This document shows positions 1 to 64,000 of a DNA stretch of 64,000 nucleotides, piece by piece; positions within the stretch are counted from its first letter, which is position 1; each line of letters begins with the position of its first letter. The notes beneath the pieces are model-generated. The model did no database searches. It had not been told where the DNA came from and saw nothing but the letters and a program-made list of their open reading frames with translations. Source of the stretch: Parcubacteria group bacterium (lineage in GTDB: Bacteria; Patescibacteriota; Minisyncoccia; 2-02-FULL-40-12). A program made the position numbers and the translations under genes. The stretch spans positions 7,948-71,947 of the forward strand of contig JACPLU010000006.1 in NCBI GenBank assembly GCA_016186395.1. The letters are read 5' to 3'.

Positions 1-177
1 GAAACCATTCAAAAAATGGCGGAAGTGCTTAACAATGAAGAAATATCTAAAATTTCTCACTCCGATATTCTGTGGGATGAAATCAAAGAAATTAAATCTG
101 TTGGTTTAGAAAAAACATATGATCTGGAAATAGAAGGAACCCACAATTTTGTTGCCAATGACTTTATTGTTCACAAT
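1..177 (+). mobile_element. C-terminal end of an intein embedded in dnaE (blocks F/G); splice junction HN|S at 172-180
   Basis: Translation LWDEIKEIKSVGLEKTYDLEIEGTHNFVANDFIVHN followed by S. This is the canonical intein C-terminal motif: His-Asn followed by a Ser/Cys/Thr at extein position +1. Confidence 0.7.
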
Positions 178-1128
178 TCCCATGCCGCATGTTACGGCCG
201 TGTTGCTTATCAAACCGCGTATATGAAAGCAAACTTTCCCATCGACTATATGTGTGCCGTTTTACGAGCAGAAGCTGGTAACATAGAAAGAATTGCCGAG
301 ATAATTGACGAATGCCAACGAATGAAAATAGAAGTTCTACCACCGGATATAAACGAAAGTTTTGATAATTTTTCTATCCCCTCCCTTCAGGAACAAAAGA
401 TACGTTTTGGTTTATTGGCAATCAAAAATGTAGGAGAAAACCTAATTAAATCTATAATTGAACAAAGAACGAGTAATGGAGAATTTAAATCAATAGAAGA
501 TTTGGTCAACCGCATTCAAAATAAAGACTTAAATAAAAAATCCCTAGAATCATTAATTCGTTGTGGAGCACTTGATCAGCTAGGTGAACGAAATCAGCTT
601 CTGGCAAATGTTGACCAGCTTTTAAATTACGGCAGAGAAACACAAAAAAACTCAAGCGGCGGACAAATTAGTCTTTTCGGCGCGAACGAAGAGGTCCCGT
701 TACCCTCAATTAGACTAGTGTCTGCGGAACCGGCATCTAAAAATGAACGTTTAACCTGGGAAAAAGAACTTTTAGGGTTATTTATTTCTGACCACCCAGT
801 TAAAGATTACCAACTAAAACTTCAACTTGATTTTGGCACAACTGATATTAGACTCGCTACCCAAAGACAAGGCTCAAATGTAAAAATAGGCGGACTGCTC
901 ACAAAACTTCAAAGAATAACGACTCGAACCGGCCAACTAATGCTTTTTGGCTGGCTGGAAGATTTAACGTCTAAAGTTGAGCTAGTTATATTCCCTAAAG
1001 TTATAGAAAAAAATCCTGCTGTATGGCAGGAAAACAAAATCATCGTAGTCAGAGGACGCGTTAACGAAAAAGACGGAATCCCAAAGATTATTTGCGATGA
1101 AGCAACATTAGTTGCGAGCTTAATTTAA
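1..1128 (+). CDS. dnaE: DNA polymerase III alpha subunit (DnaE), C-terminal part; the 5' end lies outside the window. The first ~59 codons belong to an intein.
   Basis: The reading frame is open from base 1. After the intein junction the protein reads SHAACYGRVAYQTAYMKANFPIDYMCAVL, which matches the conserved FNKSHSAAYALVSYQT region of DnaE. Confidence 0.8.
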   Translation, partial: ETIQKMAEVLNNEEISKISHSDILWDEIKEIKSVGLEKTYDLEIEGTHNFVANDFIVHNSHAACYGRVAYQTAYMKANFPIDYMCAVLRAEAGNIERIAEIIDECQRMKIEVLPPDINESFDNFSIPSLQEQKIRFGLLAIKNVGENLIKSIIEQRTSNGEFKSIEDLVNRIQNKDLNKKSLESLIRCGALDQLGERNQLLANVDQLLNYGRETQKNSSGGQISLFGANEEVPLPSIRLVSAEPASKNERLTWEKELLGLFISDHPVKDYQLKLQLDFGTTDIRLATQRQGSNVKIGGLLTKLQRITTRTGQLMLFGWLEDLTSKVELVIFPKVIEKNPAVWQENKIIVVRGRVNEKDGIPKIICDEATLVASLI

Positions 1129-1673
1129 AGTATGTCGTTGGGATCCAACTGTGATGTGTCTAAATTCGGGTCCAATTCAATACCATTTTCTACAGCAAAA
1201 CCGGGTAATGGAGTTAGGGTAAGAAAATGCACTTTTCCTAATCCCATATCAGTCAAAACCTTAGCAACAGCCTCCAAGAATATTTTGATAAAGACACTGT
1301 GCCAAATTTCTAAGGTTTTTCTACTTAGTTCCTCAAAATATATCCTTGAAAAAACAATGTATTCCTGAACTTTTGGTTCTTTCAATAATCTAATGAGCCT
1401 ATCCAGATTTTCGTCGGCCAATTCCTGCCAGGAAACTTCAGCCATAGAATAAAAAACTGATTTACTTTTTTGCCCAAGCTCTCCTTCAAAAGCCGATTCT
1501 AAACGCATCATAGCCTCTTTTACTTTATTTGGGTCCTGATTAAATACCGGTAATAAATTAAGGGTTTTTTGGTGTTGAGCTAATACACTAGCTAAATATT
1601 GATCAATAATATCGTTTATGTGAAAAAGTTCTAATGCCTTTTTGACTTTAACGGCTTTAGTTGCTTTTTTCAT
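1125..1673 (-). CDS. hypothetical protein
   Basis: 182-aa ORF that fills the gap between dnaE and thrS. I recognise no motif. Confidence 0.45.
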   Translation of the reverse strand: MKKATKAVKVKKALELFHINDIIDQYLASVLAQHQKTLNLLPVFNQDPNKVKEAMMRLESAFEGELGQKSKSVFYSMAEVSWQELADENLDRLIRLLKEPKVQEYIVFSRIYFEELSRKTLEIWHSVFIKIFLEAVAKVLTDMGLGKVHFLTLTPLPGFAVENGIELDPNLDTSQLDPNDIL

Positions 1674-1777
1674 TTTGATTCTCCGAGGTTTTTAAGTTTC
1701 TACTTTTATCTAACGTTAGAACCTAAAAGTATGGTTGTCAAGATGAGCTTTGACTTAAATTTTAGTATATTTATTCC

Positions 1778-3010
1778 ATGTCATCAGGAGATACAAATTC
1801 CAAGTCACAAACTACCAATTTAACTGATCATCGAGATATCGGCCAAGCACTTGATCTTTTTAGTTTTCACAGTGTTGCCCCAGGAACAGTATTTTGGCAT
1901 GGCAACGGTATGATTATTTGGCGGGAACTTGAAAAATATTTAAGAGAGAAATTAGATACTCTTGGCTATCAAGAAGTTTCAACTCCAATTATGGTAAAAA
2001 AAGAACTTTTTGAAAAATCTGGTCATTGGCAACACTACCGCGAAAACATGTTTACATTAGATGTTGATGACGAAATATATGTTTTAAAACCAATGAATTG
2101 TCCAGAAAGCACATTAATTTATTCGTCTAGAGTGCGATCCTATCGCGACTTACCAATTCGAATGTCAGAAATCACTGATAAAATTCACAGAAAAGAGTTA
2201 TCTGGAACTCTGGGTGGCTTACTTCGAGTAAGACAAATGACTCAAGACGATGCCCATCACTATGTTCGACCAGACCAAATTGGAGAAGAAGTTAGTAATT
2301 TACTCGATTTAATTAAAGAATTCTATTCACATTTCAACATGTCCCTATCTTTCAATCTAGCAACAAAACCGGACAATTCAATGGGCGATCCAAACATCTG
2401 GTCCGAAGCTGAAAAAGATCTAGAATCGGTATTGAAAAAAGCTAAAGTAAAATATCAAATTAAAGAAAAAGATGGAGCATTTTACGGACCCAAAGTTGAT
2501 ATCAACGCGACCGACTCTCAAAACAGAGAATGGACTATTGCAACCATTCAACTTGATTTTCAATTACCGGAAAGGTTTGAATTAGAGTATGTTGCCGAGG
2601 ATGGATCCAAAAAACGACCCGTTATAATCCACAGAGCTATCGCTGGAAGTTTCGAGAGATTTATTGGCGTATTACTTGAACACACTGAAGGTAAACTTCC
2701 AACCTGGCTTTCTCCAACTCAAGCAATTATTATGCCCATCAGTGAAAAACAAACCGACTATGCTAAAAAGGTTTTCAACAATTTTAAAAAAGAAGATATC
2801 CGCGTTCAATTCAACAACTCAAGCGAAACCATTTCCAAAAGAATTCGTGAAGCAGAACTGCAAAAGATTCCATATATTTTGGTTGTTGGCGAGAAAGAAG
2901 AAGACAACAGTAATATAAGTGTTAGACAACGTTCTGTTGGAGATATTGGGGCCATGCAAACCGAAGAAATTCTGAAAAAAATAAAAAAAGAAATAACCGA
3001 TAGGATCTAA
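1778..3010 (+). CDS. thrS: threonyl-tRNA synthetase, minimal form (catalytic core plus anticodon-binding domain; no N-terminal TGS/editing domains)
   Basis: Class II motifs and ThrRS-specific HRDIGQALDLF...APGTVFWHGNGMIIWRELE...GHWQHYRENMF. The ORF is only 410 aa and the upstream intergenic region is about 100 nt, so there is no room for an N-terminal domain. Confidence 0.85.
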   Translation: MSSGDTNSKSQTTNLTDHRDIGQALDLFSFHSVAPGTVFWHGNGMIIWRELEKYLREKLDTLGYQEVSTPIMVKKELFEKSGHWQHYRENMFTLDVDDEIYVLKPMNCPESTLIYSSRVRSYRDLPIRMSEITDKIHRKELSGTLGGLLRVRQMTQDDAHHYVRPDQIGEEVSNLLDLIKEFYSHFNMSLSFNLATKPDNSMGDPNIWSEAEKDLESVLKKAKVKYQIKEKDGAFYGPKVDINATDSQNREWTIATIQLDFQLPERFELEYVAEDGSKKRPVIIHRAIAGSFERFIGVLLEHTEGKLPTWLSPTQAIIMPISEKQTDYAKKVFNNFKKEDIRVQFNNSSETISKRIREAELQKIPYILVVGEKEEDNSNISVRQRSVGDIGAMQTEEILKKIKKEITDRI

Positions 3011-3033
3011 AAACTCGGCTAAAGCCGAGTTTT
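3009..3033. terminator. bidirectional intrinsic terminator hairpin between convergent thrS and the membrane-protein gene
   Basis: aaactcggc-taaa-gccgagttt, a perfect 9-bp stem, followed by aagtttttt. Confidence 0.6.
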
Positions 3034-3694
3034 AAGTTTTTTCGGAATGAATTGTGTTTTTAATATTATCCAAACTCTCCCAGACAGAACCACTATTCAA
3101 ATCTATTTTATCTAAACCAATCAAAGGAATGATTTTTTGCCAAAGATAACTAAATAAGCCAATTTTACATATGTTACCAATCAATAAAATCAAAAGGCCA
3201 TATTGAATGTGATTCAATTTTATAAATCCGATACCTAAATGAAAAAAAGTTGGTATGAGCCCGGAAATGAATACCCCCAAATAATCTTGGTCAAAAACAA
3301 CAACTTTTAAGTTTTTACCAATTATTGACAAGAGGCCGATGGCCAAAATGAGAGAAGCAGAGGCTACTCCAGCTATTTTCAACCGTTTTTTGAAAATACC
3401 AGGCAAACTATAGAATAATCGTTTTTCCTTGTTCAAATACCTTACAAAAAGATAACCTACCCCCACAAACATTAAACTAATAACAACGGCCGGAAATTTA
3501 TGCAAGGTTTTACCCAAAAAACTGCCCCAGAAACCATAGTACCAAAATAACATTTCACATGTTCCCGAAATTGAACTAAAAATAAAAGCCTTAAAAACAC
3601 TAAAACGAGCTATTTGCCAAGCACATGATCCTAATTCTGCGTTTATCAAAGTGACACCAATAGGAATCAAATAACGTTTACTGAATTTACGCAT
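3032..3694 (-). CDS. polytopic membrane protein, hypothetical
   Basis: 220 aa with several hydrophobic segments. Confidence 0.5.
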   Translation of the reverse strand: MRKFSKRYLIPIGVTLINAELGSCAWQIARFSVFKAFIFSSISGTCEMLFWYYGFWGSFLGKTLHKFPAVVISLMFVGVGYLFVRYLNKEKRLFYSLPGIFKKRLKIAGVASASLILAIGLLSIIGKNLKVVVFDQDYLGVFISGLIPTFFHLGIGFIKLNHIQYGLLILLIGNICKIGLFSYLWQKIIPLIGLDKIDLNSGSVWESLDNIKNTIHSEKT

Positions 3695-3758
3695 TCACTC
3701 CCCTCTTTTTTAAAGGTCCAAGTAATAAATTTACTAACTATTAAATAGCATAATTGAT

Positions 3759-5555
3759 TTAATTAGTCACCAATTCTTTCTTCAACAACTCCTCTGCAAC
3801 TTGTGGATTGGCTTTGCCTTTGGTTTCTTTCATTACTTGACCGACAAGAAACTTCAAGGACTCCTGCTTACCTTTTTTATAATCTTCAACTGCTCTTTGA
3901 TTATTGGCAATAACATTTTTAACCGCGATTGTAAGCTCCCCCGAATCTGAAACCTGACCCAGATCTTTTTCTTTCATAATTTGTTCGGGATGCAATCCGG
4001 TTTCAGTCATTTCTTTTAATATAACCTTTGTGGCCGAAGAAGAAAGTTTTTTGTGGAAAAACATAACCATTAACTCGGCAAAGGCTTCCGGTTCAACTTT
4101 TATACCTGACAAATCTTCCAATTCGCTGGCATCTTTCATATTGAACAACACCGGAAATTCAGTAATTATAAAATTGGCCGCAAGCGCATGAAGCCTGCCC
4201 AGCAAATGTTTTTCATCAGAGAATTCTTTGACACTTCCACTTTTCAAATGTTCAACTTTAGCTTCTGAATCAAGTTCTGTGGCAACTTTTTCGTAATAAT
4301 CGCCCAAATGTTTCGCTTTGGTAAAAATTTCAATATCCCGCTCAGGCAGATTATACTGCTTTTTAAATCTATCACGCCTTTGCTGAGGTAGTTCTGGCAG
4401 ACTGACTAATAAACCGTCCACATCAATCTTAGTTGGCGGCACCCCCCCCTTTCTTTGAGAATCTTTTTCAATATTTGAGAATTCATTGGAAATAACCGCT
4501 ACGCTTTCATCACTAGCTTCTTTGAGAAGTTCACGAGAGAAAGAGGGGGGTCCTCGCCTTTGTAGCTTTTCGCTTATGCTCAAAAACAAAGGCGGGAGGT
4601 CCGGCTCCGGGAAATATCTATAATCGTGAGCTTCTTCTTTTGATCTTTGACTAACCGTTACACCTCTTACTTCGTCCCAACCTCTGGTTTCTTGAATAAC
4701 CCGTTCGCCACTATCTAAAAGCTCGCTTTGACGTTTAATTTCATATTCCACCGCTTGCATTGCTACTTTTATAGAGTTCAAATTTTTAATCTCCACTTTT
4801 GTACCTAATTTTTGATTTTTGATTTTTGATTTTTGATTTGAAGAAGTTAATATTTCGCTAAGCGAAATATTAACTTCGACACGCATTTGACCCTTTTCCA
4901 TATTTGCATCAGAAACGTTCAGATAACGTAAAATTAACTGAAATTCCTCGGCAAATTTTTTAACCTCGTTACCATTCTCTAAATCCGGTCTTGTTACTAA
5001 TTCCATTAACGGAACGCCGGCACGATTATAATCGACCAGCGAAGCTGGTCGCCCCGAGCCTGTCGAGAGGCTTTCATGCAAAAGCCTGCCCGCATCTTCT
5101 TCTAAATGAATGCGCTCAATTCTGATGCGCTTAACGTCTAAAGGCGAACGACTAAAGCCAGAGCTATCAATAGCTTTAGTCTTTAGACTTTCGTTGTTAG
5201 CCTTAGTCTTTAGACCTTGGTCATTAGACAGTATCTCTAAATAGCCGTCACGACATAACGGTTTTTGATACTGACTTATTTGATAGCCCTTTGGTAAATC
5301 AGGGTAAAAGTAGTTCTTTCTTTCAAAAAAAGATTCGTCTGCAATCTGGCAATGCAATGCCAAGCCAGCTTGAATCACTTTTTTCACAGCCTCCTGGTTT
5401 ATGACCGGCAATGTCCCTGGATGACCCATACAAATGGGACAAACATTAATATTTGGATGCTTTTCATCCGAATCATTTAAAGAATCGCAAAACATTTTAG
5501 TCTTGGTTTTAAGTTCAGCATGAATCTCCAGGCCGATTGTTGGTTTATAATTCAA
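3759..5555 (-). CDS. gatB: Asp/Glu-tRNA amidotransferase subunit B, expanded to 598 aa by four in-frame insertions
   Basis: N-terminus MNYKPTIGLEIHAEL...CPICMGHPGTLPVIN, plus RIERIHLEEDAGR and DYRYFPEPDLPP motifs. Confidence 0.9.
   Translation of the reverse strand: MNYKPTIGLEIHAELKTKTKMFCDSLNDSDEKHPNINVCPICMGHPGTLPVINQEAVKKVIQAGLALHCQIADESFFERKNYFYPDLPKGYQISQYQKPLCRDGYLEILSNDQGLKTKANNESLKTKAIDSSGFSRSPLDVKRIRIERIHLEEDAGRLLHESLSTGSGRPASLVDYNRAGVPLMELVTRPDLENGNEVKKFAEEFQLILRYLNVSDANMEKGQMRVEVNISLSEILTSSNQKSKIKNQKLGTKVEIKNLNSIKVAMQAVEYEIKRQSELLDSGERVIQETRGWDEVRGVTVSQRSKEEAHDYRYFPEPDLPPLFLSISEKLQRRGPPSFSRELLKEASDESVAVISNEFSNIEKDSQRKGGVPPTKIDVDGLLVSLPELPQQRRDRFKKQYNLPERDIEIFTKAKHLGDYYEKVATELDSEAKVEHLKSGSVKEFSDEKHLLGRLHALAANFIITEFPVLFNMKDASELEDLSGIKVEPEAFAELMVMFFHKKLSSSATKVILKEMTETGLHPEQIMKEKDLGQVSDSGELTIAVKNVIANNQRAVEDYKKGKQESLKFLVGQVMKETKGKANPQVAEELLKKELVTN
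5170..5232. repeat. cluster of short palindromic repeat units (TAGTCTTTAGAC) lying in-frame inside gatB
   Basis: tagtctttagac at 5176-5187, cttagtctttagacc at 5201-5215, cattagac at 5221-5228. On the minus strand these encode LKTKANNESLKTKA. Confidence 0.7.
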
Positions 5556-5582
5556 GGCTCAATGCTTAACGACAAAAGACCA

Positions 5583-5636
5583 AAGTTTAGATATTATTTT
5601 CTAGCCTTAGTCCATAGACTTTAAGCTGTAGTCAAC
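5583..5636. repeat. palindromic repeat-unit cluster, intergenic (gatB/thyX-like)
   Basis: ctagccttagtccatagactttaagctgtagtc, variants of the TAGTCTTTAGACTA unit. Confidence 0.6.
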
Positions 5637-5660
5637 TATTAATTTATCATGATTTTAAAT

Positions 5661-5687
5661 AACAAAAAAGCCCGGTGAACCGAGCTA
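5661..5687 (-). terminator. intrinsic terminator of the thyX-like gene
   Basis: On the minus strand: gctcggttcaccgggc hairpin followed by tttttt. Confidence 0.5.
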
Positions 5688-7337
5688 ACTAACGATTCTG
5701 TTCTCTTTTCTTCTTTGCGCCGCCTCTGACTCTGCACGACTCCAGAAATAGTCGTTATAATCTACAAATTCCATCAAAGGAGCAATTAATAAATCCTGCT
5801 CGCATAACAATCGATGTGCTTTTTGAATTAGTTTACGATACGAAGGATGTCCTTGAGGAATTGTCCGTAGTTCCATCAAATGAAACGCTTCTCTATGATT
5901 CATCCCCATATACCAACGAATGTTAAATAGAAAAAGAACTGCATATTGAGCAACTTTCTTTCCGACGCTAACCAACAACTTATCGTATAAATGATAAGAC
6001 CTTTCAACACAAGTTCGAAATTGTTTCCCCAATCCGGCTTCAATAACTTCTTCTGGTGTAACATATCCAAGGTAAGGATTTAAAAGTTGTCGTTGCTGAG
6101 TAAGCATTCTCTGTCGCTCAAGATCTCTATAAATCCCAAAATCACCTACAAAATCAAAGGTTATCGGATAACCAAATTCTAAACCACGGCCAGGTTTATT
6201 CCGTCTATTGCCCCTAACATCTTTATGCTGACAATATGCTTCCATAATCGCCTTTTTCTGATTAAAGGTGAGTAACTGACTGAAATCATAAAGTTCCCCC
6301 AGAGAAAGACAAGAAAAAGGATACAAAATATGCGCAATCGCCATAGATTCAAAATTCCAGTTACCTCCATAAAAAAGTTCTACTCGTTCTCTAGATACTG
6401 ATTCAATATGACCTAAATATCTATGGGCAATTTCTTCCATCTTTTCATTTACCGTTCGCAAATAAAAGTTAACATTCCCTCTTTTAACATAGTTTTCAAT
6501 AACCACCGATAATGCTCCTTTTGCTCTATCACCTAAATCTTGAAATTCAACCAAATCATGACTCTTTAATTTTGTAAGCATATTCTGATATCCTCTTCCA
6601 TTTCCGGATATACCAACATTTGTTAGAGTTGCTGCTGGCAAAAGTCCTCGAAGAGTATCGCAAGTTTTTGTTTTTATATCAGTTTTATACGTAACCGACC
6701 AAGCTCTTCTTTCTTTATCGTTATCCAACTCTTGAAGTTTATATGCCTTACTATCTCCCGCTCTTACAGCATACTCAGCCTCGTTCTCTGGTTTTAACCG
6801 CTTGAAATATTCTGACATGGGCTGAATTAGTTGAATATAAGTTTCAAGAACATAATCCAGTGTTGTCTCATATTCAGACAACAAACCGGCCTCAACAACT
6901 TCGACTGGTCTAAGATATCTCAACCTACCTTGACGATCTCTTTGGTCATAAACAACATAACGACTTGATTGCTCAATAGGCGAAAGACCGATACGGCAAT
7001 CTTCTATTTCCTTAGTTGCTAAATTAGAAACATTCTCAAGTGCCAAATGGGCATTCTCCAACTCACCAACCGAATCATCACCATAAGCGATTAAAACTCT
7101 TTCGACTAACTCGTTTAATTTGTCTAATTTTAATTTCCCTTTTTCATCTAAAAACTCCTTTAATAGACGAACTCTGGCTCCGCCTGCGGCTCTTGAGTAC
7201 CTGGCAAATACCGCCCCACCAACCCCATATAGGCTTGGCAAAAAAACAAAAATATCAGCACTAGGGTCACTAACATATTCTGCTAATATTTCTACTTCTT
7301 CTTTAGAAAAAATTGGGTCATACTCTGTACCTTGCAT
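5685..7337 (-). CDS. ThyX-family (Thy1 fold) protein, atypically long at 550 aa; possibly a tandem-duplicated fold with a diverged first active-site motif
   Basis: GELENAHLALENVSNLATKEIEDCRIGLSPIEQSSRY aligns to the ThyX [38 protein letters not shown] region. NGRGYQNML and AQYAVLFLFNIRWYMGMNHREAFHLMELRTIPQGHP align to the ThyX NARSLMNFLNLR / SHAQWEIQQYA region. The RHR triad is replaced by DCR. Confidence 0.5.
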   Translation of the reverse strand: MQGTEYDPIFSKEEVEILAEYVSDPSADIFVFLPSLYGVGGAVFARYSRAAGGARVRLLKEFLDEKGKLKLDKLNELVERVLIAYGDDSVGELENAHLALENVSNLATKEIEDCRIGLSPIEQSSRYVVYDQRDRQGRLRYLRPVEVVEAGLLSEYETTLDYVLETYIQLIQPMSEYFKRLKPENEAEYAVRAGDSKAYKLQELDNDKERRAWSVTYKTDIKTKTCDTLRGLLPAATLTNVGISGNGRGYQNMLTKLKSHDLVEFQDLGDRAKGALSVVIENYVKRGNVNFYLRTVNEKMEEIAHRYLGHIESVSRERVELFYGGNWNFESMAIAHILYPFSCLSLGELYDFSQLLTFNQKKAIMEAYCQHKDVRGNRRNKPGRGLEFGYPITFDFVGDFGIYRDLERQRMLTQQRQLLNPYLGYVTPEEVIEAGLGKQFRTCVERSYHLYDKLLVSVGKKVAQYAVLFLFNIRWYMGMNHREAFHLMELRTIPQGHPSYRKLIQKAHRLLCEQDLLIAPLMEFVDYNDYFWSRAESEAAQRRKENRIVS

Positions 7338-7359
7338 AACTTTTCTCCTTGTTTTTAAA

Positions 7360-7386
7360 ATACAAAAAAATCGGGTTTCCCCGATT
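7360..7386 (-). terminator. intrinsic terminator downstream of tmk
   Basis: On the minus strand: aatcggg-gaaa-cccgatt hairpin followed by a run of 7 T. Confidence 0.5.
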
Positions 7387-7395
7387 GTAGCAGAT

Positions 7396-8043
7396 CTATT
7401 TTTGTTTTAACAGCTCTAGTATTTTGTCACGAGCTTTTTGAAAAACATCTTCTGGGCTTAAAGTTGCATCAATCATAAACCAGCGTCTTGGTTCTTGTTG
7501 CAATTGGGCTAAATAGCCCTCCCGAACCACTTGGTGAAAGACTAAACTTTCTTGATCAAATTTATCCAACTCAACTTCCGACCTTCTTAAAATAGTTAAA
7601 CGTGGATCAATATCCAACAAAATTGTAAGACCGGGATATACTCTTTTACGAGCTATAGCCTCTATTGGAGTCATTGCTTCTAACGACAATCCTCTACCAT
7701 AATGCTGATAAGCAAAAGTAGAAGCAGTAAAACGATCACACAAAATTAAATATCCATCTTTTAATTTAGGCGAAATCACATCTACAATATGTTGGCATCT
7801 CCCGGCACAAAGAAGAAAAAATTCAGTCCAAGGATCTATATTTTCTGCGTCTCTAGATTTCAAAACTTGTCTAATTCTTTCCCCGAAATCCGTTCCTCCC
7901 GGTTCTCGCGTAGAAATTACTTTTATTCCAGAACTTAAAAAATATTCGTATAGCGAAGAAACTAGGGTTGTTTTTCCGCTTTTATCACCACCCTCAAAAG
8001 TAATAAATATTCCTGGATTTATCTCTGACATATACTTACTCAC
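7396..8043 (-). CDS. tmk: thymidylate kinase
   Basis: P-loop FITFEGGDKSGKTT, and REPGGT in the LID region. Confidence 0.85.
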   Translation of the reverse strand: MSKYMSEINPGIFITFEGGDKSGKTTLVSSLYEYFLSSGIKVISTREPGGTDFGERIRQVLKSRDAENIDPWTEFFLLCAGRCQHIVDVISPKLKDGYLILCDRFTASTFAYQHYGRGLSLEAMTPIEAIARKRVYPGLTILLDIDPRLTILRRSEVELDKFDQESLVFHQVVREGYLAQLQQEPRRWFMIDATLSPEDVFQKARDKILELLKQK

Positions 8044-8737
8044 TATCTAACTTTTCTTTTTTCCTACCAACTATCTCATAATCACTGTAAAGTCGTGGTA
8101 GCATAGAATAAGGCACCCAACTATTTTTCAAGGTTTCCAAATCTGTACCAGTTTGATACTTACCTTTTACTGAATAATCATCGTCTTCAAGAGGCCTTAC
8201 CTCATAAAATTTAATTTGACCAACACGCATTCCAGTCCTCAGAGGGATGTGATGGCGACAACTATTATTTGTAATCTCCATTGTCCAACGATTTACATAA
8301 CCAACATCACCCATTCCTGCACATTTACAAACTTCTATAAATGATCTACCCAGAGTTGAACGCGCTTTCATTTCAGAAGTGCAACAATTTCTTCCACCTA
8401 TAAATTCTTGTGTATGGGCCAATATTGTCTCACCTGGAGCAAGACATATTATTAAGTCTGATTCGATAAAACCATCTAAAGCAGTAATATTTAAATCCTG
8501 AATAAATTGGAAATAAGGAACTGCTCGTTGGGGTTCCTTTCCCCACACTCTTTCAATACTGGCCCTAGAGAAAGGATTGAAAATTGGTAAACCACCTTTT
8601 GAGTCTTGTTCCCTAAAATAATAATTACCCAAAGTTATATCATAACTGTTAGTACCTAGATTTCTTTCTTGAAAAGGATCAATGAGAATATTACCTAAAT
8701 TCATGTGTTTTAAAATATCCGGCCTTGATAAAAGCAT
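8036..8737 (-). CDS. dcd: dCTP deaminase / dUTPase-family protein
   Basis: ILKHMNLGNILIDPF...TNSYDITLGNYYF, LAPGETILAHTQE, GRSTLGRSFIEV and PLRTGMRVGQIKFYEV all align to E. coli Dcd. The gene overlaps tmk by 8 nt. Confidence 0.75.
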   Translation of the reverse strand: MLLSRPDILKHMNLGNILIDPFQERNLGTNSYDITLGNYYFREQDSKGGLPIFNPFSRASIERVWGKEPQRAVPYFQFIQDLNITALDGFIESDLIICLAPGETILAHTQEFIGGRNCCTSEMKARSTLGRSFIEVCKCAGMGDVGYVNRWTMEITNNSCRHHIPLRTGMRVGQIKFYEVRPLEDDDYSVKGKYQTGTDLETLKNSWVPYSMLPRLYSDYEIVGRKKEKLDSE

Positions 8738-8867
8738 ACTTTTCCTCCTTGTTAAGAAACTAAAAACAACCTAATGGTTGTTTTTAGTATAAAAGAAAAA
8801 GTTTTTATTGCAACTGTAACTATTTTACCTCCAACCTCAAACTCCTAGCTGTCCCTGCAATTTGGAC

Positions 8868-9000
8868 TTGACAGTAGTGCTATCAATATGATATACTTAC
8901 ACTATAGTCAGGACTTTAGCATGCCGGCGACCCAAGTGGCCGCGCTGGAAGCGATCCCTGGCTTAGCCTAGAGTCACGCGAGTGAATCTAGGCGTTTTTT
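8868..9000 (+). ncRNA. candidate small RNA, convergent on rplK; promoter at 8868-8897, transcript roughly 8904-9000
   Basis: TTGACA-18-TATACT promoter, then a GC-rich terminator hairpin cctagagtcacgcgagtgaatctagg and cgttttttatttt. No plus-strand ORF in the interval. Confidence 0.3.
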
Positions 9001-9418
9001 ATTTTATCTCCAATCCGAGACTTTTAGCAGTCCCTTCTACAATCTTCATTGCTCCCTCAATATCATTGGCATTTAAATCCTCCATTTTCATTTCTGCGAT
9101 TTTACGAACATCGTCCTTGCTAACTGAACCAACTTTATTTTTATTTGGCTGTCCAGATCCTTTTTCAATCTTAGCCGCTTGTTTCAATAAAAAGGCGGCT
9201 GGCGGAGTTTTGGTAATAAAAGTAAAACTGCGATCCTCAAAAACAGTAATTTCAACTGGAATCACCTGGCCTTTTCTGTCTTGAGTCGCATCATTAAAAC
9301 GCTTAACAAAATCTTGAATATTTAAACCGTGCGGCCCAAGTGCCGTACCAACTGGCGGAGCAGGCGTTGCTCCCCCACCCACAATCTGAAGTTTTATAAT
9401 TGTTTTGATCTTAGGCAT
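8999..9418 (-). CDS. rplK: 50S ribosomal protein L11
   Basis: [42 protein letters not shown]. The real start is the internal ATG at 9416-9418; the longer ORF upstream is an artefact. Confidence 0.9.
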
Positions 9419-9423
9419 ATTTG

Positions 9424-9455
9424 TGACTAATGACCAAAGTCTAAAGACTAAAGTC
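9424..9455. repeat. palindromic repeat-unit cluster (rplK/IVP-like junction)
   Basis: tgactaatgaccaaagtctaaagactaaagtc. Confidence 0.6.
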
Positions 9456-9465
9456 AAAATTAAAT

Positions 9466-9819
9466 TTATTTTAAACTATTAATTAAACCCTTAAGTTTTG
9501 AAACCACCAAACCACTCATCTGATATAAACTGTCAAAATCTTTACGATTTATAAAATCCAAATCTAAAGCTATATACAAACCAGAAATTACTTCTTCAAT
9601 TGATCCTAAAGACATTCGCAAAAATCTTTTGAACTCGGCATCTGATTTTTTATCGCTTCCTTCTGCTATATTCAATACTATAGAAACAGACACCCTACGA
9701 ATTTGACTTACTAATCCAAAAATTTCTTCTTTTGGAAAACGACTTGTAACTTTATAGATAGCAACAGTAAACTCTCTTGCCAACTTCCATACTTCAAGCT
9801 TTTCAAATCTATAGTACAT
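9466..9819 (-). CDS. four-helix-bundle protein of the 23S rRNA intervening-sequence / Avd family (TIGR02436-like)
   Basis: [51 protein letters not shown] is a textbook match to this family. The gene is flanked on both sides by the TAGTCTTTAGAC repeat clusters. Confidence 0.75.
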
Positions 9820-9834
9820 TTAATATATTACTGC

Positions 9835-9859
9835 CCTAGTCCTTAGACATTAGTCTTTA
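9835..9859. repeat. palindromic repeat-unit cluster (IVP-like/nusG junction)
   Basis: cctagtccttagacattagtcttta. Confidence 0.6.
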
Positions 9860-9870
9860 AGCCCAAAAAG

Positions 9871-10416
9871 CTATAATTTCCTCACCTGCAGAAAGTCCAA
9901 CTCTACCGGGGTTTCTCTACCAAACATTGTAACCAGAACCTTTACTCTACCCCGCTCTTCATCTATTTCGGCCACCTTTCCGTCGAAGTCTTTAAATGGT
10001 CCGTCGGTTATTTTTACGTGATCACCTATTACAAACCCAACTTTATATTTTGGCTCCTCCACACCCATTCTTTCAAATAGCCTCTTTACCTCCTCGTCAA
10101 CTAAGGGCGTTGGAACTGTTCCGGCACCAATAAACCCTGTAACATTTGGTGTATTTCTAACAACGTACCAAGAATCGTCGCTTACTATCATTTCAACCAA
10201 TACGTAACCAGGATAAATCTTTTCTTCAACTGTCTCTCTTTTTCCGCTCTTAATCTTAATTTTTTTTTCTTTTGGAACTAAAACCTGAAAGATTTTATCT
10301 TCCATATCTAATGACCCAATACGCTGTTTAAGATTTCTTGCAACATTTTCCTCATAACCGGCATATGTATGAATCGCGTACCAGCGTTTTTCACCTGTAG
10401 ATATTTGTTTTGGCAT
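9871..10416 (-). CDS. nusG: transcription termination/antitermination factor NusG
   Basis: RWYAIHTYAGYEENV at the N-terminus (NGN domain) and a KOW region GDHVKITDGPFKDFDGKV. Confidence 0.9.
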   Translation of the reverse strand: MPKQISTGEKRWYAIHTYAGYEENVARNLKQRIGSLDMEDKIFQVLVPKEKKIKIKSGKRETVEEKIYPGYVLVEMIVSDDSWYVVRNTPNVTGFIGAGTVPTPLVDEEVKRLFERMGVEEPKYKVGFVIGDHVKITDGPFKDFDGKVAEIDEERGRVKVLVTMFGRETPVELDFLQVRKL

Positions 10417-10427
10417 GATGATCTAAG

Positions 10428-10610
10428 CTAAAAAACTAGTTTTCTTAAAAGGAATCCGAAAAAATAATCCAATCCTCCAAGAAAAACCCCCAATACAATT
10501 GTAAATCCAATAACAACAACGGTGTATTTTAAAAGCTCTTGCTTTGTCGGCCAGTTTACTTTTTTGAGTTCTATTTGTACGTCCTTGAGAAAGGCGAGAA
10601 TTTGGTTCAT
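10428..10610 (-). CDS. secE: preprotein translocase subunit SecE
   Basis: 60 aa ending in one transmembrane helix; FLKDVQIELKKVNWPTKQEL; sits next to nusG as in most bacteria. Confidence 0.8.
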   Translation of the reverse strand: MNQILAFLKDVQIELKKVNWPTKQELLKYTVVVIGFTIVLGVFLGGLDYFFGFLLRKLVF

Positions 10611-10616
10611 AAATTC

Positions 10617-10712
10617 GTCTAAAGACTAGCGTCTGTCTAACGTCTAATGTCTAAGGTCTTAGTCGTTAGACTTTAGTCATTAGTCTATCGTTGGTCATTA
10701 GACTTTAAGCTT
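10617..10712. repeat. large palindromic repeat-unit cluster (about 6 units) downstream of secE
   Basis: aaagactagcgtctgtctaacgtctaatgtctaaggtcttagtcgttagactttagtcattagtctatcgttggtcattagactttaagc. Confidence 0.7.
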
Positions 10713-10919
10713 AATTTAACACTATTTCTTGGATTTTAAAATGGCCCGCAGGCCATTTAAGAATATAGCAAATATTAGAAATTTATACAAGACTTAACTT
10801 TTTACTCGCTCCTGACAAAAACCCGTTCAGGTTCTGGTAAAAAGGTAGTATCAACAATTCTTTCAACTCCATCTTCAAGCTCGGGAGTGGAAAGATTTTG
10901 AGAATAGTACCCTTTTAAA

Positions 10920-12206
10920 CTACGGAACGGGAAAACGAACTACAAATAATCCTCCGCTTTTGTACTCTGGCCTATTATACATATCACTGCCATAACTATA
11001 GCCGCGGTCATCCACATATATACCCCAACAACCGTTAAATCCTCCACTTGGTCCCTGCCAAGTTGGATAATGGCCTGCTTCAAAAGGCTGGTAAGGATTT
11101 GAAACATCAACTACCCTTATACCTTCTGTATACCAAGCACAGGAGAGTAAGTTACCCCTTAACATAAATTGATGCAAAATTGCTTTAGGTGGAATAGACG
11201 GATCGCGAAACTTACTAATTAATTTAATACTTTGAATATCTTGAATATCGTAAGTCAAAAGATGGTTGTTGCTTACCTCGTCCACTGCAAAAAGAAATTT
11301 GCTACCATCTGTTAACCAAATGCTATGAGTAAACTTTTGAGGCGTTTGAATATCAAAAACTTCTTTTAGATTCTGATGATCTTTTACATCAAGGGCTTTG
11401 ACATGTCCGGTATTTATTAAAGCGGCATAATAGATTGAATCACGAATAAAACCATCATGAACGAAATTGTCATAACTGTTGGGACCATAAACACCAAGTT
11501 CTTGGGGTTGGATAGGATTTGATATGTTTAAAATCACCATCCCGGACCCAATCTGGCTTCTGGAACCGTTGAGATATAGCCGAGCATTAACAGGATCAAT
11601 TACCAAAGTATGCGAAGTCAAATACTTTTCGTCTCCGCCAATAGGAATCAATTCGGGACTTTTGTGTGACGGATGATTTTTGTTTTCCGAATTATCTTGT
11701 GGCCAATGAGGTTGGTTTTCCCAGGAAGTCCCGCCAGAAAACAAATCCCCATCCTCGGTTTGTTCACCCCGCCAAAAAGTACTGATCAACTCGGGTTTAG
11801 ACAAGGACAAATCCACGATCTGCAAGCCACCCGGGAAACCTTCGGTTACAATGTAAAGAAATGTATGACCGGAAACCGGATCATAATAATCTTTCATCTC
11901 CCGCCAACTGGAATTTGAGCCCTCAATATAAGCCAACTCTTTACCCGCATGATTTTCGCCCGGCTCTGTTACATCAACAATACTTGTACCGGTAAATGTT
12001 CCCAAAAAGGCTAAATAGCGGCCGTTAACTTTACTCCCCCAATTTGAGGAATATTGAAGTTCAGGACTTTTCTGAAAATGTATAAAAAGTTCTAGTTCTT
12101 GAGAATTTGTACTTGAAATTTCTGTCTTAGTATTAATTGGGAATGCACCAAAAAATAAAGATAATGATACAAAAAATAAAAACGTGAATCTGATTTTAGA
12201 TTTCAT
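10920..12206 (-). CDS. secreted beta-propeller protein with LVIVD-like repeats
   Basis: N-terminal signal peptide MKSKIRFTFLFFVSLSLFFGAF; repeated GLQIVDLS / GIRVVDVSNP blocks. Confidence 0.5.
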   Translation of the reverse strand: MKSKIRFTFLFFVSLSLFFGAFPINTKTEISSTNSQELELFIHFQKSPELQYSSNWGSKVNGRYLAFLGTFTGTSIVDVTEPGENHAGKELAYIEGSNSSWREMKDYYDPVSGHTFLYIVTEGFPGGLQIVDLSLSKPELISTFWRGEQTEDGDLFSGGTSWENQPHWPQDNSENKNHPSHKSPELIPIGGDEKYLTSHTLVIDPVNARLYLNGSRSQIGSGMVILNISNPIQPQELGVYGPNSYDNFVHDGFIRDSIYYAALINTGHVKALDVKDHQNLKEVFDIQTPQKFTHSIWLTDGSKFLFAVDEVSNNHLLTYDIQDIQSIKLISKFRDPSIPPKAILHQFMLRGNLLSCAWYTEGIRVVDVSNPYQPFEAGHYPTWQGPSGGFNGCWGIYVDDRGYSYGSDMYNRPEYKSGGLFVVRFPVP

Positions 12207-12350
12207 ATATTCCTCCGATAAGTTATAAAAGTACAGCTCACAATTAAATCCTAAATCTGTTTACAATTAAAAGTCAACCCTGTTAAATATAAAAAACCGT
12301 TTCTAACACTGCAGTTTAAATAATTTGTTACCCTATGCCAAAAATTGTCC

Positions 12351-12400
12351 GATTCCGCGAGGTTCGACCTCGCGACTCCGAGGTCGAACCTCGCGGAACC
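12351..12400. repeat. perfect 20-bp inverted repeat (cruciform or terminator hairpin) downstream of gyrB
   Basis: ttccgcgaggttcgacctcg - cgactc - cgaggtcgaacctcgcggaa. A second hairpin cccctacgacat-tcaa-atgtcgtagggg lies at 12481-12508. Confidence 0.6.
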
Positions 12401-12516
12401 TCGGAGGGAACCATTCGTATGCACTTTTTGTTAAGTAGTTCCAAAATATTAATAGAAAACAAATAACACATTCCGCTCCCCCTACGACATTCAATGTCGT
12501 AGGGGAACAACAAGTA

Positions 12517-14622
12517 CTATATATCCAAATTCCTGACTTGTTTTGCGTAAGCCTGAATAAACTTCTTTCTGGGCAAAACTTCGTTACCCATTAAAACATC
12601 AAAAATTCTGTCTGCTTCTTCAGCATCTTCCATCGTAACTTGCAAAAGCACTCTCCTTGCCGGATCCATGGTTGTCTCCCAAAGTTCTTCCGAGTTCATC
12701 TCTCCAAGACCCTTATATCGTTGGACCGTAACACCCGGCAATATCTCTTTGGCTTCCTCTTCTGTAGACCCCCCTTCAACCCCATTAGCTTTTTCTTCTT
12801 CTGATTCAATCTCTAAGGTCGCTTCTTTTTCTTTTTTTGCAGACTTTTTCATACTAATCGTCTTAGCTATTTCAGAAAGAATCTTTTCTTTCTCTTGATC
12901 ATTGTATGCGTAATGCGCCTGACCACTTTTTTGAATTTTATAAAGCGGGGGTTGAGCAATATATAAGTGGCCCTGCTCAATAATTGATTTAAAATATCTA
13001 AAAAACAGAGTTAAATAAAGAGTTCTAATATGAGAACCATCCACATCTGCATCTGCCATTAAAATTAACTTGTGATACCTTAACTTAGACAAATCAAACT
13101 CTTCTCCAATGGCCGTGCCCAAAGCAATAATCAGAGCCCTGACTTTATCTGAAGCTAATAATTTATCAATCCTAGTTCTTTCAACATTTAATATTTTGCC
13201 AAATAAAGGAAGAATCGCTTGAGTGCGTCTATCTCTAGCTTGCTTGCTTGACCCACCGGCACTGTCGCCCTCTACAATAAATAATTCTGATTCAGATGCG
13301 TCACGGCTTGAACAATCAGCTAATTTGCCGGGTAAAGCTAATCCATCCATAGCTCCTTTTCTTATAACCGTATCGCGGGCCGCTTTTGCCGCAACCCGTG
13401 CTTTAGATGCCAAAATAACTTTTTCCATTATCTCTTTGGCATCTTGGGGACTTCGTTCCAGCCAATCAGCTAATTCTTCAGCCAATACTCCATCTACTGC
13501 AGTCCTTGCTTCCGGATTTCCAAGTTTTGCCTTTGTCTGACCCTCAAATTGAAGTTCCTTGTTTTTTATCTTTACAGAAATTACTGCGGTCAAACCTTCT
13601 CTTACATCTTCTCCAGTTAAGTTTTCATCCTTCTCCTTCAAATAGCTGTTTTTACGAGCGTAGTCATTTAAAGTCCTAGTAAGAGCGGTTCTAAAACCAG
13701 TCAAATGCATACCACCTTCAAGATTGTAAATATTATTTGCGAAACTTAATTCTTTACTTTGAAACTCTTCTGTGTACTGCATGGCTATCTCAACAAATAT
13801 GCCTTCTTTTTCTTTAGCAGCATAAAAAATCCCGCGATTTTTAACTTCTTCGTTTCTATTAAGATACCCGACATAAGAAACTATCCCACCCTCAAAGTAA
13901 AATCCATACGTAGGCATATTCTTAGATTTACTTCCCTGTTTTTGTACTTTTTCCGAATCAATCTCTATCGGACTCCTCTCATCTGTCACTAATATATGAA
14001 TACCTTTTGTAAGATAGGCTTGCTGGCGGAGATGATCTAAAACTTTATGAAAATCAAAACTAATCTCTTTGAATATTTCCGGGTCTGGTTCAAAGGTTAT
14101 AATTGTTCCTCTGGGAAAATCACTCGGCGCTTTACCAACTTTTTTAACATCTTTCTTTGCTTTACCGCGTTCATACTCTTGTTCATACAAAAAACCGTCG
14201 CGAGAGACTTCGGCTTTTAACCAAACTGATAAAGCATTGACTACCGAAACTCCAACACCATGTAAACCACCGGAAACCTTATACGATTCGCCGCCGAATT
14301 TACCTCCGGCATGTAAAGTGGTCATAACCGTTTCCAGTGCTGATTTTTTAGTTTGCGCATGTTTCTCAACTGGAATACCACGACCATTATCTTTCACTCG
14401 AACTTTGTTTCCCGGTAAAAGAGCAATTTCAATATTCTTGGCATATCCGGCCATTGCCTCGTCGAGCGAATTGTCAAAAACCTCCCATATTAAATGATGC
14501 AAACCGTCTACGCCGGTTGAACCAATATACATACCCGGTCTTTTTCTGACCGGTTCCAAACCCTCTAATACATAAATATCTTTAGCAGTATATGATCCTT
14601 CTTGTTTTACCAATTTTGTCAT
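12517..14622 (-). CDS. gyrB: DNA gyrase subunit B
   Basis: LEGLEPVRKRPGMYIGSTG, GLHHLIWEVFDNSLDEAMAGY, the TOPRIM motif EGDSAGGS and the C-terminal QRYKGLGEM. Confidence 0.95.
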   Translation of the reverse strand: MTKLVKQEGSYTAKDIYVLEGLEPVRKRPGMYIGSTGVDGLHHLIWEVFDNSLDEAMAGYAKNIEIALLPGNKVRVKDNGRGIPVEKHAQTKKSALETVMTTLHAGGKFGGESYKVSGGLHGVGVSVVNALSVWLKAEVSRDGFLYEQEYERGKAKKDVKKVGKAPSDFPRGTIITFEPDPEIFKEISFDFHKVLDHLRQQAYLTKGIHILVTDERSPIEIDSEKVQKQGSKSKNMPTYGFYFEGGIVSYVGYLNRNEEVKNRGIFYAAKEKEGIFVEIAMQYTEEFQSKELSFANNIYNLEGGMHLTGFRTALTRTLNDYARKNSYLKEKDENLTGEDVREGLTAVISVKIKNKELQFEGQTKAKLGNPEARTAVDGVLAEELADWLERSPQDAKEIMEKVILASKARVAAKAARDTVIRKGAMDGLALPGKLADCSSRDASESELFIVEGDSAGGSSKQARDRRTQAILPLFGKILNVERTRIDKLLASDKVRALIIALGTAIGEEFDLSKLRYHKLILMADADVDGSHIRTLYLTLFFRYFKSIIEQGHLYIAQPPLYKIQKSGQAHYAYNDQEKEKILSEIAKTISMKKSAKKEKEATLEIESEEEKANGVEGGSTEEEAKEILPGVTVQRYKGLGEMNSEELWETTMDPARRVLLQVTMEDAEEADRIFDVLMGNEVLPRKKFIQAYAKQVRNLDI

Positions 14623-14640
14623 AAATTATTTAAAATGCTC

Positions 14641-14667
14641 AAGGTCTAAAGACAAACATCTAAAGCT
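14641..14667. repeat. palindromic repeat units (gyrB/RT junction)
   Basis: aaggtctaaagacaaacatctaaagct. Confidence 0.45.
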
Positions 14668-14715
14668 GGGGTGTTTAAGCAGAAAAATGGCCTCAAAATC
14701 TAGTTTTTTATGAGG

Positions 14716-15696
14716 TCATTTTGAGTCATTATTACCCTTTAATTTTACCAGATTTTGTATATAAAAACAATGCTTAAAGCATAGTCTTGAGTGGATAATT
14801 TTAAGTTTTAATTTAATCGTTTCTATACTTTTATTTATTTCCACTCTTTTTAACATCCTTCTCTTAGTGGCTGTTCTCAACACTCTATGGTCTGAAAAGT
14901 GTACCCAACCAAGAAAATCAATCCCGGAATTTAAGGTTTTAATTGATACTTTATGAGGATGTAGCTGTAACCCAAGCCTATTTTGTAAAAAACTACTAAC
15001 TTGTGGCAATAAATCTAAAAGCCAATTCTTATTTTGTGAAAGAAAAACAAAATCATCAGCATAACGAATATAGTATTTAACTTTTAATTTGTGTTTTACA
15101 AACTGATCAAATTCATTCATATAGATATTTACTAATAATTGAGAAGTTAGATTACCAAGAGGCAGACCAATACCAAGATGAATTAAATAAAAACTAGAAA
15201 TAATTTCATTTAATAACTCTATAATATTTGGGTTTGAAATATATTTTTTTAAAATAGCAAGTAGAACTTGATGATCAATATTGGCAAAGAACTTTTTAAT
15301 ATCGCATTTTAAAACCCAGACTGTTTTTGTATTATTTTTTGATTCTTTATAAGAAAAATCTCTAAATCTATTAATTGCTTTATGAGTTCCTTTATTCAAT
15401 CTGGATGAATATGAGTCAGCAATAAATGTTTTGTCGAAAAATGGATAAAGTTGACGATAAATTGCGTGATGAAGTAATCTGTCTCTTACTTTAGCTTTAT
15501 GAATGCTTCTTGGTTTTGGATCAGAGATATTAAATGCTTGATACTCTCCGTGCTTGTAGATATGATTAGTTAAATCGTGATGTAAAGATAAAATATTATC
15601 CATTAGATTTAACTGAAATTCTTGAACATCTTTTCTTTTTCTTTTGCCTTTGATAAATTCTTTCCAGGCTTCAAGTAAATTTTCCAAACTAACCAT
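14716..15696 (-). CDS. diversity-generating retroelement (DGR) reverse transcriptase
   Basis: RT motifs are all present: LENLLEAWKEFIKGKRKRKDVQEFQLNL at the N-terminus, LKCDIKKFFANIDH, LPLGNLTSQLLVNIYMNEFD (the DGR-type [IL]GxxxSQ where group II introns have QGxxxSP), and YIRYADDFVFL. At 326 aa it has no maturase or endonuclease domain. Confidence 0.85.
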   Translation of the reverse strand: MVSLENLLEAWKEFIKGKRKRKDVQEFQLNLMDNILSLHHDLTNHIYKHGEYQAFNISDPKPRSIHKAKVRDRLLHHAIYRQLYPFFDKTFIADSYSSRLNKGTHKAINRFRDFSYKESKNNTKTVWVLKCDIKKFFANIDHQVLLAILKKYISNPNIIELLNEIISSFYLIHLGIGLPLGNLTSQLLVNIYMNEFDQFVKHKLKVKYYIRYADDFVFLSQNKNWLLDLLPQVSSFLQNRLGLQLHPHKVSIKTLNSGIDFLGWVHFSDHRVLRTATKRRMLKRVEINKSIETIKLKLKIIHSRLCFKHCFYIQNLVKLKGNNDSK

Positions 15697-15764
15697 TTCT
15701 TCGAAACTATGACAAAATTCAATTCTTTTACGCCCCCCCCCCCAGCAGCAGTAGCAGCACCTCT

Positions 15765-16112
15765 TTGCCTATTCTTCAGAAACTGATTGTGGTTTACAAA
15801 ATTTGGCATGGTTATTTACCTAGATTCTCAAAAGATCATCGCTATACACTAGGTTTTAAAATTGACTCGCTCTTTGTTGAGGTAATCGAAACCCTCCATC
15901 AAGCACAGTATATTTTTTGGAGACAAAAACAATCGTATTTGACTAAAGCTTCATCAAGACTAGATACGCTAAAATTCTTTCTCCAAATACTTTGGGAAAT
16001 AAACGGTATTGAAAATAAAAAGTATATTCATCTTTCTAAGCATATAGAAGAAATCGGAAAAATGCTTGGCGGATGGATAAAAGAAACAAATTTAAAAAAC
16101 CAAACCCTCTAA
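15765..16112 (+). CDS. avd: DGR accessory variability determinant (Avd)-like four-helix-bundle protein, on the opposite strand from the RT, TR and target
   Basis: 115 aa. YLPRFSKDHRYTLGFKIDSLFVEVIETL and the C-terminal IGKMLGGWIKETNLKN resemble Bordetella-phage bAvd (YPIAQSIPRKHGVAREMFLK... / VGRILGSWIARVNRKG). The template repeat starts 24 nt past its stop. Confidence 0.65.
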   Translation: MPILQKLIVVYKIWHGYLPRFSKDHRYTLGFKIDSLFVEVIETLHQAQYIFWRQKQSYLTKASSRLDTLKFFLQILWEINGIENKKYIHLSKHIEEIGKMLGGWIKETNLKNQTL

Positions 16113-16135
16113 TAAAGAGGGTGGAAATAAGCCAG

Positions 16136-16262
16136 TTGCGAGGAACCACGAGACGATCATTGGAGTTCCAATCATTGTCGAGCCTATTGAAGTTCAAGAT
16201 CCATTCGTCATCGTTCCAGTTCAGATACGGAACGTACCAATTGCCGTTCGAGTCCTGCCATT
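16136..16262 (-). repeat. DGR template repeat (TR), sense strand = minus
   Basis: 127 bp. It matches 16553-16679 at 104 of 127 positions; all 23 mismatches are at plus-strand T (sense-strand A) in this copy. Confidence 0.85.
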
Positions 16263-16472
16263 ACGTACAAAATGCCATCTGTACCACTGTCCTTCGAATT
16301 ATCTTAGGACTGTATCTTATTGGGGATCTTTAAATCCTCTAGCATTCTGAACCAAGTAGCTTTATTTTTTTAGAAATCTGAAAAGATTTCGGAATTGGAT
16401 CGCTTAAAACTTGTTTAGTCGTAAGCTAATTGATCTACTTTCCAAATCATAGTATATCAAAAATATAAAAAA

Positions 16473-16506
16473 ATGCCCGACAGGTTTAACAAACCCTGTC
16501 GGGCAT
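16473..16506 (-). promoter_or_regulatory. perfect 12-bp stem hairpin about 45 nt downstream of the VR/target stop codon (DGR retrohoming hairpin candidate)
   Basis: atgcccgacagg-tttaacaaac-cctgtcgggcat. Confidence 0.55.
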
Positions 16507-16548
16507 AGAGCCAAGGGATCCAAGAACCAAGAGTTCAAGGATCCTTAA

Positions 16549-17097
16549 CTACTTGCGAGGAACCACGAGACGATCACGGGAGTGCCAAGCACGGCCGAGC
16601 CTATAGAAGCGCAAGACCCATCCGCCAACGCGCCAGTGCAGATACGGAACGTACCAACGGCCGTCCGAGCCCTGCCAAATGGTGCCCGGAAAAACCAGGT
16701 AGTACTTCCGAAGTTCTTTTGAAATCTTGCTTTGGTTTTCCAAAAGCCACTCGGCATCTTCCTGGCCGTAGTTAGCGTTAAACTCTCTCCTGGCTCGAAG
16801 TACCATCTCTTCGCCGTTAACATAGGTCTCACCCTCTTTCAGGAACGAGATCCCATCGACGGCAGAGAAAATACGATGCGGAACACTCTCTAGAAGCGTC
16901 CAGCCTTCTTTGCGCATGTCACGCTTGAAGGTGGCCACGATAGGGCCGAAGCGACCCTCAATGGCAAACTGGAGATGTACCTTGAGCTGAAAGGGGTCAA
17001 ATGGGTAACCGCTCGGCTGCCTCATCTGACGCTTTATCTCCCAGAGTTGACCGTCCAACTCTTGGTAGAGATCGCCTGCGACCATGATATTGGCCAT
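16549..17097 (-). CDS. DGR target protein (182 aa) carrying the variable repeat in its last ~43 codons; no signal peptide
   Basis: The C-terminus TIWQGSDGRWYVPYLHWRVGGWVLRFYRLGRAWHSRDRLVVPRK is encoded by the VR. The VR abuts the TAG stop. Confidence 0.8.
   Translation of the reverse strand: MANIMVAGDLYQELDGQLWEIKRQMRQPSGYPFDPFQLKVHLQFAIEGRFGPIVATFKRDMRKEGWTLLESVPHRIFSAVDGISFLKEGETYVNGEEMVLRARREFNANYGQEDAEWLLENQSKISKELRKYYLVFPGTIWQGSDGRWYVPYLHWRVGGWVLRFYRLGRAWHSRDRLVVPRK
16553..16679 (-). repeat. DGR variable repeat (VR)
   Basis: Counterpart of the TR. The first 24 nt (ttgcgaggaaccacgagacgatca), next to the stop codon, are invariant and GC-rich, consistent with an IMH-like element. Confidence 0.85.
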
Positions 17098-17171
17098 GAC
17101 GATTTTCCTCCGTTAAACAAATTTCCTATGAAATTTGTTTACTTGCTGTTTGATTTTGGTTCAGCCTTTGC

Positions 17172-17222
17172 TTTGCCACAGCAGAAAGTGGCCCGCATAA
17201 AGTCACTTTCTGCTGTGGCAAA
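17172..17222. promoter_or_regulatory. perfect 19-bp inverted repeat hairpin between the DGR target start and the upstream gene
   Basis: tttgccacagcagaaagtg - gcccgcataaagt - cactttctgctgtggcaaa. Confidence 0.5.
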
Positions 17223-17326
17223 ATTATCATAAAATCGCTTTATAAATGTACTATTTCTATACCACAATTATACCATATATAACATAACTACGCAAGGTTT
17301 TAAAAAATGGCTTAAAAAGAGTAATT

Positions 17327-17878
17327 TTACGACAATTTTCGAGCTAAAACTTTCTCGTGATTTGCATCAAAATCATATCTATAAATTGCCACGACTTTAC
17401 GAACCGGTTCGCCATCTTTGGTGCCATAAGTATAATGATGTTTAATTGGCTGACTAACTTTATAATAGGTACTTACTGCCTCATCACTGCCAATGTAAAA
17501 AGCTGCATGGTTTCTTTCTTCGTCACCTTCCTCCTGAAATTTCTTTGTTTCATACACAAGCACATCACCAGGTTCTGGTTTCCCTGCTTTTTCCCAATCG
17601 CTTGATTCTAAATCCCGCACAACCTCATAAACACTCGCATGCAGATCGTGAATGAGTTTGAACATAAATAAAATGCGCGAAACAAAAACCGCGCACGATC
17701 GCCTTCCGTTTTGTAAAATATCGGTCTTTTCTCCATCAACTTCAGCATATAAATTCTGAAATAAATTTGCGCCAACACTTTTTTTAATCACCTCAATATA
17801 ACTTTCTTTTATCAAAAGTTTTATACTTTTCTTAGGCGTACTTAATTCCTGAACTGGATTGTTTGGAGAATCACTCAT
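17327..17878 (-). CDS. hypothetical protein, possible papain-like (NlpC/P60-type) Cys/His hydrolase
   Basis: RSCAVFVSRIL (Cys) and NHAAFYIG (His) resemble the DCSG and HVGIY catalytic blocks. The match is weak. Confidence 0.35.
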   Translation of the reverse strand: MSDSPNNPVQELSTPKKSIKLLIKESYIEVIKKSVGANLFQNLYAEVDGEKTDILQNGRRSCAVFVSRILFMFKLIHDLHASVYEVVRDLESSDWEKAGKPEPGDVLVYETKKFQEEGDEERNHAAFYIGSDEAVSTYYKVSQPIKHHYTYGTKDGEPVRKVVAIYRYDFDANHEKVLARKLS

Positions 17879-17880
17879 TT

Positions 17881-18333
17881 CTATTTGTTATTCTTTATAT
17901 ATTTTGCCAGTAGCCACGAACTGGATTGAACCTTGCCTCCATCTCCTACATTAAATGCCATTTTGATACCATATTTCTTACAAACCGACTCCTCTGGTAT
18001 ATTACCCAGTTTTCGATCACCGCCATTTGCAAAAATATTAGGTTTTATCTTTTTCAATTCAGCACAAACACTCATATCTTTGGGGTTTTCTTTGTGACTG
18101 GTCAGCACAACTCTATCTACTCCGCTTACAGCTTCGATAATTTCTTTGCGTTCTTCTTCATTCATGAATACCTTCCCTTTCTTTTTCTTAAGCCAATTAT
18201 CGTTATTTAAAATAACCACAAGTTTAGTTCCCAACTTTTTTGCTTCTTGAATGAGACGAACGTGCCCAATATGAAGAGGATCCATCCCTCCTGATATGGC
18301 TACAACTAACGGATCTTTTAATTTATTTTTCAT
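17881..18333 (-). CDS. cytidylyltransferase-like nucleotidyltransferase (HIGH-motif family)
   Basis: VVAISGGMDPLHIGHVRLIQEAKKLG has the HxGH signature; the protein is 150 aa. Confidence 0.6.
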   Translation of the reverse strand: MKNKLKDPLVVAISGGMDPLHIGHVRLIQEAKKLGTKLVVILNNDNWLKKKKGKVFMNEEERKEIIEAVSGVDRVVLTSHKENPKDMSVCAELKKIKPNIFANGGDRKLGNIPEESVCKKYGIKMAFNVGDGGKVQSSSWLLAKYIKNNK

Positions 18334-18343
18334 AGTTTAATCT

Positions 18344-18709
18344 TTACTCCAAAGATATAGCAATCAATCCATATTTTTTTATTTTTTCTTTATATCCTGG
18401 GAAACTATACCACATACTGTATGCTTCTTTGGTGGTATAAGTATTAGGATTGATTGTCTCCGGCCGGTACTTCTTCAAAATAGCGCCCACGGATTTAAAA
18501 AACTCTACTTTTTTAACTTTTTTCTTGAATCTTGAGCTAGCACATATAAACACTATTGTATCGTTTGTCTTAATATTTTGATATTTTTTTGTTGCCGCCC
18601 GAGTTTCTATCTTTTTCTTTCCATTTTTAATCGCGATAAATATATCACTATTTACTTCCCTAAAACGCAAAATATATTCTTTAGTTTTTGGAATTATCAT
18701 TTTTTTCAT
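18344..18709 (-). CDS. ASCH (PUA-like) domain protein
   Basis: 121 aa; KIETRAATKKYQNIKTNDTIVF looks like an ASCH core. Confidence 0.45.
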   Translation of the reverse strand: MKKMIIPKTKEYILRFREVNSDIFIAIKNGKKKIETRAATKKYQNIKTNDTIVFICASSRFKKKVKKVEFFKSVGAILKKYRPETINPNTYTTKEAYSMWYSFPGYKEKIKKYGLIAISLE

Positions 18710-18740
18710 CTCTAGGTTAAAACCAGTTTCATATAATTAA

Positions 18741-18899
18741 TGTGTTGTCAGTGCCCATCTTATTTTAAAATGTTTGAACGACGAGCGGCCATGGTGCCAT
18801 TATTTTTTAAAATAATGGCGAGCGAGGAGTTCAGACAATGAGCAAAATCACGGTGGGGTTTTGCAAAGTTTTTAAAATAAGATGGGCACTGACAACACT
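18741..18899. repeat. intergenic element of ~158 bp bounded by perfect 29-bp terminal inverted repeats, with nested inner palindromes (MITE-like or structured RNA)
   Basis: Left arm 18742-18770 gtgttgtcagtgcccatcttattttaaaa; right arm 18870-18898 is its reverse complement. Inner palindrome gccattatttttt/aaaataatggc. Confidence 0.55.
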
Positions 18900-18904
18900 T
18901 TCTC

Positions 18905-20059
18905 CTACCTCAACTCTGCCTTAAATTGTTCCGCGGTCTGTTTATAAATTTTATCTTGGATTGCGTCGACTTCCTCGCTTCTTAGTGTCCTACCCATACT
19001 CCTGTAAATAATGTGATATGTATAACTAACTTTGTCTTGACCGAATTTTTTTGAATCCTCATATTTATCTATTAGTTCAACCTGCTCAACCAAGTCGCCT
19101 CCCAGATCACGAATTAATTCAAAGTAATTGTTGGGAACAAAGTCTTTACTAACAACAAAAGAAATATCCCGAGTTATTGGTGGATATTTTGAAACCTCTT
19201 TGTATTCTTGCCCTAGTTTTAACTGCTTTTTGACCCTTTCATCTTGAGACCAGAAAAGACGCATATCGGGAACATCCATACTAACCATAGCCAGTCGCTC
19301 CAGACCAAAACCAAACGCCCATCCATTGTATTCATTTGGGTCAACGCCAAAATTTTTCAAAACACTTCCCCGCACAATCCCACAACCAAGCACTTCCATC
19401 CATTTTCCTTTAATCTCTATCTCCATCTCAACGCTTGGATCGGTATATGGAAATTGATCAATGTTAAAACGATATTTTACACTTTCTCCAAAAATGACTT
19501 TAGCAATTTCTATTAAAACACCTTGCAAGTCTTGAATGGTTATAACATGGTCTTCTTTGGGGCACAGATACCAGCCGTCGATCTGATGAAACACCGGCAG
19601 ATGGAAACGATCAATTTCGTCTTTTCTGTATACCTTGCCGTAGCTCAACGCCCCAACCGACTGATGTTTTTTTATTTTTTCTTTGACTTCTGGCAGATTT
19701 AGATGATAATACCACATCACAGTGGTATGGGTGCGCAAAATATTATTATCATCAAGAAAGTATGTGTCCGACCTACTACGGGCTGGGTGATCAAGGGGAA
19801 AATTAAATAAATCAAAACTTAAACTATAACCGACTATCTCCGGCACGTTAAGAACATCAAAATCATGAAACCGAGGCAAAGTAATTATGCGCTCGGCGAG
19901 TTCCGCTATCGGACTGCCTTTCTGTCTGGATAAATCCGGCATAGCCAAAAAACGCTTTAATCTTAAAGCGTCTGAATCACTTCTTTTGTCTAGGGTTTCT
20001 AAGACTTTCGCCTCGTCAGTAGATTTTATTTGAATAATTTGTTTTTTATTAGATAGCAT
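18905..20059 (-). CDS. pheS: phenylalanyl-tRNA synthetase alpha subunit
   Basis: FPYTDPSVEMEI, GCGIVRGSVLKNFG and WAFGFGLERLAMV class II motifs. Confidence 0.9.
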   Translation of the reverse strand: MLSNKKQIIQIKSTDEAKVLETLDKRSDSDALRLKRFLAMPDLSRQKGSPIAELAERIITLPRFHDFDVLNVPEIVGYSLSFDLFNFPLDHPARSRSDTYFLDDNNILRTHTTVMWYYHLNLPEVKEKIKKHQSVGALSYGKVYRKDEIDRFHLPVFHQIDGWYLCPKEDHVITIQDLQGVLIEIAKVIFGESVKYRFNIDQFPYTDPSVEMEIEIKGKWMEVLGCGIVRGSVLKNFGVDPNEYNGWAFGFGLERLAMVSMDVPDMRLFWSQDERVKKQLKLGQEYKEVSKYPPITRDISFVVSKDFVPNNYFELIRDLGGDLVEQVELIDKYEDSKKFGQDKVSYTYHIIYRSMGRTLRSEEVDAIQDKIYKQTAEQFKAELR

Positions 20060-20061
20060 AC

Positions 20062-20313
20062 TTACTGCAATGTTCCACCTAACAAACTAAATAATGCCAC
20101 TAAAGCAATCGCGACCCAAACAAGATTTAATACTGCCGGCTGATAGGCTTTCTTATAGAAAGATATGATTGTTATACCGGTCGCACCGGTTATATTTAAA
20201 AATATATATATTGGGCTAATGACTGAAATTATTCTAAAATTGGCCAGAAAATAAGCAACCAAAACCGCTATAAAACCGTACCACCCATATATTTCAAGCA
20301 CTGTTTTTTTCAC
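20062..20313 (-). CDS. small membrane protein (about 83 aa), probable GTG start
   Basis: Three hydrophobic segments. Its stop lies 2 nt from the pheS start, suggesting translational coupling. The longer ORF upstream overlaps tRNA-Asp, so the start was moved to GTG at 20313. Confidence 0.35.
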   Translation of the reverse strand: MKKTVLEIYGWYGFIAVLVAYFLANFRIISVISPIYIFLNITGATGITIISFYKKAYQPAVLNLVWVAIALVALFSLLGGTLQ

Positions 20314-20315
20314 TG

Positions 20316-20391
20316 CGCGGGCGACCGGATTTGAACCGGCGATTTCCTCCGTGACAGGGAGGCGTCTTGAACCAGGCTGGACCACGCCCGC
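20316..20391 (-). tRNA. tRNA-Asp (GTC)
   Basis: GCGGGCG acceptor stem, anticodon arm CCTCC-CTGTCAC-GGAGG, T arm GCCGG-TTCAAAT-CCGGT, discriminator G. Confidence 0.85.
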
Positions 20392-20518
20392 AAACTCAAA
20401 ACTTTAAATTTATGTTACCAAAGCGAAACGAAAATTAAAACCCCGTCACCAAATCAAGCGCATAATGCCTCGAGCTTGACTCGATGCGGGGTAAAGATTC
20501 ATCCAACTCTTGGAGGGT

Positions 20519-21268
20519 TTAACGCAATACTGATTCTTGAGAAAAATAAATAAGTGAACCAACTTCCTCTCCAGCTAAAACTTTTTCCAGATTTCCTTCC
20601 TTGAAAAAATCAAATATTCTAATTGGCATTCCTTGATCCTTGGCTAATTTAATTGCCGCAAAATCCATTACGTTATACTGATCCTGCAAATATCGCTCGT
20701 AAGAAACGAATGACAAAAATTTTGCGTTAGAGTCTCTACTAGGATCTCCATCATAAACTCCGTCTATATTTGTCCCCTTAAGAACAATCTCTGCTCTAAC
20801 TTCAATCGCCCTTTCAACTGTTGCATAATCCGTACTGCAAAATGGAATTCCTAAACCACACGCTAATATGACAACCCTCCCCTTATCTAGATGGCTTCTG
20901 GCTACTCTGACTTTATAAAATTCAGCGACCTCATCAACTCTTAAACTGCTCATCACCCTAACCTCTACCCCATTGGCTTCAAGCTCTCTTTGTAAGGCTA
21001 AACCGTTTATTAAAGTTCCTAACATGCCCATCTGATCAATAGGAACTCGATCGTACTTATCTTCAGATGGAAAATTCCTTCCTCTTATTATGTTTCCGCC
21101 ACCCAAAACTATAGCCAAACTGGTGGACTTATTTTCTAACACCCGAATCAACAACTTTGCCAAATGACCAATCCTCTTTACATCAATCCCGTTGTCCCCA
21201 CATACTTTACCGCTAAGTTTTAAAAGTACTCGGCTAAAGACTTGACCCATTTTTTCTCTCCTAGACAA
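20519..21268 (-). CDS. pyrH: uridylate (UMP) kinase
   Basis: VLLKLSGKVCG, VLGGGNIIRG and GDPSRDSNAKFL motifs. Confidence 0.9.
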   Translation of the reverse strand: MSRREKMGQVFSRVLLKLSGKVCGDNGIDVKRIGHLAKLLIRVLENKSTSLAIVLGGGNIIRGRNFPSEDKYDRVPIDQMGMLGTLINGLALQRELEANGVEVRVMSSLRVDEVAEFYKVRVARSHLDKGRVVILACGLGIPFCSTDYATVERAIEVRAEIVLKGTNIDGVYDGDPSRDSNAKFLSFVSYERYLQDQYNVMDFAAIKLAKDQGMPIRIFDFFKEGNLEKVLAGEEVGSLIYFSQESVLR

Positions 21269-21349
21269 ATAGTCTTAATTTTGGCTATTTATATAAAATT
21301 TGATGACATCTGTCAAGCGACTAACTGGTACATTCAACCTTCGAAGGGC

Positions 21350-21376
21350 GTCTTTCCGAGGTCCGACCTCGGAAAG
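21350..21376. promoter_or_regulatory. perfect 11-bp stem hairpin just downstream of guaB, sharing the CGAGGT-CGACCTCG-type palindrome core
   Basis: tctttccgagg-tccga-cctcggaaaga. Confidence 0.5.
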
Positions 21377-21404
21377 AACTTACTTGTTGAACCTAAGGCT
21401 AAAT

Positions 21405-22910
21405 TTATCTCTCGTAAGATTCCCTTCGAGCTGATTCTGAAAGTATTTGAAAACCGGTCTCTGAATTAAACGGATCAAATTGCCTTTTTACATGGTCTAA
21501 ACTTAAAACCCCTCTATGGCTTATGCCGGAACGTACCCCACCAATAAGATTTCTAACTACATCCTCCACCGATCCTCTTATCTCAACTTCCCTGTCTAAA
21601 CCTTCAGGACTTTTCTTTAATGCCTCTGCTATTGGATCATCAATTCCTTCTGATTCATATCTAGAAATTAATGCTTCGGTAGAAGCCATGCCTCGAAAAC
21701 GTTTAAATTTCCTACCATCCTCCTTTGTATAAATAGACCCGGGCGTATCTTGCGTGCCGGAAAGCATTGTCCCCGTCATAACACTTGATGCACCGGCCAA
21801 AAGTGCATAAAGTATATCTGCTCCGTAACGAATATTGCCGTCAGCGTTAAGCGGTGGAATATCTTTTTCTTTCCAACCATATTTAAATCTTAGTCCGTAA
21901 TAAGTTTCCATTATTGCGTAAAGTTGAGGCACGCCAATACCTGTATTGCGCCGTGTAGTACACGCTCCTCCGGGTCCGACACCAATTTTAATTCCATCTA
22001 CGCCGAGTTTAATTAAAAAATCTGCCTGTTGTGAAGTTCCAATATTCCCAACAACCAACTCTGTATCACCTAACTTCTTATGAAATTCTTTAACTGCTTT
22101 TTCTACGATTTTTGAGTGACAGGATGTTACATCAAGCACAATTACGTCCACACCAGCTTTTTTAAGTTCCTGTGAACGCTCAAGATAATCCCCAACTGCA
22201 CCGATTGCTGCACCAACCCTTAAACGACCAGTTGGGTCTAGTGTTGCATCTGGATGTTTTTGAAGACGTAACGCATCTTTTGAAGTCACTAAACCTAAAA
22301 TATTTCTTTTACCATCAACTAACGGCAGTTTTTTAACCTTTGTTTTAATAAACTTTTGCATTATTTGCTCTAATGTCACCTTGGGACCGGCTGTAACTAA
22401 TTTACTAAAAGGAGTCATGCGGTCTTTTACCTTTGATACATAGTCAACAAATCTAATATCACGCTTTGTTAAAATACCCAAAAGTTTATTTTTCCCGTTA
22501 TGAACAAGTAGACTTCCGACATCATGTTTTTTCATTAACTCCTTTGCTTCTGATAGTTTTCTGTCAGGCGTTATTTTGTATGGATCATTAATAATAAAAT
22601 TATGGGCTCTTTTTACTTTACGGATTTCGTCCGCCTGAAAATTGACCGGACAAAAACGGTGTATTACTCCGATACCGCCTAGAAAAGCCATCGCAATTGC
22701 CATTTCTGATTCAGTAATATCAAGCATATTTGCCGATACTAGAGGAATTTTTAAGTCAATGTTCTTTGAAAATTTCGTGGCCAAAGAAACCATAGATCGT
22801 GATTCGGCTATATTGATCCCCTTTGGAGGAACAATAACCCCGCCGTAAGTTACACCGGAAAACTTTTCTAAAAGTTTATTATAATTTGATTTATTTATTG
22901 TTTCATTCAT
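21405..22910 (-). CDS. guaB: IMP dehydrogenase, with CBS domain pair
   Basis: GVGPGGACTTRRNTGIGVPQ catalytic loop, CBS segment (HDVGSLLVHNGKNKLLGILTKRDIRF) and GGVRSGISH near the C-terminus. Confidence 0.9.
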   Translation of the reverse strand: MNETINKSNYNKLLEKFSGVTYGGVIVPPKGINIAESRSMVSLATKFSKNIDLKIPLVSANMLDITESEMAIAMAFLGGIGVIHRFCPVNFQADEIRKVKRAHNFIINDPYKITPDRKLSEAKELMKKHDVGSLLVHNGKNKLLGILTKRDIRFVDYVSKVKDRMTPFSKLVTAGPKVTLEQIMQKFIKTKVKKLPLVDGKRNILGLVTSKDALRLQKHPDATLDPTGRLRVGAAIGAVGDYLERSQELKKAGVDVIVLDVTSCHSKIVEKAVKEFHKKLGDTELVVGNIGTSQQADFLIKLGVDGIKIGVGPGGACTTRRNTGIGVPQLYAIMETYYGLRFKYGWKEKDIPPLNADGNIRYGADILYALLAGASSVMTGTMLSGTQDTPGSIYTKEDGRKFKRFRGMASTEALISRYESEGIDDPIAEALKKSPEGLDREVEIRGSVEDVVRNLIGGVRSGISHRGVLSLDHVKRQFDPFNSETGFQILSESARRESYER

Positions 22911-23171
22911 GCGTTCCTATTGTACGCGGAATATAAGATTTTTCAATCCTTCAGCTCCATTGACCTTAAATTATAATGAATGGGCCAATTCTAAAAACAA
23001 CCCATTCGGGTTGTTTTTAGAATTGAAGCTGTCTACAGATAACGCCGGCGGCAAAATTCGTTTGTTTTTATCAACAAACACCGAGCTAATTGGTTCCGCA
23101 ATCTTACGGAACATCAATTCGCCCTTCTCATCCCAACGCAAGCAAAGCAATTTGCTTGCTCCCCTTCCTAA

Positions 23172-23245
23172 TGTCAGGGGTGGGATTCGAACCCACGACC
23201 TCTTCTTTATGAGGGAAGCGCTCTTACCAACTGAGCTACCCTGAC
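23172..23245 (-). tRNA. tRNA-Met (CAT) elongator type; could instead be a tRNA-Ile2 precursor
   Basis: GTCAGGG acceptor stem, anticodon loop CTCATAA, T arm GTGGG-TTCGAAT-CCCAC. There is a C31-A39 mismatch in the anticodon stem. Confidence 0.8.
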
Positions 23246-23299
23246 TTTTTATTTTCTCTTTAAACCTTAACTTTCTTTACACATTTTTTCAAGACTGTT

Positions 23300-23405
23300 A
23301 TAATAGCCAAGCGACTTTAAATCGCAGTACTGCGGGGTGGAGTCCCGATATCCCGCAAAGCGGGAATCGTGGATGCTCGATTCGCCTTTGGCGATATCGG
23401 CACAG
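23300..23405 (+). ncRNA. candidate structured RNA: a closing helix ccgatatc/gatatcgg around three hairpins
   Basis: cccgc-aaa-gcggg, gaatcg-tggatgct-cgattc and gcc-ttt-ggc sit inside the 23331-23339 / 23393-23401 helix. The strand is uncertain. Confidence 0.2.
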
Positions 23406-23426
23406 TAATTAAGTATAAATATAAAT

Positions 23427-23612
23427 ATGTTTTGTGTTTACGTTTTAAAAAGTTCTAAAACTGGAAAATACTATATTGGTCAAACAAATAATCTTTCTGA
23501 AAGATTTAATAGTCACAATAAAGGGAAAAATGCTTCAACAAAAACTGGAGTTCCATGGAACTTAGCGGCCAGTAAAGAATTTGCAACTAGAATAGAACCA
23601 ATGAAAGTCTAA
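23427..23612 (+). CDS. small GIY-YIG nuclease-domain protein
   Basis: VYVLKSSKTGKYYIGQTNNLSERFNSHNKGK is the GIY-YIG core (UPF0213/YhbQ-like). At 61 aa it is shorter than typical family members. Confidence 0.65.
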   Translation: MFCVYVLKSSKTGKYYIGQTNNLSERFNSHNKGKNASTKTGVPWNLAASKEFATRIEPMKV

Positions 23613-23660
23613 AAATATATAAAATCACTGAAAAGTAAAAATAGAGTAAATAAATTTATC

Positions 23661-23768
<108 letters not shown>

Positions 23769-23776
23769 CATCCTTC

Positions 23777-23810
23777 GCCAAAACCGCCATTCAGGCGGTT
23801 TTGGCTTCGG
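23777..23810 (+). terminator. intrinsic terminator after the tRNA-fMet repeat
   Basis: gccaaaaccgcc-attca-ggcggttttggc, a perfect 12-bp stem, then ttcgg. Confidence 0.5.
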
Positions 23811-23970
23811 AATGATTTAAATTGAGCCCGTAGAAGTGTTTCACAAAAAGATGGTTGCAGAAATTGGAGTTCTGAAACTTTAGTGAAGGACAACCTCGCA
23901 ATAGATTTACAAAATACCATGAGAGTGGTATTTTGTTTTTGGTATATTGAAATACAAGTAAAGGAGACTT

Positions 23971-25407
23971 TTGATTATGGGTCTAGTGCCATTGGAGCGA
24001 CTTGATTTGCGCAAATGTGACAGTGTTGGAGATATCGTAAAAGCTATGAGCAAGTGCTCATTTGGTGCACGCATGCTTGGCGAGGTTTGTCTGAAAGTTT
24101 TTGACTGGGTTCAAAGAGGAAAACATATCCGCATTGTATATGACGGAGAAAAACTTCTGGACATTTTTGACAGAATGAAGAATAACCGATGGATTGAGGA
24201 AGTTATCCATTCTGATCAGGTTGAGAATCTCTCCGGTTGGCACACCCACAAAACCATTGTCGTGGGACGGTATTCAGAAGCCGCTGACAAGCACATTAAC
24301 AAGCTGGGAGACGCTGTTTTTATTAACAAGGAAGAACTTTGTCGTCCCGGCCAGATCAAAGACGGATATTTCCCCGATGTTGTTTTTGCCGAGCCGACAT
24401 TCGTTATCCCCATCCTCTATTGTGCCTTAGATAATTGGCTTGAAGATCGGCGGCACTCTATTGAAGCTCTATTTACTGAACTAGAAAAAGATCAATTCGG
24501 ACACACAGTTGTTAGCGGTGGGTTAACCTTGGAAAAAATGGTCAAAGATCCCGACTGTTCGGTTTTTCTAACCTTGAGCGGAGCCATGACTATTGCTAAA
24601 ATGGGATTAGTTATTTGCGACATGGTTGATCTTGATATGATCCAGCTTATCTCTTCAACAGGAGCGTTGATGGCTCATGGACTGATAGAAAGTGTCGGAC
24701 TGCAGCACTTTAAGCATAACCCAGCACATGACGATCAATTCCTGGCGCAGCAGAAACTTAATCGGGTTACTGACACGCTTGAACCGGAGAAAAATTTCAC
24801 ACACATTGAGAAAATCGTGAATGAAATTTTATGGTCCTTTGAAAGCGGTGAGATAATTGGCCCGAGTGTTTTTCATCGACGCGTTGGTGAGTATCTCGCG
24901 CGAGAATTTACTACTGAACGTGGTGTTTTGAAGTCAGCGTTTGAAAAAAATGTTCCCGTTCTCTGCCCGGCCTTCGTAGATTCAGAAATCGGCAACGACC
25001 TATTTGCACACAACCAGCGGAGAATGCAGATAGGACAAAAACGGTTAATTGTAGATCCAGAACTTGATTCAGAGGTGCTTATTCGGATGATGATTCAAAC
25101 TTCGAAAGTTGGAATCTTCTCGGTGGGTGGCGGAGTGCCACGCAATAACACCCAAAACGTGGCTCCACTGATTGAGATCACAAATGAACGCCTTAGCTAC
25201 AATTGGCCTGAAAAAATGTACCTTTACGGATGCCGGATCGCTCCGGACGCTATGCATTATGGCCACCTTTCAGGTTGCACATACTCTGAAAATGCATCTT
25301 GGAGAAAAATGGACACCAAACTAGGAACATTTGCTGAAATCCGTGGCGATGCTACGCAGATTTGGCCATTTTTAGTCAAATATGTCATGGATTCAAAAAA
25401 TTTTTAA
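23971..25407 (+). CDS. deoxyhypusine synthase (DHS)-like protein with an N-terminal extension of about 100 aa
   Basis: TLSGAMTIAKMGLVICDMVDLDMIQLISSTGALMAHGLIE, SVGGGVPRNNTQNVAPLIEI and ASWRKMDTKLGTFAEIRGDAT align to the DHS NAD-binding and C-terminal regions. Confidence 0.75.
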   Translation: MIMGLVPLERLDLRKCDSVGDIVKAMSKCSFGARMLGEVCLKVFDWVQRGKHIRIVYDGEKLLDIFDRMKNNRWIEEVIHSDQVENLSGWHTHKTIVVGRYSEAADKHINKLGDAVFINKEELCRPGQIKDGYFPDVVFAEPTFVIPILYCALDNWLEDRRHSIEALFTELEKDQFGHTVVSGGLTLEKMVKDPDCSVFLTLSGAMTIAKMGLVICDMVDLDMIQLISSTGALMAHGLIESVGLQHFKHNPAHDDQFLAQQKLNRVTDTLEPEKNFTHIEKIVNEILWSFESGEIIGPSVFHRRVGEYLAREFTTERGVLKSAFEKNVPVLCPAFVDSEIGNDLFAHNQRRMQIGQKRLIVDPELDSEVLIRMMIQTSKVGIFSVGGGVPRNNTQNVAPLIEITNERLSYNWPEKMYLYGCRIAPDAMHYGHLSGCTYSENASWRKMDTKLGTFAEIRGDATQIWPFLVKYVMDSKNF

Positions 25408-25425
25408 AATCAAGTAGTTCGCTAA

Positions 25426-25456
25426 AGCGGCATGATAATATCAAGCCGCTTTTTTC
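25426..25456 (+). terminator. intrinsic terminator of the DHS-like gene
   Basis: agcggc-(13 nt loop)-gccgct followed by tttttt. Confidence 0.6.
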
Positions 25457-25560
25457 TTGCAGTAGAAGATAATTTACTATAGACTCATTATCCAAAATAT
25501 AATTATACGTTTCTTTCAAGGAAATACTAAATATTTGCTCACTTATTGAAGGGTTATAAC

Positions 25561-25776
25561 CTAACTCAATTCTTCTAGTTGAATTTCGGCATCCTTGAGA
25601 ATACTTGAGAAAATTTTTGGATGCAAGATTTTATTATCATGAAACGGCACAGTCGTTCTCTTACCTTCAGAGTTTCTATAAATCTTATGACTGCCGCTTT
25701 GTCTGACCAACTTAAAACCACGCTTTTCCAAGATTGAAATAATCTGCTTGGCAGTTAACCTTAGTAGGCGTGGCAT
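25561..25776 (-). CDS. hicA: type II toxin HicA (mRNA interferase)
   Basis: MPRLLRLTAKQIISILEKRGFKLVRQSGSHKIYRNSEGKRTTVPFHDNKIL is the HicA signature. The start is placed at the internal Met. Confidence 0.8.
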   Translation of the reverse strand: MPRLLRLTAKQIISILEKRGFKLVRQSGSHKIYRNSEGKRTTVPFHDNKILHPKIFSSILKDAEIQLEELS

Positions 25777-25777
25777 T

Positions 25778-26002
25778 TTAAAGAGTAATATGGACAGTAG
25801 ATAAACTGACTGACTTAGTCGTTGGAATTTCTTCTTTCTCGGCAATTCTGTCTTGAAGATGTAGATTTATCACATCTTTAATATTAGACATTGCTTCTTC
25901 ATATGTCTCGCCCTGACTATAACAGCCCTGCAGTTCTGGACAGGTAGCAAAATAGCCATCATCGTCCTGCTTTATAATAATAGGAAAATCATATTGTTTC
26001 AT
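25778..26002 (-). CDS. hicB: antitoxin HicB (UPF0150 family)
   Basis: DDDGYFATCPELQGCYSQGETYEEAMSNIKDVINLHL. The stop abuts the hicA start with a 1-nt gap. Confidence 0.8.
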   Translation of the reverse strand: MKQYDFPIIIKQDDDGYFATCPELQGCYSQGETYEEAMSNIKDVINLHLQDRIAEKEEIPTTKSVSLSTVHITL

Positions 26003-26142
26003 AAAACCATGATAGCATAAATACCATTAAAAACAAACCATTGTGTGAGGCCACCCACTTTTGTAGTCTTGAGAGTTTTTAATCGTTTGTTCTTCTTAGT
26101 ATAGCATATATTGAACTGAGGAGTATTTGTTCTTAAAAGCAC

Positions 26143-26232
26143 AGTGGACTCGTCTGGTATTGTACCAGACGAGTCAGTCCATTAAGTTATGTTTGTGATA
26201 ACGAGAGTAGTTCTCTCGTTTTTTATTTTTTA
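26143..26232 (+). terminator. two consecutive strong hairpins, the second followed by a T-run: a plus-strand terminator with no plus-strand gene upstream (possible sRNA 3' end)
   Basis: ggactcgtctggt-attgt-accagacgagtc (12-bp stem), then aacgagag-tagtt-ctctcgtt followed by ttttattttttat. Confidence 0.4.
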
Positions 26233-26310
26233 TAAATTATCGTATCATTGATATAACATTATAAACATTGATAGCGTTTTTATTAATAGTTAGTAATGTT
26301 TGATTAAAAT

Positions 26311-27033
26311 TTACCTTATTAAGTCACTCCATCTATAGTATTTTACAATCCCATTTATCCAGCCGGAAATTTGCCGAGCAAGCATTGAACTGGCCCTTAC
26401 TCTAATTCTTAATAATCCGAAATTAACTTTTTTAGTAATATTTCTTTGATTTTTCTTCCGAGCCGTCTTTTGAAAATAAATTTGAGAAAAATACTTCTTT
26501 GGTGAGTTAGTAACTTGCGACCAATAATCAATAACTTTTTCAACTGATCGTTTCTGACTCTTTTTTAAAAAGATGTCAAAACTTATTTCTTCATCTTTTA
26601 ACCCCCCTATTCCTTGAAGCCACTTCAAAAATAATTTTATCAAATAAGGATCTGAACTTGTAAATCTTACACCTTTACGCAAGTCATTTACATTTTTCTG
26701 AATATATCTTTCTCGCCAATATAACGCGATTCCCATCAGCCATAATTCGCGATCAGAAATTTTTTTAATGTCGTTACCAGCCGCCTCTTGAATTATCCGA
26801 ATTGACTCTGCTATACTAGCACTTTTTTTCTGTGAAGCTTTCTTTGCCGCCTCTTTACGCTTCCGTTTTAATCTTAAAAGTTGGTTATCGGATAATTTTA
26901 TACCCTTAAGCCAATAAGATAATGTTGATTTTGGAACCAAAACAGACCTTAATATTTCGGAAAATGAAAAGCCCCGCCTTCTTAAAGCCTTAGCAGTACT
27001 TTTATTACCGTTTTGGTTGTTATGGACTACCAT
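26311..27033 (-). CDS. hypothetical protein with an N-terminal HTH; possibly a degenerate homing-endonuclease-like protein
   Basis: GFSFSEILRSVLVPKSTLSYWLKGIK is HTH-like. The gene sits in strongly AT-rich DNA. Confidence 0.35.
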   Translation of the reverse strand: MVVHNNQNGNKSTAKALRRRGFSFSEILRSVLVPKSTLSYWLKGIKLSDNQLLRLKRKRKEAAKKASQKKSASIAESIRIIQEAAGNDIKKISDRELWLMGIALYWRERYIQKNVNDLRKGVRFTSSDPYLIKLFLKWLQGIGGLKDEEISFDIFLKKSQKRSVEKVIDYWSQVTNSPKKYFSQIYFQKTARKKNQRNITKKVNFGLLRIRVRASSMLARQISGWINGIVKYYRWSDLIR

Positions 27034-27413
27034 ATTAGTTTATTAGTAATATATTAACATATTTCTAATACATATTTATCAACACGCTAAATAACCTAAT
27101 GTTTAAGCCGTTTTTAAATATATTATATACTCCCCCATTTTAGACATGTATATTTTAATAATTTTTTCTAAATAATTTATACCAAAATAAATTGATAAAT
27201 CCCCTAAATACTCGATATTAACCGATGCCAACTGACAAAAAAGAAAGCTTGGGGTGTTGTACTCGCAACCACCAAGCAAATTGATGGCAAAGTTAATCCT
27301 TACCGTTTGCTTTATTTTATTTTTTGGAAGCTAAGGACTAACTAATTTGATTTATGTCATAAAATATGCTATGATTAACATTGTAGTAAATCCCAAAAAG
27401 AGAGGTATATGTT

Positions 27414-27638
27414 ATGTCAAGAGTACATCAAGATGTTGGTGACACGGAAGTCAACGATGTCACCGAGTACGAGGGGTTCAAAATTGGTCAGCCCCTGAAC
27501 CCTCATCTTGAACTTGAACTCGGGGTAAACCTTGAAGTAGTGGGTTTTTCCCCGAGAGGAGAGGTGGTCGTGCAAATAAACAATATACGATGTTTTTCTG
27601 CATGGCCACGCCGTCTTCTAGCCTCAAACGGGATTTAA
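27414..27638 (+). CDS. small hypothetical protein (74 aa)
   Basis: Good RBS agagaggt 8 nt upstream of the ATG; hairpin plus T-run terminator at 27640-27700. Confidence 0.4.
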   Translation: MSRVHQDVGDTEVNDVTEYEGFKIGQPLNPHLELELGVNLEVVGFSPRGEVVVQINNIRCFSAWPRRLLASNGI

Positions 27639-27759
27639 CCCCCGCACATAGAAAAGCCCCACAGCTTTCATCTAGTGCGGGGCTTTTCTATTTTTTAGAC
27701 CTAGCTCACACACTTTGACCACGCTCCTTCAACCTTGTTCAGAACAAGTCAGAGTAAAT

Positions 27760-27940
27760 GAAGCTCCACGGGCTCACGCCCGTGGTATCTCTGGATACCT
27801 TCGGTACCAGAGATACCCGCGTAGCGGCCATCCGGCCCCGCATAATTACGACGCGGAGCTTTAAGCTTAAACCCCTACGTGCGCCAAAAGCGCACTCCGG
27901 GGCTTGGCTTCATCCTTGGGCTTACGCCCAAGGTTTTCGC
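27760..27940 (+). ncRNA. candidate structured small RNA, GC-rich, with five near-perfect hairpins and its own terminator
   Basis: ccacgggc-tcac-gcccgtgg; gtatctctgg(a)tacc-ttc-ggtaccagagatac; ccgcgt...acgcgg enclosing ggcc-atcc-ggcc; gtgcgc-caaaa-gcgcac; ccttgggc-ttac-gcccaagg followed by ttttcgcc. It lies upstream of the metK promoter. Confidence 0.4.
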
Positions 27941-27984
27941 CTAAGGTTTAATAAATTTAAATATCTATCCCAATTAATATATGG

Positions 27985-28013
27985 TTGACCAACAAAATTT
28001 ATTCTTCTATACT
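27985..28013 (+). promoter_or_regulatory. sigma70-type promoter of metK
   Basis: TTGACC - 17 nt - TATACT. Confidence 0.55.
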
Positions 28014-28019
28014 TAAACC

Positions 28020-28208
28020 AATTAACAACGATTAAGTTAAGATATATTAAGAATGATAGAAAAGTTCGCTTAGCGAACGGGAGACCTAGCTCCCTTTTAT
28101 CTATCTGGCAACCTACCTAAAAAGGAAAGGTGCTTAATCTAGCCCTTCGGGGAAAGATGTGTCGGATCAAAAAGATACGCAAATCTCCCTTAAGGAGGTT
28201 TTTATTTT
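28020..28208 (+). promoter_or_regulatory. structured 5' leader of metK, about 190 nt; candidate riboswitch, class unassigned
   Basis: gataga/tctatc helix enclosing gttcgc-ttag-gcgaac and gggag-acctag-ctccc; later ccc-ttcg-ggg; the segment tctccctt could pair with the SD aaggagg. Confidence 0.35.
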
Positions 28209-29261
28209 ATGCCTAGACTCCTAACTGCCGAGAGTGTAACCTCTGGCCATCCGGATAAAATCTGCGATCAGATCTCTGATGGAATTTTAGACGGCTATTT
28301 ATCTCAAGACCCGCAAAGTCGGGTAGCAATTGAAACTTTTGGGACTAAAGGACTAATTGTTGTCGGTGGCGAGGCTACAACTAACAATCCGATCAATATA
28401 AAAGTACTAGTAAAAAAGATTTATCGAGAAATAGGTTACAAAGATAACCCCAGAATCCTAGTAAATATTCATCAACAATCTCCGGATATAAAAATTGGGG
28501 TTGACAGTGGAGGCGCTGGCGACCAAGGAATTATGTATGGCTACGCCACAAATGAAACAAAAGAATTTCTTCCTTTACCAATTGTATTGGCCCACAAACT
28601 TACACATGGTTTAGAGAATCTACGCCGGAATAATCCCCTATTTAGTTGGCTTGGTCCGGATGGCAAATCCCAAGTTACTGTCTTGGGCAATAAAATTCAT
28701 AAAGTTCTCATTTCTTGCCAACACTCTGAAAAAATAGATTTAAACCAAATAAAAAAACTTCTGATAAAATTCCTTGTAAATCCAACAATCGGTCCTGGCA
28801 AATATGAACTTCTTATAAATCCGACAGGGCGTTTTACTGTTGGAGGATTTCAAGCTGACACTGGCTTAACCGGTAGAAAGATAATGGTAGACACATATGG
28901 GGGGTTAATTTCTCACGGCGGGGGCTGTTTTTCCGGAAAAGATCCATCAAAAGTAGATCGGTCCGCAGCTTATATGGCCCGTTTCGCCGCTAAAAACATT
29001 GTCGCCAACAATTATGCGTCCCGATGCCAAGTGAGTGTTGCCTATGCCATAGGCAGAAGCGAACCGCTAATGCTGGAGACAGAAACCTTTGGAACTGGAG
29101 ACCCCAAAAAAACAAAACAACTATTGAAAAGGAATTTTAACTTTTCACCAAGAGAAATTATAAAAACTTTGGGTCTCCTTAAACCTATTTATAAATCAAC
29201 TGCGGTATACGGACATTTTGGCAATAAAGATTATCCTTGGGAACAAATAGTAAAAATCTAA
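28209..29261 (+). CDS. metK: S-adenosylmethionine synthetase
   Basis: TAESVTSGHPDKICDQISD, GAGDQGIMYGYATNET, GRFTVGGFQADTGLTGRKIMVDTYGG and GKDPSKVDRSAAY motifs. Confidence 0.9.
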   Translation: MPRLLTAESVTSGHPDKICDQISDGILDGYLSQDPQSRVAIETFGTKGLIVVGGEATTNNPINIKVLVKKIYREIGYKDNPRILVNIHQQSPDIKIGVDSGGAGDQGIMYGYATNETKEFLPLPIVLAHKLTHGLENLRRNNPLFSWLGPDGKSQVTVLGNKIHKVLISCQHSEKIDLNQIKKLLIKFLVNPTIGPGKYELLINPTGRFTVGGFQADTGLTGRKIMVDTYGGLISHGGGCFSGKDPSKVDRSAAYMARFAAKNIVANNYASRCQVSVAYAIGRSEPLMLETETFGTGDPKKTKQLLKRNFNFSPREIIKTLGLLKPIYKSTAVYGHFGNKDYPWEQIVKI

Positions 29262-29271
29262 TGTTCTTGTC

Positions 29272-31113
29272 TTAAGTATTGGTCTTTTTGCTTCTGGCCC
29301 TATCATTTTTAGTAAGAGACTTTTTACGCAAACGAATAGACTTTGGAGTAACTTCCAAAAGCTCATCATCTTCTATAAAATCTAAGGCTTCTTCAAGCGT
29401 AAAAATAGTTGGTGGTGCAAGGGTAATCGCGTCGTCTGAAGATTTTGAACGCATATTAGTTAAAACCTTTCCTTTGCAAACATTTATTTCAATATCTTCT
29501 TTCCTACTATTAAGACCTACTATCATGCCCTCATAAACCTGTGTTGTTGGTTCAACAAAAGTAATGCCCCTGCCTTGAGCGACCTCCAATCCAAACGCAA
29601 CCGCTTTTCCTGTTTCAGAAGCGAGCAAAACACCATTTCTCATTCTTGGTAATTGGGCGCCAAGTTTTCTGTATCCTAATAGAACACTATTTATAACCGC
29701 CGTACCCTTTGTTTCTCTGACGAGAATACTTCTTAAACCAAGGAAATTCTGTGTACTGACGTGATACACCAGTCTTGAATAACCGTTATTATGATTCACT
29801 AAATCAACCAAGTCGGATTTTCTTTTTCCAAATTCGGTTGTTATAACCCCGACAAATTCTTCAGGTATATCAATTGTAATTTCTTCAAACGGTTCTTGCT
29901 TTTCTCCATTCACTTCTTTAACGATCACCTCGGGTCTGGAAATTTCCAATTCAAAACCCTCACGACGCAAAGTTTCAATTAGAATAGACAAATGCAACTC
30001 ACCTCTACCGGAAACTAAAAAATCTGTGCCTCCGACATCGACCATACGCATACCAACATTAGTCTCTATTTCCCTATGCAAACGTTCGCCTATTTGGCGA
30101 GATGTAACATAACTTCCCTCTTGCCCTTTAAACGGCGACGTATTGGGTCCAATTCTGATTCTCAAAGTTGGCTCCTCAATCTTAATTGTCGGCAATGCTT
30201 CAGGATTATTGGGATCAGCAACGGTCATGCCGATATGAGAATCCGACAAACCAGTAACAGCCACAATTTCTCCAGCACTTGCACCCTGAACTTCAAGTTT
30301 TTTCAGTCCATCAAATAAAAATATTTTATCAACCTGGGCATTGGTCTTAAAACCGTCATGGCCTATTACAGTAACGGATTGCCCCGGTTTAATACTGCCT
30401 CTTAAAATTCTACCGATTGTATACTTGCCCTGATAACTGTCTTGATCAAGATTAGTAACCAGCATCTGTAAAGACAAATCAACATCAACTTCCGGGGCCG
30501 GTATAAAATTTATTATTTCTTCAAAAAGAGGTTTTAAATCGGCAGCACCTAATACTTCTTCGTTGCTTGGAATATGATTCCAAGCCTTTCCCTCACGGCC
30601 TATGGCATAAATAACTGGAAAATCTAAATGGTGATCTTCTTCTGATAAGTGCAAAAAAAGATTTCCGACTTCATCTACGGTACGTTTTATATCAGCTCCG
30701 GATTTATCAATTTTATTTATGACAACAATAATCCTAAGATTTAATTCTATTGCCTTTTTAAGAACAAATTTTGTCTGAGGCATAGGCCCTTCTTGAGCGT
30801 CAACTAAAAGCAAAGCTCCGTCTGCCATATTTAAGGTGCGCTCTACCTCCCCTCCGAAATCAGCATGGCCAGGCGTATCAATTATATTAATTTTTATCCC
30901 GTTATACTTTACAGATGTATTTTTAGCCAAAATCGTTATTCCCCTCTCACGTTCCAAGTCATTTGAGTCCATAATTAAATCTTTGGTTAATTCCTCTGCT
31001 TTCGCATGAAAAGTATTTGACTGTTTCAACAAAAAATCAACCAGAGTTGTTTTTCCATGGTCTACGTGGGCAATGATAGCAATATTTCTTAAATTTGATA
31101 CTTTTTCTTTCAT
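29272..31113 (-). CDS. typA: translational GTPase TypA/BipA
   Basis: RNIAIIAHVDHGKTTLVDFLLKQSNTF, DTPGHADFGGEVER, NKIDK. Convergent with metK across a 10-bp gap. Confidence 0.9.
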   Translation of the reverse strand: MKEKVSNLRNIAIIAHVDHGKTTLVDFLLKQSNTFHAKAEELTKDLIMDSNDLERERGITILAKNTSVKYNGIKINIIDTPGHADFGGEVERTLNMADGALLLVDAQEGPMPQTKFVLKKAIELNLRIIVVINKIDKSGADIKRTVDEVGNLFLHLSEEDHHLDFPVIYAIGREGKAWNHIPSNEEVLGAADLKPLFEEIINFIPAPEVDVDLSLQMLVTNLDQDSYQGKYTIGRILRGSIKPGQSVTVIGHDGFKTNAQVDKIFLFDGLKKLEVQGASAGEIVAVTGLSDSHIGMTVADPNNPEALPTIKIEEPTLRIRIGPNTSPFKGQEGSYVTSRQIGERLHREIETNVGMRMVDVGGTDFLVSGRGELHLSILIETLRREGFELEISRPEVIVKEVNGEKQEPFEEITIDIPEEFVGVITTEFGKRKSDLVDLVNHNNGYSRLVYHVSTQNFLGLRSILVRETKGTAVINSVLLGYRKLGAQLPRMRNGVLLASETGKAVAFGLEVAQGRGITFVEPTTQVYEGMIVGLNSRKEDIEINVCKGKVLTNMRSKSSDDAITLAPPTIFTLEEALDFIEDDELLEVTPKSIRLRKKSLTKNDRARSKKTNT

Positions 31114-31269
31114 TTGTAACTTAAGACCCCGTCGTTAAGGGGTCAGTTGCTTTTATTATAACACACTTAGAAATACTAAACAACGTCAAAATCAGGGGTA
31201 TTCCACGCACATATTATGCCTTAAAACCTAATTTCTTCCACAATATGTATGTGAATAGAGCTTAATAAA

Positions 31270-31298
31270 TTTGACAACAATACCACATAGTGCTACTA
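31270..31298 (+). promoter_or_regulatory. sigma70-type promoter
   Basis: TTGACA - 17 nt - TACTAT. Confidence 0.5.
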
Positions 31299-31335
31299 TT
31301 TCTTTAAATCTTTTAAGCGTTACGGAGGAATGTGT

Positions 31336-31591
31336 GATGAAAAAAGAAAAAATCACCCACACATACGATGAAATTAATGCCTTAAAAAACCCCTATTTTG
31401 TGGACTGGCTGAAGAACTATGATAAAGAATTGAAACGCCTTTCAAATTTTGAACTCTTGTCTGAACATGCGAACTCTGCTATTCGTGATGGGGGAACATC
31501 CGAAGTACTTGGCTTTCGAAGCCTACAAAAAAAACATGCTGAAAATGAAATACTTAGACGAATGAATCAGAAGAGGGTCAAAAAGCAATAA
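31336..31591 (+). CDS. small hypothetical protein (85 aa)
   Basis: The ATG at 31336 is 8 nt after the SD ggagga. The longer ORF from 31271 overlaps its own promoter and is not used here. Confidence 0.45.
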
Positions 31592-31615
31592 ATAATCGAT
31601 ATTTGAACAAAGATT

Positions 31616-31642
31616 GGCAAAAGCGCAAATGCGCTTTTTTTC
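31616..31642 (+). terminator. intrinsic terminator
   Basis: aaaagcgc-aaat-gcgctttt followed by ttttc. Confidence 0.6.
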
Positions 31643-31735
31643 TTTCCAAACTTAAGATACATACAGAACTTTAAAAATGATTATTTAAGAAAATGGACAT
31701 TTGAATAAATATAAACTTAATCCTATAATATTCTT

Positions 31736-32191
31736 ATGGCTAAACCCTTAAGTCTTGAAGAGGTTAGGAAACATCATAAGCCGATAAGAAACGTTAATCT
31801 TGAACACAAAGAGAAACTTTCTAGATTAGAAAGATTTGCCGTTTGGATTACAGAACATATAGGTTCAATGGGTTTTTTCCTTCTAATTTTAGCCTGGACC
31901 ATTTTTTGGCTGTTATGGAACACGGTTGGACCAGAAGAGTCACAATTTGATCCATTTCCTGCTTTTGTTTTTTGGCTTTTTATTTCCAACATGATTCAGC
32001 TTCTTTTAATGCCCCTGATAATGATCGGACAAAACCTACAAGGCCGGCATTCAGAAGCAAGAGCGTCCGAGGATTTTGAAGTGAACATCAAAGCAGAAAA
32101 AGAAATAGAAGTCATAGTACAGCATCTTGAGAATCAGGGCGAACTAATACAGAAGATTGCCAGTGACCTTGAGTCACTAAAACAAAAGTAA
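31736..32191 (+). CDS. DUF1003-family membrane protein
   Basis: LSRLERFAVWITEHIGSMGFFLLILAWTIFWLLWN...DPFPAFVFWLFISNMIQLLLMPLIMIGQNLQGRH fits the DUF1003 pattern. Confidence 0.55.
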   Translation: MAKPLSLEEVRKHHKPIRNVNLEHKEKLSRLERFAVWITEHIGSMGFFLLILAWTIFWLLWNTVGPEESQFDPFPAFVFWLFISNMIQLLLMPLIMIGQNLQGRHSEARASEDFEVNIKAEKEIEVIVQHLENQGELIQKIASDLESLKQK

Positions 32192-32236
32192 TTTACCGTC
32201 CTAAATAAAAAACCCCACGGCTAAGTCAGGAGGTTT

Positions 32237-32806
32237 TTATTGTAAAACATGCAACTCCTTGAGAACCTTTTCAAAATTGGTAATTGCTTCTATTGAGTCC
32301 GACTGTGTAATTTTAAATTCCGGATTATGAGCAATCTGATTTCTAATCTTATGGGCAAACCACAAACCATCTATTGATTGGATCTGGTCTCGCGTAATAA
32401 GCATAAGCTTTTCTCCCATTGTTTCACCCGGATAACCGGCTTTTTCAAGAATATTGTTCACCAACGCATCAGCTTCAATTACAGCAAGTTTCCACTGGGC
32501 TTCTTTGTCTGAATCTATGTGGCGCTTAATTTCTTCCCATCTAGCCATTAATGGCCCGCCTTCGTCTGGTTTTACTGGTGTCGCTTTTAGTTGCCTTAAG
32601 CGCTCGGCAACAAACTTTCTTAATTTAATTACTAAAATTATAAAGGCGACTCCAAAAACAATTGAAATAAAAAGAGATAGCTTTTTTATGAAAATTAATA
32701 AATCTGAACTAAAACCGCCGTCCTGAAACGTCCCAACTGCTTGGGCAACATAAAACTTACCTGAATCTAAAAGTGAAATTAAATCTGGAGAAAAATTCGT
32801 AGGCAT
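32237..32806 (-). CDS. hypothetical membrane-anchored protein
   Basis: One transmembrane helix (LFISIVFGVAFIILVIKL). Its start overlaps the gatA stop region. Confidence 0.45.
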   Translation of the reverse strand: MPTNFSPDLISLLDSGKFYVAQAVGTFQDGGFSSDLLIFIKKLSLFISIVFGVAFIILVIKLRKFVAERLRQLKATPVKPDEGGPLMARWEEIKRHIDSDKEAQWKLAVIEADALVNNILEKAGYPGETMGEKLMLITRDQIQSIDGLWFAHKIRNQIAHNPEFKITQSDSIEAITNFEKVLKELHVLQ

Positions 32807-34230
32807 TATTGTGGGTTCAATGATTGTTCCAATGAATATGCTGTTTTTAAAATTGTAGCCTCATCAAAAGGTTTTCCTATTATCTGAAAACCAACAGGAA
32901 GATCTTTATTTTCAATTCTAACACTTCCGCAAGGAATAGAAATTGCCGGCAAACCAGCCAAATTAACTGGAACAGTATAAATATCAGATAAATACATTGA
33001 AACTGGATCTTCTGCTTTCTCTCCTATTTTAAAAGCGGTTGTTGGAGCAGTTGGCCCAACAATTACGTCCACTTTTAAAAACGCATCGTCAAAATCTTTT
33101 TTAATTAGTGCACGGACTTTTTGAGCTTTTAAATAATAGGCATCGTAATAGCCGGAAGATAGAGCAAAGGCACCAAGCATAATACGACGTTTAGTTTCTT
33201 GCCCAAATCCTTCACCACGGCTTTTAGCATAGACTTCAAACAAATCTTTTGCGTGTGTTGACGAATGGCCATAACGAATTCCATCAAGACGGGCCAAATT
33301 TGCAGAAACTTCCGATGGTAAAATTATATAATAAGCCGCTAAAGCATACTCAGAATGAGGCAAAGAAATGTCTATTATTTCTGCGCCCAAAGACTTTAAC
33401 TTAGAAATCGCTGATTCCACTTTTATTTTTACTTCCGGATCTAAACCTTTGCCAAAGTATTCTTTGGGTACACCAACTTTTAATCCTTTAATAATTCCGT
33501 CTAAACCTTTTGTAAAATCCGGCACATTTAAATCTATCGTTGTGGAATCAAACACATCTTTACCAACTATAACGCTTAAAACTGTGGCTGAATCATAAAC
33601 CTTTTTTGTAAATGAACCAATCTGATCCAAAGACGAAGCAAGAGCGATCAGACCATGCCGCGATACCCGACCATAAGTTGGTTTTAATCCGACCACGCCA
33701 CAAAAAGAAGCCGGCTGACGAATTGATCCACCAGTATCAGAACCAAGAGCAAAAACACATAAATCTGCGGCTACGGCCGCGGCTGAACCACCAGAGCTTC
33801 CACCCGGGACACGCGACACATCGTGTGGATTCTTGCTTGGTCCAAAAGCAGAATTCTCTGTTGATGAACCCATGGCAAATTCATCCATATTTGTTTTACC
33901 TAAAAAAGTCACACCTGACATTTTTAATTTTGAAATAACCGTAGCATCGTAAGCTGAAACGTAATTTTCCAGAATCTTTGAACCGGCAGTACAAATAGTC
34001 CCGTCAATTAAAATATTGTCCTTAACGGCACATGGAACACCAGACAACGGCATAGCCGCTGAATTTTCAATTTTCAATTTACAATTTTCAAATATAGATA
34101 AATAAGCATTTAATTCTTTATTCTCTTTTTCTATTTTTTTATAGTAATGCTTAAAAATTTCTTCAGCTGAAAAATCGCCTTTTTTAAGACCTTCCTTGAC
34201 TGATTCAATTGTAAAACTTATATTTAGCAT
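32806..34230 (-). CDS. gatA: Glu/Asp-tRNA amidotransferase subunit A
   Basis: Amidase signature [45 protein letters not shown]. Confidence 0.9.
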
Positions 34231-34246
34231 AATTGCTGTTTAAAAA

Positions 34247-34576
34247 TTGGAGGCACGAAATATGGTATCGCATCTCAGAAAACCCACCATACCACTTACT
34301 AAAAAACAAATTAAAATGGGACCGCCTCGTTTCATAAATAAAACTGAATTTAAAAATTTACTGAGAAAAGAACTAAAGAAAAAATATGATGGACCTGTTG
34401 GTTTTGATATAGTATCCATTGCTGATATTTATCGTAAGTTAAAAAAGAAGCATCGTCACATCAATTTAACCAGTGAAGAAATTTCAAAATTTATAAATAT
34501 TCTTATTGAAAACTGGGTTATCGACTTAAAACTTGATATAGTAACAAGGGAAGTTTATTTTTGTTTTAACGAATAA
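34247..34576 (+). CDS. hypothetical small protein on the opposite strand, exactly filling the gatC-gatA gap
   Basis: 109-aa basic AT-rich ORF with no minus-strand alternative. It could instead be a non-coding spacer. Confidence 0.3.
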   Translation: MEARNMVSHLRKPTIPLTKKQIKMGPPRFINKTEFKNLLRKELKKKYDGPVGFDIVSIADIYRKLKKKHRHINLTSEEISKFINILIENWVIDLKLDIVTREVYFCFNE

Positions 34577-34578
34577 CT

Positions 34579-34893
34579 CTATTTCTTATGCTCCAAAACA
34601 GATTTAACTTTAACAAATCTACCTTCGTGTTCCGGAGTCTGACCAATTAATTTATTTGTTAAATCCTCGTCCATTACAAAACTATTTCTTGGTTCATCGC
34701 TTCGATAAGAATTTGATAATCCAGTTGTTTGATACAATGGCTCTATGTTTTCAGTATCTACCTTATTTAACTGATCTATAAAATCTAAAATCTTCGCCAA
34801 TTCCTTGGCGAATTTTTCTTTTTCAACTTCAGTTAATTCAATCCTGGCGAGTCTTGCAATATGCTCTACATCAATAACAGATTTAGAACTCAA
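34579..34893 (-). CDS. gatC: Glu/Asp-tRNA amidotransferase subunit C
   Basis: IDVEHIARLARIELTEVEKEKFAKELAKILDFIDQL. Confidence 0.85.
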   Translation of the reverse strand: MSSKSVIDVEHIARLARIELTEVEKEKFAKELAKILDFIDQLNKVDTENIEPLYQTTGLSNSYRSDEPRNSFVMDEDLTNKLIGQTPEHEGRFVKVKSVLEHKK

Positions 34894-34975
34894 AGCTAAA
34901 TGACTAATGACTAAAGACTAGGGCTTTTTTGATATTTTTAACTTTAGTCTTTGGACTTTAGACGCTAGACTACAA
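34893..34975. repeat. palindromic repeat-unit cluster downstream of gatC
   Basis: atgactaatgactaaagactagggc...actttagtctttggactttagacgctagac. Confidence 0.65.
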
Positions 34976-35080
34976 TTACTAATTTACCATGATTTTCCCA
35001 AACAAAAAAGCCCAGCCGTATTTTGGAAAACTTCTCAAAATACGGCTGGGTCAAGAGCCAAAACCCAAGAATCCAAGTGC

Positions 35081-35605
35081 CTATACTTTCCCGCTTCGCC
35101 AAAGCTCCAGCGAGGCGAGTCCGCTTCGCCTTCGGCTCAGCGAGACAAGCGAAACAATCTGGCCGCTAGCAACCCAATCATGCGGGTAATCAAAAGAGTT
35201 AGCATAGACGCACCATCCGTCACGGCTGACCGGGCCATAACCTCGACTCACGCTCACGGCCCACAGTTCCCCATTTAGACCTCGAAGGAAAAAAATGAAC
35301 CACGCTTGAGTTTCACGCCTACTCGCAAGAAATTGCTTAAATTGAGAAACTGACAACTCGACTTTAACGCCAAGCAATTTAAGGATTAGGGCACTAGATG
35401 CTTGGCTTCCAAGATTATGAATGTCGAATTCGCCTTTATCTTTATTAGTTTCTTTGATTTCCAGACCCAAGAACTGAGTTTGAAAATTTTTGTCCATAAA
35501 AACTATTCCGGCTTCCTCAAAATATTCCTTAGAGGTGATGCGAGGTTGAACGCCAACCCTTATCGTACCCAAACGTTTAAGTATCCCGTCCTTAGATTTA
35601 GCCAT
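35081..35605 (-). CDS. hypothetical protein
   Basis: 174-aa ORF; no recognised motif. Confidence 0.4.
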   Translation of the reverse strand: MAKSKDGILKRLGTIRVGVQPRITSKEYFEEAGIVFMDKNFQTQFLGLEIKETNKDKGEFDIHNLGSQASSALILKLLGVKVELSVSQFKQFLASRRETQAWFIFFLRGLNGELWAVSVSRGYGPVSRDGWCVYANSFDYPHDWVASGQIVSLVSLSRRRSGLASLELWRSGKV

Positions 35606-35922
35606 TTTTACTTCTTCCTCCTATAAAAATGATTATTTGAACGTGCCCTTACTCAATACCATATCTACTGGGATAACGCAATAGCTAGCATGTGGTTTAT
35701 TTTTAAGGAAATCGAGGGACGCAGAACAGGATAACATAAATTAAAGAAGCGAAGTTCTATATTTTCAGGTATTTGTAACTTGAGATTGCTTGGCTCTTTT
35801 CTGCAGGCAGAAAAGAAATCTAAAGTTACACATAGCAAATTTCTCGCAGGTCAAGGCGAAGGTTCACGCAAAACGGGAATCGCCTCAAGAAATTTGCGTG
35901 CCTGAAAGTATAGGACGAGCGA

Positions 35923-37980
<2,058 letters not shown>

Positions 37981-37996
37981 CTACGAAAAATTTTAA

Positions 37997-38371
37997 TTAG
38001 AAAGCCTCATTAACCTCAAGTGCTCTGTTAATACCGTTTACAATTCCCACTGACCTGAGGCTTTGAGAACCAAGTGGTATAATTTGAAACTGAACTCCAT
38101 TAGATAAAGTAACTGGAACTGAAACACCGGGACAATTAGATATGGATTGTGGCGGTGTTTGCTGTTTTCTTACACTGTAAAGACAGGACTCAATTCCGCT
38201 ATCTGCCGCGAAGATTGACTCCAATGAATCCGATGATTCTTTAATCAGCTTCAACTTACCTATAAAAATAGTAGATAGCACAAAAACAATAGCCAACGCA
38301 ACGCTCACTAACAAAAGTGTATATATAATTGCTATACCTTGTGACTGGTTAAAAAATATTTTATCTTTCAA
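37997..38371 (-). CDS. minor pilin-like protein
   Basis: N-terminal hydrophobic helix; lies in the pseudopilin block. Confidence 0.45.
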   Translation of the reverse strand: MKDKIFFNQSQGIAIIYTLLLVSVALAIVFVLSTIFIGKLKLIKESSDSLESIFAADSGIESCLYSVRKQQTPPQSISNCPGVSVPVTLSNGVQFQIIPLGSQSLRSVGIVNGINRALEVNEAF

Positions 38372-38937
38372 TCTTTTACAAATCTTGGGGAAAGTGAAGT
38401 TTGTAAATCAATACTGACTTCATCTTTACCTATACCGGCACTAAATCCAATTAAAACTGTAATTCGCGGTTGAGCCAAATCATTATAAGCATTGTTTTTA
38501 ACACAGAAATTAAGCGACTTTACCTGAACGTCGTTAGAGGTTAGCTGACCAGTTAAACCACCAACGGTTCTGTTAATTACCTGACCGGCCAAAGAGTAAA
38601 CCACGGTTCCATTAATCGGATGCTGAAAGGTTAAAGAAGTTTGAGAAGAAGCACTAGTACAGGAAGTATCAGGAATTCTCTGAAAATTATCTTGACACGC
38701 AGGATCGGTTGATATGCAATTTGCAACTCTTAATTCTCTGCCCATGATCTCAAAAATAAATTGAGCATTTTCTTGTATCTTTTGTATATTCAATGATTTG
38801 CCTTGCGTTCTAATCATAGATACAAAAATCGCACCCGTTATCGTCACTAAAATCCCTAGTGCAAACATGCCTATTATAAGTTCAACAAGAGAAAATCCTT
38901 TACTGAATATGAAATATTTTTTGAAAATTCCTTTCAT
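38368..38937 (-). CDS. type IV pilin-like / pseudopilin
   Basis: Prepilin N-methylation motif GFSLVELIIGMFALGIL. Confidence 0.65.
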   Translation of the reverse strand: MKGIFKKYFIFSKGFSLVELIIGMFALGILVTITGAIFVSMIRTQGKSLNIQKIQENAQFIFEIMGRELRVANCISTDPACQDNFQRIPDTSCTSASSQTSLTFQHPINGTVVYSLAGQVINRTVGGLTGQLTSNDVQVKSLNFCVKNNAYNDLAQPRITVLIGFSAGIGKDEVSIDLQTSLSPRFVKD

Positions 38938-38951
38938 AGCTGTACTTTAAG

Positions 38952-39455
38952 TTACTTCCAATCAAAAAGCCTAAGTTCAGCGGGTATAGTTTTTATTCCG
39001 CCTCTAACCGGCCAACTGACCGAAACAACAATCTTCTTTTCAGATAAAGATACGTCGGTAATAGTAATTTTTCTTTTAAATTTCGTACTAGTCCCACTTG
39101 TGTATTGATAAATGCCATCCACAGAAAATTTTAAAGCTTGATTTGAATCTGGAGCTAAACTAAAACTATCCCATTGAACCTGCCAAACGCCGACTGGCAA
39201 AGCAGAACTAAAAGTTCCACCACTTATCCATTTAGAATCTCTAATATTACGAACTACTTCTAAACCTTCTTGGGCCAAATTTATGGCGACTGTTTGATCC
39301 TGAATAAGGGTGGTAATACGAGAATTTGAACTAACAAATAATGTTAGCCCCGTTGAGACAAAAGCGAGAATACCCAAAGCAACCAAAGTTTCAACTAAGG
39401 AAAACCCCACACTAAACTTTTGACTTTTGACTTTTGACTTTTGACTTTTTATCAT
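38952..39455 (-). CDS. type IV pilin-like / pseudopilin
   Basis: GFSLVETLVALGILAFV. The N-terminus is KSQKSKVKSQK, encoded by a (TTTTGAC)x4 tandem repeat at 39421-39448. Confidence 0.65.
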   Translation of the reverse strand: MIKSQKSKVKSQKFSVGFSLVETLVALGILAFVSTGLTLFVSSNSRITTLIQDQTVAINLAQEGLEVVRNIRDSKWISGGTFSSALPVGVWQVQWDSFSLAPDSNQALKFSVDGIYQYTSGTSTKFKRKITITDVSLSEKKIVVSVSWPVRGGIKTIPAELRLFDWK

Positions 39456-40075
39456 TGTACTTCCGCTCTTCCACTTGTGTAAACAAAAATAATTTTACAG
39501 TCAGTGGTATTTATATAGCATAATTTTATTTGAAGAGGAGCAATATTAAGATTAGAATTATTATTTATATAAATTTTTGGATCAGGCGGCTCAAAAAAAA
39601 CATCTAAAAATGAAACCGAAAAGTTAACATTTTTTTCTAGAATAACTAAGGTTTGAAAAATCGTGTCTATTCCTGCCTGATAATTGTGGTTTGTATTTAA
39701 ACAATTAAGACTTTCTGTTGACCCCTTATAAATCTGATAATGAGTTGTGTCCAAGTACCGCATCCCATAACCGCAAATTTGGTTTGCTGCAAAACCTCTT
39801 CCGGCAATAGCTAATTCTTGAATCCTCCTCAAATCAGCCTGAATAGCCACAGCAGAACGTCTTACGGCCTGAAGCCTCCTTGCTTTGCTTCCAAAAGCGG
39901 ATAACAAAAATCCTGTCATCATAACAGTAATGGTAGCGATTATAATCACCTCTAAAAGAGTGAACCCCGTATCATTTTTTTGAAAAAAGTGGTGCTGGGC
40001 AAGTCCCGCCGCACTTTTTAGCTCTTTTTTGAATAATTCTGGTTTATTAAATGAAGTACTCATAGCATTAAACAC
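39452..40075 (-). CDS. type IV pilin-like / pseudopilin
   Basis: GFTLLEVIIIATITVMM. Confidence 0.6.
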   Translation of the reverse strand: MFNAMSTSFNKPELFKKELKSAAGLAQHHFFQKNDTGFTLLEVIIIATITVMMTGFLLSAFGSKARRLQAVRRSAVAIQADLRRIQELAIAGRGFAANQICGYGMRYLDTTHYQIYKGSTESLNCLNTNHNYQAGIDTIFQTLVILEKNVNFSVSFLDVFFEPPDPKIYINNNSNLNIAPLQIKLCYINTTDCKIIFVYTSGRAEVQ

Positions 40076-40162
40076 CTAATTGTTTTAAAAACCAAAAAGG
40101 GGCAACTAAGTATAGTATACCCCTCCATAAACCAAAAAAGAATACCCAGATTAGATAAAATA

Positions 40163-40633
40163 CTAATACAAAAACATAGAATTTTGTTCTAATCTTACTT
40201 CTATTAAATCTCCAGGGTTAAGCATGTGTTTGTCTAGGAGCCCACCAGAAATTACCTCCCCATTAACATACACCCTCCATGAACGTCCGTGATTATCTAA
40301 AACATTATTCAATTTAACAATGGTGATTTTACCACTTTCGTCTGTAAAACCAAACTGGATTTTATTAATAGTCGTAGCTTCAATAATGGCCCCCAAGACT
40401 GAAACCGGTTGTTCAAGCTCTCGTTGGAACTCTCTAGTATGGTCACCAAAATTGAAAACCAAAGAAACATTGCTATTTCTATTACCAAATATGGGAGAAT
40501 AAGGCACTTTAAAATACACCAAAAATAAAAATATAAATATGGCTAAAATTAAATACCAGACCAATTTAGAATTGTCGGATTTGATATTTTTTTTCTGAGC
40601 TGTAAATTCTGCAATTACTTGATCTAGTTCCAT
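40163..40633 (-). CDS. hypothetical membrane-anchored protein in the pilus cluster
   Basis: One N-terminal transmembrane helix. Confidence 0.4.
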   Translation of the reverse strand: MELDQVIAEFTAQKKNIKSDNSKLVWYLILAIFIFLFLVYFKVPYSPIFGNRNSNVSLVFNFGDHTREFQRELEQPVSVLGAIIEATTINKIQFGFTDESGKITIVKLNNVLDNHGRSWRVYVNGEVISGGLLDKHMLNPGDLIEVRLEQNSMFLY

Positions 40634-40650
40634 GGATTTAAAAATTTAAG

Positions 40651-41427
40651 TTAAAATTGCGACAATAAACTGATTGGAAAAATTAAAAGGAAAATAGAGG
40701 CAATAACAATAAACGTACCTAGTGGCAGTGGTGTTTTGCGATCGGCTTTCCTAAAAATAAGCAACAATATTCCCACCAAAGCCCCAAGAAAAAAAGTTAA
40801 ATAAAATACGTTAATAATTCTGGGAAAACCGAACAAAAAACCAATCCAGATTGCTAACTTTACATCGCCAAACCCAATCCATTGTCCAGAAGAAATAAAG
40901 AAAATCATTCCTAAAATACCCGCAAAAAACAACACCCCCCAAAAAGAACTCAACCAACTACAACTTAAATTTGAACAAATTATGTCTAAACTAACTCCAA
41001 ACTTAGTTAAAAATATGGCTATTAATGAAACCACAAAACCACTTATAATTATTTTGTCTAGGATTAAAAAATTAAATAAATCGACAAATGCTACCACAAT
41101 CAACAAACTTATCAGTATCCAGCTGTAAAAAATACTTAGAGTACCCAGATTACCAATAAAAATTGCTGACAAAAGAAAAAGGCATGCAGTGATAATCTCT
41201 ATTATCGAATAGCTTTTTGAAAATCCCTTTTTACAGTACCGGCACTTAGCCCTAAGCCATATAAAACTAAATACCGGTATTAAATCTTTCCAAGATAAAC
41301 TATGGTTACAATTCTCACACCTTGATCTACTCCATACCGTATCTTTATTCCTAGGTAATCTATAAATCAAACAACCCAAATAACTACCCACCACAAGTCC
41401 AACCAATACGCTAACTATTAAAATCAT
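40651..41427 (-). CDS. pilD: prepilin peptidase (A24 family)
   Basis: Zinc ribbon CENCNHSLSWKDLIPVFSFIWLRAKCRYCKK, then a polytopic membrane domain. Confidence 0.8.
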   Translation of the reverse strand: MILIVSVLVGLVVGSYLGCLIYRLPRNKDTVWSRSRCENCNHSLSWKDLIPVFSFIWLRAKCRYCKKGFSKSYSIIEIITACLFLLSAIFIGNLGTLSIFYSWILISLLIVVAFVDLFNFLILDKIIISGFVVSLIAIFLTKFGVSLDIICSNLSCSWLSSFWGVLFFAGILGMIFFISSGQWIGFGDVKLAIWIGFLFGFPRIINVFYLTFFLGALVGILLLIFRKADRKTPLPLGTFIVIASIFLLIFPISLLSQF

Positions 41428-41436
41428 CTAACTAGT

Positions 41437-41991
41437 TTATAGTGCTCCTACGTCGTATATACAGTCCTTGTCAAACGCTGTTGTGGCACAAACCTCTGAA
41501 GCGGCGGCGGAACCATCCACTTCAGCGCCACTGCCAGCCCAACCAGTTGAGTTAATATCAAAATCAGTATTTACTGCTTGAGCATTTTTAAGTTCCAATT
41601 CAGCCCATAAGTGAAATTGGGTTGGATTAGCAAGCGGAGCCCATTCATAACCATAACAACCAGCAGAACCACCATATACAGTACATCCGCTAGTTAAAGG
41701 ATCTTGAGGTAATCTAACTAAATATTTTGACACCAAAACGGTGGTAAGATCTGTAGTAACAGGATAACCTCCATTATCATCAAAATATTGCTCAACAGCA
41801 CCACGCACCTGGTTAATGTCAGCAATACGCTTAGCGTCTCTTGCCTTCCTACGAGCAGTGCCTAACTGAACAAGAAGTAAGGTCGCTAATGTCCCAATAA
41901 TGGCGATAACAACAAGCAATTCGACCAGAGTAAATCCCCTTCTGCCGTCGGCTCTCACTGCCGGCGAACGGAATAAATCTAAAATACGCAT
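41437..41991 (-). CDS. pilA: type IV major pilin
   Basis: Leader [19 protein letters not shown] | [21 protein letters not shown], a class III signal. The start is moved to the internal ATG. Confidence 0.75.
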
Positions 41992-42084
41992 AAAAATGTG
42001 ACACAATAATTAACTTTTACAACTCACGAAGTTCGTCATAAAAACTAACTATTTATGGCTAATTAAAGTTTATTAAATTTAAGA

Positions 42085-43287
42085 CTATCCAGCTCCTACT
42101 AAATTATAAATCGGCAACAAAATACTTGCAACTAAGATAGCCACACCTATTCCTATTAACAAAACTAGTATTGGTTCTAGTAAAGTCGATAAACTCTGGA
42201 GGGTTGTCTCTGCTTGAGTTTTATAAAACTTAGCCATATGTTCTAACATGAAATCTATTTTACCTGTTTTTTCACCAATTAAGACCATTTGAGAAACTAA
42301 CGGAGGAATTTCGGAATAATTCACAAAAACCGAGGAAATCGTACCCCCAGTGCTAACTTTTTCTTTTGCCTCCAATATTATCTTTTTATATACCGAATTA
42401 CTCACAACTTCTGAAGAAATTCTTAAAGCCTCGAGAATTGGTACGCCTGCTTTAATAAGGGTTGCTAAAGACTCGGCAAGCCTTGATATAAATATTCCTT
42501 TTGCGACTTCACCAATAATTGGGAATCGCAGTAAGTTCCTGTCAAAAAATTCTATGCCTGAATCGGTTTTAAAATATCTATAAGAAAATACTATTAGCCC
42601 GATAAAACCAATTACAATAAACCACAAAAACCTTTGAATAAAATGAGAAGTAAAAATTAAAACCCTAGTAGTAAACGGCAAGTCGGTTACTCCCGCTTCT
42701 TCTAAAACTCCTAATAATTGTGGGATAACGGTAACCATTAAAAATATGGTTACGCCTATAAGCGCAAACAATATAAATATTGGATAAGAGAGAGCTCCCT
42801 TTGTTTTAGATTTTAATTCCTGTGATCTTTCCAAATGATCTGCCAAGTAAAGCAATACGTCATGCAGTTTCCCGGAGGCTTCGCCGGATCTGACTAAACT
42901 TATATAAAAATCAGAAAATATATCTTGATGGACTGAAAGCGCTTTTGAAAAAGAGGCCCCGGCTTCTACTTCAGCGGCTAGTTGAACAAGCACTTTTTGT
43001 AAAGCCGGATTAGTTGCTTGACGGGCCAAAGTATTTAAACTATCAACAAAAGGAACATCTGCATCAACTAGAGTGGCTAACTGTCTTGTAAATTCTGCCA
43101 AATCTTTCTCTTTAACTCTGTGAAAAAACGTGCCTACATCTTTTGCGAACACCTTGTTAGCTTCCAAACTTAGTATAACTAGTCCTCTTTGATGTAATAC
43201 AGAAACGGCTTCTTCTTCAGAAGAAGCTTCTACCCTGCCTGATAAAATCTTACCATCTATAGATTTGGCTTGATAAGAATATTCCAT
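42085..43287 (-). CDS. pilC: type IV pilus assembly platform protein PilC (GspF family)
   Basis: Two T2SS-F repeats and three transmembrane segments. Confidence 0.85.
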   Translation of the reverse strand: MEYSYQAKSIDGKILSGRVEASSEEEAVSVLHQRGLVILSLEANKVFAKDVGTFFHRVKEKDLAEFTRQLATLVDADVPFVDSLNTLARQATNPALQKVLVQLAAEVEAGASFSKALSVHQDIFSDFYISLVRSGEASGKLHDVLLYLADHLERSQELKSKTKGALSYPIFILFALIGVTIFLMVTVIPQLLGVLEEAGVTDLPFTTRVLIFTSHFIQRFLWFIVIGFIGLIVFSYRYFKTDSGIEFFDRNLLRFPIIGEVAKGIFISRLAESLATLIKAGVPILEALRISSEVVSNSVYKKIILEAKEKVSTGGTISSVFVNYSEIPPLVSQMVLIGEKTGKIDFMLEHMAKFYKTQAETTLQSLSTLLEPILVLLIGIGVAILVASILLPIYNLVGAG

Positions 43288-43289
43288 CC

Positions 43290-44372
43290 TTACAATAAAT
43301 CCTTTAATCCTCTCGGGTTAACAGAATGAAATTCTGCTTGTTCTATTGTGATTTCTCCTCTTTTTACCAGTTCGGCTAAAGATCGATTTAAAGAAATCAT
43401 TCCTTCTTCATTACTTGTATCAATGACTGTGTTTAGTTGTTGAATACGATTCTCACGTATTAAATTTCTAACAGCGTTGTTTGCAATTAGAATTTCGGCT
43501 GCCGGAATAAGTCCCCCCTTTATTCTTGGGATCAATCGTTGAGAAATTATACCTGAAAGAGTATTTGAAAGCTGGACCCTGACTTGAGACTGTTGAGCCG
43601 GCGGAAAACTGTCAATTATTCTGTCTATCGTTTGAACGGCACTATTAGTATGCAAAGAGGCAAAAACCAAATGACCGGTTTCAGCAGCTGTTACAGCGGC
43701 ACTCATGGTTTCATAATCTCTCATCTCTCCAACCATAATGACATTAACATTTTGTCTGAAAGTCGAACGCAAGGCTTTATGAAAAGACAAAGTATCTAAA
43801 AAGAGTTCTCTCTGATCTATAATTCCGTTTATTGGAGTAAACAGGTATTCAATTGGATCTTCAATGGTAACAACTTTATCCGCCCTCTCACGATTAATTA
43901 TATCTATTAGAGAAGCCATTGTGGTTGATTTCCCGTGACCGTTTGGCCCAACAACTAAAACAAATCCTTGGGATATTTTACTAAATATTTTGATTATTGG
44001 TGGCAAATTTAATTCCTCAATAGTTGGAATTTTATTCGGGATATATCGGAGGGTCGAGCTTATGTAGCCCTTGGTATAATAAACATTAACCCTGAATCTA
44101 AAATCATTATCAAATATATATGAGAAATCTAATTCTTTTTCTCCTAGAAAACGGTTTTTTCTTGCGTCCCCAAGCAATGCAAAAGCTAAACCAGCAGACG
44201 CGTCTGGATCCAAAATGGGATACTGTTCCAGCGGTATTAGCCTTGAATCAACCCTAACCATAGGTTTATTGCCGGGCGATAAATGCAAATCCGATGCTCC
44301 TGCTTGAGCGGTATCATGCATAATTCTTTGAAGCAACTCCTGATAATTCTGACTCATAAATAAGGTGAGCAA
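43290..44372 (-). CDS. pilT: twitching-motility / retraction ATPase PilT
   Basis: VVGPNGHGKSTT Walker A, VTIEDPIEY, and the His box. Confidence 0.85.
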   Translation of the reverse strand: MLTLFMSQNYQELLQRIMHDTAQAGASDLHLSPGNKPMVRVDSRLIPLEQYPILDPDASAGLAFALLGDARKNRFLGEKELDFSYIFDNDFRFRVNVYYTKGYISSTLRYIPNKIPTIEELNLPPIIKIFSKISQGFVLVVGPNGHGKSTTMASLIDIINRERADKVVTIEDPIEYLFTPINGIIDQRELFLDTLSFHKALRSTFRQNVNVIMVGEMRDYETMSAAVTAAETGHLVFASLHTNSAVQTIDRIIDSFPPAQQSQVRVQLSNTLSGIISQRLIPRIKGGLIPAAEILIANNAVRNLIRENRIQQLNTVIDTSNEEGMISLNRSLAELVKRGEITIEQAEFHSVNPRGLKDLL

Positions 44373-44467
44373 TAATTCGTGAAACGTGAATCACGATGCT
44401 TTAAAAATGTGCGTGAACCAAGTTTCATGTTTTATGCCTCACGTTTTAAGTTTTATATTCCATATCT

Positions 44468-46213
44468 TCAAGCATTTCCCAATTCGGCTACTTGGAATAA
44501 TTCTTCCAAAGAAACCATACCTTCCAACACCTTAAGTATACCGTCCAAAAACATAGAAGTCATCCCCTGTCGTTGAGCCTCCTTTCTAATAGCCGTTTCC
44601 GATAAATCGGTTGAAATAATTTGTTCAAGCTGTTGTGTAATTTCCAAAACCTCAAAAATAGCAATCCGTCCTTTGTAAGCTTTACCACCACATTCTTTAC
44701 AACCCTTTTCACTTGCTTTCCATATAGCAAAGCCAGAAGAAGGATATTTTTTCCTGTCCGCTGGGGTTAGCTCTTCCAATGCTTGTTGAATTGTCTTTTC
44801 TTCAGCCACATTTGCCTTGTCTTTTACTCTACAATTTGGGCAAAGCCGTCTTAAAAGTCTTTGGGCAAGCCCTAAGTTCAGAGTTGGAGCAATAAGGTAT
44901 CTTTGCACACCCATATCAACAAATCTTGGAATAATTCCAATAGCGTCGTTAGTATGCAAAGTTGAAAATACCAAATGCCCGGTTAGGGCGGCATGTGTAG
45001 CCAATGAAGCCGTCTCACCATCTCTTATCTCCCCTACCATAATCATATCTGGGTCTTGCCTTAAAATGTGACGCAATCCAGAAGAAAAAGTGTAACCAAT
45101 TTCTTCTTGAACTTGAGATTGGCTTATTCCCTCAATTAAAAATTCAATTGGATCTTCAAGGGTAACGATATTTATTCCCTCTTCGTTAACCATTCTAAGC
45201 ATTGCATACAAAGTAGTAGTCTTACCAGAACCGGTTGGTCCAGTAATTAAAATGCTTCCAAATGGTTTTTTAAGATTCTCTTCAACCAACTTTAAATTTC
45301 TCCCGCTAAGACCCAATTCTGGCAAACTGACCAAACCCACAAGAGGATCTAAAATTCTTAAAACCACCTTTTCCCCGTGACGAGTCGGAAAGGTCGACAC
45401 CCGAAAATCAATCTTTTTATCATCTACATGGGTACTAAAACGCCCATCTTGGGGTAAACGCGTTTCATCTATCTTAAGATCAGATAAAATTTTAATCCTT
45501 GTACTAATTGAGGAGTGCAAAGACTTTGGCAAAATAATTGCCGTTGTCAAAAAACCATCAATTCTGAAACGAATTCTTAGTTTATCTTCTTGAGGTTCAA
45601 TATGAATATCACTTGCCCTACCTTCTACGGCATGCCTTATAATAACCGCCACGGCTTTAGTAATTGGGGCTTCTTCGGTAAGTGTTTCTGGGATGGACTT
45701 AGCTTGAGCCTTAACTTCTCCCTTACCTAATTCTTGCTTTAAAGATTCTAATGCCTCTTTAACCTCTCCTGTTAAAGTTGAATACCCTTTAACAATCGCT
45801 TGATAATTTTTATAACCAAGGAGATATTTTTCAAGCTTCAAACCATTATCTGCAGCGATAAACTTTAATGCCTCCATTGCATCTAAATCTTCGGGGTTTA
45901 ATATGCCCACTTTCAATACACTTTCCACTTTTTCAAGAGGAACTACTTTATAAAAGCGTGCAACGTCTTCTGAAACAAACCTCAAAACGTCCGAAGATAT
46001 TTGTTGAGGATCAAAAGTAACTTTAGGTATTTTATATAACTGACTTTTAACTTCTAAAAGATCTTCGTCCGTTATTAATTCTTTTTCTATCAATAACTGA
46101 CCAAAATCTTTTTCGAATTTTTGAGCCTCCTGAATAATGGCTTCCGAGGTTTTCTCGTCAGTGACTCCTTGCTTAATAAAATAGTTAAGAAGAGTTTGAG
46201 GAATTTTAATCAA
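44468..46213 (-). CDS. pilB: type IV pilus assembly ATPase PilB (GspE family)
   Basis: N-terminal GspE_N domains, ITGPTGSGKTTT Walker A, and a C-terminal zinc motif CPNC...CKECGG. Confidence 0.9.
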   Translation of the reverse strand: MIKIPQTLLNYFIKQGVTDEKTSEAIIQEAQKFEKDFGQLLIEKELITDEDLLEVKSQLYKIPKVTFDPQQISSDVLRFVSEDVARFYKVVPLEKVESVLKVGILNPEDLDAMEALKFIAADNGLKLEKYLLGYKNYQAIVKGYSTLTGEVKEALESLKQELGKGEVKAQAKSIPETLTEEAPITKAVAVIIRHAVEGRASDIHIEPQEDKLRIRFRIDGFLTTAIILPKSLHSSISTRIKILSDLKIDETRLPQDGRFSTHVDDKKIDFRVSTFPTRHGEKVVLRILDPLVGLVSLPELGLSGRNLKLVEENLKKPFGSILITGPTGSGKTTTLYAMLRMVNEEGINIVTLEDPIEFLIEGISQSQVQEEIGYTFSSGLRHILRQDPDMIMVGEIRDGETASLATHAALTGHLVFSTLHTNDAIGIIPRFVDMGVQRYLIAPTLNLGLAQRLLRRLCPNCRVKDKANVAEEKTIQQALEELTPADRKKYPSSGFAIWKASEKGCKECGGKAYKGRIAIFEVLEITQQLEQIISTDLSETAIRKEAQRQGMTSMFLDGILKVLEGMVSLEELFQVAELGNA

Positions 46214-46251
46214 TTTCGTAAAATGCCGCTATAGCAGGCGTTAATTTTTGA

Positions 46252-46415
46252 ATTTGGTGAATAATACTCTTGAACGGGTTTTGAGCCCGTAGCGGGCATG
46301 GTTTACCCCCACCTGATATTAAATCAGATGGGGGTAAGAGCGAAGGGCTCAACCCCTGAGCAAACCACGCTGGGGTTTGCGAAGAAAGAGAAAGAGTGTT
46401 ATTCACCAAATTCAC
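46252..46415. repeat. inverted-repeat-bounded element (about 21-bp arms, 1 mismatch) with a GC-rich structured core, between pilB and the upstream ORF
   Basis: gaatttggtgaataatactct ... agagtgttattcaccaaattc; core cccccacctgatattaaatcagatggggg. Confidence 0.5.
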
Positions 46416-46429
46416 TTTAGTCATTATGG

Positions 46430-46708
46430 CTAGAAAGGAGCAAACAAATCTACCTTACCGGCACCTCCAGGCTTAACCGGCGATTCACCAAAAATAGTAG
46501 ATTCCTTAAATTCCTTTCTATCAAATAAAGAAAAGTCTAATTTAAGGTCTTTAAATTGAGGAGACACTTCTTTGCCTTCTAACTGTATAACAGGCGGCTG
46601 AATGTCCGGCTTTATAATTTGAGAAAAATATAAATAACCGCCTACAGCTCCCAAAACTATGAGAAGTAGAATTATGGTTAAACTTGGTTGTATTATTCTA
46701 GAATCCAT
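46430..46708 (-). CDS. hypothetical membrane-anchored protein
   Basis: 92 aa with one transmembrane helix. Confidence 0.4.
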   Translation of the reverse strand: MDSRIIQPSLTIILLLIVLGAVGGYLYFSQIIKPDIQPPVIQLEGKEVSPQFKDLKLDFSLFDRKEFKESTIFGESPVKPGGAGKVDLFAPF

Positions 46709-46854
46709 CCCGTAGTAGAAATTCGAATAATGCTTTATGATTTTTAGAATCTGTTAACATTACCCGAACTCTTTTTGTTTTACATCTTTTAAACCCCGTA
46801 GTGATTTAGCATATGTAAATCCTTTCGAATTTTCACTACAGGATCCGTGAAAGT

Positions 46855-47388
46855 TTATTTGTTTAGTGAAACAGGAATATAATAAGCTCTCAACTGAACG
46901 GATATGGCTAAAAGACCAGAACCTGGTGTTTGAGACATTTTAATATTGGTTGCGTTTATTAATCTTGTATTTTTTTCCAACAACCTAAGAAAGTTTCTTG
47001 TTGCCAGATAATTGCCAGACATTTTTAAATCAATCTGGATTTCCTTAAAAACAGTTTCGGCCTGAATTAAAACATCTCCAAAATTTAAATCATTAACCGC
47101 AAGCCCGGCTTGACCACTTATTTCAGTCAAACTAGAAATTAGTTCAGGAACACTCTTTTTATCAGGAATTAATTCGTTTAGTTTTTTAATATCGTTAGTT
47201 TTACTGTTAATTTGGTCTTTCAACGTTTTTATAGAAGCAAAAATCTGCTGCCGATCCTGTAATTCTTTTTCCTGGGCTTTAATAGCCTCATTAACTAATT
47301 TTATTCTTTCGTATTTTGGAAAAAGCAACACAAAAACAAAAAATGCAGAAAGCGCTAATAAAAGTGGCGGTAATAAACGATTATTCAT
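46855..47388 (-). CDS. pilO: PilO-like pilus assembly protein
   Basis: N-terminal transmembrane helix plus coiled-coil region; sits beside pilN/pilM. Confidence 0.5.
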   Translation of the reverse strand: MNNRLLPPLLLALSAFFVFVLLFPKYERIKLVNEAIKAQEKELQDRQQIFASIKTLKDQINSKTNDIKKLNELIPDKKSVPELISSLTEISGQAGLAVNDLNFGDVLIQAETVFKEIQIDLKMSGNYLATRNFLRLLEKNTRLINATNIKMSQTPGSGLLAISVQLRAYYIPVSLNK

Positions 47389-47531
47389 CCCGTTAGAAGT
47401 TTACCGGTATAATAGTGGCGGCGCCAAGGGCGAATAGCCCTGCCACAATTTCGGCACGGCGCCGCTATCGATAACACAGTAAATATTAATTTAGTTGATT
47501 GCATATTTGATTTGAGTAAACTTCTAACGGG
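47386..47531. repeat. inverted-repeat-bounded element (18-bp perfect arms) with a nested GC-rich palindrome, filling the pilN-pilO gap
   Basis: atcccgttagaagtttac ... gtaaacttctaacgggat; inner tggcggcgcc ... ggcgccgcta. Confidence 0.5.
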
Positions 47532-47543
47532 ATTCATCTACAA

Positions 47544-48092
47544 CTAACGAGCGAAAAATTTTTGTGGATTAAATATAATTGTCATAAAAAAACTAACTCT
47601 ACCATTGGCCAAAGACTTCACTTGATTTAATTCAATATTCACAATTGAATCATCCGCTAAAAGCCCAGAAACCTGACGGGCAACACTTATAAAACCAGAG
47701 GCTTGGGCCGAAAAATTAATTGAATTTTGTGAAAGCTCTAAGTTCAAATTGTCCAACTGAACATCTCCTTGAATCAGTCTTTCGATCCGTCCGAGACCCA
47801 AAGACCAAAAGGTATGATTTGATATCAAAGCAGTACTGGCGGATATTTGTTTTACAACCTTAAGAATTTCTGTTTCTGTGTTTTTATTTCTTGTCTTTTC
47901 CAAATCCGAAATTTGACCAGAGACAACCCCTAAAGCATTTTCCTTGGTATCTAAATAAAATCCTAAAACAAAATAAAAAACAAAAACTACTACCAGAATA
48001 CCCAAACCTAAAAAGAATTGCCTCCTCTCTTTGGGCCTTATAACTTGAATGCTTTTACGTGTTTCCGGTAGTAATTGAATTCCGTCAGCCAA
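47544..48092 (-). CDS. pilN: PilN-like pilus assembly protein
   Basis: N-terminal transmembrane helix; lies between pilM and pilO. Confidence 0.5.
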   Translation of the reverse strand: MADGIQLLPETRKSIQVIRPKERRQFFLGLGILVVVFVFYFVLGFYLDTKENALGVVSGQISDLEKTRNKNTETEILKVVKQISASTALISNHTFWSLGLGRIERLIQGDVQLDNLNLELSQNSINFSAQASGFISVARQVSGLLADDSIVNIELNQVKSLANGRVSFFMTIIFNPQKFFAR

Positions 48093-48308
48093 TGATTTAA
48101 TAGTCTTGTCATTAATTCATGACCAACTTGAGGTCTTGAATTAATGACTACTCCTAATAATTAGTATAGCATTTTTAGAATCCAAACCCTGGAACCATTG
48201 TCCACACCCCCACCTAATTTTGACCATCCTGGTTAACTTCACGTATTAAAATGAAGGTGCCAATTAAAAAAATAAAAATTAATTTTTAACCTGAAAATTA
48301 GATGGGGG

Positions 48309-49361
48309 CTATATTTCCCTCATTGCCAAACCGATTGATACAGAAAGAGTTGGAGTTAACTCTTTAATTACTGGACTCAAACCCTGCGGAGCAATAACCC
48401 TGGCAAAAGGATCACCCACACTTACCGGGTAATGAAGTTTTGATTCAAAATATTTATGTATACCCGGCATTGTTCCTAGTCCGCCAGTTAAAATTATTTT
48501 CTCTACTTTTATCTTTTTCTGGTCTTCAAATGTTTCAATCGTTCTCTCCCCCTCAACTATGAGGCGATCAAGTTCTGTATTAATAGCCTTCAAAACAGTA
48601 CCCCCTTCATTTCCCTCTATTCCAATCTTTTTCTTCATACTCTCTGCTCTATCAACACTCACCTTTAAGGACCTGGCCAAAGCCTGAGTTATCTCAAAAC
48701 CGCCAACTTCATAGTTACGACTCAACCTAACCACCCCCTTGTAAGCTACGAAGATAGACGTACTTCTTCCTCCCATATTAACAACACCAATGGAACTTTG
48801 GTCATTACCGATCAAGGCTCTAATTAAAGCCGCATTCTCCAACTCAAGGGCCTTTAGTCTTAAACCCACACGGTTAAAAATAATTCTATATCTCTCTACA
48901 GTATCTTTTGGAACTGCGGCTATAAAAACCTCAACGCTAGGATATTGGACATTTGATGAAGTGCTGTCTTTAACACTTAAAATTGACCAATCAAGATTTA
49001 CCTCCTGTAACGGAAGTGGGATATATTTCTTTGCCTCAAATGGAATTGCTCTGGCAATATCTTTTTCAGAAAGATAAGGCAACTCGATAACAGTAGAAAA
49101 CGTATTAAAAGAAGGGATTGAAGCAACACAATCTTTAGAAGAAAAATTTGATTTTTTGATTAGTTCTTTAAGTGCAGCAGAAATAGCATCGTCCGCAAAA
49201 CCATCTTTCAAACTAACTGGATCTGGAATAGCTATAATACCGTAATTCTTCAACACCCACCGTCCCCCCTCTTTCCCAACTTCGGTTACTTTTATTGCGG
49301 CAGTACCGATATCAACACCCAGCATTGTTTTAGATCTAAATTTAAACCATTGAAAAGCCAT
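48309..49361 (-). CDS. pilM: type IV pilus assembly ATPase-like protein PilM (actin fold)
   Basis: LGVDIGTAAIKVTEV and DIGGGTT-like GGRSTSIFV blocks. Confidence 0.8.
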   Translation of the reverse strand: MAFQWFKFRSKTMLGVDIGTAAIKVTEVGKEGGRWVLKNYGIIAIPDPVSLKDGFADDAISAALKELIKKSNFSSKDCVASIPSFNTFSTVIELPYLSEKDIARAIPFEAKKYIPLPLQEVNLDWSILSVKDSTSSNVQYPSVEVFIAAVPKDTVERYRIIFNRVGLRLKALELENAALIRALIGNDQSSIGVVNMGGRSTSIFVAYKGVVRLSRNYEVGGFEITQALARSLKVSVDRAESMKKKIGIEGNEGGTVLKAINTELDRLIVEGERTIETFEDQKKIKVEKIILTGGLGTMPGIHKYFESKLHYPVSVGDPFARVIAPQGLSPVIKELTPTLSVSIGLAMREI

Positions 49362-49387
49362 GTTACTTTAAAGTATACTCCTAAAAT

Positions 49388-50143
49388 ATGTTGAATAATA
49401 TCAACAGGATTACTGCTTCAATCAACCATACATCCAATTACTTTCTAGAGTTATTATTTCCGCCTATTTGTTTGATCTGTAAAAAAGACACCTCAAACAT
49501 GCCTAAGAATAAATTTATATGTAGCGACTGTTTAAAGGGCTTGAAACCGACTACCAAGTTTATCTGTGCCAACTGTTCAGCAAAAACAATAAATGGAAAA
49601 ACTTGTATTAACTGTAAAAATAACTGCCCACTAGATAGATTTTTCTCATTATATCCCTACGATAACGAAACAGTTAAAGAGATCATTCATGCTTTTAAAT
49701 ACAGATTTATTAAAGATCTGGCACCAACTGTAGACAAGTTCACCAGTACTTATATTTCTAACAACGACATTACTGAAACACTTTCAGCCGTAGACTTTAT
49801 TGAGGCAGTACCCTTAACAAGAGTCCGTTTTAACTGGCGAGGGTACAATCAATCCGAACTAATTGCTCATGGGATCAGTAAAATAATTAACAAACCATTA
49901 ATATATTCTCTTAAAAGAAAAGGGTTGCTGTCAGTCCCCCAAGCCGAAATTAAAGATCATATTCAAAGAACCAAAAATGTAAAAAATCTCTTTACCTGTA
50001 AAAGTCAATTAGAGATAAAAAACAAAACTCTACTTTTAGTAGATGATGTTTATACAAGCGGTGCAACCATGCAAGAATGCGCACGAGTGTTGAAAGACGC
50101 CGGCGCAAAAGAAGTCTGGGGATTTGCGATTGCCAGAGGATAA
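49388..50143 (+). CDS. comFC: ComF-family competence protein (double zinc ribbon plus phosphoribosyltransferase domain)
   Basis: CLICKK...CSDC...CANC...CINC and LLLVDDVYTSGATMQECARVLKDAG. Confidence 0.75.
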   Translation: MLNNINRITASINHTSNYFLELLFPPICLICKKDTSNMPKNKFICSDCLKGLKPTTKFICANCSAKTINGKTCINCKNNCPLDRFFSLYPYDNETVKEIIHAFKYRFIKDLAPTVDKFTSTYISNNDITETLSAVDFIEAVPLTRVRFNWRGYNQSELIAHGISKIINKPLIYSLKRKGLLSVPQAEIKDHIQRTKNVKNLFTCKSQLEIKNKTLLLVDDVYTSGATMQECARVLKDAGAKEVWGFAIARG

Positions 50144-50312
50144 AGCCATAAAACATTAAGCCTGAACCTTAAATCTTATAACTTGGAGAAATATCCGTTC
50201 ACTTAAACTTTAGCATTCTATAAAAAGTTTGGCTTCAAAAAGGAGGGTTTTTGTGTTAAGATTTTCGTGACTCAAGATTCAAGTTCCATGATACAGTAAC
50301 GATGTAAAAACT

Positions 50313-50402
50313 GGAGAGGTGGCCGAGCGGTTTAAGGCGACAGGTTGCTAACCTGTGACTCCGAAAGGAGTCTCGTGGGTTCGAATCCCACCCTCTCCGC
50401 CA
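50313..50402 (+). tRNA. tRNA-Ser (GCT), type II with long variable arm, CCA encoded
   Basis: GGAGAGG acceptor stem, anticodon arm ACAGG-TTGCTAA-CCTGT, variable arm TGACTCCGAAAGGAGTCTC, T arm GTGGG-TTCGAAT-CCCAC, then G and CCA. Confidence 0.9.
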
Positions 50403-50738
50403 GTTGGGAAAATGCAAGTTTGAAGAGGTCAGCTCGCGGCGCGGAACGCGCCGCTTGTATAGAATCTGAAAGGGCTTTTTTGGCGAAAAGGAAAAGGATT
50501 TATCAATCCGTTCTACAAGCTCAAGACAAGTAATACTCTCGGCTTCCCGCCTTCGCCGAGGCTTCGGCGGACAGGCAGAATTCATTTTGCCCGCGTAGAG
50601 CAGCATGGCCGCCACACGGCTTTACGCCGCCCGCTCAGAATTTCGCTGTGCCCGTCCGTAGCTTTCTTTGGCCTTCGTAGCTTTAGCGAAGTAGGTAATG
50701 AAGGAGGATTCGAGCTATTTTTAGAATACACAGCAACA

Positions 50739-52316
50739 ATGAAATACACTAAAAACTTCAAACTTTGGTTATCTTTACTACTCATTGTTATGACTTTTTT
50801 GGGTATCTCCTCTTTTGCCAATTTCAGGTCTCCGGACATCTACGACCCTGACAGTTTTTATCATATTCGTCACTCCCAGATTTATGGGGAAAAGAGCATT
50901 TTTTACAGCGACTTTCCTTGGGCTCAATATTCAATCATAAAAGATTTAAAAGCTGATCTTTGGTACGGTTTCCACATTTTTTTGTTACCATTTACATATT
51001 TTAGTGATCTGGGGCTTGGTATTAAAGTGGCTGGATTCTTTATAACATTATTTGTTCTAGGTTCATTCTATTTTGCTTTAAGAAACCTGAATATTTCATT
51101 ACCTTGGCTTTGGTCATCTTTTTTTGTTTTTTCTTCACCCATGATTTTATATCGAATGGCTATGACCCGTCCGCATCCCTTATCATTAGGTATTTTTATT
51201 CTTATTTTCAGTTTTATCATTAAGGGACCGTGGTGGCCGCTGTTAATCTTTGGTTTTCTTGTATCTTGGATCCACTCTGCTTTATTTTGGTTTCCACTAA
51301 TGATATTCGCCGTTGTTGTCGTAGCTAAAAAAATCTATCATCAAGAGATAAATCTGATGAAACTTGGTGCTTCAGCCGGAGGAATAATAATCGGTTTATT
51401 TGTTCGTCCTAATCCAGTGGCCAATTTAAAACTTATTTTTATTCAAATAGTCGAACTTTATGTATCGAAAAAAGAGGTTTTAGATCAAATAATCGGGGGC
51501 GAACTTCGATCGCCGAGTTTTAAAAACGTCGAGACTTATGCTCTTTTGTTAGTAATTTTGTTAATCATAGCGACCATTCTTTTGGGGCGCATATTTTACA
51601 AAAAAGAAGTCCTAGCAGTTAATAAAAAAATAGTTATCTTAAGCTCCGGTATACTGACTATAGTTACACTAATAATGTATATGAACGCTAATAGAGCAAT
51701 CGATATTGCCGCTGCTTTTATAGTTATTTTTAGTGCAATGATACTAAGTTATTATTATGAATTGATAAAAAATAAAAACTATCTGTCTAGTTTTTCAAAA
51801 AAGACTCTGAACATTAGCGTCTCACTCTTGTTTTTGTTTATGATCTTTACGGCCTATAATTCCATTAAAGTTTCGGATAAGAATTTTATAACCAACGCCA
51901 AGCCAAGAACAACCTTTAAAGAACCCGCTTTATGGCTCAAAGAAAATACCAAAGAAGGTGAAATAGTTTTCCATTTGGGCTGGAGCCAATTTCCTATACT
52001 TTTTTTCTGGAATCAACACAATTACTATATCAACGGCATGGACCCGATATTCCTTTATAGTTATAACCCCGGCTTATACTGGAAAGCTTTTTATATGCTT
52101 GATAAAGACACATCCGGTTTCACTTGTGGTTTTATTAACTGTGAACCGAAACAAATGGAGTCAATCTACGATGTTCTGAAAAACGACTTTAAGGTTTCAT
52201 ATATTTTTTTAAGAAAAGTAGCTAATCCAAGATTTTTAGATTATGTGGAATCGGATAAAAACCACTTTAAAAAAGTCTATATTGATGAGTCAAATTTAAT
52301 CTATACGGTTCTGTGA
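50739..52316 (+). CDS. polytopic membrane protein, possibly a GT-C-type glycosyltransferase
   Basis: 525 aa with about 12 transmembrane segments and an early periplasmic-loop acidic motif. Family not firmly recognised. Confidence 0.4.
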   Translation: MKYTKNFKLWLSLLLIVMTFLGISSFANFRSPDIYDPDSFYHIRHSQIYGEKSIFYSDFPWAQYSIIKDLKADLWYGFHIFLLPFTYFSDLGLGIKVAGFFITLFVLGSFYFALRNLNISLPWLWSSFFVFSSPMILYRMAMTRPHPLSLGIFILIFSFIIKGPWWPLLIFGFLVSWIHSALFWFPLMIFAVVVVAKKIYHQEINLMKLGASAGGIIIGLFVRPNPVANLKLIFIQIVELYVSKKEVLDQIIGGELRSPSFKNVETYALLLVILLIIATILLGRIFYKKEVLAVNKKIVILSSGILTIVTLIMYMNANRAIDIAAAFIVIFSAMILSYYYELIKNKNYLSSFSKKTLNISVSLLFLFMIFTAYNSIKVSDKNFITNAKPRTTFKEPALWLKENTKEGEIVFHLGWSQFPILFFWNQHNYYINGMDPIFLYSYNPGLYWKAFYMLDKDTSGFTCGFINCEPKQMESIYDVLKNDFKVSYIFLRKVANPRFLDYVESDKNHFKKVYIDESNLIYTVL

Positions 52317-52511
52317 TTCAAAAACAATATCAATGGATTGCCCGCATTCTAACCCGAGGCAGATTAGGGTTTGTTGTATATGCCATATACATAGCAAGTT
52401 ACACCCCTGGGTGGTCACAAGCTATTGAACCATGACACTTAGTTGACTTGTTTTAGAGAGTAAAGTACAATATTAGCTAGCATTAATTTTTTAAAAACCA
52501 CGGGAGACGAC

Positions 52512-52769
52512 ATGGCTAAGAAAAAAACAGATAAAAAAAATCTAAACAACGTTGACCTGAATATTAAGGCTATGCTCTCTTTTGATAAGAGTGGCGAAAG
52601 AATTTTATGCCTCATACTAGAAGCTCAAGATTCCCAAAGCGAAGAAATCCTAAGTGATATACTAAATGGCAAAATTAAGGGACTTGAGTACTGCAAAGAT
52701 AAACGTATTAAAATGGCTGCCGGCGGAGGTAATACTTATTGTTTTGTAATAAGTGAGCCCCAGCGATAG
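52512..52769 (+). CDS. small hypothetical protein (85 aa) with its own promoter and terminator
   Basis: TTGACT - 17 nt - TACAAT promoter at 52452-52480, SD gggaga, terminator at 52770-52792. Confidence 0.45.
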   Translation: MAKKKTDKKNLNNVDLNIKAMLSFDKSGERILCLILEAQDSQSEEILSDILNGKIKGLEYCKDKRIKMAAGGGNTYCFVISEPQR

Positions 52770-52792
52770 GCCGACTAACCGTCGGCTTTTTG
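52770..52792 (+). terminator. intrinsic terminator
   Basis: gccgac-taacc-gtcggc followed by ttttt. Confidence 0.6.
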
Positions 52793-52928
52793 ATTTCGCA
52801 AAACCAACTCAAAATTTAAATCTACCAAATTTTCCTCAAAAGTTCGTAATAACTGCTAAACAAATATTTTCCAACTGTCCCTCACGACATCACCAGTTAG
52901 GAAATGAAAAAACGCCTACAAAAGCGTT

Positions 52929-53351
52929 TTATTTTTCTGGATTAAGAATTTGGGCATAAACTTCTTGTTTCAGTAGTTCTTCATCCTGCTGGCTTAAAAT
53001 TTCTCGTTTAGCGCATTGGCTACACACAACTTTATATAATTGTTTTAATAACTGAACAAGTTGAGCCTCATCCTCATTGTTATATTTTCTGCTAAATCCC
53101 TTAGTTTGCGGTTCGGATAAAACCAAAATATCCAGCTTCCCTTTTTTTCTTAACTCCAAAGAAGTAAATCGCAGATAAATTATTTCACCAAGACCCCGAC
53201 TCTGAACTAGATAAAGCCAAATATCAACTTGTCTTTCCGTATTTTCATGCAATTTAGTAATGTACGGACCGTCTTCATTTCTATGCCAGAAAACATTATT
53301 TGACTGGGTATTTTGCAACAAATGTGAAACGACAAAAACATCGGAAATCAT
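52929..53351 (-). CDS. hypothetical protein
   Basis: 140-aa ORF with hairpin plus T-run immediately downstream (52895-52935). Confidence 0.4.
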   Translation of the reverse strand: MISDVFVVSHLLQNTQSNNVFWHRNEDGPYITKLHENTERQVDIWLYLVQSRGLGEIIYLRFTSLELRKKGKLDILVLSEPQTKGFSRKYNNEDEAQLVQLLKQLYKVVCSQCAKREILSQQDEELLKQEVYAQILNPEK

Positions 53352-53468
53352 AACTTATCCCCCAATTATTTTTGTTAAGATTGCAATTTAAAGCTATTGT
53401 TCTAAATCCATTCCTATTTACAATCAAACAAATCCTCTGATAAATTTTGATTGAGTGCAATACTTTAT

Positions 53469-54278
53469 TTATTCTCCAATCTGTTTATACGGGCGAAGGC
53501 TTTTCTTAATTTCTCCCCAAGAACCCGGATTTTTTACAAGACAGTAAACACTGGTAATAAGCATGGTAATTATGGCTCCCGAAGTAGCGAGTAACATGTC
53601 TTTTTGAGCATCCCAAATATCTCCTTGGGCACCCAAAAAAGCAAGACCAGCTTCTGGATCAACCGCTGCCGCTGCCAACCATTCAATAATTTCATAAATT
53701 GCAGAAAAAGCAAGCGTAAGCTCAACGGGCAAATAATAGTTCCAAAATCCTCTAGCACGCCCAATCACCATAAACATTTCACGTAAGGGATAAGCCAAAA
53801 GCAAACCGAAAGAAAAATGCACAAGACGGTCATACATATTACGGTCTGCGCCCAAAAAGTTCTGAAGCTTAAAACCAAATGGAACTTCAGCATAAGTATA
53901 ATGAGAACCAACAACGTGTAAAATCATAAATGCGGTCAAAAAAACATAAGACAAATTAGAAAGTTTAAAGTACAGTCCGACCAATAGAATGATTGGCACG
54001 AAAAAGAAAATTAAATAATTTTCAAGCAACCAAGCATGCGGGAAAAGAGGATTAACAGCTGACCAAACCCAAACAATATTAAAAGCAGTAAAAAGAATTA
54101 GTTGAAACTTAGAAAGAAGATACCTGGCAGATAAAACCGTTAATGGGACAAAAATAAAAATCAGATAAACCTGCTGAATTGGCAATTGAACCTGATTTAA
54201 ACTAGCCACCATTCCTGTCCAAACCCAAGTCAAAATAAGTATTGAGTAAAGCAAAAAACGAGCTCTAGGTTTTGTCAT
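53469..54278 (-). CDS. polytopic membrane protein (DUF2238/YjdF-like)
   Basis: About 7 transmembrane segments; family assignment tentative. Confidence 0.4.
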   Translation of the reverse strand: MTKPRARFLLYSILILTWVWTGMVASLNQVQLPIQQVYLIFIFVPLTVLSARYLLSKFQLILFTAFNIVWVWSAVNPLFPHAWLLENYLIFFFVPIILLVGLYFKLSNLSYVFLTAFMILHVVGSHYTYAEVPFGFKLQNFLGADRNMYDRLVHFSFGLLLAYPLREMFMVIGRARGFWNYYLPVELTLAFSAIYEIIEWLAAAAVDPEAGLAFLGAQGDIWDAQKDMLLATSGAIITMLITSVYCLVKNPGSWGEIKKSLRPYKQIGE

Positions 54279-54297
54279 AATTGAATAAGACTAAATT

Positions 54298-55347
54298 TTA
54301 CTTCTCAATCTTTATTGAATAAACGGTGTCATCGGAGTTTTTTATTATAAGGATATCCTCCAAAGAAGAAGCTAAAATTTTAATAGGCTTAAGAGAAAAA
54401 GTTACCATAGTTTGATATTCGCCTGTTTCTAGGTCTAATTTCCCTATTTCCCCGTCTTTCCCACAAAAAACACTTTTAGTATTCAAAGACCATAAACAAG
54501 AAAGGACACCAGAAACTGAAAAGGTTTTAAGCAATCTTCCATCTTGAGATCTTAATTCAAATCTTTCCTTACCATCTGATTTATATGAGATTAGATATGA
54601 ATTGCCGTCTTTAGACCAAAAAATATTGGGTTCGGAGATGTTTGGCATAATTTTCTTAAAATCAGATCCGTCTGTGTTAAGAGAAAATAAGTCAGTCGCA
54701 TCCTGTTTATTCGTTGGATAGAAAAATAGTCTATTATTTTGCGACCAAAATAAATTTAATGCTGAAATTTTAGTTTTATAAACAATTCTATAATTCCCTC
54801 CGTCTGGATCAGAAATGGCAAGGTTCCCCTCTTCCTTTTGATCTTCAAAAAAGTGATATACGATTTTTTCGCTACTCGGCGAAAAAGTAATAAATTTAAT
54901 AGCTGGGTGCAAGTTGGACGATACTTTATCAGAAAGCCTGAAATAACGCGGAGCGGAACTAAAGCCAAACTTTTCTATTAAACTACTTCCACCCACTGAC
55001 CAGACAGCTTCCGAAACCGGCTTATCGGCCTTACGAACTACTTTCCTATCTTTACCGTCGAAACCAACTCCTTCTATCATCCCATTCTCATCAACATAAA
55101 CTATGCCTTTATTTTCACTATTAATCTGAAAATCAACTATCTTTTTAGAGGTTAATTTAACCGGAGTAAATAAAGGTTGTTCATCAAGTGACCTCGTTTT
55201 TGGTAAAGTATCGTCTGAAGTTTGGTCAAAAATTTGAGCTTTTTGATATTTCACTACATCCGGACGCTTTAAATTTAAAACAACCAAAACCAGGGCAAGC
55301 CCAGAAAGAATTACTATAAGAGCTTTCAAATTACTTTTAGAAAACAT
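54298..55347 (-). CDS. membrane-anchored beta-propeller protein (TolB/PD40-like repeats)
   Basis: N-terminal transmembrane anchor; repeated DGxxxxF/Y blocks. Confidence 0.45.
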   Translation of the reverse strand: MFSKSNLKALIVILSGLALVLVVLNLKRPDVVKYQKAQIFDQTSDDTLPKTRSLDEQPLFTPVKLTSKKIVDFQINSENKGIVYVDENGMIEGVGFDGKDRKVVRKADKPVSEAVWSVGGSSLIEKFGFSSAPRYFRLSDKVSSNLHPAIKFITFSPSSEKIVYHFFEDQKEEGNLAISDPDGGNYRIVYKTKISALNLFWSQNNRLFFYPTNKQDATDLFSLNTDGSDFKKIMPNISEPNIFWSKDGNSYLISYKSDGKERFELRSQDGRLLKTFSVSGVLSCLWSLNTKSVFCGKDGEIGKLDLETGEYQTMVTFSLKPIKILASSLEDILIIKNSDDTVYSIKIEK

Positions 55348-55348
55348 T

Positions 55349-55762
55349 TTACGGAGGAGTAATCGCCGGCAATTTAGTAGTTTGACCCACTAAATCCGGA
55401 TTAATAACGTTTAAGATAAGCCAAGCGGAAAGAACTAAAGCAAAACCCAAAAGCGCATTACTCATTTTTTCTTTAGCCGATTGGACTTTTGTTAAATTTG
55501 GTCCGGCAAAAAACCAATCAATTCCAGCCCTTAGAAACTGAACAAACATGGCCAAACCGACTACCCAAATCCCAAGAGTAAATAAATAATTAAACAGACC
55601 ACCTAAATCCTGAATGTTTGCTGGATCCAAAGATCCACTTCCTAATTTTGGCAGATAACGAACAAAAGCAACCTCTGCAGAAGCCTTAGAAACTAAAATT
55701 AAAAATGACCCAAAAAGAATAAATAGGATGCTGAATATATTTTGTAATTTAATCTTTTTCAT
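55349..55762 (-). CDS. VirB2/TrbC-like pilin, putative
   Basis: 137 aa: long signal peptide, then two hydrophobic helices. Sits just upstream of the VirB4-like ATPase. Confidence 0.4.
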   Translation of the reverse strand: MKKIKLQNIFSILFILFGSFLILVSKASAEVAFVRYLPKLGSGSLDPANIQDLGGLFNYLFTLGIWVVGLAMFVQFLRAGIDWFFAGPNLTKVQSAKEKMSNALLGFALVLSAWLILNVINPDLVGQTTKLPAITPP

Positions 55763-57569
55763 TTGAATTTTTTTCTTGTATCCACTGCTTTTTGGCCTCC
55801 TGAATTTCCAAAATTTGTCTCGGATCAGAAGTAATAATCTGATCTTCAGTATAAGATGCGACTACTCTAATTGCAATGTGATTTTGGGAGGCAAAAAATA
55901 AACCATGGCCGACTTTTGACTCCAACAGGATAAATTTTTCCGCATCTGTAAGATTAAAAGCATCTTTTACCTGTTCTGCGGCCGCAGGTGATTGCTTCAT
56001 TAATATCTGCATGGATGAATTAGTTATAATCGGCTTACCCATTGGGGAGTCTAAAAAATCTGGAACATCTTGGGAGATTGTAGTTAATCCCAAAAAATAT
56101 TTCCTAGCTCTTTTGGCAACATTCAACATAAAGTTAGCTCCAGTCTGATTACGCATAAGCCACCAGGCCTCATCAACCGCAAGAATACGTTTTCTAAGTT
56201 TTGATCTAATCTTTGCCCAAATATGATTCAAAACCAAGTACATAGCTATTGGTTTTAGTTCGTCTTCCATATCGCGAATGCTAAAAACAACCAGTGGATT
56301 ATCCAAGGACGTATTTGTAGGTTGATTCAAAAAACCAGCCAAAGTTCCTTCGGTAAATCTTTTCAAACGGGCAACTAGAGATTCCGCCCCAACCATACCT
56401 TCCAGAACAGATTGCAAATCAGAAAGTAACGGCGGTTCTAATTTTGAAAAATCAGACTCCGGCGTTATATCTTTTATTGCATAGGTCTGTCTTAAACCCT
56501 CGTCAACAATTGACTCTTCCTCTGGAGTAAAGTTACCCAACATTACTCTTAAAAGTCCGGTTAAATCAAGAATATGAGTACGGAACACATCTCCCGGCTT
56601 TTCATCCTCTCTGGGGGTAGGCAAATCAAATGGATTAATGTGTTGGTCTGAAGAAATAGAAATTTTCACAAAAGAACCCCCCATTGTTTCGGATAAATAT
56701 TTATACTCATTTTCAGGATCAATCACAAAGACCTGTGTTCCAAACATCAAACTTCTTAAAATTTCCAATTTTACGGTATAACTTTTACCGCCTCCGGATT
56801 TACCAAAAACAACTTCATTCGCATTTTCCAAACTAAACCTGTCAAAAAGTACTAAAGAATTATTATGCAAATTTATTCCATAAAGCAAGCCCTTGGTTTG
56901 AGTTAAATCGTAAGAAACAAACGGAAAGCTTGAAGAAAGAGGTTCGGTATTTAAAGAAGTGTGGAGAAGCAATTGATCACTACCAAGAGGCACGGTTGAC
57001 ATAAAACCTTGGGCCATTCTGAAAGTCGCCGGCTTTACATAAACCAACTGGGACTCCAAAATTCCTCTGATTCTACGTTCCAATTCGTCCAACTCCTTGA
57101 TTGATTCACCGTAAATCGTGATGTAAAAACCGGCCTGAAAAAAACGATCCGTTCCCTGCTGTAATTTGTCCCTAAGGACTTCAATATCTCCAACGGCTGT
57201 CTCAAGAATTGGATCCCGAACCTTTCCCTGCTCTGCTTCTTCGATCCGTTGAGCTTCAAGTCTGGTAAGTTTATCACGTAATTTTTTTAAAATTGCAGGC
57301 GTATCCGCAGGATGAATGTGAATTGCCGCATCTATTTGTTGATCAAGATTAATAATTTGAGAAAGCCAATTTGTATTTAAAAATCTTGGAAAAGAAGAAA
57401 TAAAAAATGTCCGGCCGACAATTGCACCCACTTGAAAATCGTTTGAACCGATATTTATAGCTGCCGGCGCTAAAAGTTCAACCAATCCTTTTGGTTTTGG
57501 GGATTCAATTTTTTCTTTTTTCTTTCCAAAAAACGGTAAAGCCAATGCTACTTTTGAAACACGGGACAT
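55749..57569 (-). CDS. VirB4/TrbE-family conjugation ATPase, middle and C-terminal ATPase portion
   Basis: LVELLAPAAINIG...VGRTFFISSFPRF, Walker A VVFGKSGGGKSYTVKLEILRSL, VFVIDPENEY, Walker B RILAVDEAWWLM. Confidence 0.8.
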   Translation of the reverse strand: MSRVSKVALALPFFGKKKEKIESPKPKGLVELLAPAAINIGSNDFQVGAIVGRTFFISSFPRFLNTNWLSQIINLDQQIDAAIHIHPADTPAILKKLRDKLTRLEAQRIEEAEQGKVRDPILETAVGDIEVLRDKLQQGTDRFFQAGFYITIYGESIKELDELERRIRGILESQLVYVKPATFRMAQGFMSTVPLGSDQLLLHTSLNTEPLSSSFPFVSYDLTQTKGLLYGINLHNNSLVLFDRFSLENANEVVFGKSGGGKSYTVKLEILRSLMFGTQVFVIDPENEYKYLSETMGGSFVKISISSDQHINPFDLPTPREDEKPGDVFRTHILDLTGLLRVMLGNFTPEEESIVDEGLRQTYAIKDITPESDFSKLEPPLLSDLQSVLEGMVGAESLVARLKRFTEGTLAGFLNQPTNTSLDNPLVVFSIRDMEDELKPIAMYLVLNHIWAKIRSKLRKRILAVDEAWWLMRNQTGANFMLNVAKRARKYFLGLTTISQDVPDFLDSPMGKPIITNSSMQILMKQSPAAAEQVKDAFNLTDAEKFILLESKVGHGLFFASQNHIAIRVVASYTEDQIITSDPRQILEIQEAKKQWIQEKNSNEKD

Positions 57570-57658
57570 GGAACTTGAAACTCAAGATTTACGATTCACG
57601 ATTCAAGATTCAGGTTTCATGATTCAAGTTTCATATTCTATGGTTCAAGTTTTATGTT
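57570..57658. repeat. low-complexity, hairpin-forming repeat spacer (TTCAAG/CTTGAA and GTTTCATG motifs) between the two VirB4 ORFs
   Basis: gaacttgaaactcaagatttacgattcacgattcaagattcaggtttcatgattcaagtttcatattctatggttcaag. Confidence 0.6.
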
Positions 57659-58318
57659 TTATGTTACAGGTTTCACCTCCTCCAGTTTAATGGTTTCTGG
57701 TGATCTCGGATTATAAAGCTGATAATAAAGATTTGCTAATTCGTCCTTAGAAAGTAAACGCGTCTTTAAACTCATTGACGATAGCCCTTCTTCCACTAAA
57801 GCCAGTCTTTGTCTTAATTGCCCGCTAAAAGTTTGGAACTGTTCATCGCTTAACTGTTGAACACCCGAAGCAGAAGAAGTTTTAAAAATTCCGCTAAGAT
57901 TTTTTAAAAATCCGCCTTTTGAAATTGATTCAACAAAGTAAAAAGGGACAACTATATAAAAATGCCTGCTCATAATATTTGCCAGTTCCACCAAACCTTT
58001 GATGTATCTTGAGTACTCTATCGCCTGAATTCTCAATAATTCGTTGTCCAAATTTTTAATTAATTCTTCCAACTCCTGAAGATAAGACTTTATGTTAAGT
58101 TTTCTTGAACTAACAACAATTTGAGCAGGAAAATCAAGTGAGTTTAAAAACTCCTGAAATCTGTGCAAAATGGCCACTTGTTCATCTTGCGATCTCAATT
58201 CAAAGTTAATCGAGCCGACTTCTAATACGGCACGAAGAGTGCCGTTTTTTAATATCACAATGTCGTCTCTTATATCCGCGATTTCTATAAATTGTAAAGT
58301 TGATTGATTTTCAGCCAT
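57659..58318 (-). CDS. VirB4 N-terminal-domain-like protein (separate ORF)
   Basis: LQFIEIADIRDDIVILKNGTLRAVLEVGSINFELRSQDEQVAILHRFQEFLNSL resembles the VirB4/TraC N-terminal region. The combined length with the downstream ORF is 219 + 606 aa, close to a full VirB4. Confidence 0.45.
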   Translation of the reverse strand: MAENQSTLQFIEIADIRDDIVILKNGTLRAVLEVGSINFELRSQDEQVAILHRFQEFLNSLDFPAQIVVSSRKLNIKSYLQELEELIKNLDNELLRIQAIEYSRYIKGLVELANIMSRHFYIVVPFYFVESISKGGFLKNLSGIFKTSSASGVQQLSDEQFQTFSGQLRQRLALVEEGLSSMSLKTRLLSKDELANLYYQLYNPRSPETIKLEEVKPVT

Positions 58319-58421
58319 GATACTTGAGACATGAAACCTGAAACATAGAATATGAAACTTGAAACTTAGAACTCGAGATTCAAGATTCAGGTTTCATGTT
58401 TCATGGTTCATGATTCATGAT
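58319..58421. repeat. palindromic member of the same repeat-spacer family
   Basis: catgaaacctgaaacatagaatatgaaacttgaaac ... caggtttcatgtttcatggttcatg; the two halves are near reverse complements. Confidence 0.6.
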
Positions 58422-58757
58422 TTATACTTCCGGTTTGTTTGTTCCCTGAATAAATGACTGCACATCTAAGTCAGATTTTTCTTCTTTTCTAAAAAAGTAT
58501 CTTTTTGGACCAAAAGTATAAGAAATAGCTAATGACATGTACTGAATTAATGGCAAACCTTCAATCCTAACAAAGGCCATAGATCCGAAAAAAGCGATCA
58601 CAAAAACTGCAATTGTAAAAAATAAAACCCCGCTAAGCAATCGAAACAGTAACAGCAGAAGTCCGACACCCAAGGCTACCCAAATAAACTGTTGGATCGT
58701 AAATGGACCAACTACTTTAACTTCTGTTTCTATAAATTGTGGGACTTGGAATCTCAT
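58422..58757 (-). CDS. small membrane protein, VirB3-like by position
   Basis: 111 aa with two transmembrane helices, directly upstream of the VirB4 pieces. Confidence 0.3.
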   Translation of the reverse strand: MRFQVPQFIETEVKVVGPFTIQQFIWVALGVGLLLLLFRLLSGVLFFTIAVFVIAFFGSMAFVRIEGLPLIQYMSLAISYTFGPKRYFFRKEEKSDLDVQSFIQGTNKPEV

Positions 58758-58833
58758 TGGGGCTTAAAACATAAAACTTAAATCTTGAAACCTGAATCTT
58801 GAATCTCAAGTTCTAAGTTCCAAGTTTCATAAT
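58758..58833. repeat. third member of the repeat-spacer family
   Basis: aacataaaacttaaatcttgaaacctgaatcttgaatctcaagttctaagttccaagtttcat. Confidence 0.55.
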
Positions 58834-59391
58834 CTATGGTTTGTTTCTCAGGTCTACTACATTATTTGACGGTTTTGGTTGTGCAATAACCGGCGGCCGA
58901 GGCGGCAATGGTCTTGGTACTTCTGGATTTCTAAATTCATTTTGTAATGATTTTGCCTGGGACTGGTTTGACACTCCAGGAGTTGCCTGAACGGAAAACT
59001 TCTGAATGTGCATTTGTTTCAATTGCGGCAGAATGGGTTGAAAAATTTGATTAATCACAATTGCCGCGATTTGTTTTGCTGTTTCCTGATCAAGTTGCAG
59101 CCTTTCCCCTATTTGTTTAATAACATCTCCCAAATAAACCCAGCCCAAAATAATTTCCATTAACAATTTAGCCAATTCCGAACTTTTCTTTTCATCTAAT
59201 TTAAACGGTATAGCAATTGAATCTTTAAGTTGATGCGGCATTTCTGATTCAAAAATAAAGGTCCGAATATATTGACTCAACCCCATCAAAGCATCCATAA
59301 ATTTGGCAGACTTAAAACTATTGCCTTTAATTTCTGAGGTGTAAACGTTGTATGGGTCAAAATTTATTAATTCTGAAATAGAAACTGGCAT
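58834..59391 (-). CDS. hypothetical protein with a Pro-rich C-terminus
   Basis: 185 aa; EVPRPLPPRPPVIAQPKPS. Confidence 0.4.
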   Translation of the reverse strand: MPVSISELINFDPYNVYTSEIKGNSFKSAKFMDALMGLSQYIRTFIFESEMPHQLKDSIAIPFKLDEKKSSELAKLLMEIILGWVYLGDVIKQIGERLQLDQETAKQIAAIVINQIFQPILPQLKQMHIQKFSVQATPGVSNQSQAKSLQNEFRNPEVPRPLPPRPPVIAQPKPSNNVVDLRNKP

Positions 59392-59409
59392 AATAATAGA
59401 TTTAAAGAA

Positions 59410-61524
59410 TTACTCGCCTTGCGCTTGTCGCAATATGTCTAATTCGTCTTCATTCTCTTCTTGAGTATTTGGCGTTGATGGAAAAACATCATCTCGAATT
59501 TTTTCAAAGTACTCTCTTCTACCAGCATTTTCTTCGGCTACTTTTTGTTCTAGAGTTCTAAACAGATTTGTGGCTGATTTCTCATTTTTATTCTTAGCTT
59601 GCACAAAACGATTGACAATATCTTCTCTAACATTTTTTAGTTCCTCCTCACTAAGATTAGCAAGAGCAGAAGGAGAAAGACCATTTACAATTTTAAATCT
59701 TTCGGTTTCTTCGGTCAGTCGTTCTTTCAACGGGATGTTTGAATCCTTTGAATTTGAAGCAGAAGCTCTGGCTTTTGCAACTACTGATGGCGCAATCTTA
59801 CTCATTGCGGATGCAAAAGCTCCTTCATCTTTAACTTTTTCGGAAGTGTTCGGTTTTTCACCCATAACTTGTAGGGCGGTAACATAGGTGTCTAAATCCT
59901 GCATCATTGTAGCAGCAGTTCGCTTGGCTTGTTTACTATCAGACTGAAGCCAAGAGTAAAAAGTTTTTCTTGCATTTAAATCTGTTTGTAAAATACCGCC
60001 CTTGCCAAAAGTTCTTTCTAAAAGTTCCTTTGATACCTTAGCAAAGTCCTTATCCTTCATCTTAGATACTAAATCATTAATAACCTGGGTTTGACTGCCA
60101 TAATCATTTAGAGTGCGCTGGAATGTCGCGTCATCCATAATTCCCTCTTCTGCGGCTTTCATCATTAACGCCAGATGCCTTTCTTTATTTATACCCTTCC
60201 TATTAAGCTCTGACTTAATATATGCCTGCATTTCTTCTTTGGTCGTGAAACCTTTTTGGGCTATTTCATCATTTAATACTTCTTTAGTGTGCTTACCTGC
60301 CTGGCTTACTAATACTCTTTGATCCTGAAGACTTGGAATGCCGGCAAGCCCTCCAATAAGTCCGCCAACTTTTGCTTCGGCCCTTTCTTTGCCTTGCGGA
60401 CCAAACAGTCTTCTTTGAGTACCGGGAATGCGAACACCCTGTTCTTTAATGCCTTTCCATGCCATTTTCGCACCGCCCGGAATACCAGTTAATCCCCAAA
60501 TCCCACCTGCGGCACCGATTGTAACTTTCGCCGCCATTCCGCCTATTGAGTTGGCCGCCATATAGCCTGCAACTAGAGTTACGACTGCAAGAACGAATTT
60601 CCCTATGGAAGCAGAAATTGCCGTACCCAAACCCGTCTCACCACTTGCTAATTGGGCTATTATGGTTTCATCCGACCTAACCAGAAAAGTAATGCCGATG
60701 TACATAAAGAAAAGATAAATGGGCAAAAAATAGTTCCAATATAAGAATTTGTCCCACCACCATTTTTTATAGCGCTCCAAATACGGAAACGCATAGGCCA
60801 AGAATGCAAAGGGAGCGAATACAAGCAAAGTCCATAGAAATGGCAAACGGATAAAAATAACAAGCGCAGACAATATTAAAGCCAAAGCCCAAATGGCTAG
60901 AAATATCGTGCCGATCGTAAGATTAATAAAACCAATGCTTGCCGCATCAACCACGGCATTGGCTATTCTTACAAAGAAATTCTGATCGGCATTTGAATTA
61001 ATATCTGCAGAAGCAATTCTAAAAGCTTGAGATACGGCTGAAAGCTTATACCCTGGATTGCCAATGGCTTTTGCAAAAACGTCTGCCAGGAAATTAAAAC
61101 CGTCAATTATTACTTGGCCGATTACAAGACTAAAATTAATTAACAAAGCGGCAATAATAATTTTTGGCAGTAGTGTTTTAGCATTATAGCGCTTAACATC
61201 AAAGATTGTGCTAAAAGCAACGACCAATAAAAGCAGAATAAAAAACATATTCATAAAATCCCGAACAATGGACCACATATCAAAAAGTACCTTGGAATTT
61301 GTAAAATTATTTAAAAAATCACTGGTTAGCAAATAACCAATGAAATCTCCAAACGCCTGAATCAAACCGGCTAACATTGCATTTACGGCAACCAACAAAG
61401 CGGTTTCAAGGACAAGTGCGTTAGCGAATTTAGGCAACATTAAAAGAACGATAGAAAAACACACAACCCCCATTTTGAAAGTTGTTTTTTTATGAGATTG
61501 TTTTAAATTATTCTGGGTAGGCAT
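59410..61524 (-). CDS. VirB6/TrbL-like polytopic membrane protein with a long hydrophilic C-terminal extension
   Basis: At least 8 transmembrane segments in the first ~350 aa, followed by about 350 aa of charged coiled-coil-like sequence. Called by position and topology only. Confidence 0.4.
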   Translation of the reverse strand: MPTQNNLKQSHKKTTFKMGVVCFSIVLLMLPKFANALVLETALLVAVNAMLAGLIQAFGDFIGYLLTSDFLNNFTNSKVLFDMWSIVRDFMNMFFILLLLVVAFSTIFDVKRYNAKTLLPKIIIAALLINFSLVIGQVIIDGFNFLADVFAKAIGNPGYKLSAVSQAFRIASADINSNADQNFFVRIANAVVDAASIGFINLTIGTIFLAIWALALILSALVIFIRLPFLWTLLVFAPFAFLAYAFPYLERYKKWWWDKFLYWNYFLPIYLFFMYIGITFLVRSDETIIAQLASGETGLGTAISASIGKFVLAVVTLVAGYMAANSIGGMAAKVTIGAAGGIWGLTGIPGGAKMAWKGIKEQGVRIPGTQRRLFGPQGKERAEAKVGGLIGGLAGIPSLQDQRVLVSQAGKHTKEVLNDEIAQKGFTTKEEMQAYIKSELNRKGINKERHLALMMKAAEEGIMDDATFQRTLNDYGSQTQVINDLVSKMKDKDFAKVSKELLERTFGKGGILQTDLNARKTFYSWLQSDSKQAKRTAATMMQDLDTYVTALQVMGEKPNTSEKVKDEGAFASAMSKIAPSVVAKARASASNSKDSNIPLKERLTEETERFKIVNGLSPSALANLSEEELKNVREDIVNRFVQAKNKNEKSATNLFRTLEQKVAEENAGRREYFEKIRDDVFPSTPNTQEENEDELDILRQAQGE

Positions 61525-61531
61525 AAATGTA

Positions 61532-62641
61532 TTAGTTACAAGTTATCTTAGAAGAAGTACTGCTACTTTGATCAATTGTACAAGTGGGATTGGGTAGTGC
61601 TGTAGGAACCGGTGTCGGAATGTTTAAATTTATGTTACAGTTTTCTATATTACCGCTTTTAATCTGTGCCTCCGAACACTCGGGCAAAGGAGTGGTTGGT
61701 AAAGGTGCCGGATTACCAAGGCTAGCATTAGGACCCAACAATTTATCTACAACTAAAGAAACTATCAAACCGCCCAGTTCTCCAATCTCATCCGCGCTTA
61801 TTAAATTTTCCAGGTTCGCTCTTATTGCCTCCGAGGTTGAATCACTTAGAACACTGCCGGGAATACCAATTGTGTTTTTAATAATACAGGAGGCATAACT
61901 AAAGTTTTGTTCTCCTCCCTGAATATTATATATACAGCCACTACCCGGTCTTTTACTTAAAAAGCCCCCACCGGCCTCGGCTTCAGATTTATTTGCTTCT
62001 TTATTGACTTGCTTTTGTTTTTCTAACTCATTGGCGCTTAAAAATACTATGCCGCCCAAGGTATTGCCCGGAGCAAAAAGTTCAGTTAACCTGTTCCAGT
62101 TTTTCCCACTAAATAAGTCCTTTTCGATTTCGTCCGCAGACTTATTTGCAAAGTCAGAGCATCTAACTTGAGTTAAAAAACTTGAAATATCGGTTTTGTC
62201 TTGATTTATGCGACCAAACTGACTTGTATTAACAAGATTTAAATTAAGATTTGTAAAAATGTGTCCCACTATTTCTCTGTATTTATCGCAAATCACAGCA
62301 CCACCACCCCTAAAATTTCCTCCCCCTTCTAATGCTCTTTTTAACTCTATGGCAAAAATGTTCTCACCTCTTAATTCTGAATTAAGTAAAAACTTACGCC
62401 AATCAAATACTATTGCCGCTTCTTTACCCCCTATACCGCCGGTTTTAACGCTATCTATCATCTTAGATACTGTTTTATTTAAAAAAGTTGTACCAAGGGT
62501 TTTTACAATCTGATCAAGAACTAATTCTTTAAGTATCAACGGATTTAAAAAAGCCATAATTGCTCCACCGTTTACAACTGAAGGCAAGAAAAAAGTCAAA
62601 ATGATTATTACCGCTAAGATTTTTTGAGAGTATTTTTTCAT
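61532..62641 (-). CDS. secreted Cys-containing hypothetical protein
   Basis: Signal peptide MKKYSQKILAVIIILTFFLPSVVNG. Confidence 0.4.
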   Translation of the reverse strand: MKKYSQKILAVIIILTFFLPSVVNGGAIMAFLNPLILKELVLDQIVKTLGTTFLNKTVSKMIDSVKTGGIGGKEAAIVFDWRKFLLNSELRGENIFAIELKRALEGGGNFRGGGAVICDKYREIVGHIFTNLNLNLVNTSQFGRINQDKTDISSFLTQVRCSDFANKSADEIEKDLFSGKNWNRLTELFAPGNTLGGIVFLSANELEKQKQVNKEANKSEAEAGGGFLSKRPGSGCIYNIQGGEQNFSYASCIIKNTIGIPGSVLSDSTSEAIRANLENLISADEIGELGGLIVSLVVDKLLGPNASLGNPAPLPTTPLPECSEAQIKSGNIENCNINLNIPTPVPTALPNPTCTIDQSSSTSSKITCN

Positions 62642-62642
62642 T

Positions 62643-63599
62643 CTATTTGGTCAAAGATAAAAGGAATAAAAGATTATTGGTTGGCAATTCTAATTGAGAG
62701 TTGCTGATTTTTATTAAAATATCGGTGATTACAGTTTTTAATTCTTCATTAAGTTGTGGGTACATGCTTACTGAAAATATTGCTTTAAGAGGATCCTCGT
62801 TCTGCTGACGAATACCCTCAAAAAGTGTTTTATATTTTCTAGTTATGACAATGATGGCTTTATGATTTGAGGCCCAAGAACTAGGCACAATAATTGAAAG
62901 CTCCTCTTGATATAAGCCTTCTAATACTTTAACAAAGTTCACCCCAAGTTCCACCGGATTTATTGCAGCTTGTATTTGAGCAAATTGAGGATTAACGCTT
63001 AAAATTTTCTCGGCAAGGGTTGAAAGTTTAATTATGTAATCTTTAACTACTTGAGGAGAGTTATCATCTGAAGTTGGAAAATTTATTTCTTCTTCGATGG
63101 TAAAAAGTTTCTGATTTATACCCGCAATTCCGTTAGCAAGATTTTCTATGTTCGTTCTAACTGAATCAGAATCACCATTCTGACGACTTATGTCACCGGA
63201 TAAAATTGCTCCGGCCGTTAAATTAGAGGCTAACTCCGTAAGATTTTGCGTGTCTTTGACTGCCTGATTTTTTGATTCAACAAATTTACCAAAAGATAAT
63301 GGGCAGTCGTCTGTTGAATTTAACGGATTGCAGTTGGCCGTGACCTCGTCTCCATCTAGAAAACCATCTCCATCAGTATCAGAATTATACGGATCAGTAT
63401 TAAAATAGGACTCTTCCCTGTCGTATAAACCGTCGTTGTCGCTATCAATTTTGGTTGGGTCTTGAGTTGTCTCTGGGTCAGTTATTTTAAAAGCTACGCC
63501 AGTTGAATTTCTAGAAACAGATTGAACTATCAAATAAACTAAAACTACCGCCAGTACAGCCAGCGCTCCTAAAACAATCTTTATTTTGTTGGGGATCAT
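62643..63599 (-). CDS. membrane-anchored or secreted protein with thrombospondin type 3-like Ca-binding Asp-rich repeats
   Basis: DSDNDGLYDREESYFNTDPYNSDTDGDGFLDGDEV. Confidence 0.45.
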   Translation of the reverse strand: MIPNKIKIVLGALAVLAVVLVYLIVQSVSRNSTGVAFKITDPETTQDPTKIDSDNDGLYDREESYFNTDPYNSDTDGDGFLDGDEVTANCNPLNSTDDCPLSFGKFVESKNQAVKDTQNLTELASNLTAGAILSGDISRQNGDSDSVRTNIENLANGIAGINQKLFTIEEEINFPTSDDNSPQVVKDYIIKLSTLAEKILSVNPQFAQIQAAINPVELGVNFVKVLEGLYQEELSIIVPSSWASNHKAIIVITRKYKTLFEGIRQQNEDPLKAIFSVSMYPQLNEELKTVITDILIKISNSQLELPTNNLLFLLSLTK

Positions 63600-64000
63600 C
63601 TTTTACTTTTCAGACTTCTGCGAAATCTTAAAGCGAAAAACCCAAATATTAAAGCTAAAATTAGGGGCCAATCGCCTAATTTATTATACAATGTTTTAGC
63701 TGAATTAGGCACAACCGTCCCTGTGAATAACTGCGGTTCTTGATTCTTGGTACTTTTTATAACCTTTCCTTGAAAATCTATTATATAAGATATGCCAAAA
63801 TTAGCTGACAAAATAATAGGTTTTCTATTTTCAATTGCTCGAATTTGCGCTATCGCAATATTTTGATCTATAAGATCGTTAGCTCCCTTAAAAATGCCAG
63901 TGCTGGCAAGAACAATTATAAAATCCGGCTCTTTTGAAGATAATTCTCTTAAAAGTCCTGGGCTGAAAAGACCAGAACAAACTACGGCACTGGTTTTTAC
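63596..64000 (-). CDS. lnt: apolipoprotein N-acyltransferase, C-terminal part; the 5' end lies outside the window
   Basis: The frame is open to the window edge: ...IRAIENRKPIILSANFGISYIIDFQGKVI...TLYNKLGDWPLILALIFGFFALRFRRS. This matches the Lnt CN-hydrolase domain and the C-terminal transmembrane helix. Confidence 0.65.
   Translation of the reverse strand, partial: VKTSAVVCSGLFSPGLLRELSSKEPDFIIVLASTGIFKGANDLIDQNIAIAQIRAIENRKPIILSANFGISYIIDFQGKVIKSTKNQEPQLFTGTVVPNSAKTLYNKLGDWPLILALIFGFFALRFRRSLKSKR

Follow-up and report, generated by a model that had tools for sequence, protein, structure and literature searches.

REP, BIME and REPIN elements are short, dispersed, mostly extragenic sequences that can form hairpins, and they often lie as inverted doublets between cistrons (PMC3116915). 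What defines them is a conserved imperfect palindrome of ~20-60 bp, which shows up as an abundant dispersed 16-mer, and a cognate RAYT gene (an IS200-like Y1 transposase) with the repeats on its flanks. In REPINs the spacing of the doublet is conserved as well.

A second kind of repeat has a unit of 7 nt. GGGAATC and GGGGAYT are the examples from Xanthomonas and Nostoc (Rehm et al. 2015, PMC4692102), and Calothrix PCC 7601 has three tandemly repeated heptanucleotides. These repeats come in short tandem arrays that are mostly intergenic and are dispersed near start and stop codons. Some are convergent inverted pairs able to form stem-loops, and both length and sequence vary among related genomes (PMC4692102).

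A third system is the rRNA intervening sequence (IVS). Such an element measures 428-444 nt and carries an S23p ORF; a 28-bp stem borders it, and RNase III cuts it out (PMC4990558).

The streamlined genomes of Patescibacteria turn out to be peppered with hairpins made of heptamer arrays, as intercistronic fill and also as in-frame loops in essential proteins (GatB). No description of heptanucleotide arrays in this group was found in the literature searched. Such hairpins bear on the annotation and assembly of these genomes, and on how their operon processing is understood.

To our knowledge, heptanucleotide repeats have no accepted origin or role, even though their record goes back to 1990 in cyanobacteria and to 2015 in Xanthomonas. 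We likewise know of no function for the S23p/IVS four-helix-bundle family, whose structure has been solved. The window studied here, a 64,000-nt stretch of Parcubacteria DNA, leads to a testable link between the two: a gene inside a stem of its genome's own heptamer arrays, in mRNA operons as well as in rRNA, and in four phyla. This link may explain two old puzzles at once.

A heptamer unit in convergent arrays

The original prediction described a family of palindromes of the form TAGTCT-NN-AGACTA, in seven clusters. All seven clusters are present at the coordinates given, far above chance, but the unit is a different one. The 14-mer TAGTCTNNAGACTA has 0 matches. The true repeat unit is the heptamer TTAGWCN, in head-to-tail tandem copies (TRF period 7/14).

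Chains of TTAGWC at 7-nt spacing form 12 arrays with 38 units, where 1.2 arrays and 2.5 units are expected (100 dinucleotide shuffles). Over these 38 units, the consensus letters are found T 33, T 37, A 32, G 38, W 19 as T and 19 as A, and C 37 times, followed by N. If up to two mismatches are allowed, TTAGTCTTTAGAC yields 20 matches against 2.4 ± 1.6 in shuffles, all of them at 5136-34963. A local palindrome, AGTCT-TT-AGACT, arises only at junctions where an A-variant unit comes after a T-variant one. This is a genuine, structured family and not a low-complexity artefact that lacks palindromic conservation.

TTAGWCN arrays usually come as convergent pairs that fill the spacers separating co-directional minus-strand genes. 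A 5' GWCTAAN array and a 3' TTAGWCN array (sense strand) together make an imperfect stem of 20-45 bp. The alternating orientation that had been predicted is found between the arms of a pair (10617-10661/10659-10703, 34902-34921/34944-34970, 5132-5158/5173-5229), but not inside the arrays, with 9425-9458, 9836-9855 and 14644-14663 each in one orientation. Arms have 2-7 units, and loops measure ~0 to 22 nt, or 354 nt where a gene is present; arm length and spacing are both variable. Six of the seven clusters are intergenic; 5170-5232 does not lie past a gene end but inside the gatB reading frame.

The arrays end 5-6 nt ahead of the start codon of rplK and secE, and ~25 nt or less ahead of that of gatC and gyrB. 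An SD-like motif is seen in only 12 of the 61 genes, which makes its lack at genes preceded by arrays uninformative. Intrinsic terminators were considered and rejected: the upstream genes own a separate GC-hairpin with a T-run (5686-5669; hairpin ~35000-35045), and no T-runs follow the arrays. A scan for sigma-70 promoters showed no excess. At Rfam gathering thresholds, the window yields four tRNAs only.

REP/BIME-type behaviour had been proposed for the family, and part of this stands. The elements are dispersed, mostly intergenic, hairpin-forming and placed between cistrons, and a comparable effect on mRNA ends is plausible. A REP/REPIN family is one possible reading, with a RAYT transposase from another part of the genome moving the copies, given that their inverted doublets form hairpins as those of REPINs do (PMC3116915). 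This is nevertheless very improbable. The family has no conserved palindromic unit of REP length. Its longest dispersed word is the 12-mer GTCTAAAGACTA (12-13-mer), with 4 copies at four loci, at most ~5 kb apart, and no dispersed 16-mer was found in it. The internal period is 7 nt, the doublets have variable geometry, one copy is in frame within a gene, and close relatives show a complete change of unit. Pfam revealed no RAYT/IS200-type (Y1) transposase among the 61 window ORFs, and neither did precomputed Pfam calls on ~10 kb of flanking contigs (~74 kb in total). MITEs have terminal inverted repeats with target-site duplications and a cognate transposase. Inverted arms are present here, no transposase was found in the window, and none of the relatives is near enough to offer an empty site from which target-site duplications could be defined.

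Two further array systems can be considered, and even together they have next to no probability. TIGR guide-RNA arrays consist of two alternating 8-12-nt repeats with 9-nt spacers and adjoining Nop-domain Tas genes, and TIGR-Tas systems do occur in Parcubacteria (PMC12045711). The TTAGWCN arrays have no spacers, however, and Pfam scans of the window gave no Nop-domain family. The other candidate is DNA-uptake sequences arranged as terminator-like inverted pairs. The window has type IV pilus genes, and GTCTAAA loosely resembles the core of the Neisseria DUS. One genome-wide word common to relatives would then be expected, whereas there are two families in 64 kb and different units in every relative.

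What the arrays do look like is heptanucleotide SSRs or STRRs: they have a head-to-tail 7-nt unit, they are dispersed and mostly intergenic, and heptamers are over-represented. They differ from the Xanthomonas and Nostoc repeats in being AT-rich and incapable of forming a G-quadruplex, and in having some copies in a coding frame.

Stems around a four-helix-bundle gene

Between nusG and rplK, a TTAGWCN-type stem encloses a PF05635 four-helix-bundle gene. The whole cassette measures 452 nt and has these parts:

9820..9870, minus strand: 5' arm, a GWCTAAN-type heptamer array (units 9836-9855) directly after the nusG stop codon
9466..9819, minus strand: PF05635/TIGR02436 gene (23S rRNA intervening-sequence protein, S23p), 117 aa, four-helix bundle, in the 'loop' between the two arrays
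9419..9465, minus strand: 3' arm, five TTAGWCN units (9425-9458), the last 5 nt ahead of the rplK ATG

The 117-aa protein matches Pfam PF05635 (E 5.7e-34) and TIGR02436 (E 9e-32), and it is homologous to XCC0516 (PDB 2GSC pentamer, E 1.2e-19). The arms of the cassette pair at -35.9 kcal/mol against -12.5 ± 3.2 in shuffles, with 0 of 500 as good. At locus L091 of a relative, the flanks of the four-helix-bundle gene pair at -29.9 kcal/mol, again with 0/500 shuffles as good. The arm sequences differ between the window and L091, yet their complementarity is kept.

In a set of 73 loci selected by NusG, the gene occupies this site in three, namely the window and L091/L092, the latter being two contigs with one sequence. 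The nusG-rplK spacer of the 70 other loci measures -4 to 328 nt. The arrangement with the gene as in the window is also found in L171, L173 and L180. To judge from the sequences, the nusG-rplK cassette is an insertion. It has the architecture of an rRNA IVS, but in an mRNA operon.

The likeness to the IVS of Coxiella and Leptospira extends to size (452 nt versus 428-444 nt), to the one PF05635 ORF in each, and to a stem of ~28-35 bp (PMC4990558). The organism has an RNase III gene on this contig, ~5 kb upstream (L166 480-1187), and in one relative (L018) a PF05635 gene with heptamer-periodic arms is located inside 16S rRNA. There are also differences. The cassette lies between the protein genes nusG and rplK and not in an rRNA helix (no rRNA is detected by Rfam in the window), its arms are tandem heptamer arrays, and the stem also has dispersed copies without the gene elsewhere in the genome.

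The combination of gene and arrays is not confined to this site. TAGTC-type arrays bracket homologous Patescibacteria genes at RNase J-LOG, SIMPL-enolase, PrgI-TraC, RNR-CobA and the 16S rRNA of L018; a Wolfebacteria genome has an array-flanked four-helix-bundle gene in its PrgI-TraC spacer. The TAGTC/GACTA core is found at four-helix-bundle genes in at least 8 genomes and at 5 insertion sites. Arrays are present on both flanks of 5/11 such genes in Patescibacteria and on at least one flank of 9/11. For other genes these numbers are 18/2143 and 223/2143 (Fisher p = 4e-8).

Plasmids from cyanobacteria (Nostocales, Pseudanabaena) and Riemerella give a similar result. Here the four-helix-bundle genes have arrays on both flanks in 10 of 14 cases and on at least one flank in all 14, against 2 and 8 of 41 controls (p = 2e-6), where several examples are mutually orthologous and ~7 contexts are independent. 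The flanking arrays of Pseudanabaena and Nostoc PCC 7120 are direct and not inverted, which means that the stem is not universal. On pNPUN01, AGGAGTC arrays occur at two further spacers near the four-helix-bundle gene. In Xanthomonas, the start codon of XCC0516 is covered by a GGGAATC x4 array, according to an independent published table (PMC4692102).

Heptamer arrays are co-located with PF05635 genes in Patescibacteria and in three other bacterial phyla. No paper that makes this link was found in the literature searched; PMC4692102 does not mention it, although the table in that paper shows it for XCC0516.

It is tempting to go further, and to see PF05635 proteins (23S-rRNA-IVS protein/S23p, including the Avd of DGRs) and heptanucleotide arrays as the two components of a single, widespread system. 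The pentameric protein would bind the arrays around its own gene, or help to generate or spread them, and arrays without a gene would be its cis-elements (TTAGWCN hairpins, Nostocales heptanucleotide repeats, Xanthomonas GGGAATC). This is a tentative and somewhat doubtful idea. If true, it would give a function to an orphan protein family and to a repeat class unexplained since 1990.

A related reading, which we consider unlikely, is that the arrays are RNA or DNA cis-sites of the pentameric four-helix-bundle protein, with the dispersed hairpins as a putative regulon or as copies propagated by the protein, which would be the trans-acting partner of the repeats. Avd, a related protein, is the nucleic-acid-binding cofactor of DGR reverse transcriptases. 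The co-location of gene and array in four phyla would fit, and the heptamer family that flanks the gene is also dispersed in the same genome (TTAGWCN here, AGGAGTC in pNPUN01, GGGAATC in Xanthomonas). The number of units per array is 2-5, and the deposited structure of the homologue has five chains; in many lineages, moreover, the stop codon of the gene falls within the first unit of the 3' array. Set against this are the many arrays with no such gene nearby, described below. The units also differ so widely among genomes that co-evolution of the protein and its site would be required, and the S23p of Coxiella is reported to be probably not translated (PMC4990558).

Hairpins without the gene and a second family

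For secE, nusB, gatC, gatB and gyrB, the leader or intercistronic spacer holds a stem without a gene. Examples, with a single array at gyrB, are:

10611..10712, minus strand: hairpin without gene, a GWCTAAN array plus a TTAGWCN array, ending 6 nt ahead of the secE ATG
10428-10610, minus strand: secE, the gene after this hairpin
34893..34975, minus strand: gatC-leader hairpin without gene, 3 + 4 units, 22-nt loop
5583..5636, minus strand: gatB-leader hairpin, degenerate copy, between the thyX terminator and the gatB TTG start
14641..14667, minus strand: single three-unit TTAGWCN array, past the DGR reverse-transcriptase gene and ahead of the gyrB ATG

For inverted pairs the folding z runs from -2.7 to -3.9, and the one upstream of secE reaches -24.6 kcal/mol (z -3.85). 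The gatC hairpin has a z of -1.5 only. Arrays of a single orientation (pre-rplK alone, post-nusG, pre-gyrB) fold no better than shuffles. As for the neighbouring DGR, the flanks of its Avd gene pair no better than background, and its TR/VR pair is unrelated to the arrays.

When the ORF is removed from the cassette, the gene-less hairpins align across the resulting junction, with scores of 29-44 versus shuffle maxima of 24-30, in sequence that is AT-rich and of low complexity. For the gatB-leader copy the score is 34 and the shuffle maximum 24. This leader is ~80% identical to that of gatC over ~135 nt. A TGnTAAATT box is seen ahead of the gatB and gatC arrays, and just two copies of it exist.

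Relatives lack the hairpin at the secE site. More generally, hairpins are absent from orthologous sites in many relatives, and are therefore dispensable.

Other spacers of the window are filled with a second family, here called family B, with the heptamers NTGAAAC/GATTCAN:

44373..44467, minus strand: family-B spacer, NTGAAAC/ATAAAAC with CGTGATT/CACGTTT; lag-7 identity 0.48
44468-46213 and 43290-44372: adjacent T2SSE-family secretion/pilus ATPase genes that flank this spacer
57570..57658, minus strand: family-B inverted arrays filling the spacer between ORF 57659-58318 and a TraG/VirB4-like ATPase gene; lag-7 identity 0.67, z -2.7
58319..58421, minus strand: family-B hairpin filling the PrgI-TraC-like spacer; lag-7 identity 0.74, -31.5 kcal/mol, z -3.45
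58758..58833, minus strand: family-B hairpin filling the spacer upstream of the PrgI gene; lag-7 identity 0.67, -22.9 kcal/mol, z -3.82

ORF 57659-58318 is called TraC-like on contig L163. In total ~10 of the ~43 spacers in the window bear arrays, and among its 16 tandem repeats of three or more copies, 13 have period 7. This period again dominates the tandem repeats in two sets of related Patescibacteria (107 and 80 arrays). The unit differs by lineage, and many relatives have inverted 7-9-nt arrays of unrelated units in the nusG-rplK spacer. Neither the family-B hairpins nor most of the ~200 heptamer arrays of relatives have a four-helix-bundle gene nearby. It follows that an array can exist without the gene.

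A HutP- or TRAP-like reader of UAG-N4 repeats was considered, TTAGWCN being UAG plus 4 nt. It was set aside because family B and the units of relatives have no UAG.

Taken by themselves, these numbers could describe neutral heptanucleotide microsatellites, spread by polymerase slippage and local duplication, with small four-helix-bundle genes merely inserted in repeat-rich spacers. Heptamers are the dominant tandem-repeat class clade-wide, with many unrelated AT-rich units; half of the 205 arrays in relatives are inside long ORFs, and presence or absence at orthologous sites looks haphazard. A general excess of heptameric SSRs in bacteria has been reported and ascribed to slippage (PMC4692102, citing Mrazek et al. 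2007). We still think this improbable as the whole account. The 12-mer GTCTAAAGACTA recurs at four loci and the TTAGWCN unit at eight, and slippage acting independently at each would not arrive at a single unit. Also against it are the shared TAGTC/GACTA core and the enrichments at four-helix-bundle genes (p = 4e-8 and 2e-6), and the cassette arms, which differ between the window and L091 and are still complementary.

The reading that we favour, with about an even chance of being right, is that these are IVS-like stem elements, with and without a gene, and that they probably act as hairpins for RNase III or at mRNA ends. The cassette with its gene and the hairpins without one would be two forms of one element family, transcribed along with the host operons. 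The double-stranded stem may be a substrate for the organism's RNase III, or a protective terminal hairpin. In both cases neighbouring cistrons would be uncoupled or stabilised, in a way similar to the action of REP elements in E. coli. Arrays would grow, shrink and homogenise through replication slippage and template switching between arms; this would explain why the architecture of a site persists while the units differ by lineage.

Arrays within the gatB reading frame

The gatB reading frame (3759-5555, minus strand) contains arrays at two places:

5132..5232, minus strand: inverted-array element in frame, residues ~108-141, with inverted repeat I6 at 5132-5158/5173-5199
4808..4839, minus strand: perfect CAAAAAT x4.6 array at a second insert site, residues 237-250, with a unit different from TTAGWCN

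Within GatB, cluster 5170-5232 encodes ...GLKTKANNESLKTKA... This insert is absent from Thermotoga GatB and from most relatives, in a comparison with PDB GatB and 18 relatives; the insert positions are taken from the alignment to PDB GatB. The same loop (~108-141) has independent inserts, coded by repeats or hairpins, in L007, L011, L013 and L067. One stem copy is tolerated in frame in a surface loop of GatB.

This recalls the palindromic elements of Rickettsia, which Ogata and colleagues reportedly described in 2000 as being 100-150 bp long with a conserved consensus. These too are hairpin repeats in frame in essential genes, as here in gatB, adding a surface peptide segment and leaving the gene intact. 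They differ in having that conserved consensus and not heptamer arrays, and we know of no link between them and a four-helix-bundle gene.

The CAAAAAT array is part of the same heptamer phenomenon as TTAGWCN, although its unit is another one. At the corresponding gatB loop, L023 has CAAATCC x9.7.

In contigs from five other runs, identity to the window is 99.9-100% and the arrays carry no indels. Array length does not vary in two further samples from this population, and slippage in progress was thus not seen. Several of the population's Logan contigs break off inside gatB, and for one of them the break falls in the perfect heptamer array 4808-4839. One divergent contig, L167, switches to a different, ~70%-identical gatB.

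The repeat unit and its hairpins

The literal pattern TAGTCT-NN-AGACTA, which the original prediction gave as the repeat, has 0 matches in the window. The sequence really present is TTAGTCTTTAGAC and its variants: with as many as 2 mismatches allowed it has 20 matches where 2.4 are expected, all within 5136-34963. Every cluster that had been listed has a period of 7 and 14 according to TRF. The unit is the heptamer TTAGWCN, with GWCTAAN as its inverse. Chaining TTAGWC at exactly 7-nt spacing gives 12 arrays of 38 units in all, against 1.2 arrays in dinucleotide shuffles, and the 38 units yield the matrix T33 T37 A32 G38 W(19/19) C37 N. The palindrome AGTCT-TT-AGACT does exist, but it arises only where a T-variant unit meets an A-variant one. 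The alternating orientation holds between arrays, which are inverted relative to each other, but not inside an array, where units run head to tail.

G+C content is 33-41%, and the minus strand carries nearly all genes of the window. On this sense strand a stop codon is followed by a GWCTAAN array, a loop and a TTAGWCN array; the next start codon lies a few to about 25 nt past the latter (5-6 nt at rplK and secE). Nearly all clusters had been described as sitting just past gene ends. Those at secE, gatC, the gatB leader and gyrB indeed lie between genes, before the start codons of the next ones, but 5170-5232 is in the gatB frame.

TTAGWCN sites in the window and just outside it
10611-10712, minus strand: full inverted pair before secE; predicted fold -24.6 kcal/mol, z -3.85 (folding energies are modest in these AT-rich repeats)
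34893-34975, minus strand: full inverted pair before gatC
L166 (just upstream of the window) 1795-1900: full inverted pair before nusB
gatB leader: degenerate pair
before gyrB: single array
5170-5232, with inverted partner 5132-5158: insert in frame inside gatB

For single arrays, shuffled sequences fold just as well.

The in-frame element codes for an insert of about 33 residues, found neither in Thermotoga GatB nor in most relatives. In this the gatB copy behaves like a Rickettsia palindromic element. The loop after GYLEI carries independent repeat- or hairpin-coded inserts in five lineages. GatB (3759-5555) is 598 aa long, versus 480-558 aa in 18 relatives. Of its four lineage-specific inserts, two are coded by heptamer arrays. 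Both of these loops have independent repeat-coded inserts elsewhere (L007, L011, L013, L023, L067).

Across about 135 nt the leaders of gatB and gatC (5556-5700 and 34894-35050) share about 80% identity. Within the stretch shared by gatB and gatC(A) are a TGnTAAATT box, the heptamer hairpin and a TTG start codon. The likeness suggests that a control region of the split gatCAB genes was duplicated.

Identical sequence is also present in Logan assemblies (runs SRR121134xx) and in an NCBI MAG. Logan contig L167 (4435-4795, versus window 4642-5002) matches the window exactly up to 4641; from there on its gatB has roughly 70% identity and lacks the CAAAAAT array. The contig is thus either recombinant or chimeric, the assembly having joined it to a co-occurring relative. 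In this population three contigs terminate no more than about 370 nt apart in gatB, and one of these ends falls in the perfect heptamer array 4808-4839.

The nusG-rplK cassette and its gene

Mutually inverted TTAGWCN arrays at 9836-9855 and 9425-9458 bracket a gene for a 117-aa PF05635/TIGR02436 four-helix-bundle protein. The flanks of the gene are predicted to pair at -35.9 kcal/mol, a value reached by none of 500 shuffles. Among 73 loci selected by NusG, a cassette of 452-454 nt is found in the window and in L091/L092 only, the latter being two contigs with one sequence. The L091 arms differ in unit order and keep their complementarity, at -29.9 kcal/mol.

To compare the cassette with the gene-less hairpins, the ORF was deleted and the remainder aligned to the other window elements and the nusB hairpin, with shuffles as a control. 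Scores were 44 for the nusB hairpin, 34 for the gatB leader, 32 for secE, 30 for gatC and 29 for the gatB insert, against shuffle maxima of 24-30. The nusB and gatB-leader alignments cross the point where the ORF was removed. The gene-less hairpins may thus have lost the ORF from a cassette, or the ORF may have inserted into the loop of an older hairpin; the evidence is moderate because the sequence is of low complexity.

Pfam and NCBIfam annotation and the relatives of GatB and NusG assign the window to an uncultured genome of the Patescibacteria (Parcubacteria/Paceibacteria). Among GTDB species representatives, Candidatus Yanofskybacteria come closest, with a GatB identity of 58%. A homologue search, followed by eight look-ups of genomic context, found four-helix-bundle genes of 55-72% identity at several insertion sites: nusG to rplK (Yanofskybacteria, Magasanikbacteria and one other), RNase J to LOG, SIMPL to enolase, RNR to CobA, and PrgI to TraC (Wolfebacteria). 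Seven of the eight look-ups have flanking heptamer arrays with a GACTA[A/C] / [T/G]TAGTC core; the eighth (Curtissbacteria) has an AAGCTTN unit. Often the first 3' unit supplies, with its TAG, the stop codon of the gene. In L018 (20879-21479), from a related Patescibacteria genome, the gene lies in an insertion of about 400 nt in the 5' domain of 16S rRNA, between complementary heptamer-periodic arms, CAACTTC TAATCTC TAATCTA / GCGATTG GTGATTG GAAGTTG.

By an automatic TRF criterion, which overlooks degenerate arrays plain to the eye (L091, L173), arrays are on both flanks of 5 of 11 four-helix-bundle genes in Patescibacteria versus 18 of 2143 other genes, and on at least one flank of 9 of 11 versus 223 of 2143. 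The enrichment (Fisher p = 4e-8) comes from a small and partly non-independent sample.

The co-location extends across phyla. A tblastn search of a plasmid collection finds the family almost confined to Nostocales and other cyanobacteria, plus Riemerella. Heptamer arrays are on both flanks in 10 of 14 plasmid contexts and on at least one flank in all 14, a set that includes orthologues and amounts to about 7 independent cases. The flank units (among them AGGAGTC/GACTCCT, GTAGGGA/TCCCTAC, GTGTAGG/CTACACC and GGTTCAA/TTGAACC) form mostly inverted pairs; they are direct in Pseudanabaena and Nostoc PCC 7120. Of 41 other genes in a 50 kb control from Nostoc punctiforme pNPUN01, 2 are flanked by arrays on both sides (p = 2e-6), and one of these two directly adjoins the four-helix-bundle gene. 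On the Pseudanabaena galeata plasmid pPg_01 (L189, 45977-46858) the gene is between cas6 and cas4, with a long array on each side in direct orientation: (AAAAGCT)x12 upstream, (AAAAGCC)x10 downstream.

The window protein also matches PDB 2GSC, Xanthomonas campestris XCC0516 (E = 1.2e-19). Rehm et al. 2015 (PMC4692102) list in a supplementary table a GGGAATC x4 repeat that overlaps the XCC0516 start codon; their paper nowhere names the PF05635 family. A full-text literature search found no paper joining the names of the protein family with heptameric repeats. The window repeats are of the same kind as the cyanobacterial and Xanthomonas heptanucleotide repeats.

Protein and arrays could be functionally coupled in some way, which we hold to be possible and somewhat doubtful. 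A direct partnership of the protein with the arrays is a rival reading of its own, and an unlikely one.

Other heptamer families and the possible role of the stems

The window arrays belong to more than one family. Family B has units NTGAAAC / GATTCAN-GTTTCAN. Its spacers have a lag-7 identity of 0.48-0.74:
44373-44467
57570-57658
58319-58421
58758-58833

They lie in a pilus-like and a type-IV-secretion-like operon, with predicted hairpins at z -2.7 to -3.8. The window's PrgI to TraC spacer holds a gene-less family B hairpin, where a Wolfebacteria genome has the four-helix-bundle gene. Family B is also in the rnc-rpsP gap just upstream of the window. Perfect heptamer arrays of other units are found inside gatB, gatA, ligA and one pilin-operon ORF.

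Period 7 accounts for 13 of the 16 tandem repeats in the window, and across 2.1 Mb of related loci it outnumbers every other period by a wide margin (107 and 80 arrays). The nusG-rplK spacer of relatives holds hairpins of inverted 7-9-nt arrays with wholly different units (TCTAATN, AATTCTA, AAATTAG, AATTTCC, TACGAAT and others); in other relatives there is hardly any spacer. The window arrays might be neutral microsatellites, a reading to which we assign a low probability. Outside long ORFs lie 103 of 205 arrays, although intergenic DNA makes up little of these genomes, and 44 of these 103 are matched by an inverted array at most 130 nt away. Slippage, together with template switching between arms, may change the arrays, which would account for units that differ by lineage within a conserved architecture.

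The reading we prefer, at about even odds, is that these are IVS-like stem elements. The stems would form in transcripts and act like those of rRNA intervening sequences, which are cut by RNase III (PMC4990558). An RNase III gene is on the same contig as the window. In its build the cassette is an IVS sited outside rRNA.

Alternatively, the stems may be protective hairpins at mRNA ends. Protecting mRNA ends is the role classically given to REP elements. The repeats had been predicted to behave like a REP/BIME-type family, and their position and likely effect are alike; by unit structure and doublet spacing they nevertheless do not qualify as REP elements. Pfam finds no transposase in the window or its flanks (64 kb plus about 10 kb, the portion of the genome read). 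Array geometry and unit diversity rule out TIGR arrays and uptake signals.

Further features of the window

In a pilin-like operon, a perfect CAAAAGT x4.9 array (39416-39449) lies at the N-terminal end of ORF 38952-39455 and overlaps the last part of the gene before it. It is a candidate phase-variation switch, since one 7-nt unit more or less would shift the frame. A separate small hairpin family has the word CTAAAAACAACC / GGTTGTTTTTAG, with sites at 8760-8787, 22986-23025 and 56281; two spacers have perfect inverted pairs and a third a single copy.

Upstream of secE (window 10740-10765; L084-L127) a sigma-70-like promoter is followed by a short GC hairpin and U-run (ACGCCNNNGGGCGTTTTAAAAT). 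This is common to most of 80 relatives, with compensatory stem changes, and looks like a conserved leader/attenuator or tiny RNA. In some lineages variable hairpin or tandem-repeat inserts follow it.

The window also holds a complete diversity-generating retroelement (DGR), 14716-17097:
14716-15696, minus strand: reverse transcriptase
15765-16112, plus strand: Avd (NF033474, 79 bits)
16136-16260: template repeat, 125 nt
16553-16677: variable repeat, 83% identical to the template, at the 3' end of ORF 16549-17097

The 3' half of tRNA-Met (23659-23735) is repeated as a perfect 35-nt tandem copy (23696-23769); an integrated element may have left it as a scar, or it may be an oddity of the assembly. 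An intein with a LAGLIDADG endonuclease domain is contained in the gene for the DNA polymerase III alpha subunit (window 16-1128; L166 2388-6899). The ThyX-like ORF 5685-7337 contains two Thy1 stretches and, at 550 aa, is about double the normal length.

What the first reader, a model, noticed from the sequence alone, without database searches (positions are those of the whole stretch)
5685..8737. Long ThyX-family protein (550 aa) with a diverged RHR motif, clustered with tmk and dcd
The 550-aa protein has two stretches that align to ThyX: the ...SxxxxSxRY block and the NxRxLxxF...HxQWEIQ block. It is more than twice ThyX length. The first-motif RHR triad reads DCR.

It sits in an apparent operon with thymidylate kinase and a dCTP deaminase/dUTPase homolog, i.e. 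a dTMP-dTDP supply module. It could be a tandem-fused pseudo-dimeric ThyX or a ThyX-like enzyme with altered chemistry.
Basis: partly seen in the sequence, partly recalled or inferred. Interest (0 to 1): 0.55.

Follow-up and report, generated by a model that had tools for sequence, protein, structure and literature searches.

The report
Double-domain (tandem) ThyX thymidylate synthase
The 550-residue protein is a flavin-dependent thymidylate synthase made of two fused, diverged ThyX domains that each keep only half of the catalytic residues. It belongs to a very large, already annotated family, so it is ordinary as a gene but structurally uncharacterised.

Summary
ORF 5685-7337(-) encodes 550 aa. 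It lies downstream of tmk (7396-8043) and a dCTP-deaminase homolog (8036-8737).

The identical protein is already in NCBI as "FAD-dependent thymidylate synthase" from a Parcubacteria (CPR) MAG.

Each half passes the Pfam Thy1 threshold on its own (51.9 and 46.2 bits, cut-off 24.8). The full AlphaFold model and the C-half model both hit only ThyX structures in the PDB.

The catalytic residues are split between the domains:
- The N-domain keeps SxxxxSxRY (S124, R126, Y127), but its RHR reads DCR.
- The C-domain keeps R-x-R (RQR here, RHR in most relatives) and the R174 equivalent (R491), but has no SxRY.
- This complementary pattern holds in 133 diverse representatives.

In canonical ThyX these two residue sets come from different subunits of one active site. 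I therefore infer that a homodimer forms a pseudo-tetramer with two complete sites instead of four.

The family is very large (936 cluster representatives at E<=1e-30). It is found in CPR bacteria, Chloroflexota and Actinomycetota, in MAGs labelled Acidobacteriota, and on at least one archaeal contig.

tmk or dcd neighbours recur in about a third of related loci. I found no evidence for altered chemistry. Interest is modest.

The parts
5685..7337 (-). Long (tandem) thyX gene, 550 aa plus stop codon
   Evidence: ORF. Pfam Thy1 at E=6.4e-27 with two stretches. The identical protein P0001 is named FAD-dependent thymidylate synthase by NCBI, from a Parcubacteria MAG.
6453..7337 (-). N-terminal ThyX domain (about residues 1-295). 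It keeps the dUMP-binding SxxxxSxRY block.
   Evidence: Scores 51.9 bits on Pfam Thy1 on its own, residues 68-260 to profile 32-169. hhalign to a canonical ThyX profile covers 1-298 at E=5e-3.
6993..7001 (-). D113-C114-R115, the N-domain counterpart of the RHR triad (degenerate)
   Evidence: Register from hhalign. In 118 relatives: D 118/118 at 113; R 56 and C 44 at 114; R 118/118 at 115. Translation checked.
6957..6983 (-). S119-P-I-E-Q-S124-S-R126-Y127, matching T. maritima S83...S88-x-R90-Y91 (dUMP binding and lid tyrosine)
   Evidence: S124 and R126 are conserved in 133/133 and Y127 in 130/133 diverse representatives. Residue roles are from PMC6514825.
7071..7082 (-). G86-D-D-S89, counterpart of the canonical GH(E)T/S block (T. 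maritima H53-T55)
   Evidence: Mapping. G86 and S89 are conserved in 133/133 and D87 in 129/133 representatives.
5688..6452 (-). C-terminal ThyX domain (about residues 296-550). It keeps the RHR-type triad and the R174 equivalent but has no SxRY.
   Evidence: Scores 46.2 bits on Pfam Thy1 on its own, residues 392-513 to profile 59-187. hhalign covers 314-528 at E=5e-4. The isolated C-half model (pLDDT 65.6) hits only ThyX structures over about 220 columns.
6108..6116 (-). R408-Q409-R410, the functional RHR-type triad of the C-domain (FAD phosphate/ribityl and dUMP contacts)
   Evidence: R408 133/133, His at 409 in 127/133 (Gln in this window), R410 132/133. Translation checked.
5865..5900 (-). 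N480-H-R482-...-H486-...-R491, matching T. maritima N163, R165, N169 and R174
   Evidence: Mapping. R491 132/133, R482 129/133, N480 121/133.
5688..5768 (-). Conserved C-terminal extension FVDYNDYFWSRAESEAAQRRKENRIVS (residues 524-550). Canonical ThyX has no counterpart.
   Evidence: Invariant D526, Y530, R534, S537, E538, Q541 and R542 in A1. R534 is conserved in 130/133 diverse representatives. Predicted helix at 534-549. Its role is unknown.
7369..7386 (-). Terminator-like hairpin followed by a T-run, between tmk and thyX
   Evidence: A consensus match only, and the count in the region is no higher than in shuffles.
5669..5686 (-). Terminator-like hairpin at the 3' end of thyX
7396..8043 (-). 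tmk, dTMP kinase (215 aa)
   Evidence: TIGR00041 at 147.9 bits (cut-off 83.25) and Pfam Thymidylate_kin at 1e-43.
8036..8737 (-). dcd, a dCTP deaminase-family protein (233 aa), probably the dUMP-forming bifunctional type
   Evidence: Pfam DCD at 101 bits. TIGR02274 at 73.1 bits is below its 92.8 cut-off. The best solved relative is the M. jannaschii bifunctional dCTP deaminase/dUTP diphosphatase 1ogh, E=4e-10, aligned over the full length.

Best explanation
The gene encodes a 'long' flavin-dependent thymidylate synthase: two ThyX (Thy1) domains fused in one 550-aa chain by an old duplication.

The two domains have degenerated in complementary ways:
- The N-domain keeps the residues that canonical ThyX contributes from 'subunit C' of an active site: S124, R126 and the lid tyrosine Y127.
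- The C-domain keeps the residues contributed from 'subunit A': the R-x-R triad R408/R410, which binds FAD and dUMP, and R491, the equivalent of T. maritima R174.

I infer that two chains associate into a pseudo-tetramer of four ThyX domains. That assembly would have only two complete FAD/dUMP sites, each built across an N-domain and a C-domain. The other two symmetry-related sites would be dead.

The enzyme would convert dUMP to dTMP with methylene-tetrahydrofolate, FAD and NAD(P)H.

The neighbouring Dcd would supply dUMP from dCTP. It is most similar to the dUMP-forming bifunctional enzymes. Tmk would then take dTMP to dTDP.

Shown here: the two Thy1 domains, the ThyX fold, the split of conserved residues, the size of the family, and the recurrent tmk/dcd neighbours.

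Inferred: the oligomeric state, the number of active sites, thymidylate synthase activity, and the bifunctionality of Dcd.
For: Two domains:
- Each half passes the Pfam Thy1 gathering score by itself (51.9 and 46.2 bits, cut-off 24.8).
- A family profile matches the C-terminal part of solved ThyX twice, once per half.
- hhalign aligns each half to the full length of a T. maritima-type ThyX profile (E=5e-3 and 5e-4).
- The secondary-structure order repeats in both halves of the model (pLDDT 87, pTM 0.89).
- All top Foldseek PDB hits for the full model and for the C-half model are ThyX.

Complementary residues in 133 representatives that are under 50% identical to each other:
- N-domain: S124 133/133, R126 133/133, Y127 130/133.
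- Equivalent C-domain positions are unconserved (L/P/D..., T/S/G..., P/T/C...).
- C-domain: R408 133/133, His409 127/133, R410 132/133, R491 132/133.
- N-domain position 113 is D67/R25/W24.
- The N-domain R174-equivalent is variable.

Subunit origin of these residues in canonical ThyX: RHR and Mtb R199 come from subunit A; S105, R107 and Y108 come from subunit C (PMC6514825).

Pathway context:
- tmk occurs in 13 and dcd in 14 of 82 related loci.
- A distant member sits next to a DCD gene and a thymidylate kinase gene, and another sits near folD.
- No ThyA, DHFR or second Thy1 hit appears in any window ORF of 150 aa or more.

The exact protein is annotated as FAD-dependent thymidylate synthase.
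Against: - The equivalog model TIGR02170 scores only 33.7 bits against a cut-off of 87.9.
- The hhalign probabilities are low (7% and 33%). The two halves are not significantly similar to each other (E=0.17). The residue register therefore rests on motif matches and fold rather than on strong statistics.
- I had no access to model coordinates, so the relative placement of the two domains and the two-site geometry are untested.
- In some subfamilies the N-domain keeps more. Position 113 is Arg in 25/133, and position 256 is Lys or Arg in 99/133. The 'dead' sites may therefore not be fully dead everywhere.
- This window's protein has Gln where 127/133 representatives have the His of RHR.
- The isolated C-half model is of low confidence (pLDDT 65.6).
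- No enzymatic data exist for this protein.
- No folate-cycle gene was seen in the window.
Confidence: 0.75

Rival explanations
1. A ThyX-derived enzyme with a different substrate or chemistry. Examples would be a UMP or dCMP C5-methylase or hydroxymethylase, or a nucleic-acid uracil methylase. On this reading it is not the cell's thymidylate synthase.
For: - It falls well below the TIGR02170 equivalog cut-off.
- The contiguous ThyX motif is not intact in either domain.
- H53 is replaced by Asp in the N-domain, and the RHR His by Gln in this protein.
- A strongly conserved, Arg-rich C-terminal extension has no counterpart in canonical ThyX.
Against: - Taken together, the two domains keep the dUMP and FAD ligands named for canonical ThyX.
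- tmk and dcd neighbours recur across distant subfamilies.
- No other thymidylate synthase is present in the 64-kb window.
- The family is very large and sits in housekeeping neighbourhoods (nusG-rplK...gatB), as expected for an essential enzyme.
Confidence: 0.1
2. A single ThyX domain enlarged by a long insertion or an unrelated extra domain, not a duplication.
For: The two halves are not detectably similar to each other by hhalign (E=0.17). NCBIfam reports only one strong stretch.
Against: - Each half passes Pfam Thy1 on its own.
- Both halves match the same C-terminal region of solved ThyX.
- The C-half alone folds to a ThyX-like model aligned over about 220 columns.
- Both halves carry their own N-x-R block (N246/R248 and N480/R482).
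Confidence: 0.02
3. A tandem ThyX in which all four sites of the dimer still work. The N-domain 'A-role' residues would be replaced by other residues, for example K256 or the C-terminal Arg-rich helix.
For: - Lys or Arg at position 256 in 99/133 representatives, and Arg at 113 in 25/133.
- R534 in the C-terminal extension is conserved in 130/133.
- N246/R248 are retained in many N-domains.
Against: The C-domain never has the S88/R90/Y91 equivalents. A site that needs the C-domain in the 'C role' therefore lacks its uracil and phosphate ligands and the lid tyrosine in every member examined.
Confidence: 0.1

Closest known systems
Canonical homotetrameric ThyX / FDTS (T. maritima TM0449, PDB 1o26; M. 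tuberculosis, 2af6; PBCV-1, 4fzb)
   Same: - The same fold for each half.
- The same Pfam family.
- The same set of dUMP and FAD ligands when both halves are taken together.
- The expected reaction is the same.
   Different: - About 220-250 aa against 550 aa.
- The canonical enzyme has one contiguous RHRxxSxxxxSxRY motif per subunit and four identical composite sites.
- Here the motif is split: the SxRY part is only in the N-domain, and the R-x-R part plus R174 only in the C-domain.
- That predicts a dimer with two sites.
- There is an extra conserved C-terminal helix.
- It scores below the TIGR02170 cut-off.
The 'long ThyX' family annotated as FAD-dependent thymidylate synthase. Sources include Patescibacteria/CPR, Chloroflexota (Dehalococcoidia), Acidimicrobiia/Actinomycetota, MAGs labelled Acidobacteriota, Woesearchaeota and other groups by their submitters, and one contig with archaeal neighbour genes.
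   Same: - The window protein is a full-length member: 41-72% identity to CPR members.
- The same complementary motif pattern holds in 133 representatives.
- Lengths are similar, about 510-600 aa.
   Different: - The window clade has Gln instead of His in the C-domain RHR (3/133 representatives) and Cys at position 114.
- I found no solved structure.
- No paper describing the two-domain architecture turned up in the library searched.
Chlamydia trachomatis ThyX (CT632). From memory it is about 529 aa and was shown biochemically to be a flavin-dependent thymidylate synthase (Griffin et al., J Biol Chem 2005).
   Same: Similar length, if my recollection is right. Chlamydial ThyX is reported as too divergent to include in ThyX trees (PMC6171736). 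That would fit a long, two-domain form.
   Different: Not tested here. I could not obtain the chlamydial sequence or the paper. No chlamydial protein appeared among the listed hits. Treat this as a lead only.
M. jannaschii bifunctional dCTP deaminase/dUTP diphosphatase (PDB 1ogh), compared with the neighbouring dcd
   Same: Best solved relative, aligned over residues 1-191, E=4e-10. The catalytic Glu context is conserved (ITLEI in the structure, WTMEI here).
   Different: The window protein has about 30 extra residues and scores below the TIGR02274 cut-off. Bifunctionality is inferred, not shown.

Membership tests
ThyX / Thy1 (PF02511, flavin-dependent thymidylate synthase) | Profile match above Pfam's gathering score | tested here: met
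   95 bits for the whole protein. 51.9 bits for the N-half and 46.2 bits for the C-half, each alone, against a cut-off of 24.8.
ThyX / Thy1 (PF02511, flavin-dependent thymidylate synthase) | ThyX fold | tested here: met
   All top 50 Foldseek PDB hits are ThyX for the full model (TM normalised to target about 0.55). The same holds for the C-half model (about 220 aligned columns).
ThyX / Thy1 (PF02511, flavin-dependent thymidylate synthase) | Contiguous ThyX motif RHRxxSxxxxSxR(Y) within one domain | tested here: not met
   The N-domain reads DCRIGLSPIEQSSRY and the C-domain reads RQRMLTQQRQLLNP. The motif is complete only when the two domains are combined.
ThyX / Thy1 (PF02511, flavin-dependent thymidylate synthase) | Arginine equivalent to T. 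maritima R174 / Mtb R199 (dUMP contact) | tested here: met
   R491 in the C-domain, conserved in 132/133 representatives. It is absent or variable in the N-domain.
ThyX / Thy1 (PF02511, flavin-dependent thymidylate synthase) | NCBIfam equivalog TIGR02170 score above its cut-off | tested here: not met
   33.7 bits against 87.9.
ThyX / Thy1 (PF02511, flavin-dependent thymidylate synthase) | Bound FAD and dUMP-to-dTMP activity with CH2-H4folate and NAD(P)H | not testable with these tools
   Needs biochemistry or genetic complementation.
ThyX / Thy1 (PF02511, flavin-dependent thymidylate synthase) | Homotetramer with four composite active sites | not testable with these tools
   Only monomer models were available and no coordinates were returned. 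The residue split predicts a dimer with two sites.
Long tandem-domain ThyX family | About 510-600 aa with two Thy1 domains. SxRY is conserved only in the N-domain. RHR and the R174 equivalent are conserved only in the C-domain. | tested here: met
   The window protein deviates only at Q409, where the family has His.
Long tandem-domain ThyX family | Homology to the biochemically characterised chlamydial ThyX | not tested
   The sequence was not obtainable with the tools. This rests on recollection only.
dTMP kinase (Tmk) | TIGR00041 equivalog score above its cut-off | tested here: met
   147.9 bits against 83.25.
dCTP deaminase family (Dcd / Dcd-Dut) | DCD domain, and the equivalog model TIGR02274 | tested here: inconclusive
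   Pfam DCD at 101 bits is met. TIGR02274 at 73.1 bits is below 92.8. The closest solved proteins are dUMP-forming bifunctional enzymes.
ThyA (classical thymidylate synthase) elsewhere in the window | Any ORF of 150 aa or more matching the Pfam thymidylate synthase, DHFR or SHMT families | tested here: not met
   None among the 50 ORFs of 150 aa or more. The rest of the genome was not available.

The most novel reading that the evidence does not exclude
The long ThyX family is an obligate 'half-of-sites by design' enzyme. After an ancient tandem duplication, the two domains divided the catalytic residues between them. A dimer of four ThyX domains would then carry two composite sites and two vestigial pockets. 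A conserved Arg-rich C-terminal helix found only in this form would take part in substrate or cofactor binding. I found no description of this architecture in the paper library searched, and it has no solved structure. If it is right, a very large share of thymidylate synthases in CPR bacteria, Chloroflexota and Actinomycetota, and probably in DPANN-type archaea, would differ in quaternary logic from the textbook ThyX tetramer.
Probability: 0.55. Interest if true: 0.45.

Novelty: new member of a known kind. Interest (0 to 1): 0.3.

Why it matters
ThyX is the only de novo thymidylate source in many bacteria and is a drug target. All of its structural and mechanistic knowledge comes from roughly 220-250-aa homotetramers.

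This window shows a routine example of a very common but structurally uncharacterised double-domain form. In it, the signature motif used to recognise ThyX is split across two domains.

This explains two things. Equivalog models miss these proteins (33.7 bits against 87.9). A motif reader sees a 'broken' RHR. It also gives a concrete, testable prediction: one FAD and one dUMP per 550-aa chain.

For genome annotation of CPR organisms, it supports calling this gene the thymidylate synthase rather than a pseudo-enzyme.

Tried and rejected
1. Direct phmmer of the protein against PDB sequences found no ThyX. Only the family profile gave weak ThyX hits.
2. hhalign of the N-half against the C-half was not significant (E=0.17). 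The duplication cannot be shown from internal sequence similarity alone.
3. I tried to find out whether chlamydial ThyX is the same architecture.
- Five literature searches and several paper look-ups found no statement on length or domains.
- The AFDB fold library was not available.
- Cluster look-ups of ten representatives of 524-531 aa returned no organism names.
- The third homology search, from a distant subfamily member, showed Chloroflexi and Acidimicrobiia but no Chlamydiae.
4. A model of the C-half alone came out at low confidence (pLDDT 65.6). It still retrieved only ThyX, but I do not use it for residue geometry.
5. I considered a single domain with an insertion and rejected it.
6. 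I considered a pseudo-enzyme and rejected it, because 47 positions are at least 90% conserved across 133 diverse representatives, including all the key arginines.
7. A promoter and terminator scan gave counts no higher than shuffles. I report the two hairpins only because of where they sit.
Full report
**What is there**

The ORF list reproduces the finding exactly:
- a 550-aa ORF at 5685-7337 on the minus strand;
- upstream on the same strand, a 215-aa ORF at 7396-8043;
- a 233-aa ORF at 8036-8737.

Further upstream lie rplK, a 23S-rRNA-IVS protein gene, nusG and secE. gatB follows downstream. The window has about 37% G+C.

Its gene content points to a small-genome CPR bacterium:
- housekeeping genes and a type IV pilus cluster;
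- no hits to thymidylate synthase ThyA, DHFR or SHMT.

The 550-aa protein is identical to a database entry that NCBI names [quoted passage not shown].

**Family assignment**

- Pfam Thy1 (PF02511) matches the 550-aa protein at E=6.4e-27 with two matched stretches.
- The stricter NCBIfam equivalog TIGR02170 reaches only 33.7 bits against a cut-off of 87.9.
- Tmk passes TIGR00041 (147.9 bits, cut-off 83.25).
- The third protein passes Pfam DCD but not TIGR02274.
- Its best solved relative is the dUMP-forming bifunctional dCTP deaminase/dUTP diphosphatase of M. jannaschii (1ogh, E=4e-10, full length). The next hits carry dCTP-deaminase names. From my own knowledge, not tested here, several of these are M. 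tuberculosis bifunctional enzymes.

**Two domains**

Cut at residue 300, each half passes the Thy1 gathering score of 24.8 bits on its own:
- N-half: 51.9 bits, residues 68-260 against profile positions 32-169.
- C-half: 46.2 bits, residues 392-513 against profile positions 59-187.

Other lines agree:
- A profile of 32 family members hits the same C-terminal region of solved ThyX twice. Profile positions 219-279 match Mtb ThyX 164-225, and 432-522 match PBCV-1 ThyX 133-224.
- To build a canonical ThyX profile I recalled the T. maritima sequence. It proved 100% identical to the database and PDB entry.
- hhalign against that profile aligns the N-half (1-298) and the C-half (314-528) each to the whole of ThyX, at E=5e-3 and 5e-4.
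- The AlphaFold model of the full chain is confident (pLDDT 87, pTM 0.89). It shows the same order of strands and helices twice.
- Its top 50 PDB matches are all ThyX.
- A model of the C-half alone is of low confidence (pLDDT 65.6), yet it retrieves only ThyX, aligned over about 220 columns.

The two halves are not significantly similar to each other (E=0.17). The duplication is therefore old.

**How the catalytic residues are distributed**

I mapped T. maritima numbering onto both halves. I then counted residues in 118 close relatives and in 133 cluster representatives less than 50% identical to each other.

| T. maritima residue | N-domain | C-domain |
|---|---|---|
| R78 | D113 (D in all 118 relatives; D67/R25/W24 in the 133) | R408 (133/133) |
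| H79 | C114 (variable) | Q409 in this window; His in 127/133 |
| R80 | R115 (133/133) | R410 (132/133) |
| S88 | S124 (133/133) | L418 (unconserved) |
| R90 | R126 (133/133) | N420 (unconserved) |
| Y91 | Y127 (130/133) | P421 (unconserved) |
| R165 | R248 (R68/Q63) | R482 (129/133) |
| R174 | no conserved Arg (variable K256, or L257) | R491 (132/133) |

So neither domain has an intact RHRxxSxxxxSxRY motif. Together they have exactly one.

**Why that split is meaningful**

A review of ThyX structures describes each canonical active site as built from three subunits (PMC6514825):
- The RHR triad and Mtb R199 (T. maritima R174) come from subunit A.
- S71 and R190 come from subunit B.
- R87, S105, R107 and the lid tyrosine Y108 come from subunit C.

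The C-domain therefore keeps the 'A-role' residues and the N-domain keeps the 'C-role' residues.

The simplest reading is that two chains form a pseudo-tetramer of four ThyX domains. Only the two sites with a C-domain in the A role and an N-domain in the C role are complete. The two reciprocal sites lack the uracil and phosphate ligands and the lid tyrosine in every member examined.

This step is inference. The tools returned no coordinates, so I could not check the placement of the two domains. I also could not settle which domain plays the B role. S89 of the N-domain is invariant, but R482 of the C-domain is better conserved than R248 of the N-domain.

**Function and context**

The family is very large and widespread.
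- A profile search of 1.84 billion cluster representatives found 4870 at E<=1e-3, 3052 at E<=1e-10 and 936 at E<=1e-30. Among the 150 best listed, most are 510-600 aa.
- Members come from many CPR lineages and from MAGs that their submitters label Acidobacteriota, Woesearchaeota, Gammaproteobacteria and other groups.
- One member lies on a contig with TBP, L21e, eIF-1A and TFIIE genes, which is clearly archaeal.
- A second large subfamily comes from Dehalococcoidia/Chloroflexota and Acidimicrobiia/Actinomycetota.

In 82 related loci:
- gatB, rplK and nusG are frequent neighbours.
- tmk lies within 6 kb in 13 loci and dcd in 14.
- A distant subfamily member also sits beside a DCD gene and a thymidylate kinase gene, and another lies four genes from folD.
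- No separate short ThyX occurs in these loci.

This context, the conservation of 47 positions at 90% or more across the family, and the absence of another thymidylate synthase in the window all support an ordinary thymidylate synthase role. The local pathway would be dCTP to dUMP (Dcd), dUMP to dTMP (ThyX), then dTMP to dTDP (Tmk).

In this window dcd and tmk overlap by 8 nt. A hairpin with a T-run lies in the 58-nt gap before thyX, and thyX has its own AAGGAG ribosome-binding site. thyX may therefore be transcribed partly on its own.

**Peculiarities that remain**

1. This protein and its closest relatives have Gln at the His of the C-domain RHR. Only 3 of 133 representatives share this. A Gln could still hydrogen-bond the FAD phosphate, but that is untested.
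2. The family has a conserved C-terminal extension, FVDYNDYxWSRAESEAxQRRKE. R534 is conserved in 130/133 representatives. Canonical ThyX has no counterpart, and its role is unknown.
3. The canonical H53 is Asp (the GDDS block) in the N-domain in 129/133 representatives.

**Comparison with what is known, and novelty**

The fold, family and expected reaction are those of ThyX. The gene is already annotated as such in public databases, and Pfam recognises both domains.

I found no solved structure of the long form. No paper in the searchable library describes the two-domain architecture or the split motif.

From memory, C. trachomatis ThyX is about 529 aa and was shown to be an active flavin-dependent thymidylate synthase. 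One paper notes that chlamydial ThyX is too divergent for ThyX trees (PMC6171736). I could not obtain that sequence, so the link is a lead and not a result.

I classify the finding as a new member of a known kind. The gene is ordinary. The inferred two-site pseudo-tetramer is a modestly interesting, testable structural point.

**Verdict**

- Observation: confirmed.
- Altered chemistry: not supported.
- Interest: 0.3.

Noticed in passing
window 16-1128 (+): The window starts inside a dnaE-like gene. The ORF carries the C-terminal block of an intein splicing domain (residues 15-54), followed by the HHH_6 and OB-fold domains of the DNA polymerase III alpha subunit.
   Followed up: no
window 14716-15696 (-): A 326-aa reverse transcriptase ORF (RVT_1, 2e-25) lies next to gyrB. 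I did not examine whether it belongs to a group II intron, a retron or a diversity-generating element.
   Followed up: no
window 23971-25407 (+): A 478-aa deoxyhypusine-synthase-like protein. The DS domain covers only residues 186-471, leaving an N-terminal part of about 185 aa with no match.
   Followed up: no
window 1778-3010 (+): A class II tRNA synthetase of only 410 aa, probably ThrRS. It has the catalytic core and the anticodon-binding domain but no N-terminal editing domains.
   Followed up: no
window 3759-5555 (-): GatB is unusually long at 598 aa. About 130 residues between the GatB_N and GatB_Yqey domains have no match.
   Followed up: no
window 9466-9819 (-): A gene for a 23S-rRNA-intervening-sequence (four-helix-bundle) protein is inserted between nusG and rplK.
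   Followed up: no
window 17881-18333 (-): A 150-aa cytidylyltransferase-like protein with a weak FAD_syn match. It could be an FMN adenylyltransferase supplying FAD.
   Followed up: no
window 5688-5768 (-): The long-ThyX family has a conserved Arg-rich C-terminal extension (residues 524-550). R534 is conserved in 130/133 diverse representatives. Canonical ThyX has no counterpart and the role is unknown.
   Followed up: partly
window 6111-6113 (-), residue Q409: This protein and its two or three closest relatives have Gln where 127 of 133 family representatives have the His of the C-domain RHR triad.
   Followed up: partly
L081 6001-7587; the unnamed JGI contigs; L082 5001-6632: Long ThyX also occurs on an archaeal contig that carries TBP, L21e, eIF-1A and TFIIE genes (L081). 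A distant member lies beside a 378-aa tandem DCD gene and a thymidylate kinase gene (JGI contigs). A Chloroflexota/Actinomycetota-type member lies four genes from folD on a 1.5-Mb contig (L082).
   Followed up: partly
window 38368-49361: A type IV pilus gene cluster: pilins with the N-methylation motif, prepilin peptidase, PilC-like T2SSF, two T2SSE ATPases, PilO and PilM.
   Followed up: no

Follow-up and report, generated by a model that had tools for sequence, protein, structure and literature searches.

A complete diversity-generating retroelement with a putative structured template RNA and a conserved homopolymer between avd and its reverse transcriptase gene

The window analysed here, a stretch of DNA of 64,000 nucleotides, contains a complete diversity-generating retroelement (DGR) comprising a target gene with its variable repeat (VR), a template repeat (TR), an inverted avd gene, and a DGR-type reverse transcriptase (RT) gene (Table 1). 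The sequence-only reading that preceded this analysis had likewise described a full cassette, and the target, the TR/VR pair, the RT, and Avd are indeed all present. Its placement of the locus in a small-genome bacterium fits as well, the target protein being identical to MBI2627098.1 of a Parcubacteria MAG.

Table 1. Genes, repeats, and predicted nucleic acid features of the retroelement locus (positions in the window)
Feature	Position	Strand	Description
DGR reverse transcriptase (RT)	14716..15696	-	326 aa from first ATG; RVT_1, LGNLTSQ, YADD
Open RT-frame extension, RKRIEFCHSFEE	15697..15732	-	Conserved in relatives; without ATG, GTG, or TTG here
Homopolymer, C11 (+)/G11 (RT strand)	15733..15743		Between avd start and conserved RT N-terminus
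avd (accessory variability determinant)	15765..16112	+	115 aa from TTG; opposite strand to RT
Hairpin (16122-16104) and U run	16094..16122	-	Directly 3' of TR; terminator scan and folding
P0 3' strand (predicted), GCUUAUUU	16125..16132	-	In linker 3' of TR; long-range helix
TR	16136..16262	- (sense strand)	Base-by-base TR/VR comparison and adenine statistics
Structured RNA (model R1)	16254..16372	-	Directly 5' of TR; P0 5' strand, UACUUGG, three-way junction
5' domain of presumed TR transcript	16373..16445	-	Stem-loop with compensatory pairs, then small hairpin
Extended -10-like box (candidate, TR transcript), TGATATACT	16451..16459	-	From alignment only
Intrinsic terminator of target gene	16475..16504	-	12-bp GC-rich stem, then U run
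Imperfect hairpin	16516..16544	-	4 nt 3' of target stop; CCTTGG-like quasi-palindromes; beside VR only, not TR
Target gene	16549..17097	-	182 aa; N-terminal helical hairpin and modelled C-type-lectin-like domain (residues ~60-182)
VR	16553..16679	-	TR/VR comparison; 16652 and 16622 differ in population variant
Target leader	17107..17231	-	-10-like box, hairpin, AT-rich palindrome, Shine-Dalgarno

The RT matched Pfam RVT_1 with an E-value of 2e-25 and carries the LGNLTSQ motif at residues 180–186 (encoded at 15139–15159) and the YADD motif at residues 212–215 (encoded at 15052–15063). Its best PDB match by far was 8ub7_A, a 328-aa chain that, judging from the chain length and the run of entries, we take to be the Bordetella phage bRT; RT residues 3–285 aligned to residues 14–284 of this chain with 139 bits, as opposed to 72 bits for group II/retron-type RTs, in agreement with the earlier assignment to the DGR type. 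The protein is identical to P0122 (NCBI), and more than 7900 proteins matched it at E ≤ 1e-60. Whereas the previously noted 326-aa RT with its DGR-type LGNLTSQ motif stands, its start position turned out to be ambiguous owing to the G11 tract. In relatives, the RT starts with MLGGGHKRIVFNHSFE... or MKIQLxHxFED..., approximately 16 aa before an NLL.AW motif, and the corresponding 12–17 conserved N-terminal residues have no canonical in-frame start codon in the window. The first ATG (15696) is not preceded by a Shine-Dalgarno sequence, and with G11 the possible GTG start at 15760 falls outside the RT frame. The RTs of several database relatives are likewise called from the NLL motif.

The Avd protein scored 55.5 bits against Pfam bAvd (cut-off 40) and 79.3 bits against NCBIfam DivGenRetAVD, 0.7 bits short of the cut-off of 80. 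The Avd-like gene had been recognized earlier, and only its strand is corrected here: it lies on the plus strand, with the RT, the target, and the sense strand of TR all on the minus strand. This orientation is identical in the related cassettes L003, L013, L015, L017, and L018. In about half of the loci, the first avd codon specifies Leu and cannot initiate translation.

Base-by-base comparison of TR and VR revealed 127 collinear bases at an offset of 417 with 23 mismatches, all of which (23/23) fall where TR has a T on the plus strand, corresponding to an A on the minus strand, while the other TR bases are unaffected. At these sites, VR carries C, G, or A (11 T>C, 8 T>G, and 4 T>A on the plus strand). 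The recount thus bore out the reported length, the number of differences, the bases carried by VR, and the restriction to a single TR base, with no spread to the others. Given 35 adenines among the 127 bases of TR on the minus strand, the hypergeometric probability of all 23 mismatches falling on adenines is 7e-17; a conservative TR core (16136–16260) holds 21 mismatches and gives p = 1e-15. The outermost mismatches, at 16261–16262, mark the 5' edge of the homology, and since the homologous cassette L003 shows AA in TR and non-A bases in VR at the same two positions, the 127-bp boundary is reasonable. At the 3' end, the final 23 nt of both repeats are identical, and the sequences part directly after CGCAA. 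VR lies in frame and covers residues ~140–182 of the 182-aa ORF, confirming that it makes up the last ~43 codons and abuts the stop, with its end falling within the final codon before the stop. Among the TR adenines, 33 of 35 are located at codon positions 1 or 2, and TR contains nine AAY codons. When the entire 64-kb window was scanned on both strands with tolerance for adenine changes, no further VR was identified. VR alone is followed by the imperfect hairpin and its terminator, which may provide an IMH-type asymmetry (IMH versus IMH*) between the two repeats.

The target protein possesses neither a signal peptide nor a transmembrane segment. In the structural check of its C-terminus that had been proposed with the sequence-only reading, this domain was modelled with a C-type-lectin-like fold of high divergence, and Foldseek found no significant match to the protein in the PDB. 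A profile search against PDB sequences returned no match at E ≤ 10, and no family was assigned by Pfam or NCBIfam. Among the 80 related DGRs sampled, only about 6 employ this family of targets (182 aa, without a Pfam match), which may or may not belong to the unnamed "UVR" classes. The GC content of the target is anomalous. Its leader comprises a -10-like box, TATGATAAT, at 17231–17223, a hairpin with an 18-bp stem at 17221–17173, an AT-rich palindrome at 17140–17115, and a GGAGG Shine-Dalgarno sequence at 17111–17107. On the opposite side of the gene, the terminator stretch together with its neighbouring hairpin reached a folding z-score of -7.9, and CTTGR repeats were found in most VR flanks of related loci.

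Our family comparison comprised approximately 90 related loci. Among these, L003 shares 73% nucleotide identity with the window over 2 kb and possesses its own adenine-specific TR/VR pair, as do L013, L015, L017, and L018. Across the 23 related loci in which a VR was found using a 72-nt probe, non-adenine mismatches were absent in 19, alongside 6–17 adenine mismatches. The TR-(avd)-RT order corresponds to architecture B3, which accounts for 90% of the DGRs of CPR bacteria (Wu et al. 2018, PMC5758913), and DGRs are enriched in these bacteria (PMC8144416, PMC5758913). The window element shares with CPR DGRs, namely B3 (PMC5758913) and DGR clade 2 of Roux et al. 2021 (PMC8144416), the TR-(avd)-RT order with a reversed avd, the Parcubacteria/CPR host, the location on a cellular chromosome, and a small target without a transmembrane segment or known domain, and no essential difference from them was identified. 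We consider it very probable that the locus is a chromosomal DGR of the CPR (Patescibacteria) clade, arranged as target-TR-(avd)-RT and operating through the RNA and retrohoming mechanism outlined below.

Directly 5' of TR, the sequence is predicted to fold into a structured RNA (model R1) with a three-way junction composed of P1 (16353–16342 with 16276–16265), P2 (16337–16324), and P3 (16310–16289); the same region includes an invariant UACUUGG and the 5' strand of a further helix, P0 (16368–16359). Within the window, R1 gave a sole significant match (116 bits, E = 3e-22), followed by a next match of 14 bits (E = 0.41). It was found in 66 of 96 sources, and all matches but one lie on the RT strand upstream of the RT. 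In the covariation count, ~95% of cells were paired (95.6% in one count) and 19–20 of the 23 pairs were changed on both sides, a level reached by none of 500 shuffles. Searches of Rfam 15 over 15600–17300, a stretch that takes in only the 5' end of the RT gene together with avd, TR, VR, and the target, and over 16080–16480 returned chance-level matches only and assigned the R1 region to no known family; neither stretch yielded an RNA of a group II intron or retron or a motif associated with RTs.

The 3' strand of P0 was located in the linker on the far side of TR. Pairing was observed at 85% of P0 positions, compared with 76% in shuffles (0/1000 as high) and 42–55% with a slid partner, and its variable position displays the compensatory types C-G, A-U, and U-A. 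On this comparative evidence, P0 is predicted to be a long-range helix that clamps TR. The hairpin with a U run that follows resembles an intrinsic terminator and may correspond to the stem-loop bound by Avd. Each of the other five cassettes has a hairpin at the equivalent position, although the stems differ in sequence, and the avd stop codon is located in the loop of the hairpin in the window. At the opposite end of the presumed transcript, RNAalifold analysis of six cassettes revealed compensatory changes in 22 of the 43 predicted pairs of the 5' domain. The extended -10-like box further upstream reads TGnTAnAaT in five of the six aligned cassettes, with TATAAT alone in the sixth, and is a candidate promoter of the TR transcript; a generic promoter scan called no TR promoter.

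Between avd and the RT, 61 of 71 related loci have a G/C tract of 6–12 bases at the corresponding site; lengths reach 13 (L013) across all cassettes, and (GT)n takes the place of the tract in three loci. In 410 kb of related loci, 62 of the 64 G/C runs of at least eight bases are located at the avd-RT site. An independent Logan assembly (L101) contains G11 as in the window, and with the tract also conserved across loci, assembly error was rejected as a simple explanation. No within-population difference in tract length was seen, the comparison consisting of only two independent assembly pairs, each with the same length. In the window, G11 lies inside the conserved RT frame and 9–21 nt upstream of avd codon 1. 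The RT is similarly out of frame in about half of the related loci, and an out-of-frame RT is therefore not simply a dead one. In a possible longer Avd, translation would begin at an upstream ATG and the C run would be read as prolines; such an ATG shares the avd frame in 29 of 66 loci, a fraction not significantly above one third, and its frame is independent of the avd codon-1 type (Fisher p = 1.0). Both the R1 RNA and the avd-RT tract seem not to have been described earlier; for a DGR with a homopolymer between divergent genes, no report was found in the searchable literature.

An origin of the repeats by ordinary duplication and random mutation, next to an unrelated RT of a group II intron or retron, could account for the NCBI name of the RT ([quoted passage not shown]) and for its partial match to TIGR04416. 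It is, however, opposed by the confinement of every TR/VR difference to TR adenines, by the recurrence of the same layout with adenine-specific pairs in many loci, and by the lack of any group II intron or retron RNA detectable by Rfam in 15600–17300, and we regard its probability as negligible; the mismatch spectrum in itself refutes duplication with random mutation. With respect to the enzyme, a group II intron RT was rejected at 146.6 bits against the TIGR04416 cut-off of 300, with no intron RNA in the Rfam search of 15600–17300, and a retron at 60.5 bits against the NF038233 cut-off of 235, with no retron RNA in 15600–17300 or 16080–16480. A population variant further bears on whether the element still operates. 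Loci L006 and L007 derive from runs SRR12113420 and SRR12113422. Compared with the window, they show VR differences at 16652 and 16622, both opposite TR adenines (resulting in Y149C and G159V), and an identical TR. Over the 4530 bases of L006, an independent assembly from the same population, only 3 differences were counted in all. That two of the three occupy VR positions opposite TR adenines, with TR unchanged, points to recent diversification. The earlier description of the cassette as apparently active is thereby supported by two substitutions between consensus assemblies. A recent inactivation, with the RT cut short or silenced through G11 or a lost start codon and VR recording past mutagenesis only, would fit the GTG-initiated frame, which with G11 stops after 10 codons, and the ATG at 15696, which omits ~12–17 conserved N-terminal residues; in the Bordetella enzyme, the corresponding region is part of an N-terminal extension, and this extension contacts Avd. 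Decayed relatives are also known (an RT fragment is all that is left in L012, and L014 has kept the RNA motif but no RT), and G11 is present in both of two independent assemblies. Against such inactivation stand the two VR differences in the population, the otherwise intact RT, avd, TR, RNA motif, and target ORF, the several database relatives that are also called from the NLL motif, and the half of related loci that are equally out of frame, and we judge it improbable.

We hypothesize that the G11 tract probably modulates the amount of full-length RT, and perhaps that of Avd. As to how the tract acts, we lean slightly toward a fixed cis element with no switch, such as a segment of the leaders of the two divergent mRNAs, a site bound by ribosomes or proteins, or a barrier that separates divergent promoters, in which differences in length would be neutral. 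Such an element agrees with the position of the tract 17–30 nt upstream of the RT ATG in most relatives, where it is therefore non-coding, with an upstream ATG that shares the avd frame no more often than expected by chance (29/66, against one third), and with equal tract lengths in the sole two pairs of independent assemblies. It accounts less readily for the (GT)n substitution in three loci, which retains the proneness to slippage and not the sequence, for tract lengths ranging from 6 to 13, and for loci like the window, where the tract lies within the conserved RT reading frame. The other possibility, which we hold tentatively and consider rather unlikely, is that the tract, or (GT)n in some loci, serves as a slipped-strand contingency switch that would turn the retroelement machinery on and off stochastically, such that little or no full-length RT would be made in the G11 state and a change to G10 or G12 would restore an in-frame start. 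The phase-variable poly-G/C loci of Neisseria, Campylobacter, and the Bordetella fim promoters similarly have a G/C tract of ~8–13 bases in an AT-rich genome, positioned at a gene 5' end or promoter region, which differs in length between related loci and is sometimes replaced by another simple repeat. Unlike in those loci, the DGR tract lies between two divergent retroelement genes and displayed no within-population length variation in the two assembly pairs.

The complete element can also be compared with the DGR of Bordetella phage BPP-1 (mtd-avd-TR-brt). Both mutagenize adenines, encode Avd and an RT carrying the I/LGxxxSQ motif, and place VR at the C-terminal end of a protein with a C-type-lectin fold (a modelled fold in the window); they also have in common a hairpin after VR and not after TR, and pairing, predicted in the window, between the RNA segments that flank TR. 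In the Bordetella phage DGR, an upstream:downstream duplex and a stem-loop after TR are required, and such a duplex and stem-loop were predicted in 207 of 278 DGRs (bioRxiv 10.1101/2023.10.23.563531). Unlike BPP-1, the window element has a large predicted RNA structure upstream of TR (a ~110-nt three-way junction plus the 5' domain), is chromosomal rather than part of a phage, and has a target that is not a tail fibre; the RNA 3' of TR spans ~45 nt (linker, hairpin, and U run), compared with a spacer of 140 nt in BPP-1. The Rfam RT-10 motif of BPP-1 had no match in 15600–17300 or 16080–16480.

In the mechanism that we propose, a minus-strand RNA of ~350 nt would start at the extended -10 box near 16455 and end at the hairpin and U run (16122–16094). 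Its predicted ends lie near 16444–16448 (5') and 16094–16100 (3'), and it would be distinct from the mRNA of the target, which would end at about 16470. P0 would join the segment 5' of the three-way junction to the linker 3' of TR, enclosing both the junction and TR. By analogy with the Bordetella phage element, the RT and Avd would bind the RNA as a scaffold and prime synthesis of the cDNA where TR ends on its 3' side, and TR would be copied with random nucleotides opposite its adenines until copying halts at the structured 5' part. The resulting cDNA would then replace VR of the target gene, with the direction of transfer set by elements that follow VR alone, namely the stop codon, the hairpin of quasi-palindromes, and the terminator. 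The outcome would be cells that differ in the binding surface of a C-type-lectin-like protein, either cytoplasmic or exported by a non-classical route, with the G11 tract hypothetically modulating the output of the RT, and perhaps of Avd, as a final step.

In itself, the DGR of the window is ordinary, one further example of a well-documented class, and the element alone is therefore of little weight. CPR DGRs, though, make up a very large share of the DGRs in nature, and to our knowledge only one DGR has been studied structurally, from which the CPR arrangement differs. The covarying scaffold of a three-way junction and a clamp helix offers a concrete, testable model of how CPR DGRs may position their template. 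The conserved avd-RT repeat suggests that mutagenesis may undergo stochastic switching and bears on how cells limit the cost of a DGR; if true, a hypermutation system would be gated by a second hypermutable repeat. Finally, the soluble target, which lacks a signal peptide and has an anomalous GC content, is a tractable candidate for learning what CPR cells diversify and why.

Base-by-base comparison of the template repeat (TR, 16136-16262) with the variable repeat (VR, 16553-16679) revealed gap-free collinearity at an offset of 417 bases with 23 mismatches, all of which fall where the TR carries T on the plus strand, that is, A on the minus strand; on the plus strand the VR carries C at 11 of them, G at 8 and A at 4. 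The 127 bases of the TR hold 35 minus-strand adenines, giving p = 7e-17 for 23/23 mismatches on adenines. Dropping the edge mismatches at 16261-16262 leaves a 125-base core with 21 differences (p = 1e-15), and the claimed 127-bp boundaries are acceptable because a related locus, L003, repeats the TR/VR pattern at the equivalent positions. As proposed, the VR lies in frame at the C-terminal end of the 182-aa ORF 16549-17097(-), ending within the last sense codon; of the 35 template adenines, 33 occupy the first or second codon position, and the template includes nine AAY codons. No further VR copy turned up in an adenine-tolerant scan of the 64-kb window, run on both strands. With mismatches confined to TR adenines on recount, the TR/VR observation of the sequence-only reading is confirmed.

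The reverse transcriptase (RT) carries the expected LGNLTSQ motif at residues 180-186 and YADD at 212-215. Its best match by far among solved structures is 8ub7_A (139 bits), a 328-aa reverse transcriptase chain with nine entries, which is presumably the Bordetella phage enzyme; group II intron and retron-type RTs with solved structures reach up to 72 bits. Assignment as a group II intron maturase (146 bits against the curated model, below the cut-off of 300) or as a retron RT (60 bits, below 235) was rejected. The Pfam bAvd match supports the proposed Avd-like (accessory variability determinant) gene, which scores 79.3 bits against NCBIfam DivGenRetAVD, where the cut-off is 80. Extra small genes of the 23S_rRNA_IVP/four-helix-bundle (Avd-like) type, distinct from the element's own avd, lie 0.7-1.7 kb upstream of target-family genes at two related loci (L003, 4924-5289; L005, 4321-4683). 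The element is flanked on one side by a 701-aa ORF that we take, by eye, to be gyrB-like, and the other flank includes a cytidylyltransferase-like gene and a class II tRNA synthetase (pheS-like) gene; since these neighbours are housekeeping genes, the element is chromosomal.

The order target, TR, avd on the opposite strand and RT recurs at five related loci (L003, L013, L015, L017, L018), each with its own adenine-specific TR/VR pair, and L003 is 73% identical to the window at the nucleotide level across 2 kb. The inverted avd is therefore not odd. [quoted passage not shown] 2018, PMC5758913), and a CPR-restricted, cell-encoded DGR clade has been described whose targets typically have no transmembrane segment or recognisable domain (Roux et al. 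2021, PMC8144416). More than 7900 database proteins match the RT at E <= 1e-60, and the best 120 of these are mostly about 65-74% identical to it. The locus was thus read correctly as a complete DGR, of the standard CPR type; within a very large known group it is unexceptional, and it is less remarkable than first claimed.

The element is a recently active DGR. Clustering at 90% identity places one further protein, P0121, with the target protein; it differs at Y149C and G159V and is encoded on Logan contigs of two other sequencing runs. One Logan contig, L006 (4530 bases), shows three base differences from the window in total: two (16652 and 16622) lie in the VR, both opposite TR adenines, and the third is 15 bases from the contig end, while its TR is identical to that of the window. 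The VR therefore differs between assemblies at TR-adenine positions beside an unchanged TR, the reverse of an invariant VR beside a varying TR, which bears out the earlier description "apparently active". The evidence for recent mutagenic homing is direct, though thin because consensus sequences rather than reads were compared. Another Logan contig, L101 (SRR12113422), aligned to 14843-16123, has one mismatch from 16123 to 15098 and then diverges sharply, with 76 differences over about 250 bases in the final third of the RT. Either the RT is recombinant or the assembly is chimeric over a conserved RT stretch.

The target has no family in Pfam or NCBIfam; a Parcubacteria MAG encodes the identical protein, annotated as hypothetical (MBI2627098.1). 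At least 150 proteins match it, mostly of about 180 aa, and all the organism-named ones among them belong to CPR/Patescibacteria lineages or an unclassified bacterium. Across the family, VR scaffold residues (W, L, F, G, RLVRPRK) are conserved, and the AAY-encoded template positions vary freely. The target is predicted to be soluble, without a signal peptide, because no segment of it is hydrophobic (the 19-residue Kyte-Doolittle mean peaks at 0.9). AlphaFold2 modelled an N-terminal helical hairpin and an alpha/beta domain (pLDDT 88 for the whole protein, 95.4 for residues 60-182 alone).

This target family is used by only about 6/80 related DGRs. Its homologues stand alone at L001, L004 and L005, in differing housekeeping neighbourhoods with no RT within 5-6 kb; at L012 (5767-5892) one lies beside an RT fragment and a weak match to the RNA motif described below, and at L014 (5825-5934) beside that motif without RT or avd. 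Such lone or remnant-flanked target genes suggest repeated DGR loss or targeting in trans. The target gene has 54% GC and a GC3 of 0.62 excluding the VR; the window overall has 37% GC, neighbouring genes a GC3 of about 0.30, and the RT gene 27% GC and a GC3 of 0.20. High target GC is also found in homologues from six other genomes, whether or not a DGR accompanies them: target GC3 is about 0.6-0.8 (window, L001, L003, L004, L005, L012, L013, L014), and in the same genomes it is about 0.3 in neighbouring genes and about 0.2-0.4 in the RT.

Features of the element in window coordinates (P0, long-range helix; R1, covariance model of the RNA 5' of the TR)
Feature	Position	Strand	Remarks
RT	14716-15696	-	326 aa; Pfam RVT_1, E = 2e-25
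C11 (G11 on RT strand)	15733-15743		between avd and RT
avd	15765-16112	+	opposite RT; Pfam bAvd 55.5 bits, cut-off 40
Hairpin and U run	16122-16094		directly after linker 3' of TR; called by terminator scan
P0	16368-16359 with 16132-16125	-	8 bp, one bulged A
R1 motif	16254-16372	-	116 bits; abuts TR; only significant match in window
Extended -10-like box	16459-16451	-	from alignment of six cassettes
Strong terminator	16504-16475		3' of VR-flank hairpin
Imperfect hairpin of CCTTGG-like quasi-palindromes	16544-16516		after target stop codon
Perfect AT-rich inverted repeat, AAACAAATTTC ATAG GAAATTTGTTT	17115-17140		just upstream of target Shine-Dalgarno
Long hairpin upstream of target	17173-17221	-	after -10-like box

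Downstream of the target gene, the flank at 16516-16548 consists of CTTGG/CTTGA quasi-palindromes that pair with T-T mismatches, and this hairpin and the adjoining terminator have a joint folding z-score of -7.9; the TR lacks the hairpin and terminator that trail the VR. A VR was identified in 23 related loci, with CTTGG/CTTGA repeats in most of the 3' flanks. The CUUGG pentamer of these flanks also occurs within UACUUGG, an invariant single strand of the RNA motif. Upstream, many family members have a target-leader hairpin with a 15-19 bp stem, 40-70 nt before the target start codon; between loci (the window, L003, L004, L005, L012, L013, L014) the stems are unrelated in sequence. Such a 5' stem-loop may stabilise the mRNA. 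The AT-rich inverted repeat nearer the gene, which is not conserved at the other loci examined, might serve as an operator or form a hairpin in the leader.

Alignment of the target-avd interval from six cassettes (the window and the five loci of the same gene order) showed the region upstream of the TR to be more conserved than expected and to contain compensatory changes. The consensus structure from 20 sequences is a three-way junction (P1, 12 bp; P2, 4 bp; P3, 5+2 bp) flanked by the invariant single strands AAAAAUGAAGMUACUUGGU, AAUAMGAUACA and GUGG. In these sequences 95.4% of the junction cells are paired, compared with 79% when shuffled and 33-51% with slid partners, 19/23 pairs are changed on both sides, and none of 500 shuffles reached the observed values. 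The R1 covariance model, built from this alignment, found the motif in 66/96 sources; all hits but one lie on the RT strand and upstream of the RT, at about 680 nt where the RT start is known. A larger, model-fitted alignment gave 95.6% of cells paired and double changes in 20/23 pairs. The next-best match in the window reaches 14 bits (E = 0.41). The structured stretch, 16254-16445(-), comprises the junction and a further 5' domain, and is also seen at L003, L013-L018 and L021-L100.

A further helix, P0, bridges the TR: the nine bases that immediately precede UACUUGG pair, across about 240 nt, with the linker directly downstream of the TR, as GAAGC/GCUUC, GAAGA/UCUUC, GAAGU/ACUUC, AAAUAAAGA/UCUUUAUUU or AAACGAAG/CUUCGUUU depending on the locus. 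With the linker alignment made independently of the pairing, 85.3% of P0 positions are paired, compared with 76.4 +/- 1.2% for partners shuffled among loci (0/1000 shuffles as high) and 42-55% for slid partners. The hairpin after the linker, whose loop contains the avd stop codon, is conserved in position and not in stem sequence. About 7 nt before the first upstream domain, the alignment shows an extended -10-like box, TGnTAnAaT, in five of the six cassettes and TATAAT alone in the sixth. The finding of a covarying RNA scaffold around the TR is solid. The -10-like box, the structured domains, P0 and the 3' hairpin with its U run together point to an independent minus-strand RNA of about 350 nt, which would consist of the 5' domain, the first P0 strand, the three-way junction, the TR, the second P0 strand, the hairpin and the U run.

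In the Bordetella phage, two RNA elements must flank the TR: a duplex between a segment upstream of it and the downstream spacer ("cPRT Stop"), and a stem-loop to which Avd binds. A prediction that used the 40 nt before and the 100 nt after the TR placed such elements in 207/278 DGRs, CPR ones included (bioRxiv 10.1101/2023.10.23.563531). P0 and the 3' hairpin are plausible counterparts of this duplex and stem-loop. The three-way junction of the window lies beyond the 40-nt upstream stretch used in that prediction, and we found no described counterpart of it in the literature searched. RT-associated RNA motifs have been reported, with RT-10 located in the Bordetella phage spacer (Weinberg et al. 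2017, PMC5737381); no Rfam 15 family, these motifs included, matches the junction RNA.

Between avd and RT lies a homopolymer, G11 on the RT strand. The open RT frame extends upstream beyond its first ATG, and the extension encodes RKRIEFCHSFEE, which matches the N-termini of relatives (MLGGGHKRIVFNHSFE..., MKIQLxHxFED...). From the first ATG, which has no Shine-Dalgarno sequence before it, the RT is about 11-17 residues shorter than its relatives and the solved RT. The window contains no in-frame ATG, GTG or TTG upstream of this ATG; a tract of G10 or G13 would bring a GTG at 15760 into frame, and one of G9 or G12 an ATG at 15809. With G11, no canonical start codon is in frame with the conserved RT N-terminus. 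An assembly error was ruled out by an independent assembly that also has G11.

Tracts of 6, 9, 9, 10, 11 and 13 bases occupy this site in the six cassettes, and 61/71 further loci have 6-12 bases (mode 10), with (GT)n in its place at three loci (L028, L043, L050). The site is shared by the window, L003, L013, L015, L017, L018 and L021-L100, nearly all DGRs of the clade. Related loci totalling 410 kb contain 64 G/C runs of at least 8 bases, and 62 of these lie between avd and RT; the only other such run in the window is C8 at 4442-4449, inside a 598-aa ORF, 3759-5555(-), which by eye is presumably gatB-like. Most relatives have the tract 17-30 nt ahead of the RT ATG and hence outside the coding sequence. 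On the avd strand it lies about 9 nt upstream of codon 1 (15765-15767 in the window), a conserved Leu that is TTG in only 32/74 loci (TTA 8, CTG 8, CTT 7, CTA 4 and CTC 3 among the window and 73 related loci). About half of the loci have no canonical start at or just before this codon, which makes the avd start given here tentative; reading through the tract, avd is in frame with an ATG further upstream in 29/66 loci, not significantly above a third.

It is apparently the tendency to slip, and not the sequence, that is conserved in the tract, suggesting a contingency switch. No length variation was seen within a population, and a fixed cis element is at least as likely as such a switch. We found no report in the searchable literature linking a DGR with a homopolymer, poly-G or phase variation. 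As an observation, the conservation of a variable repeat between avd and RT is solid. It is this repeat and the family-wide RNA scaffold, rather than the DGR itself, that constitute the main interest of the locus.
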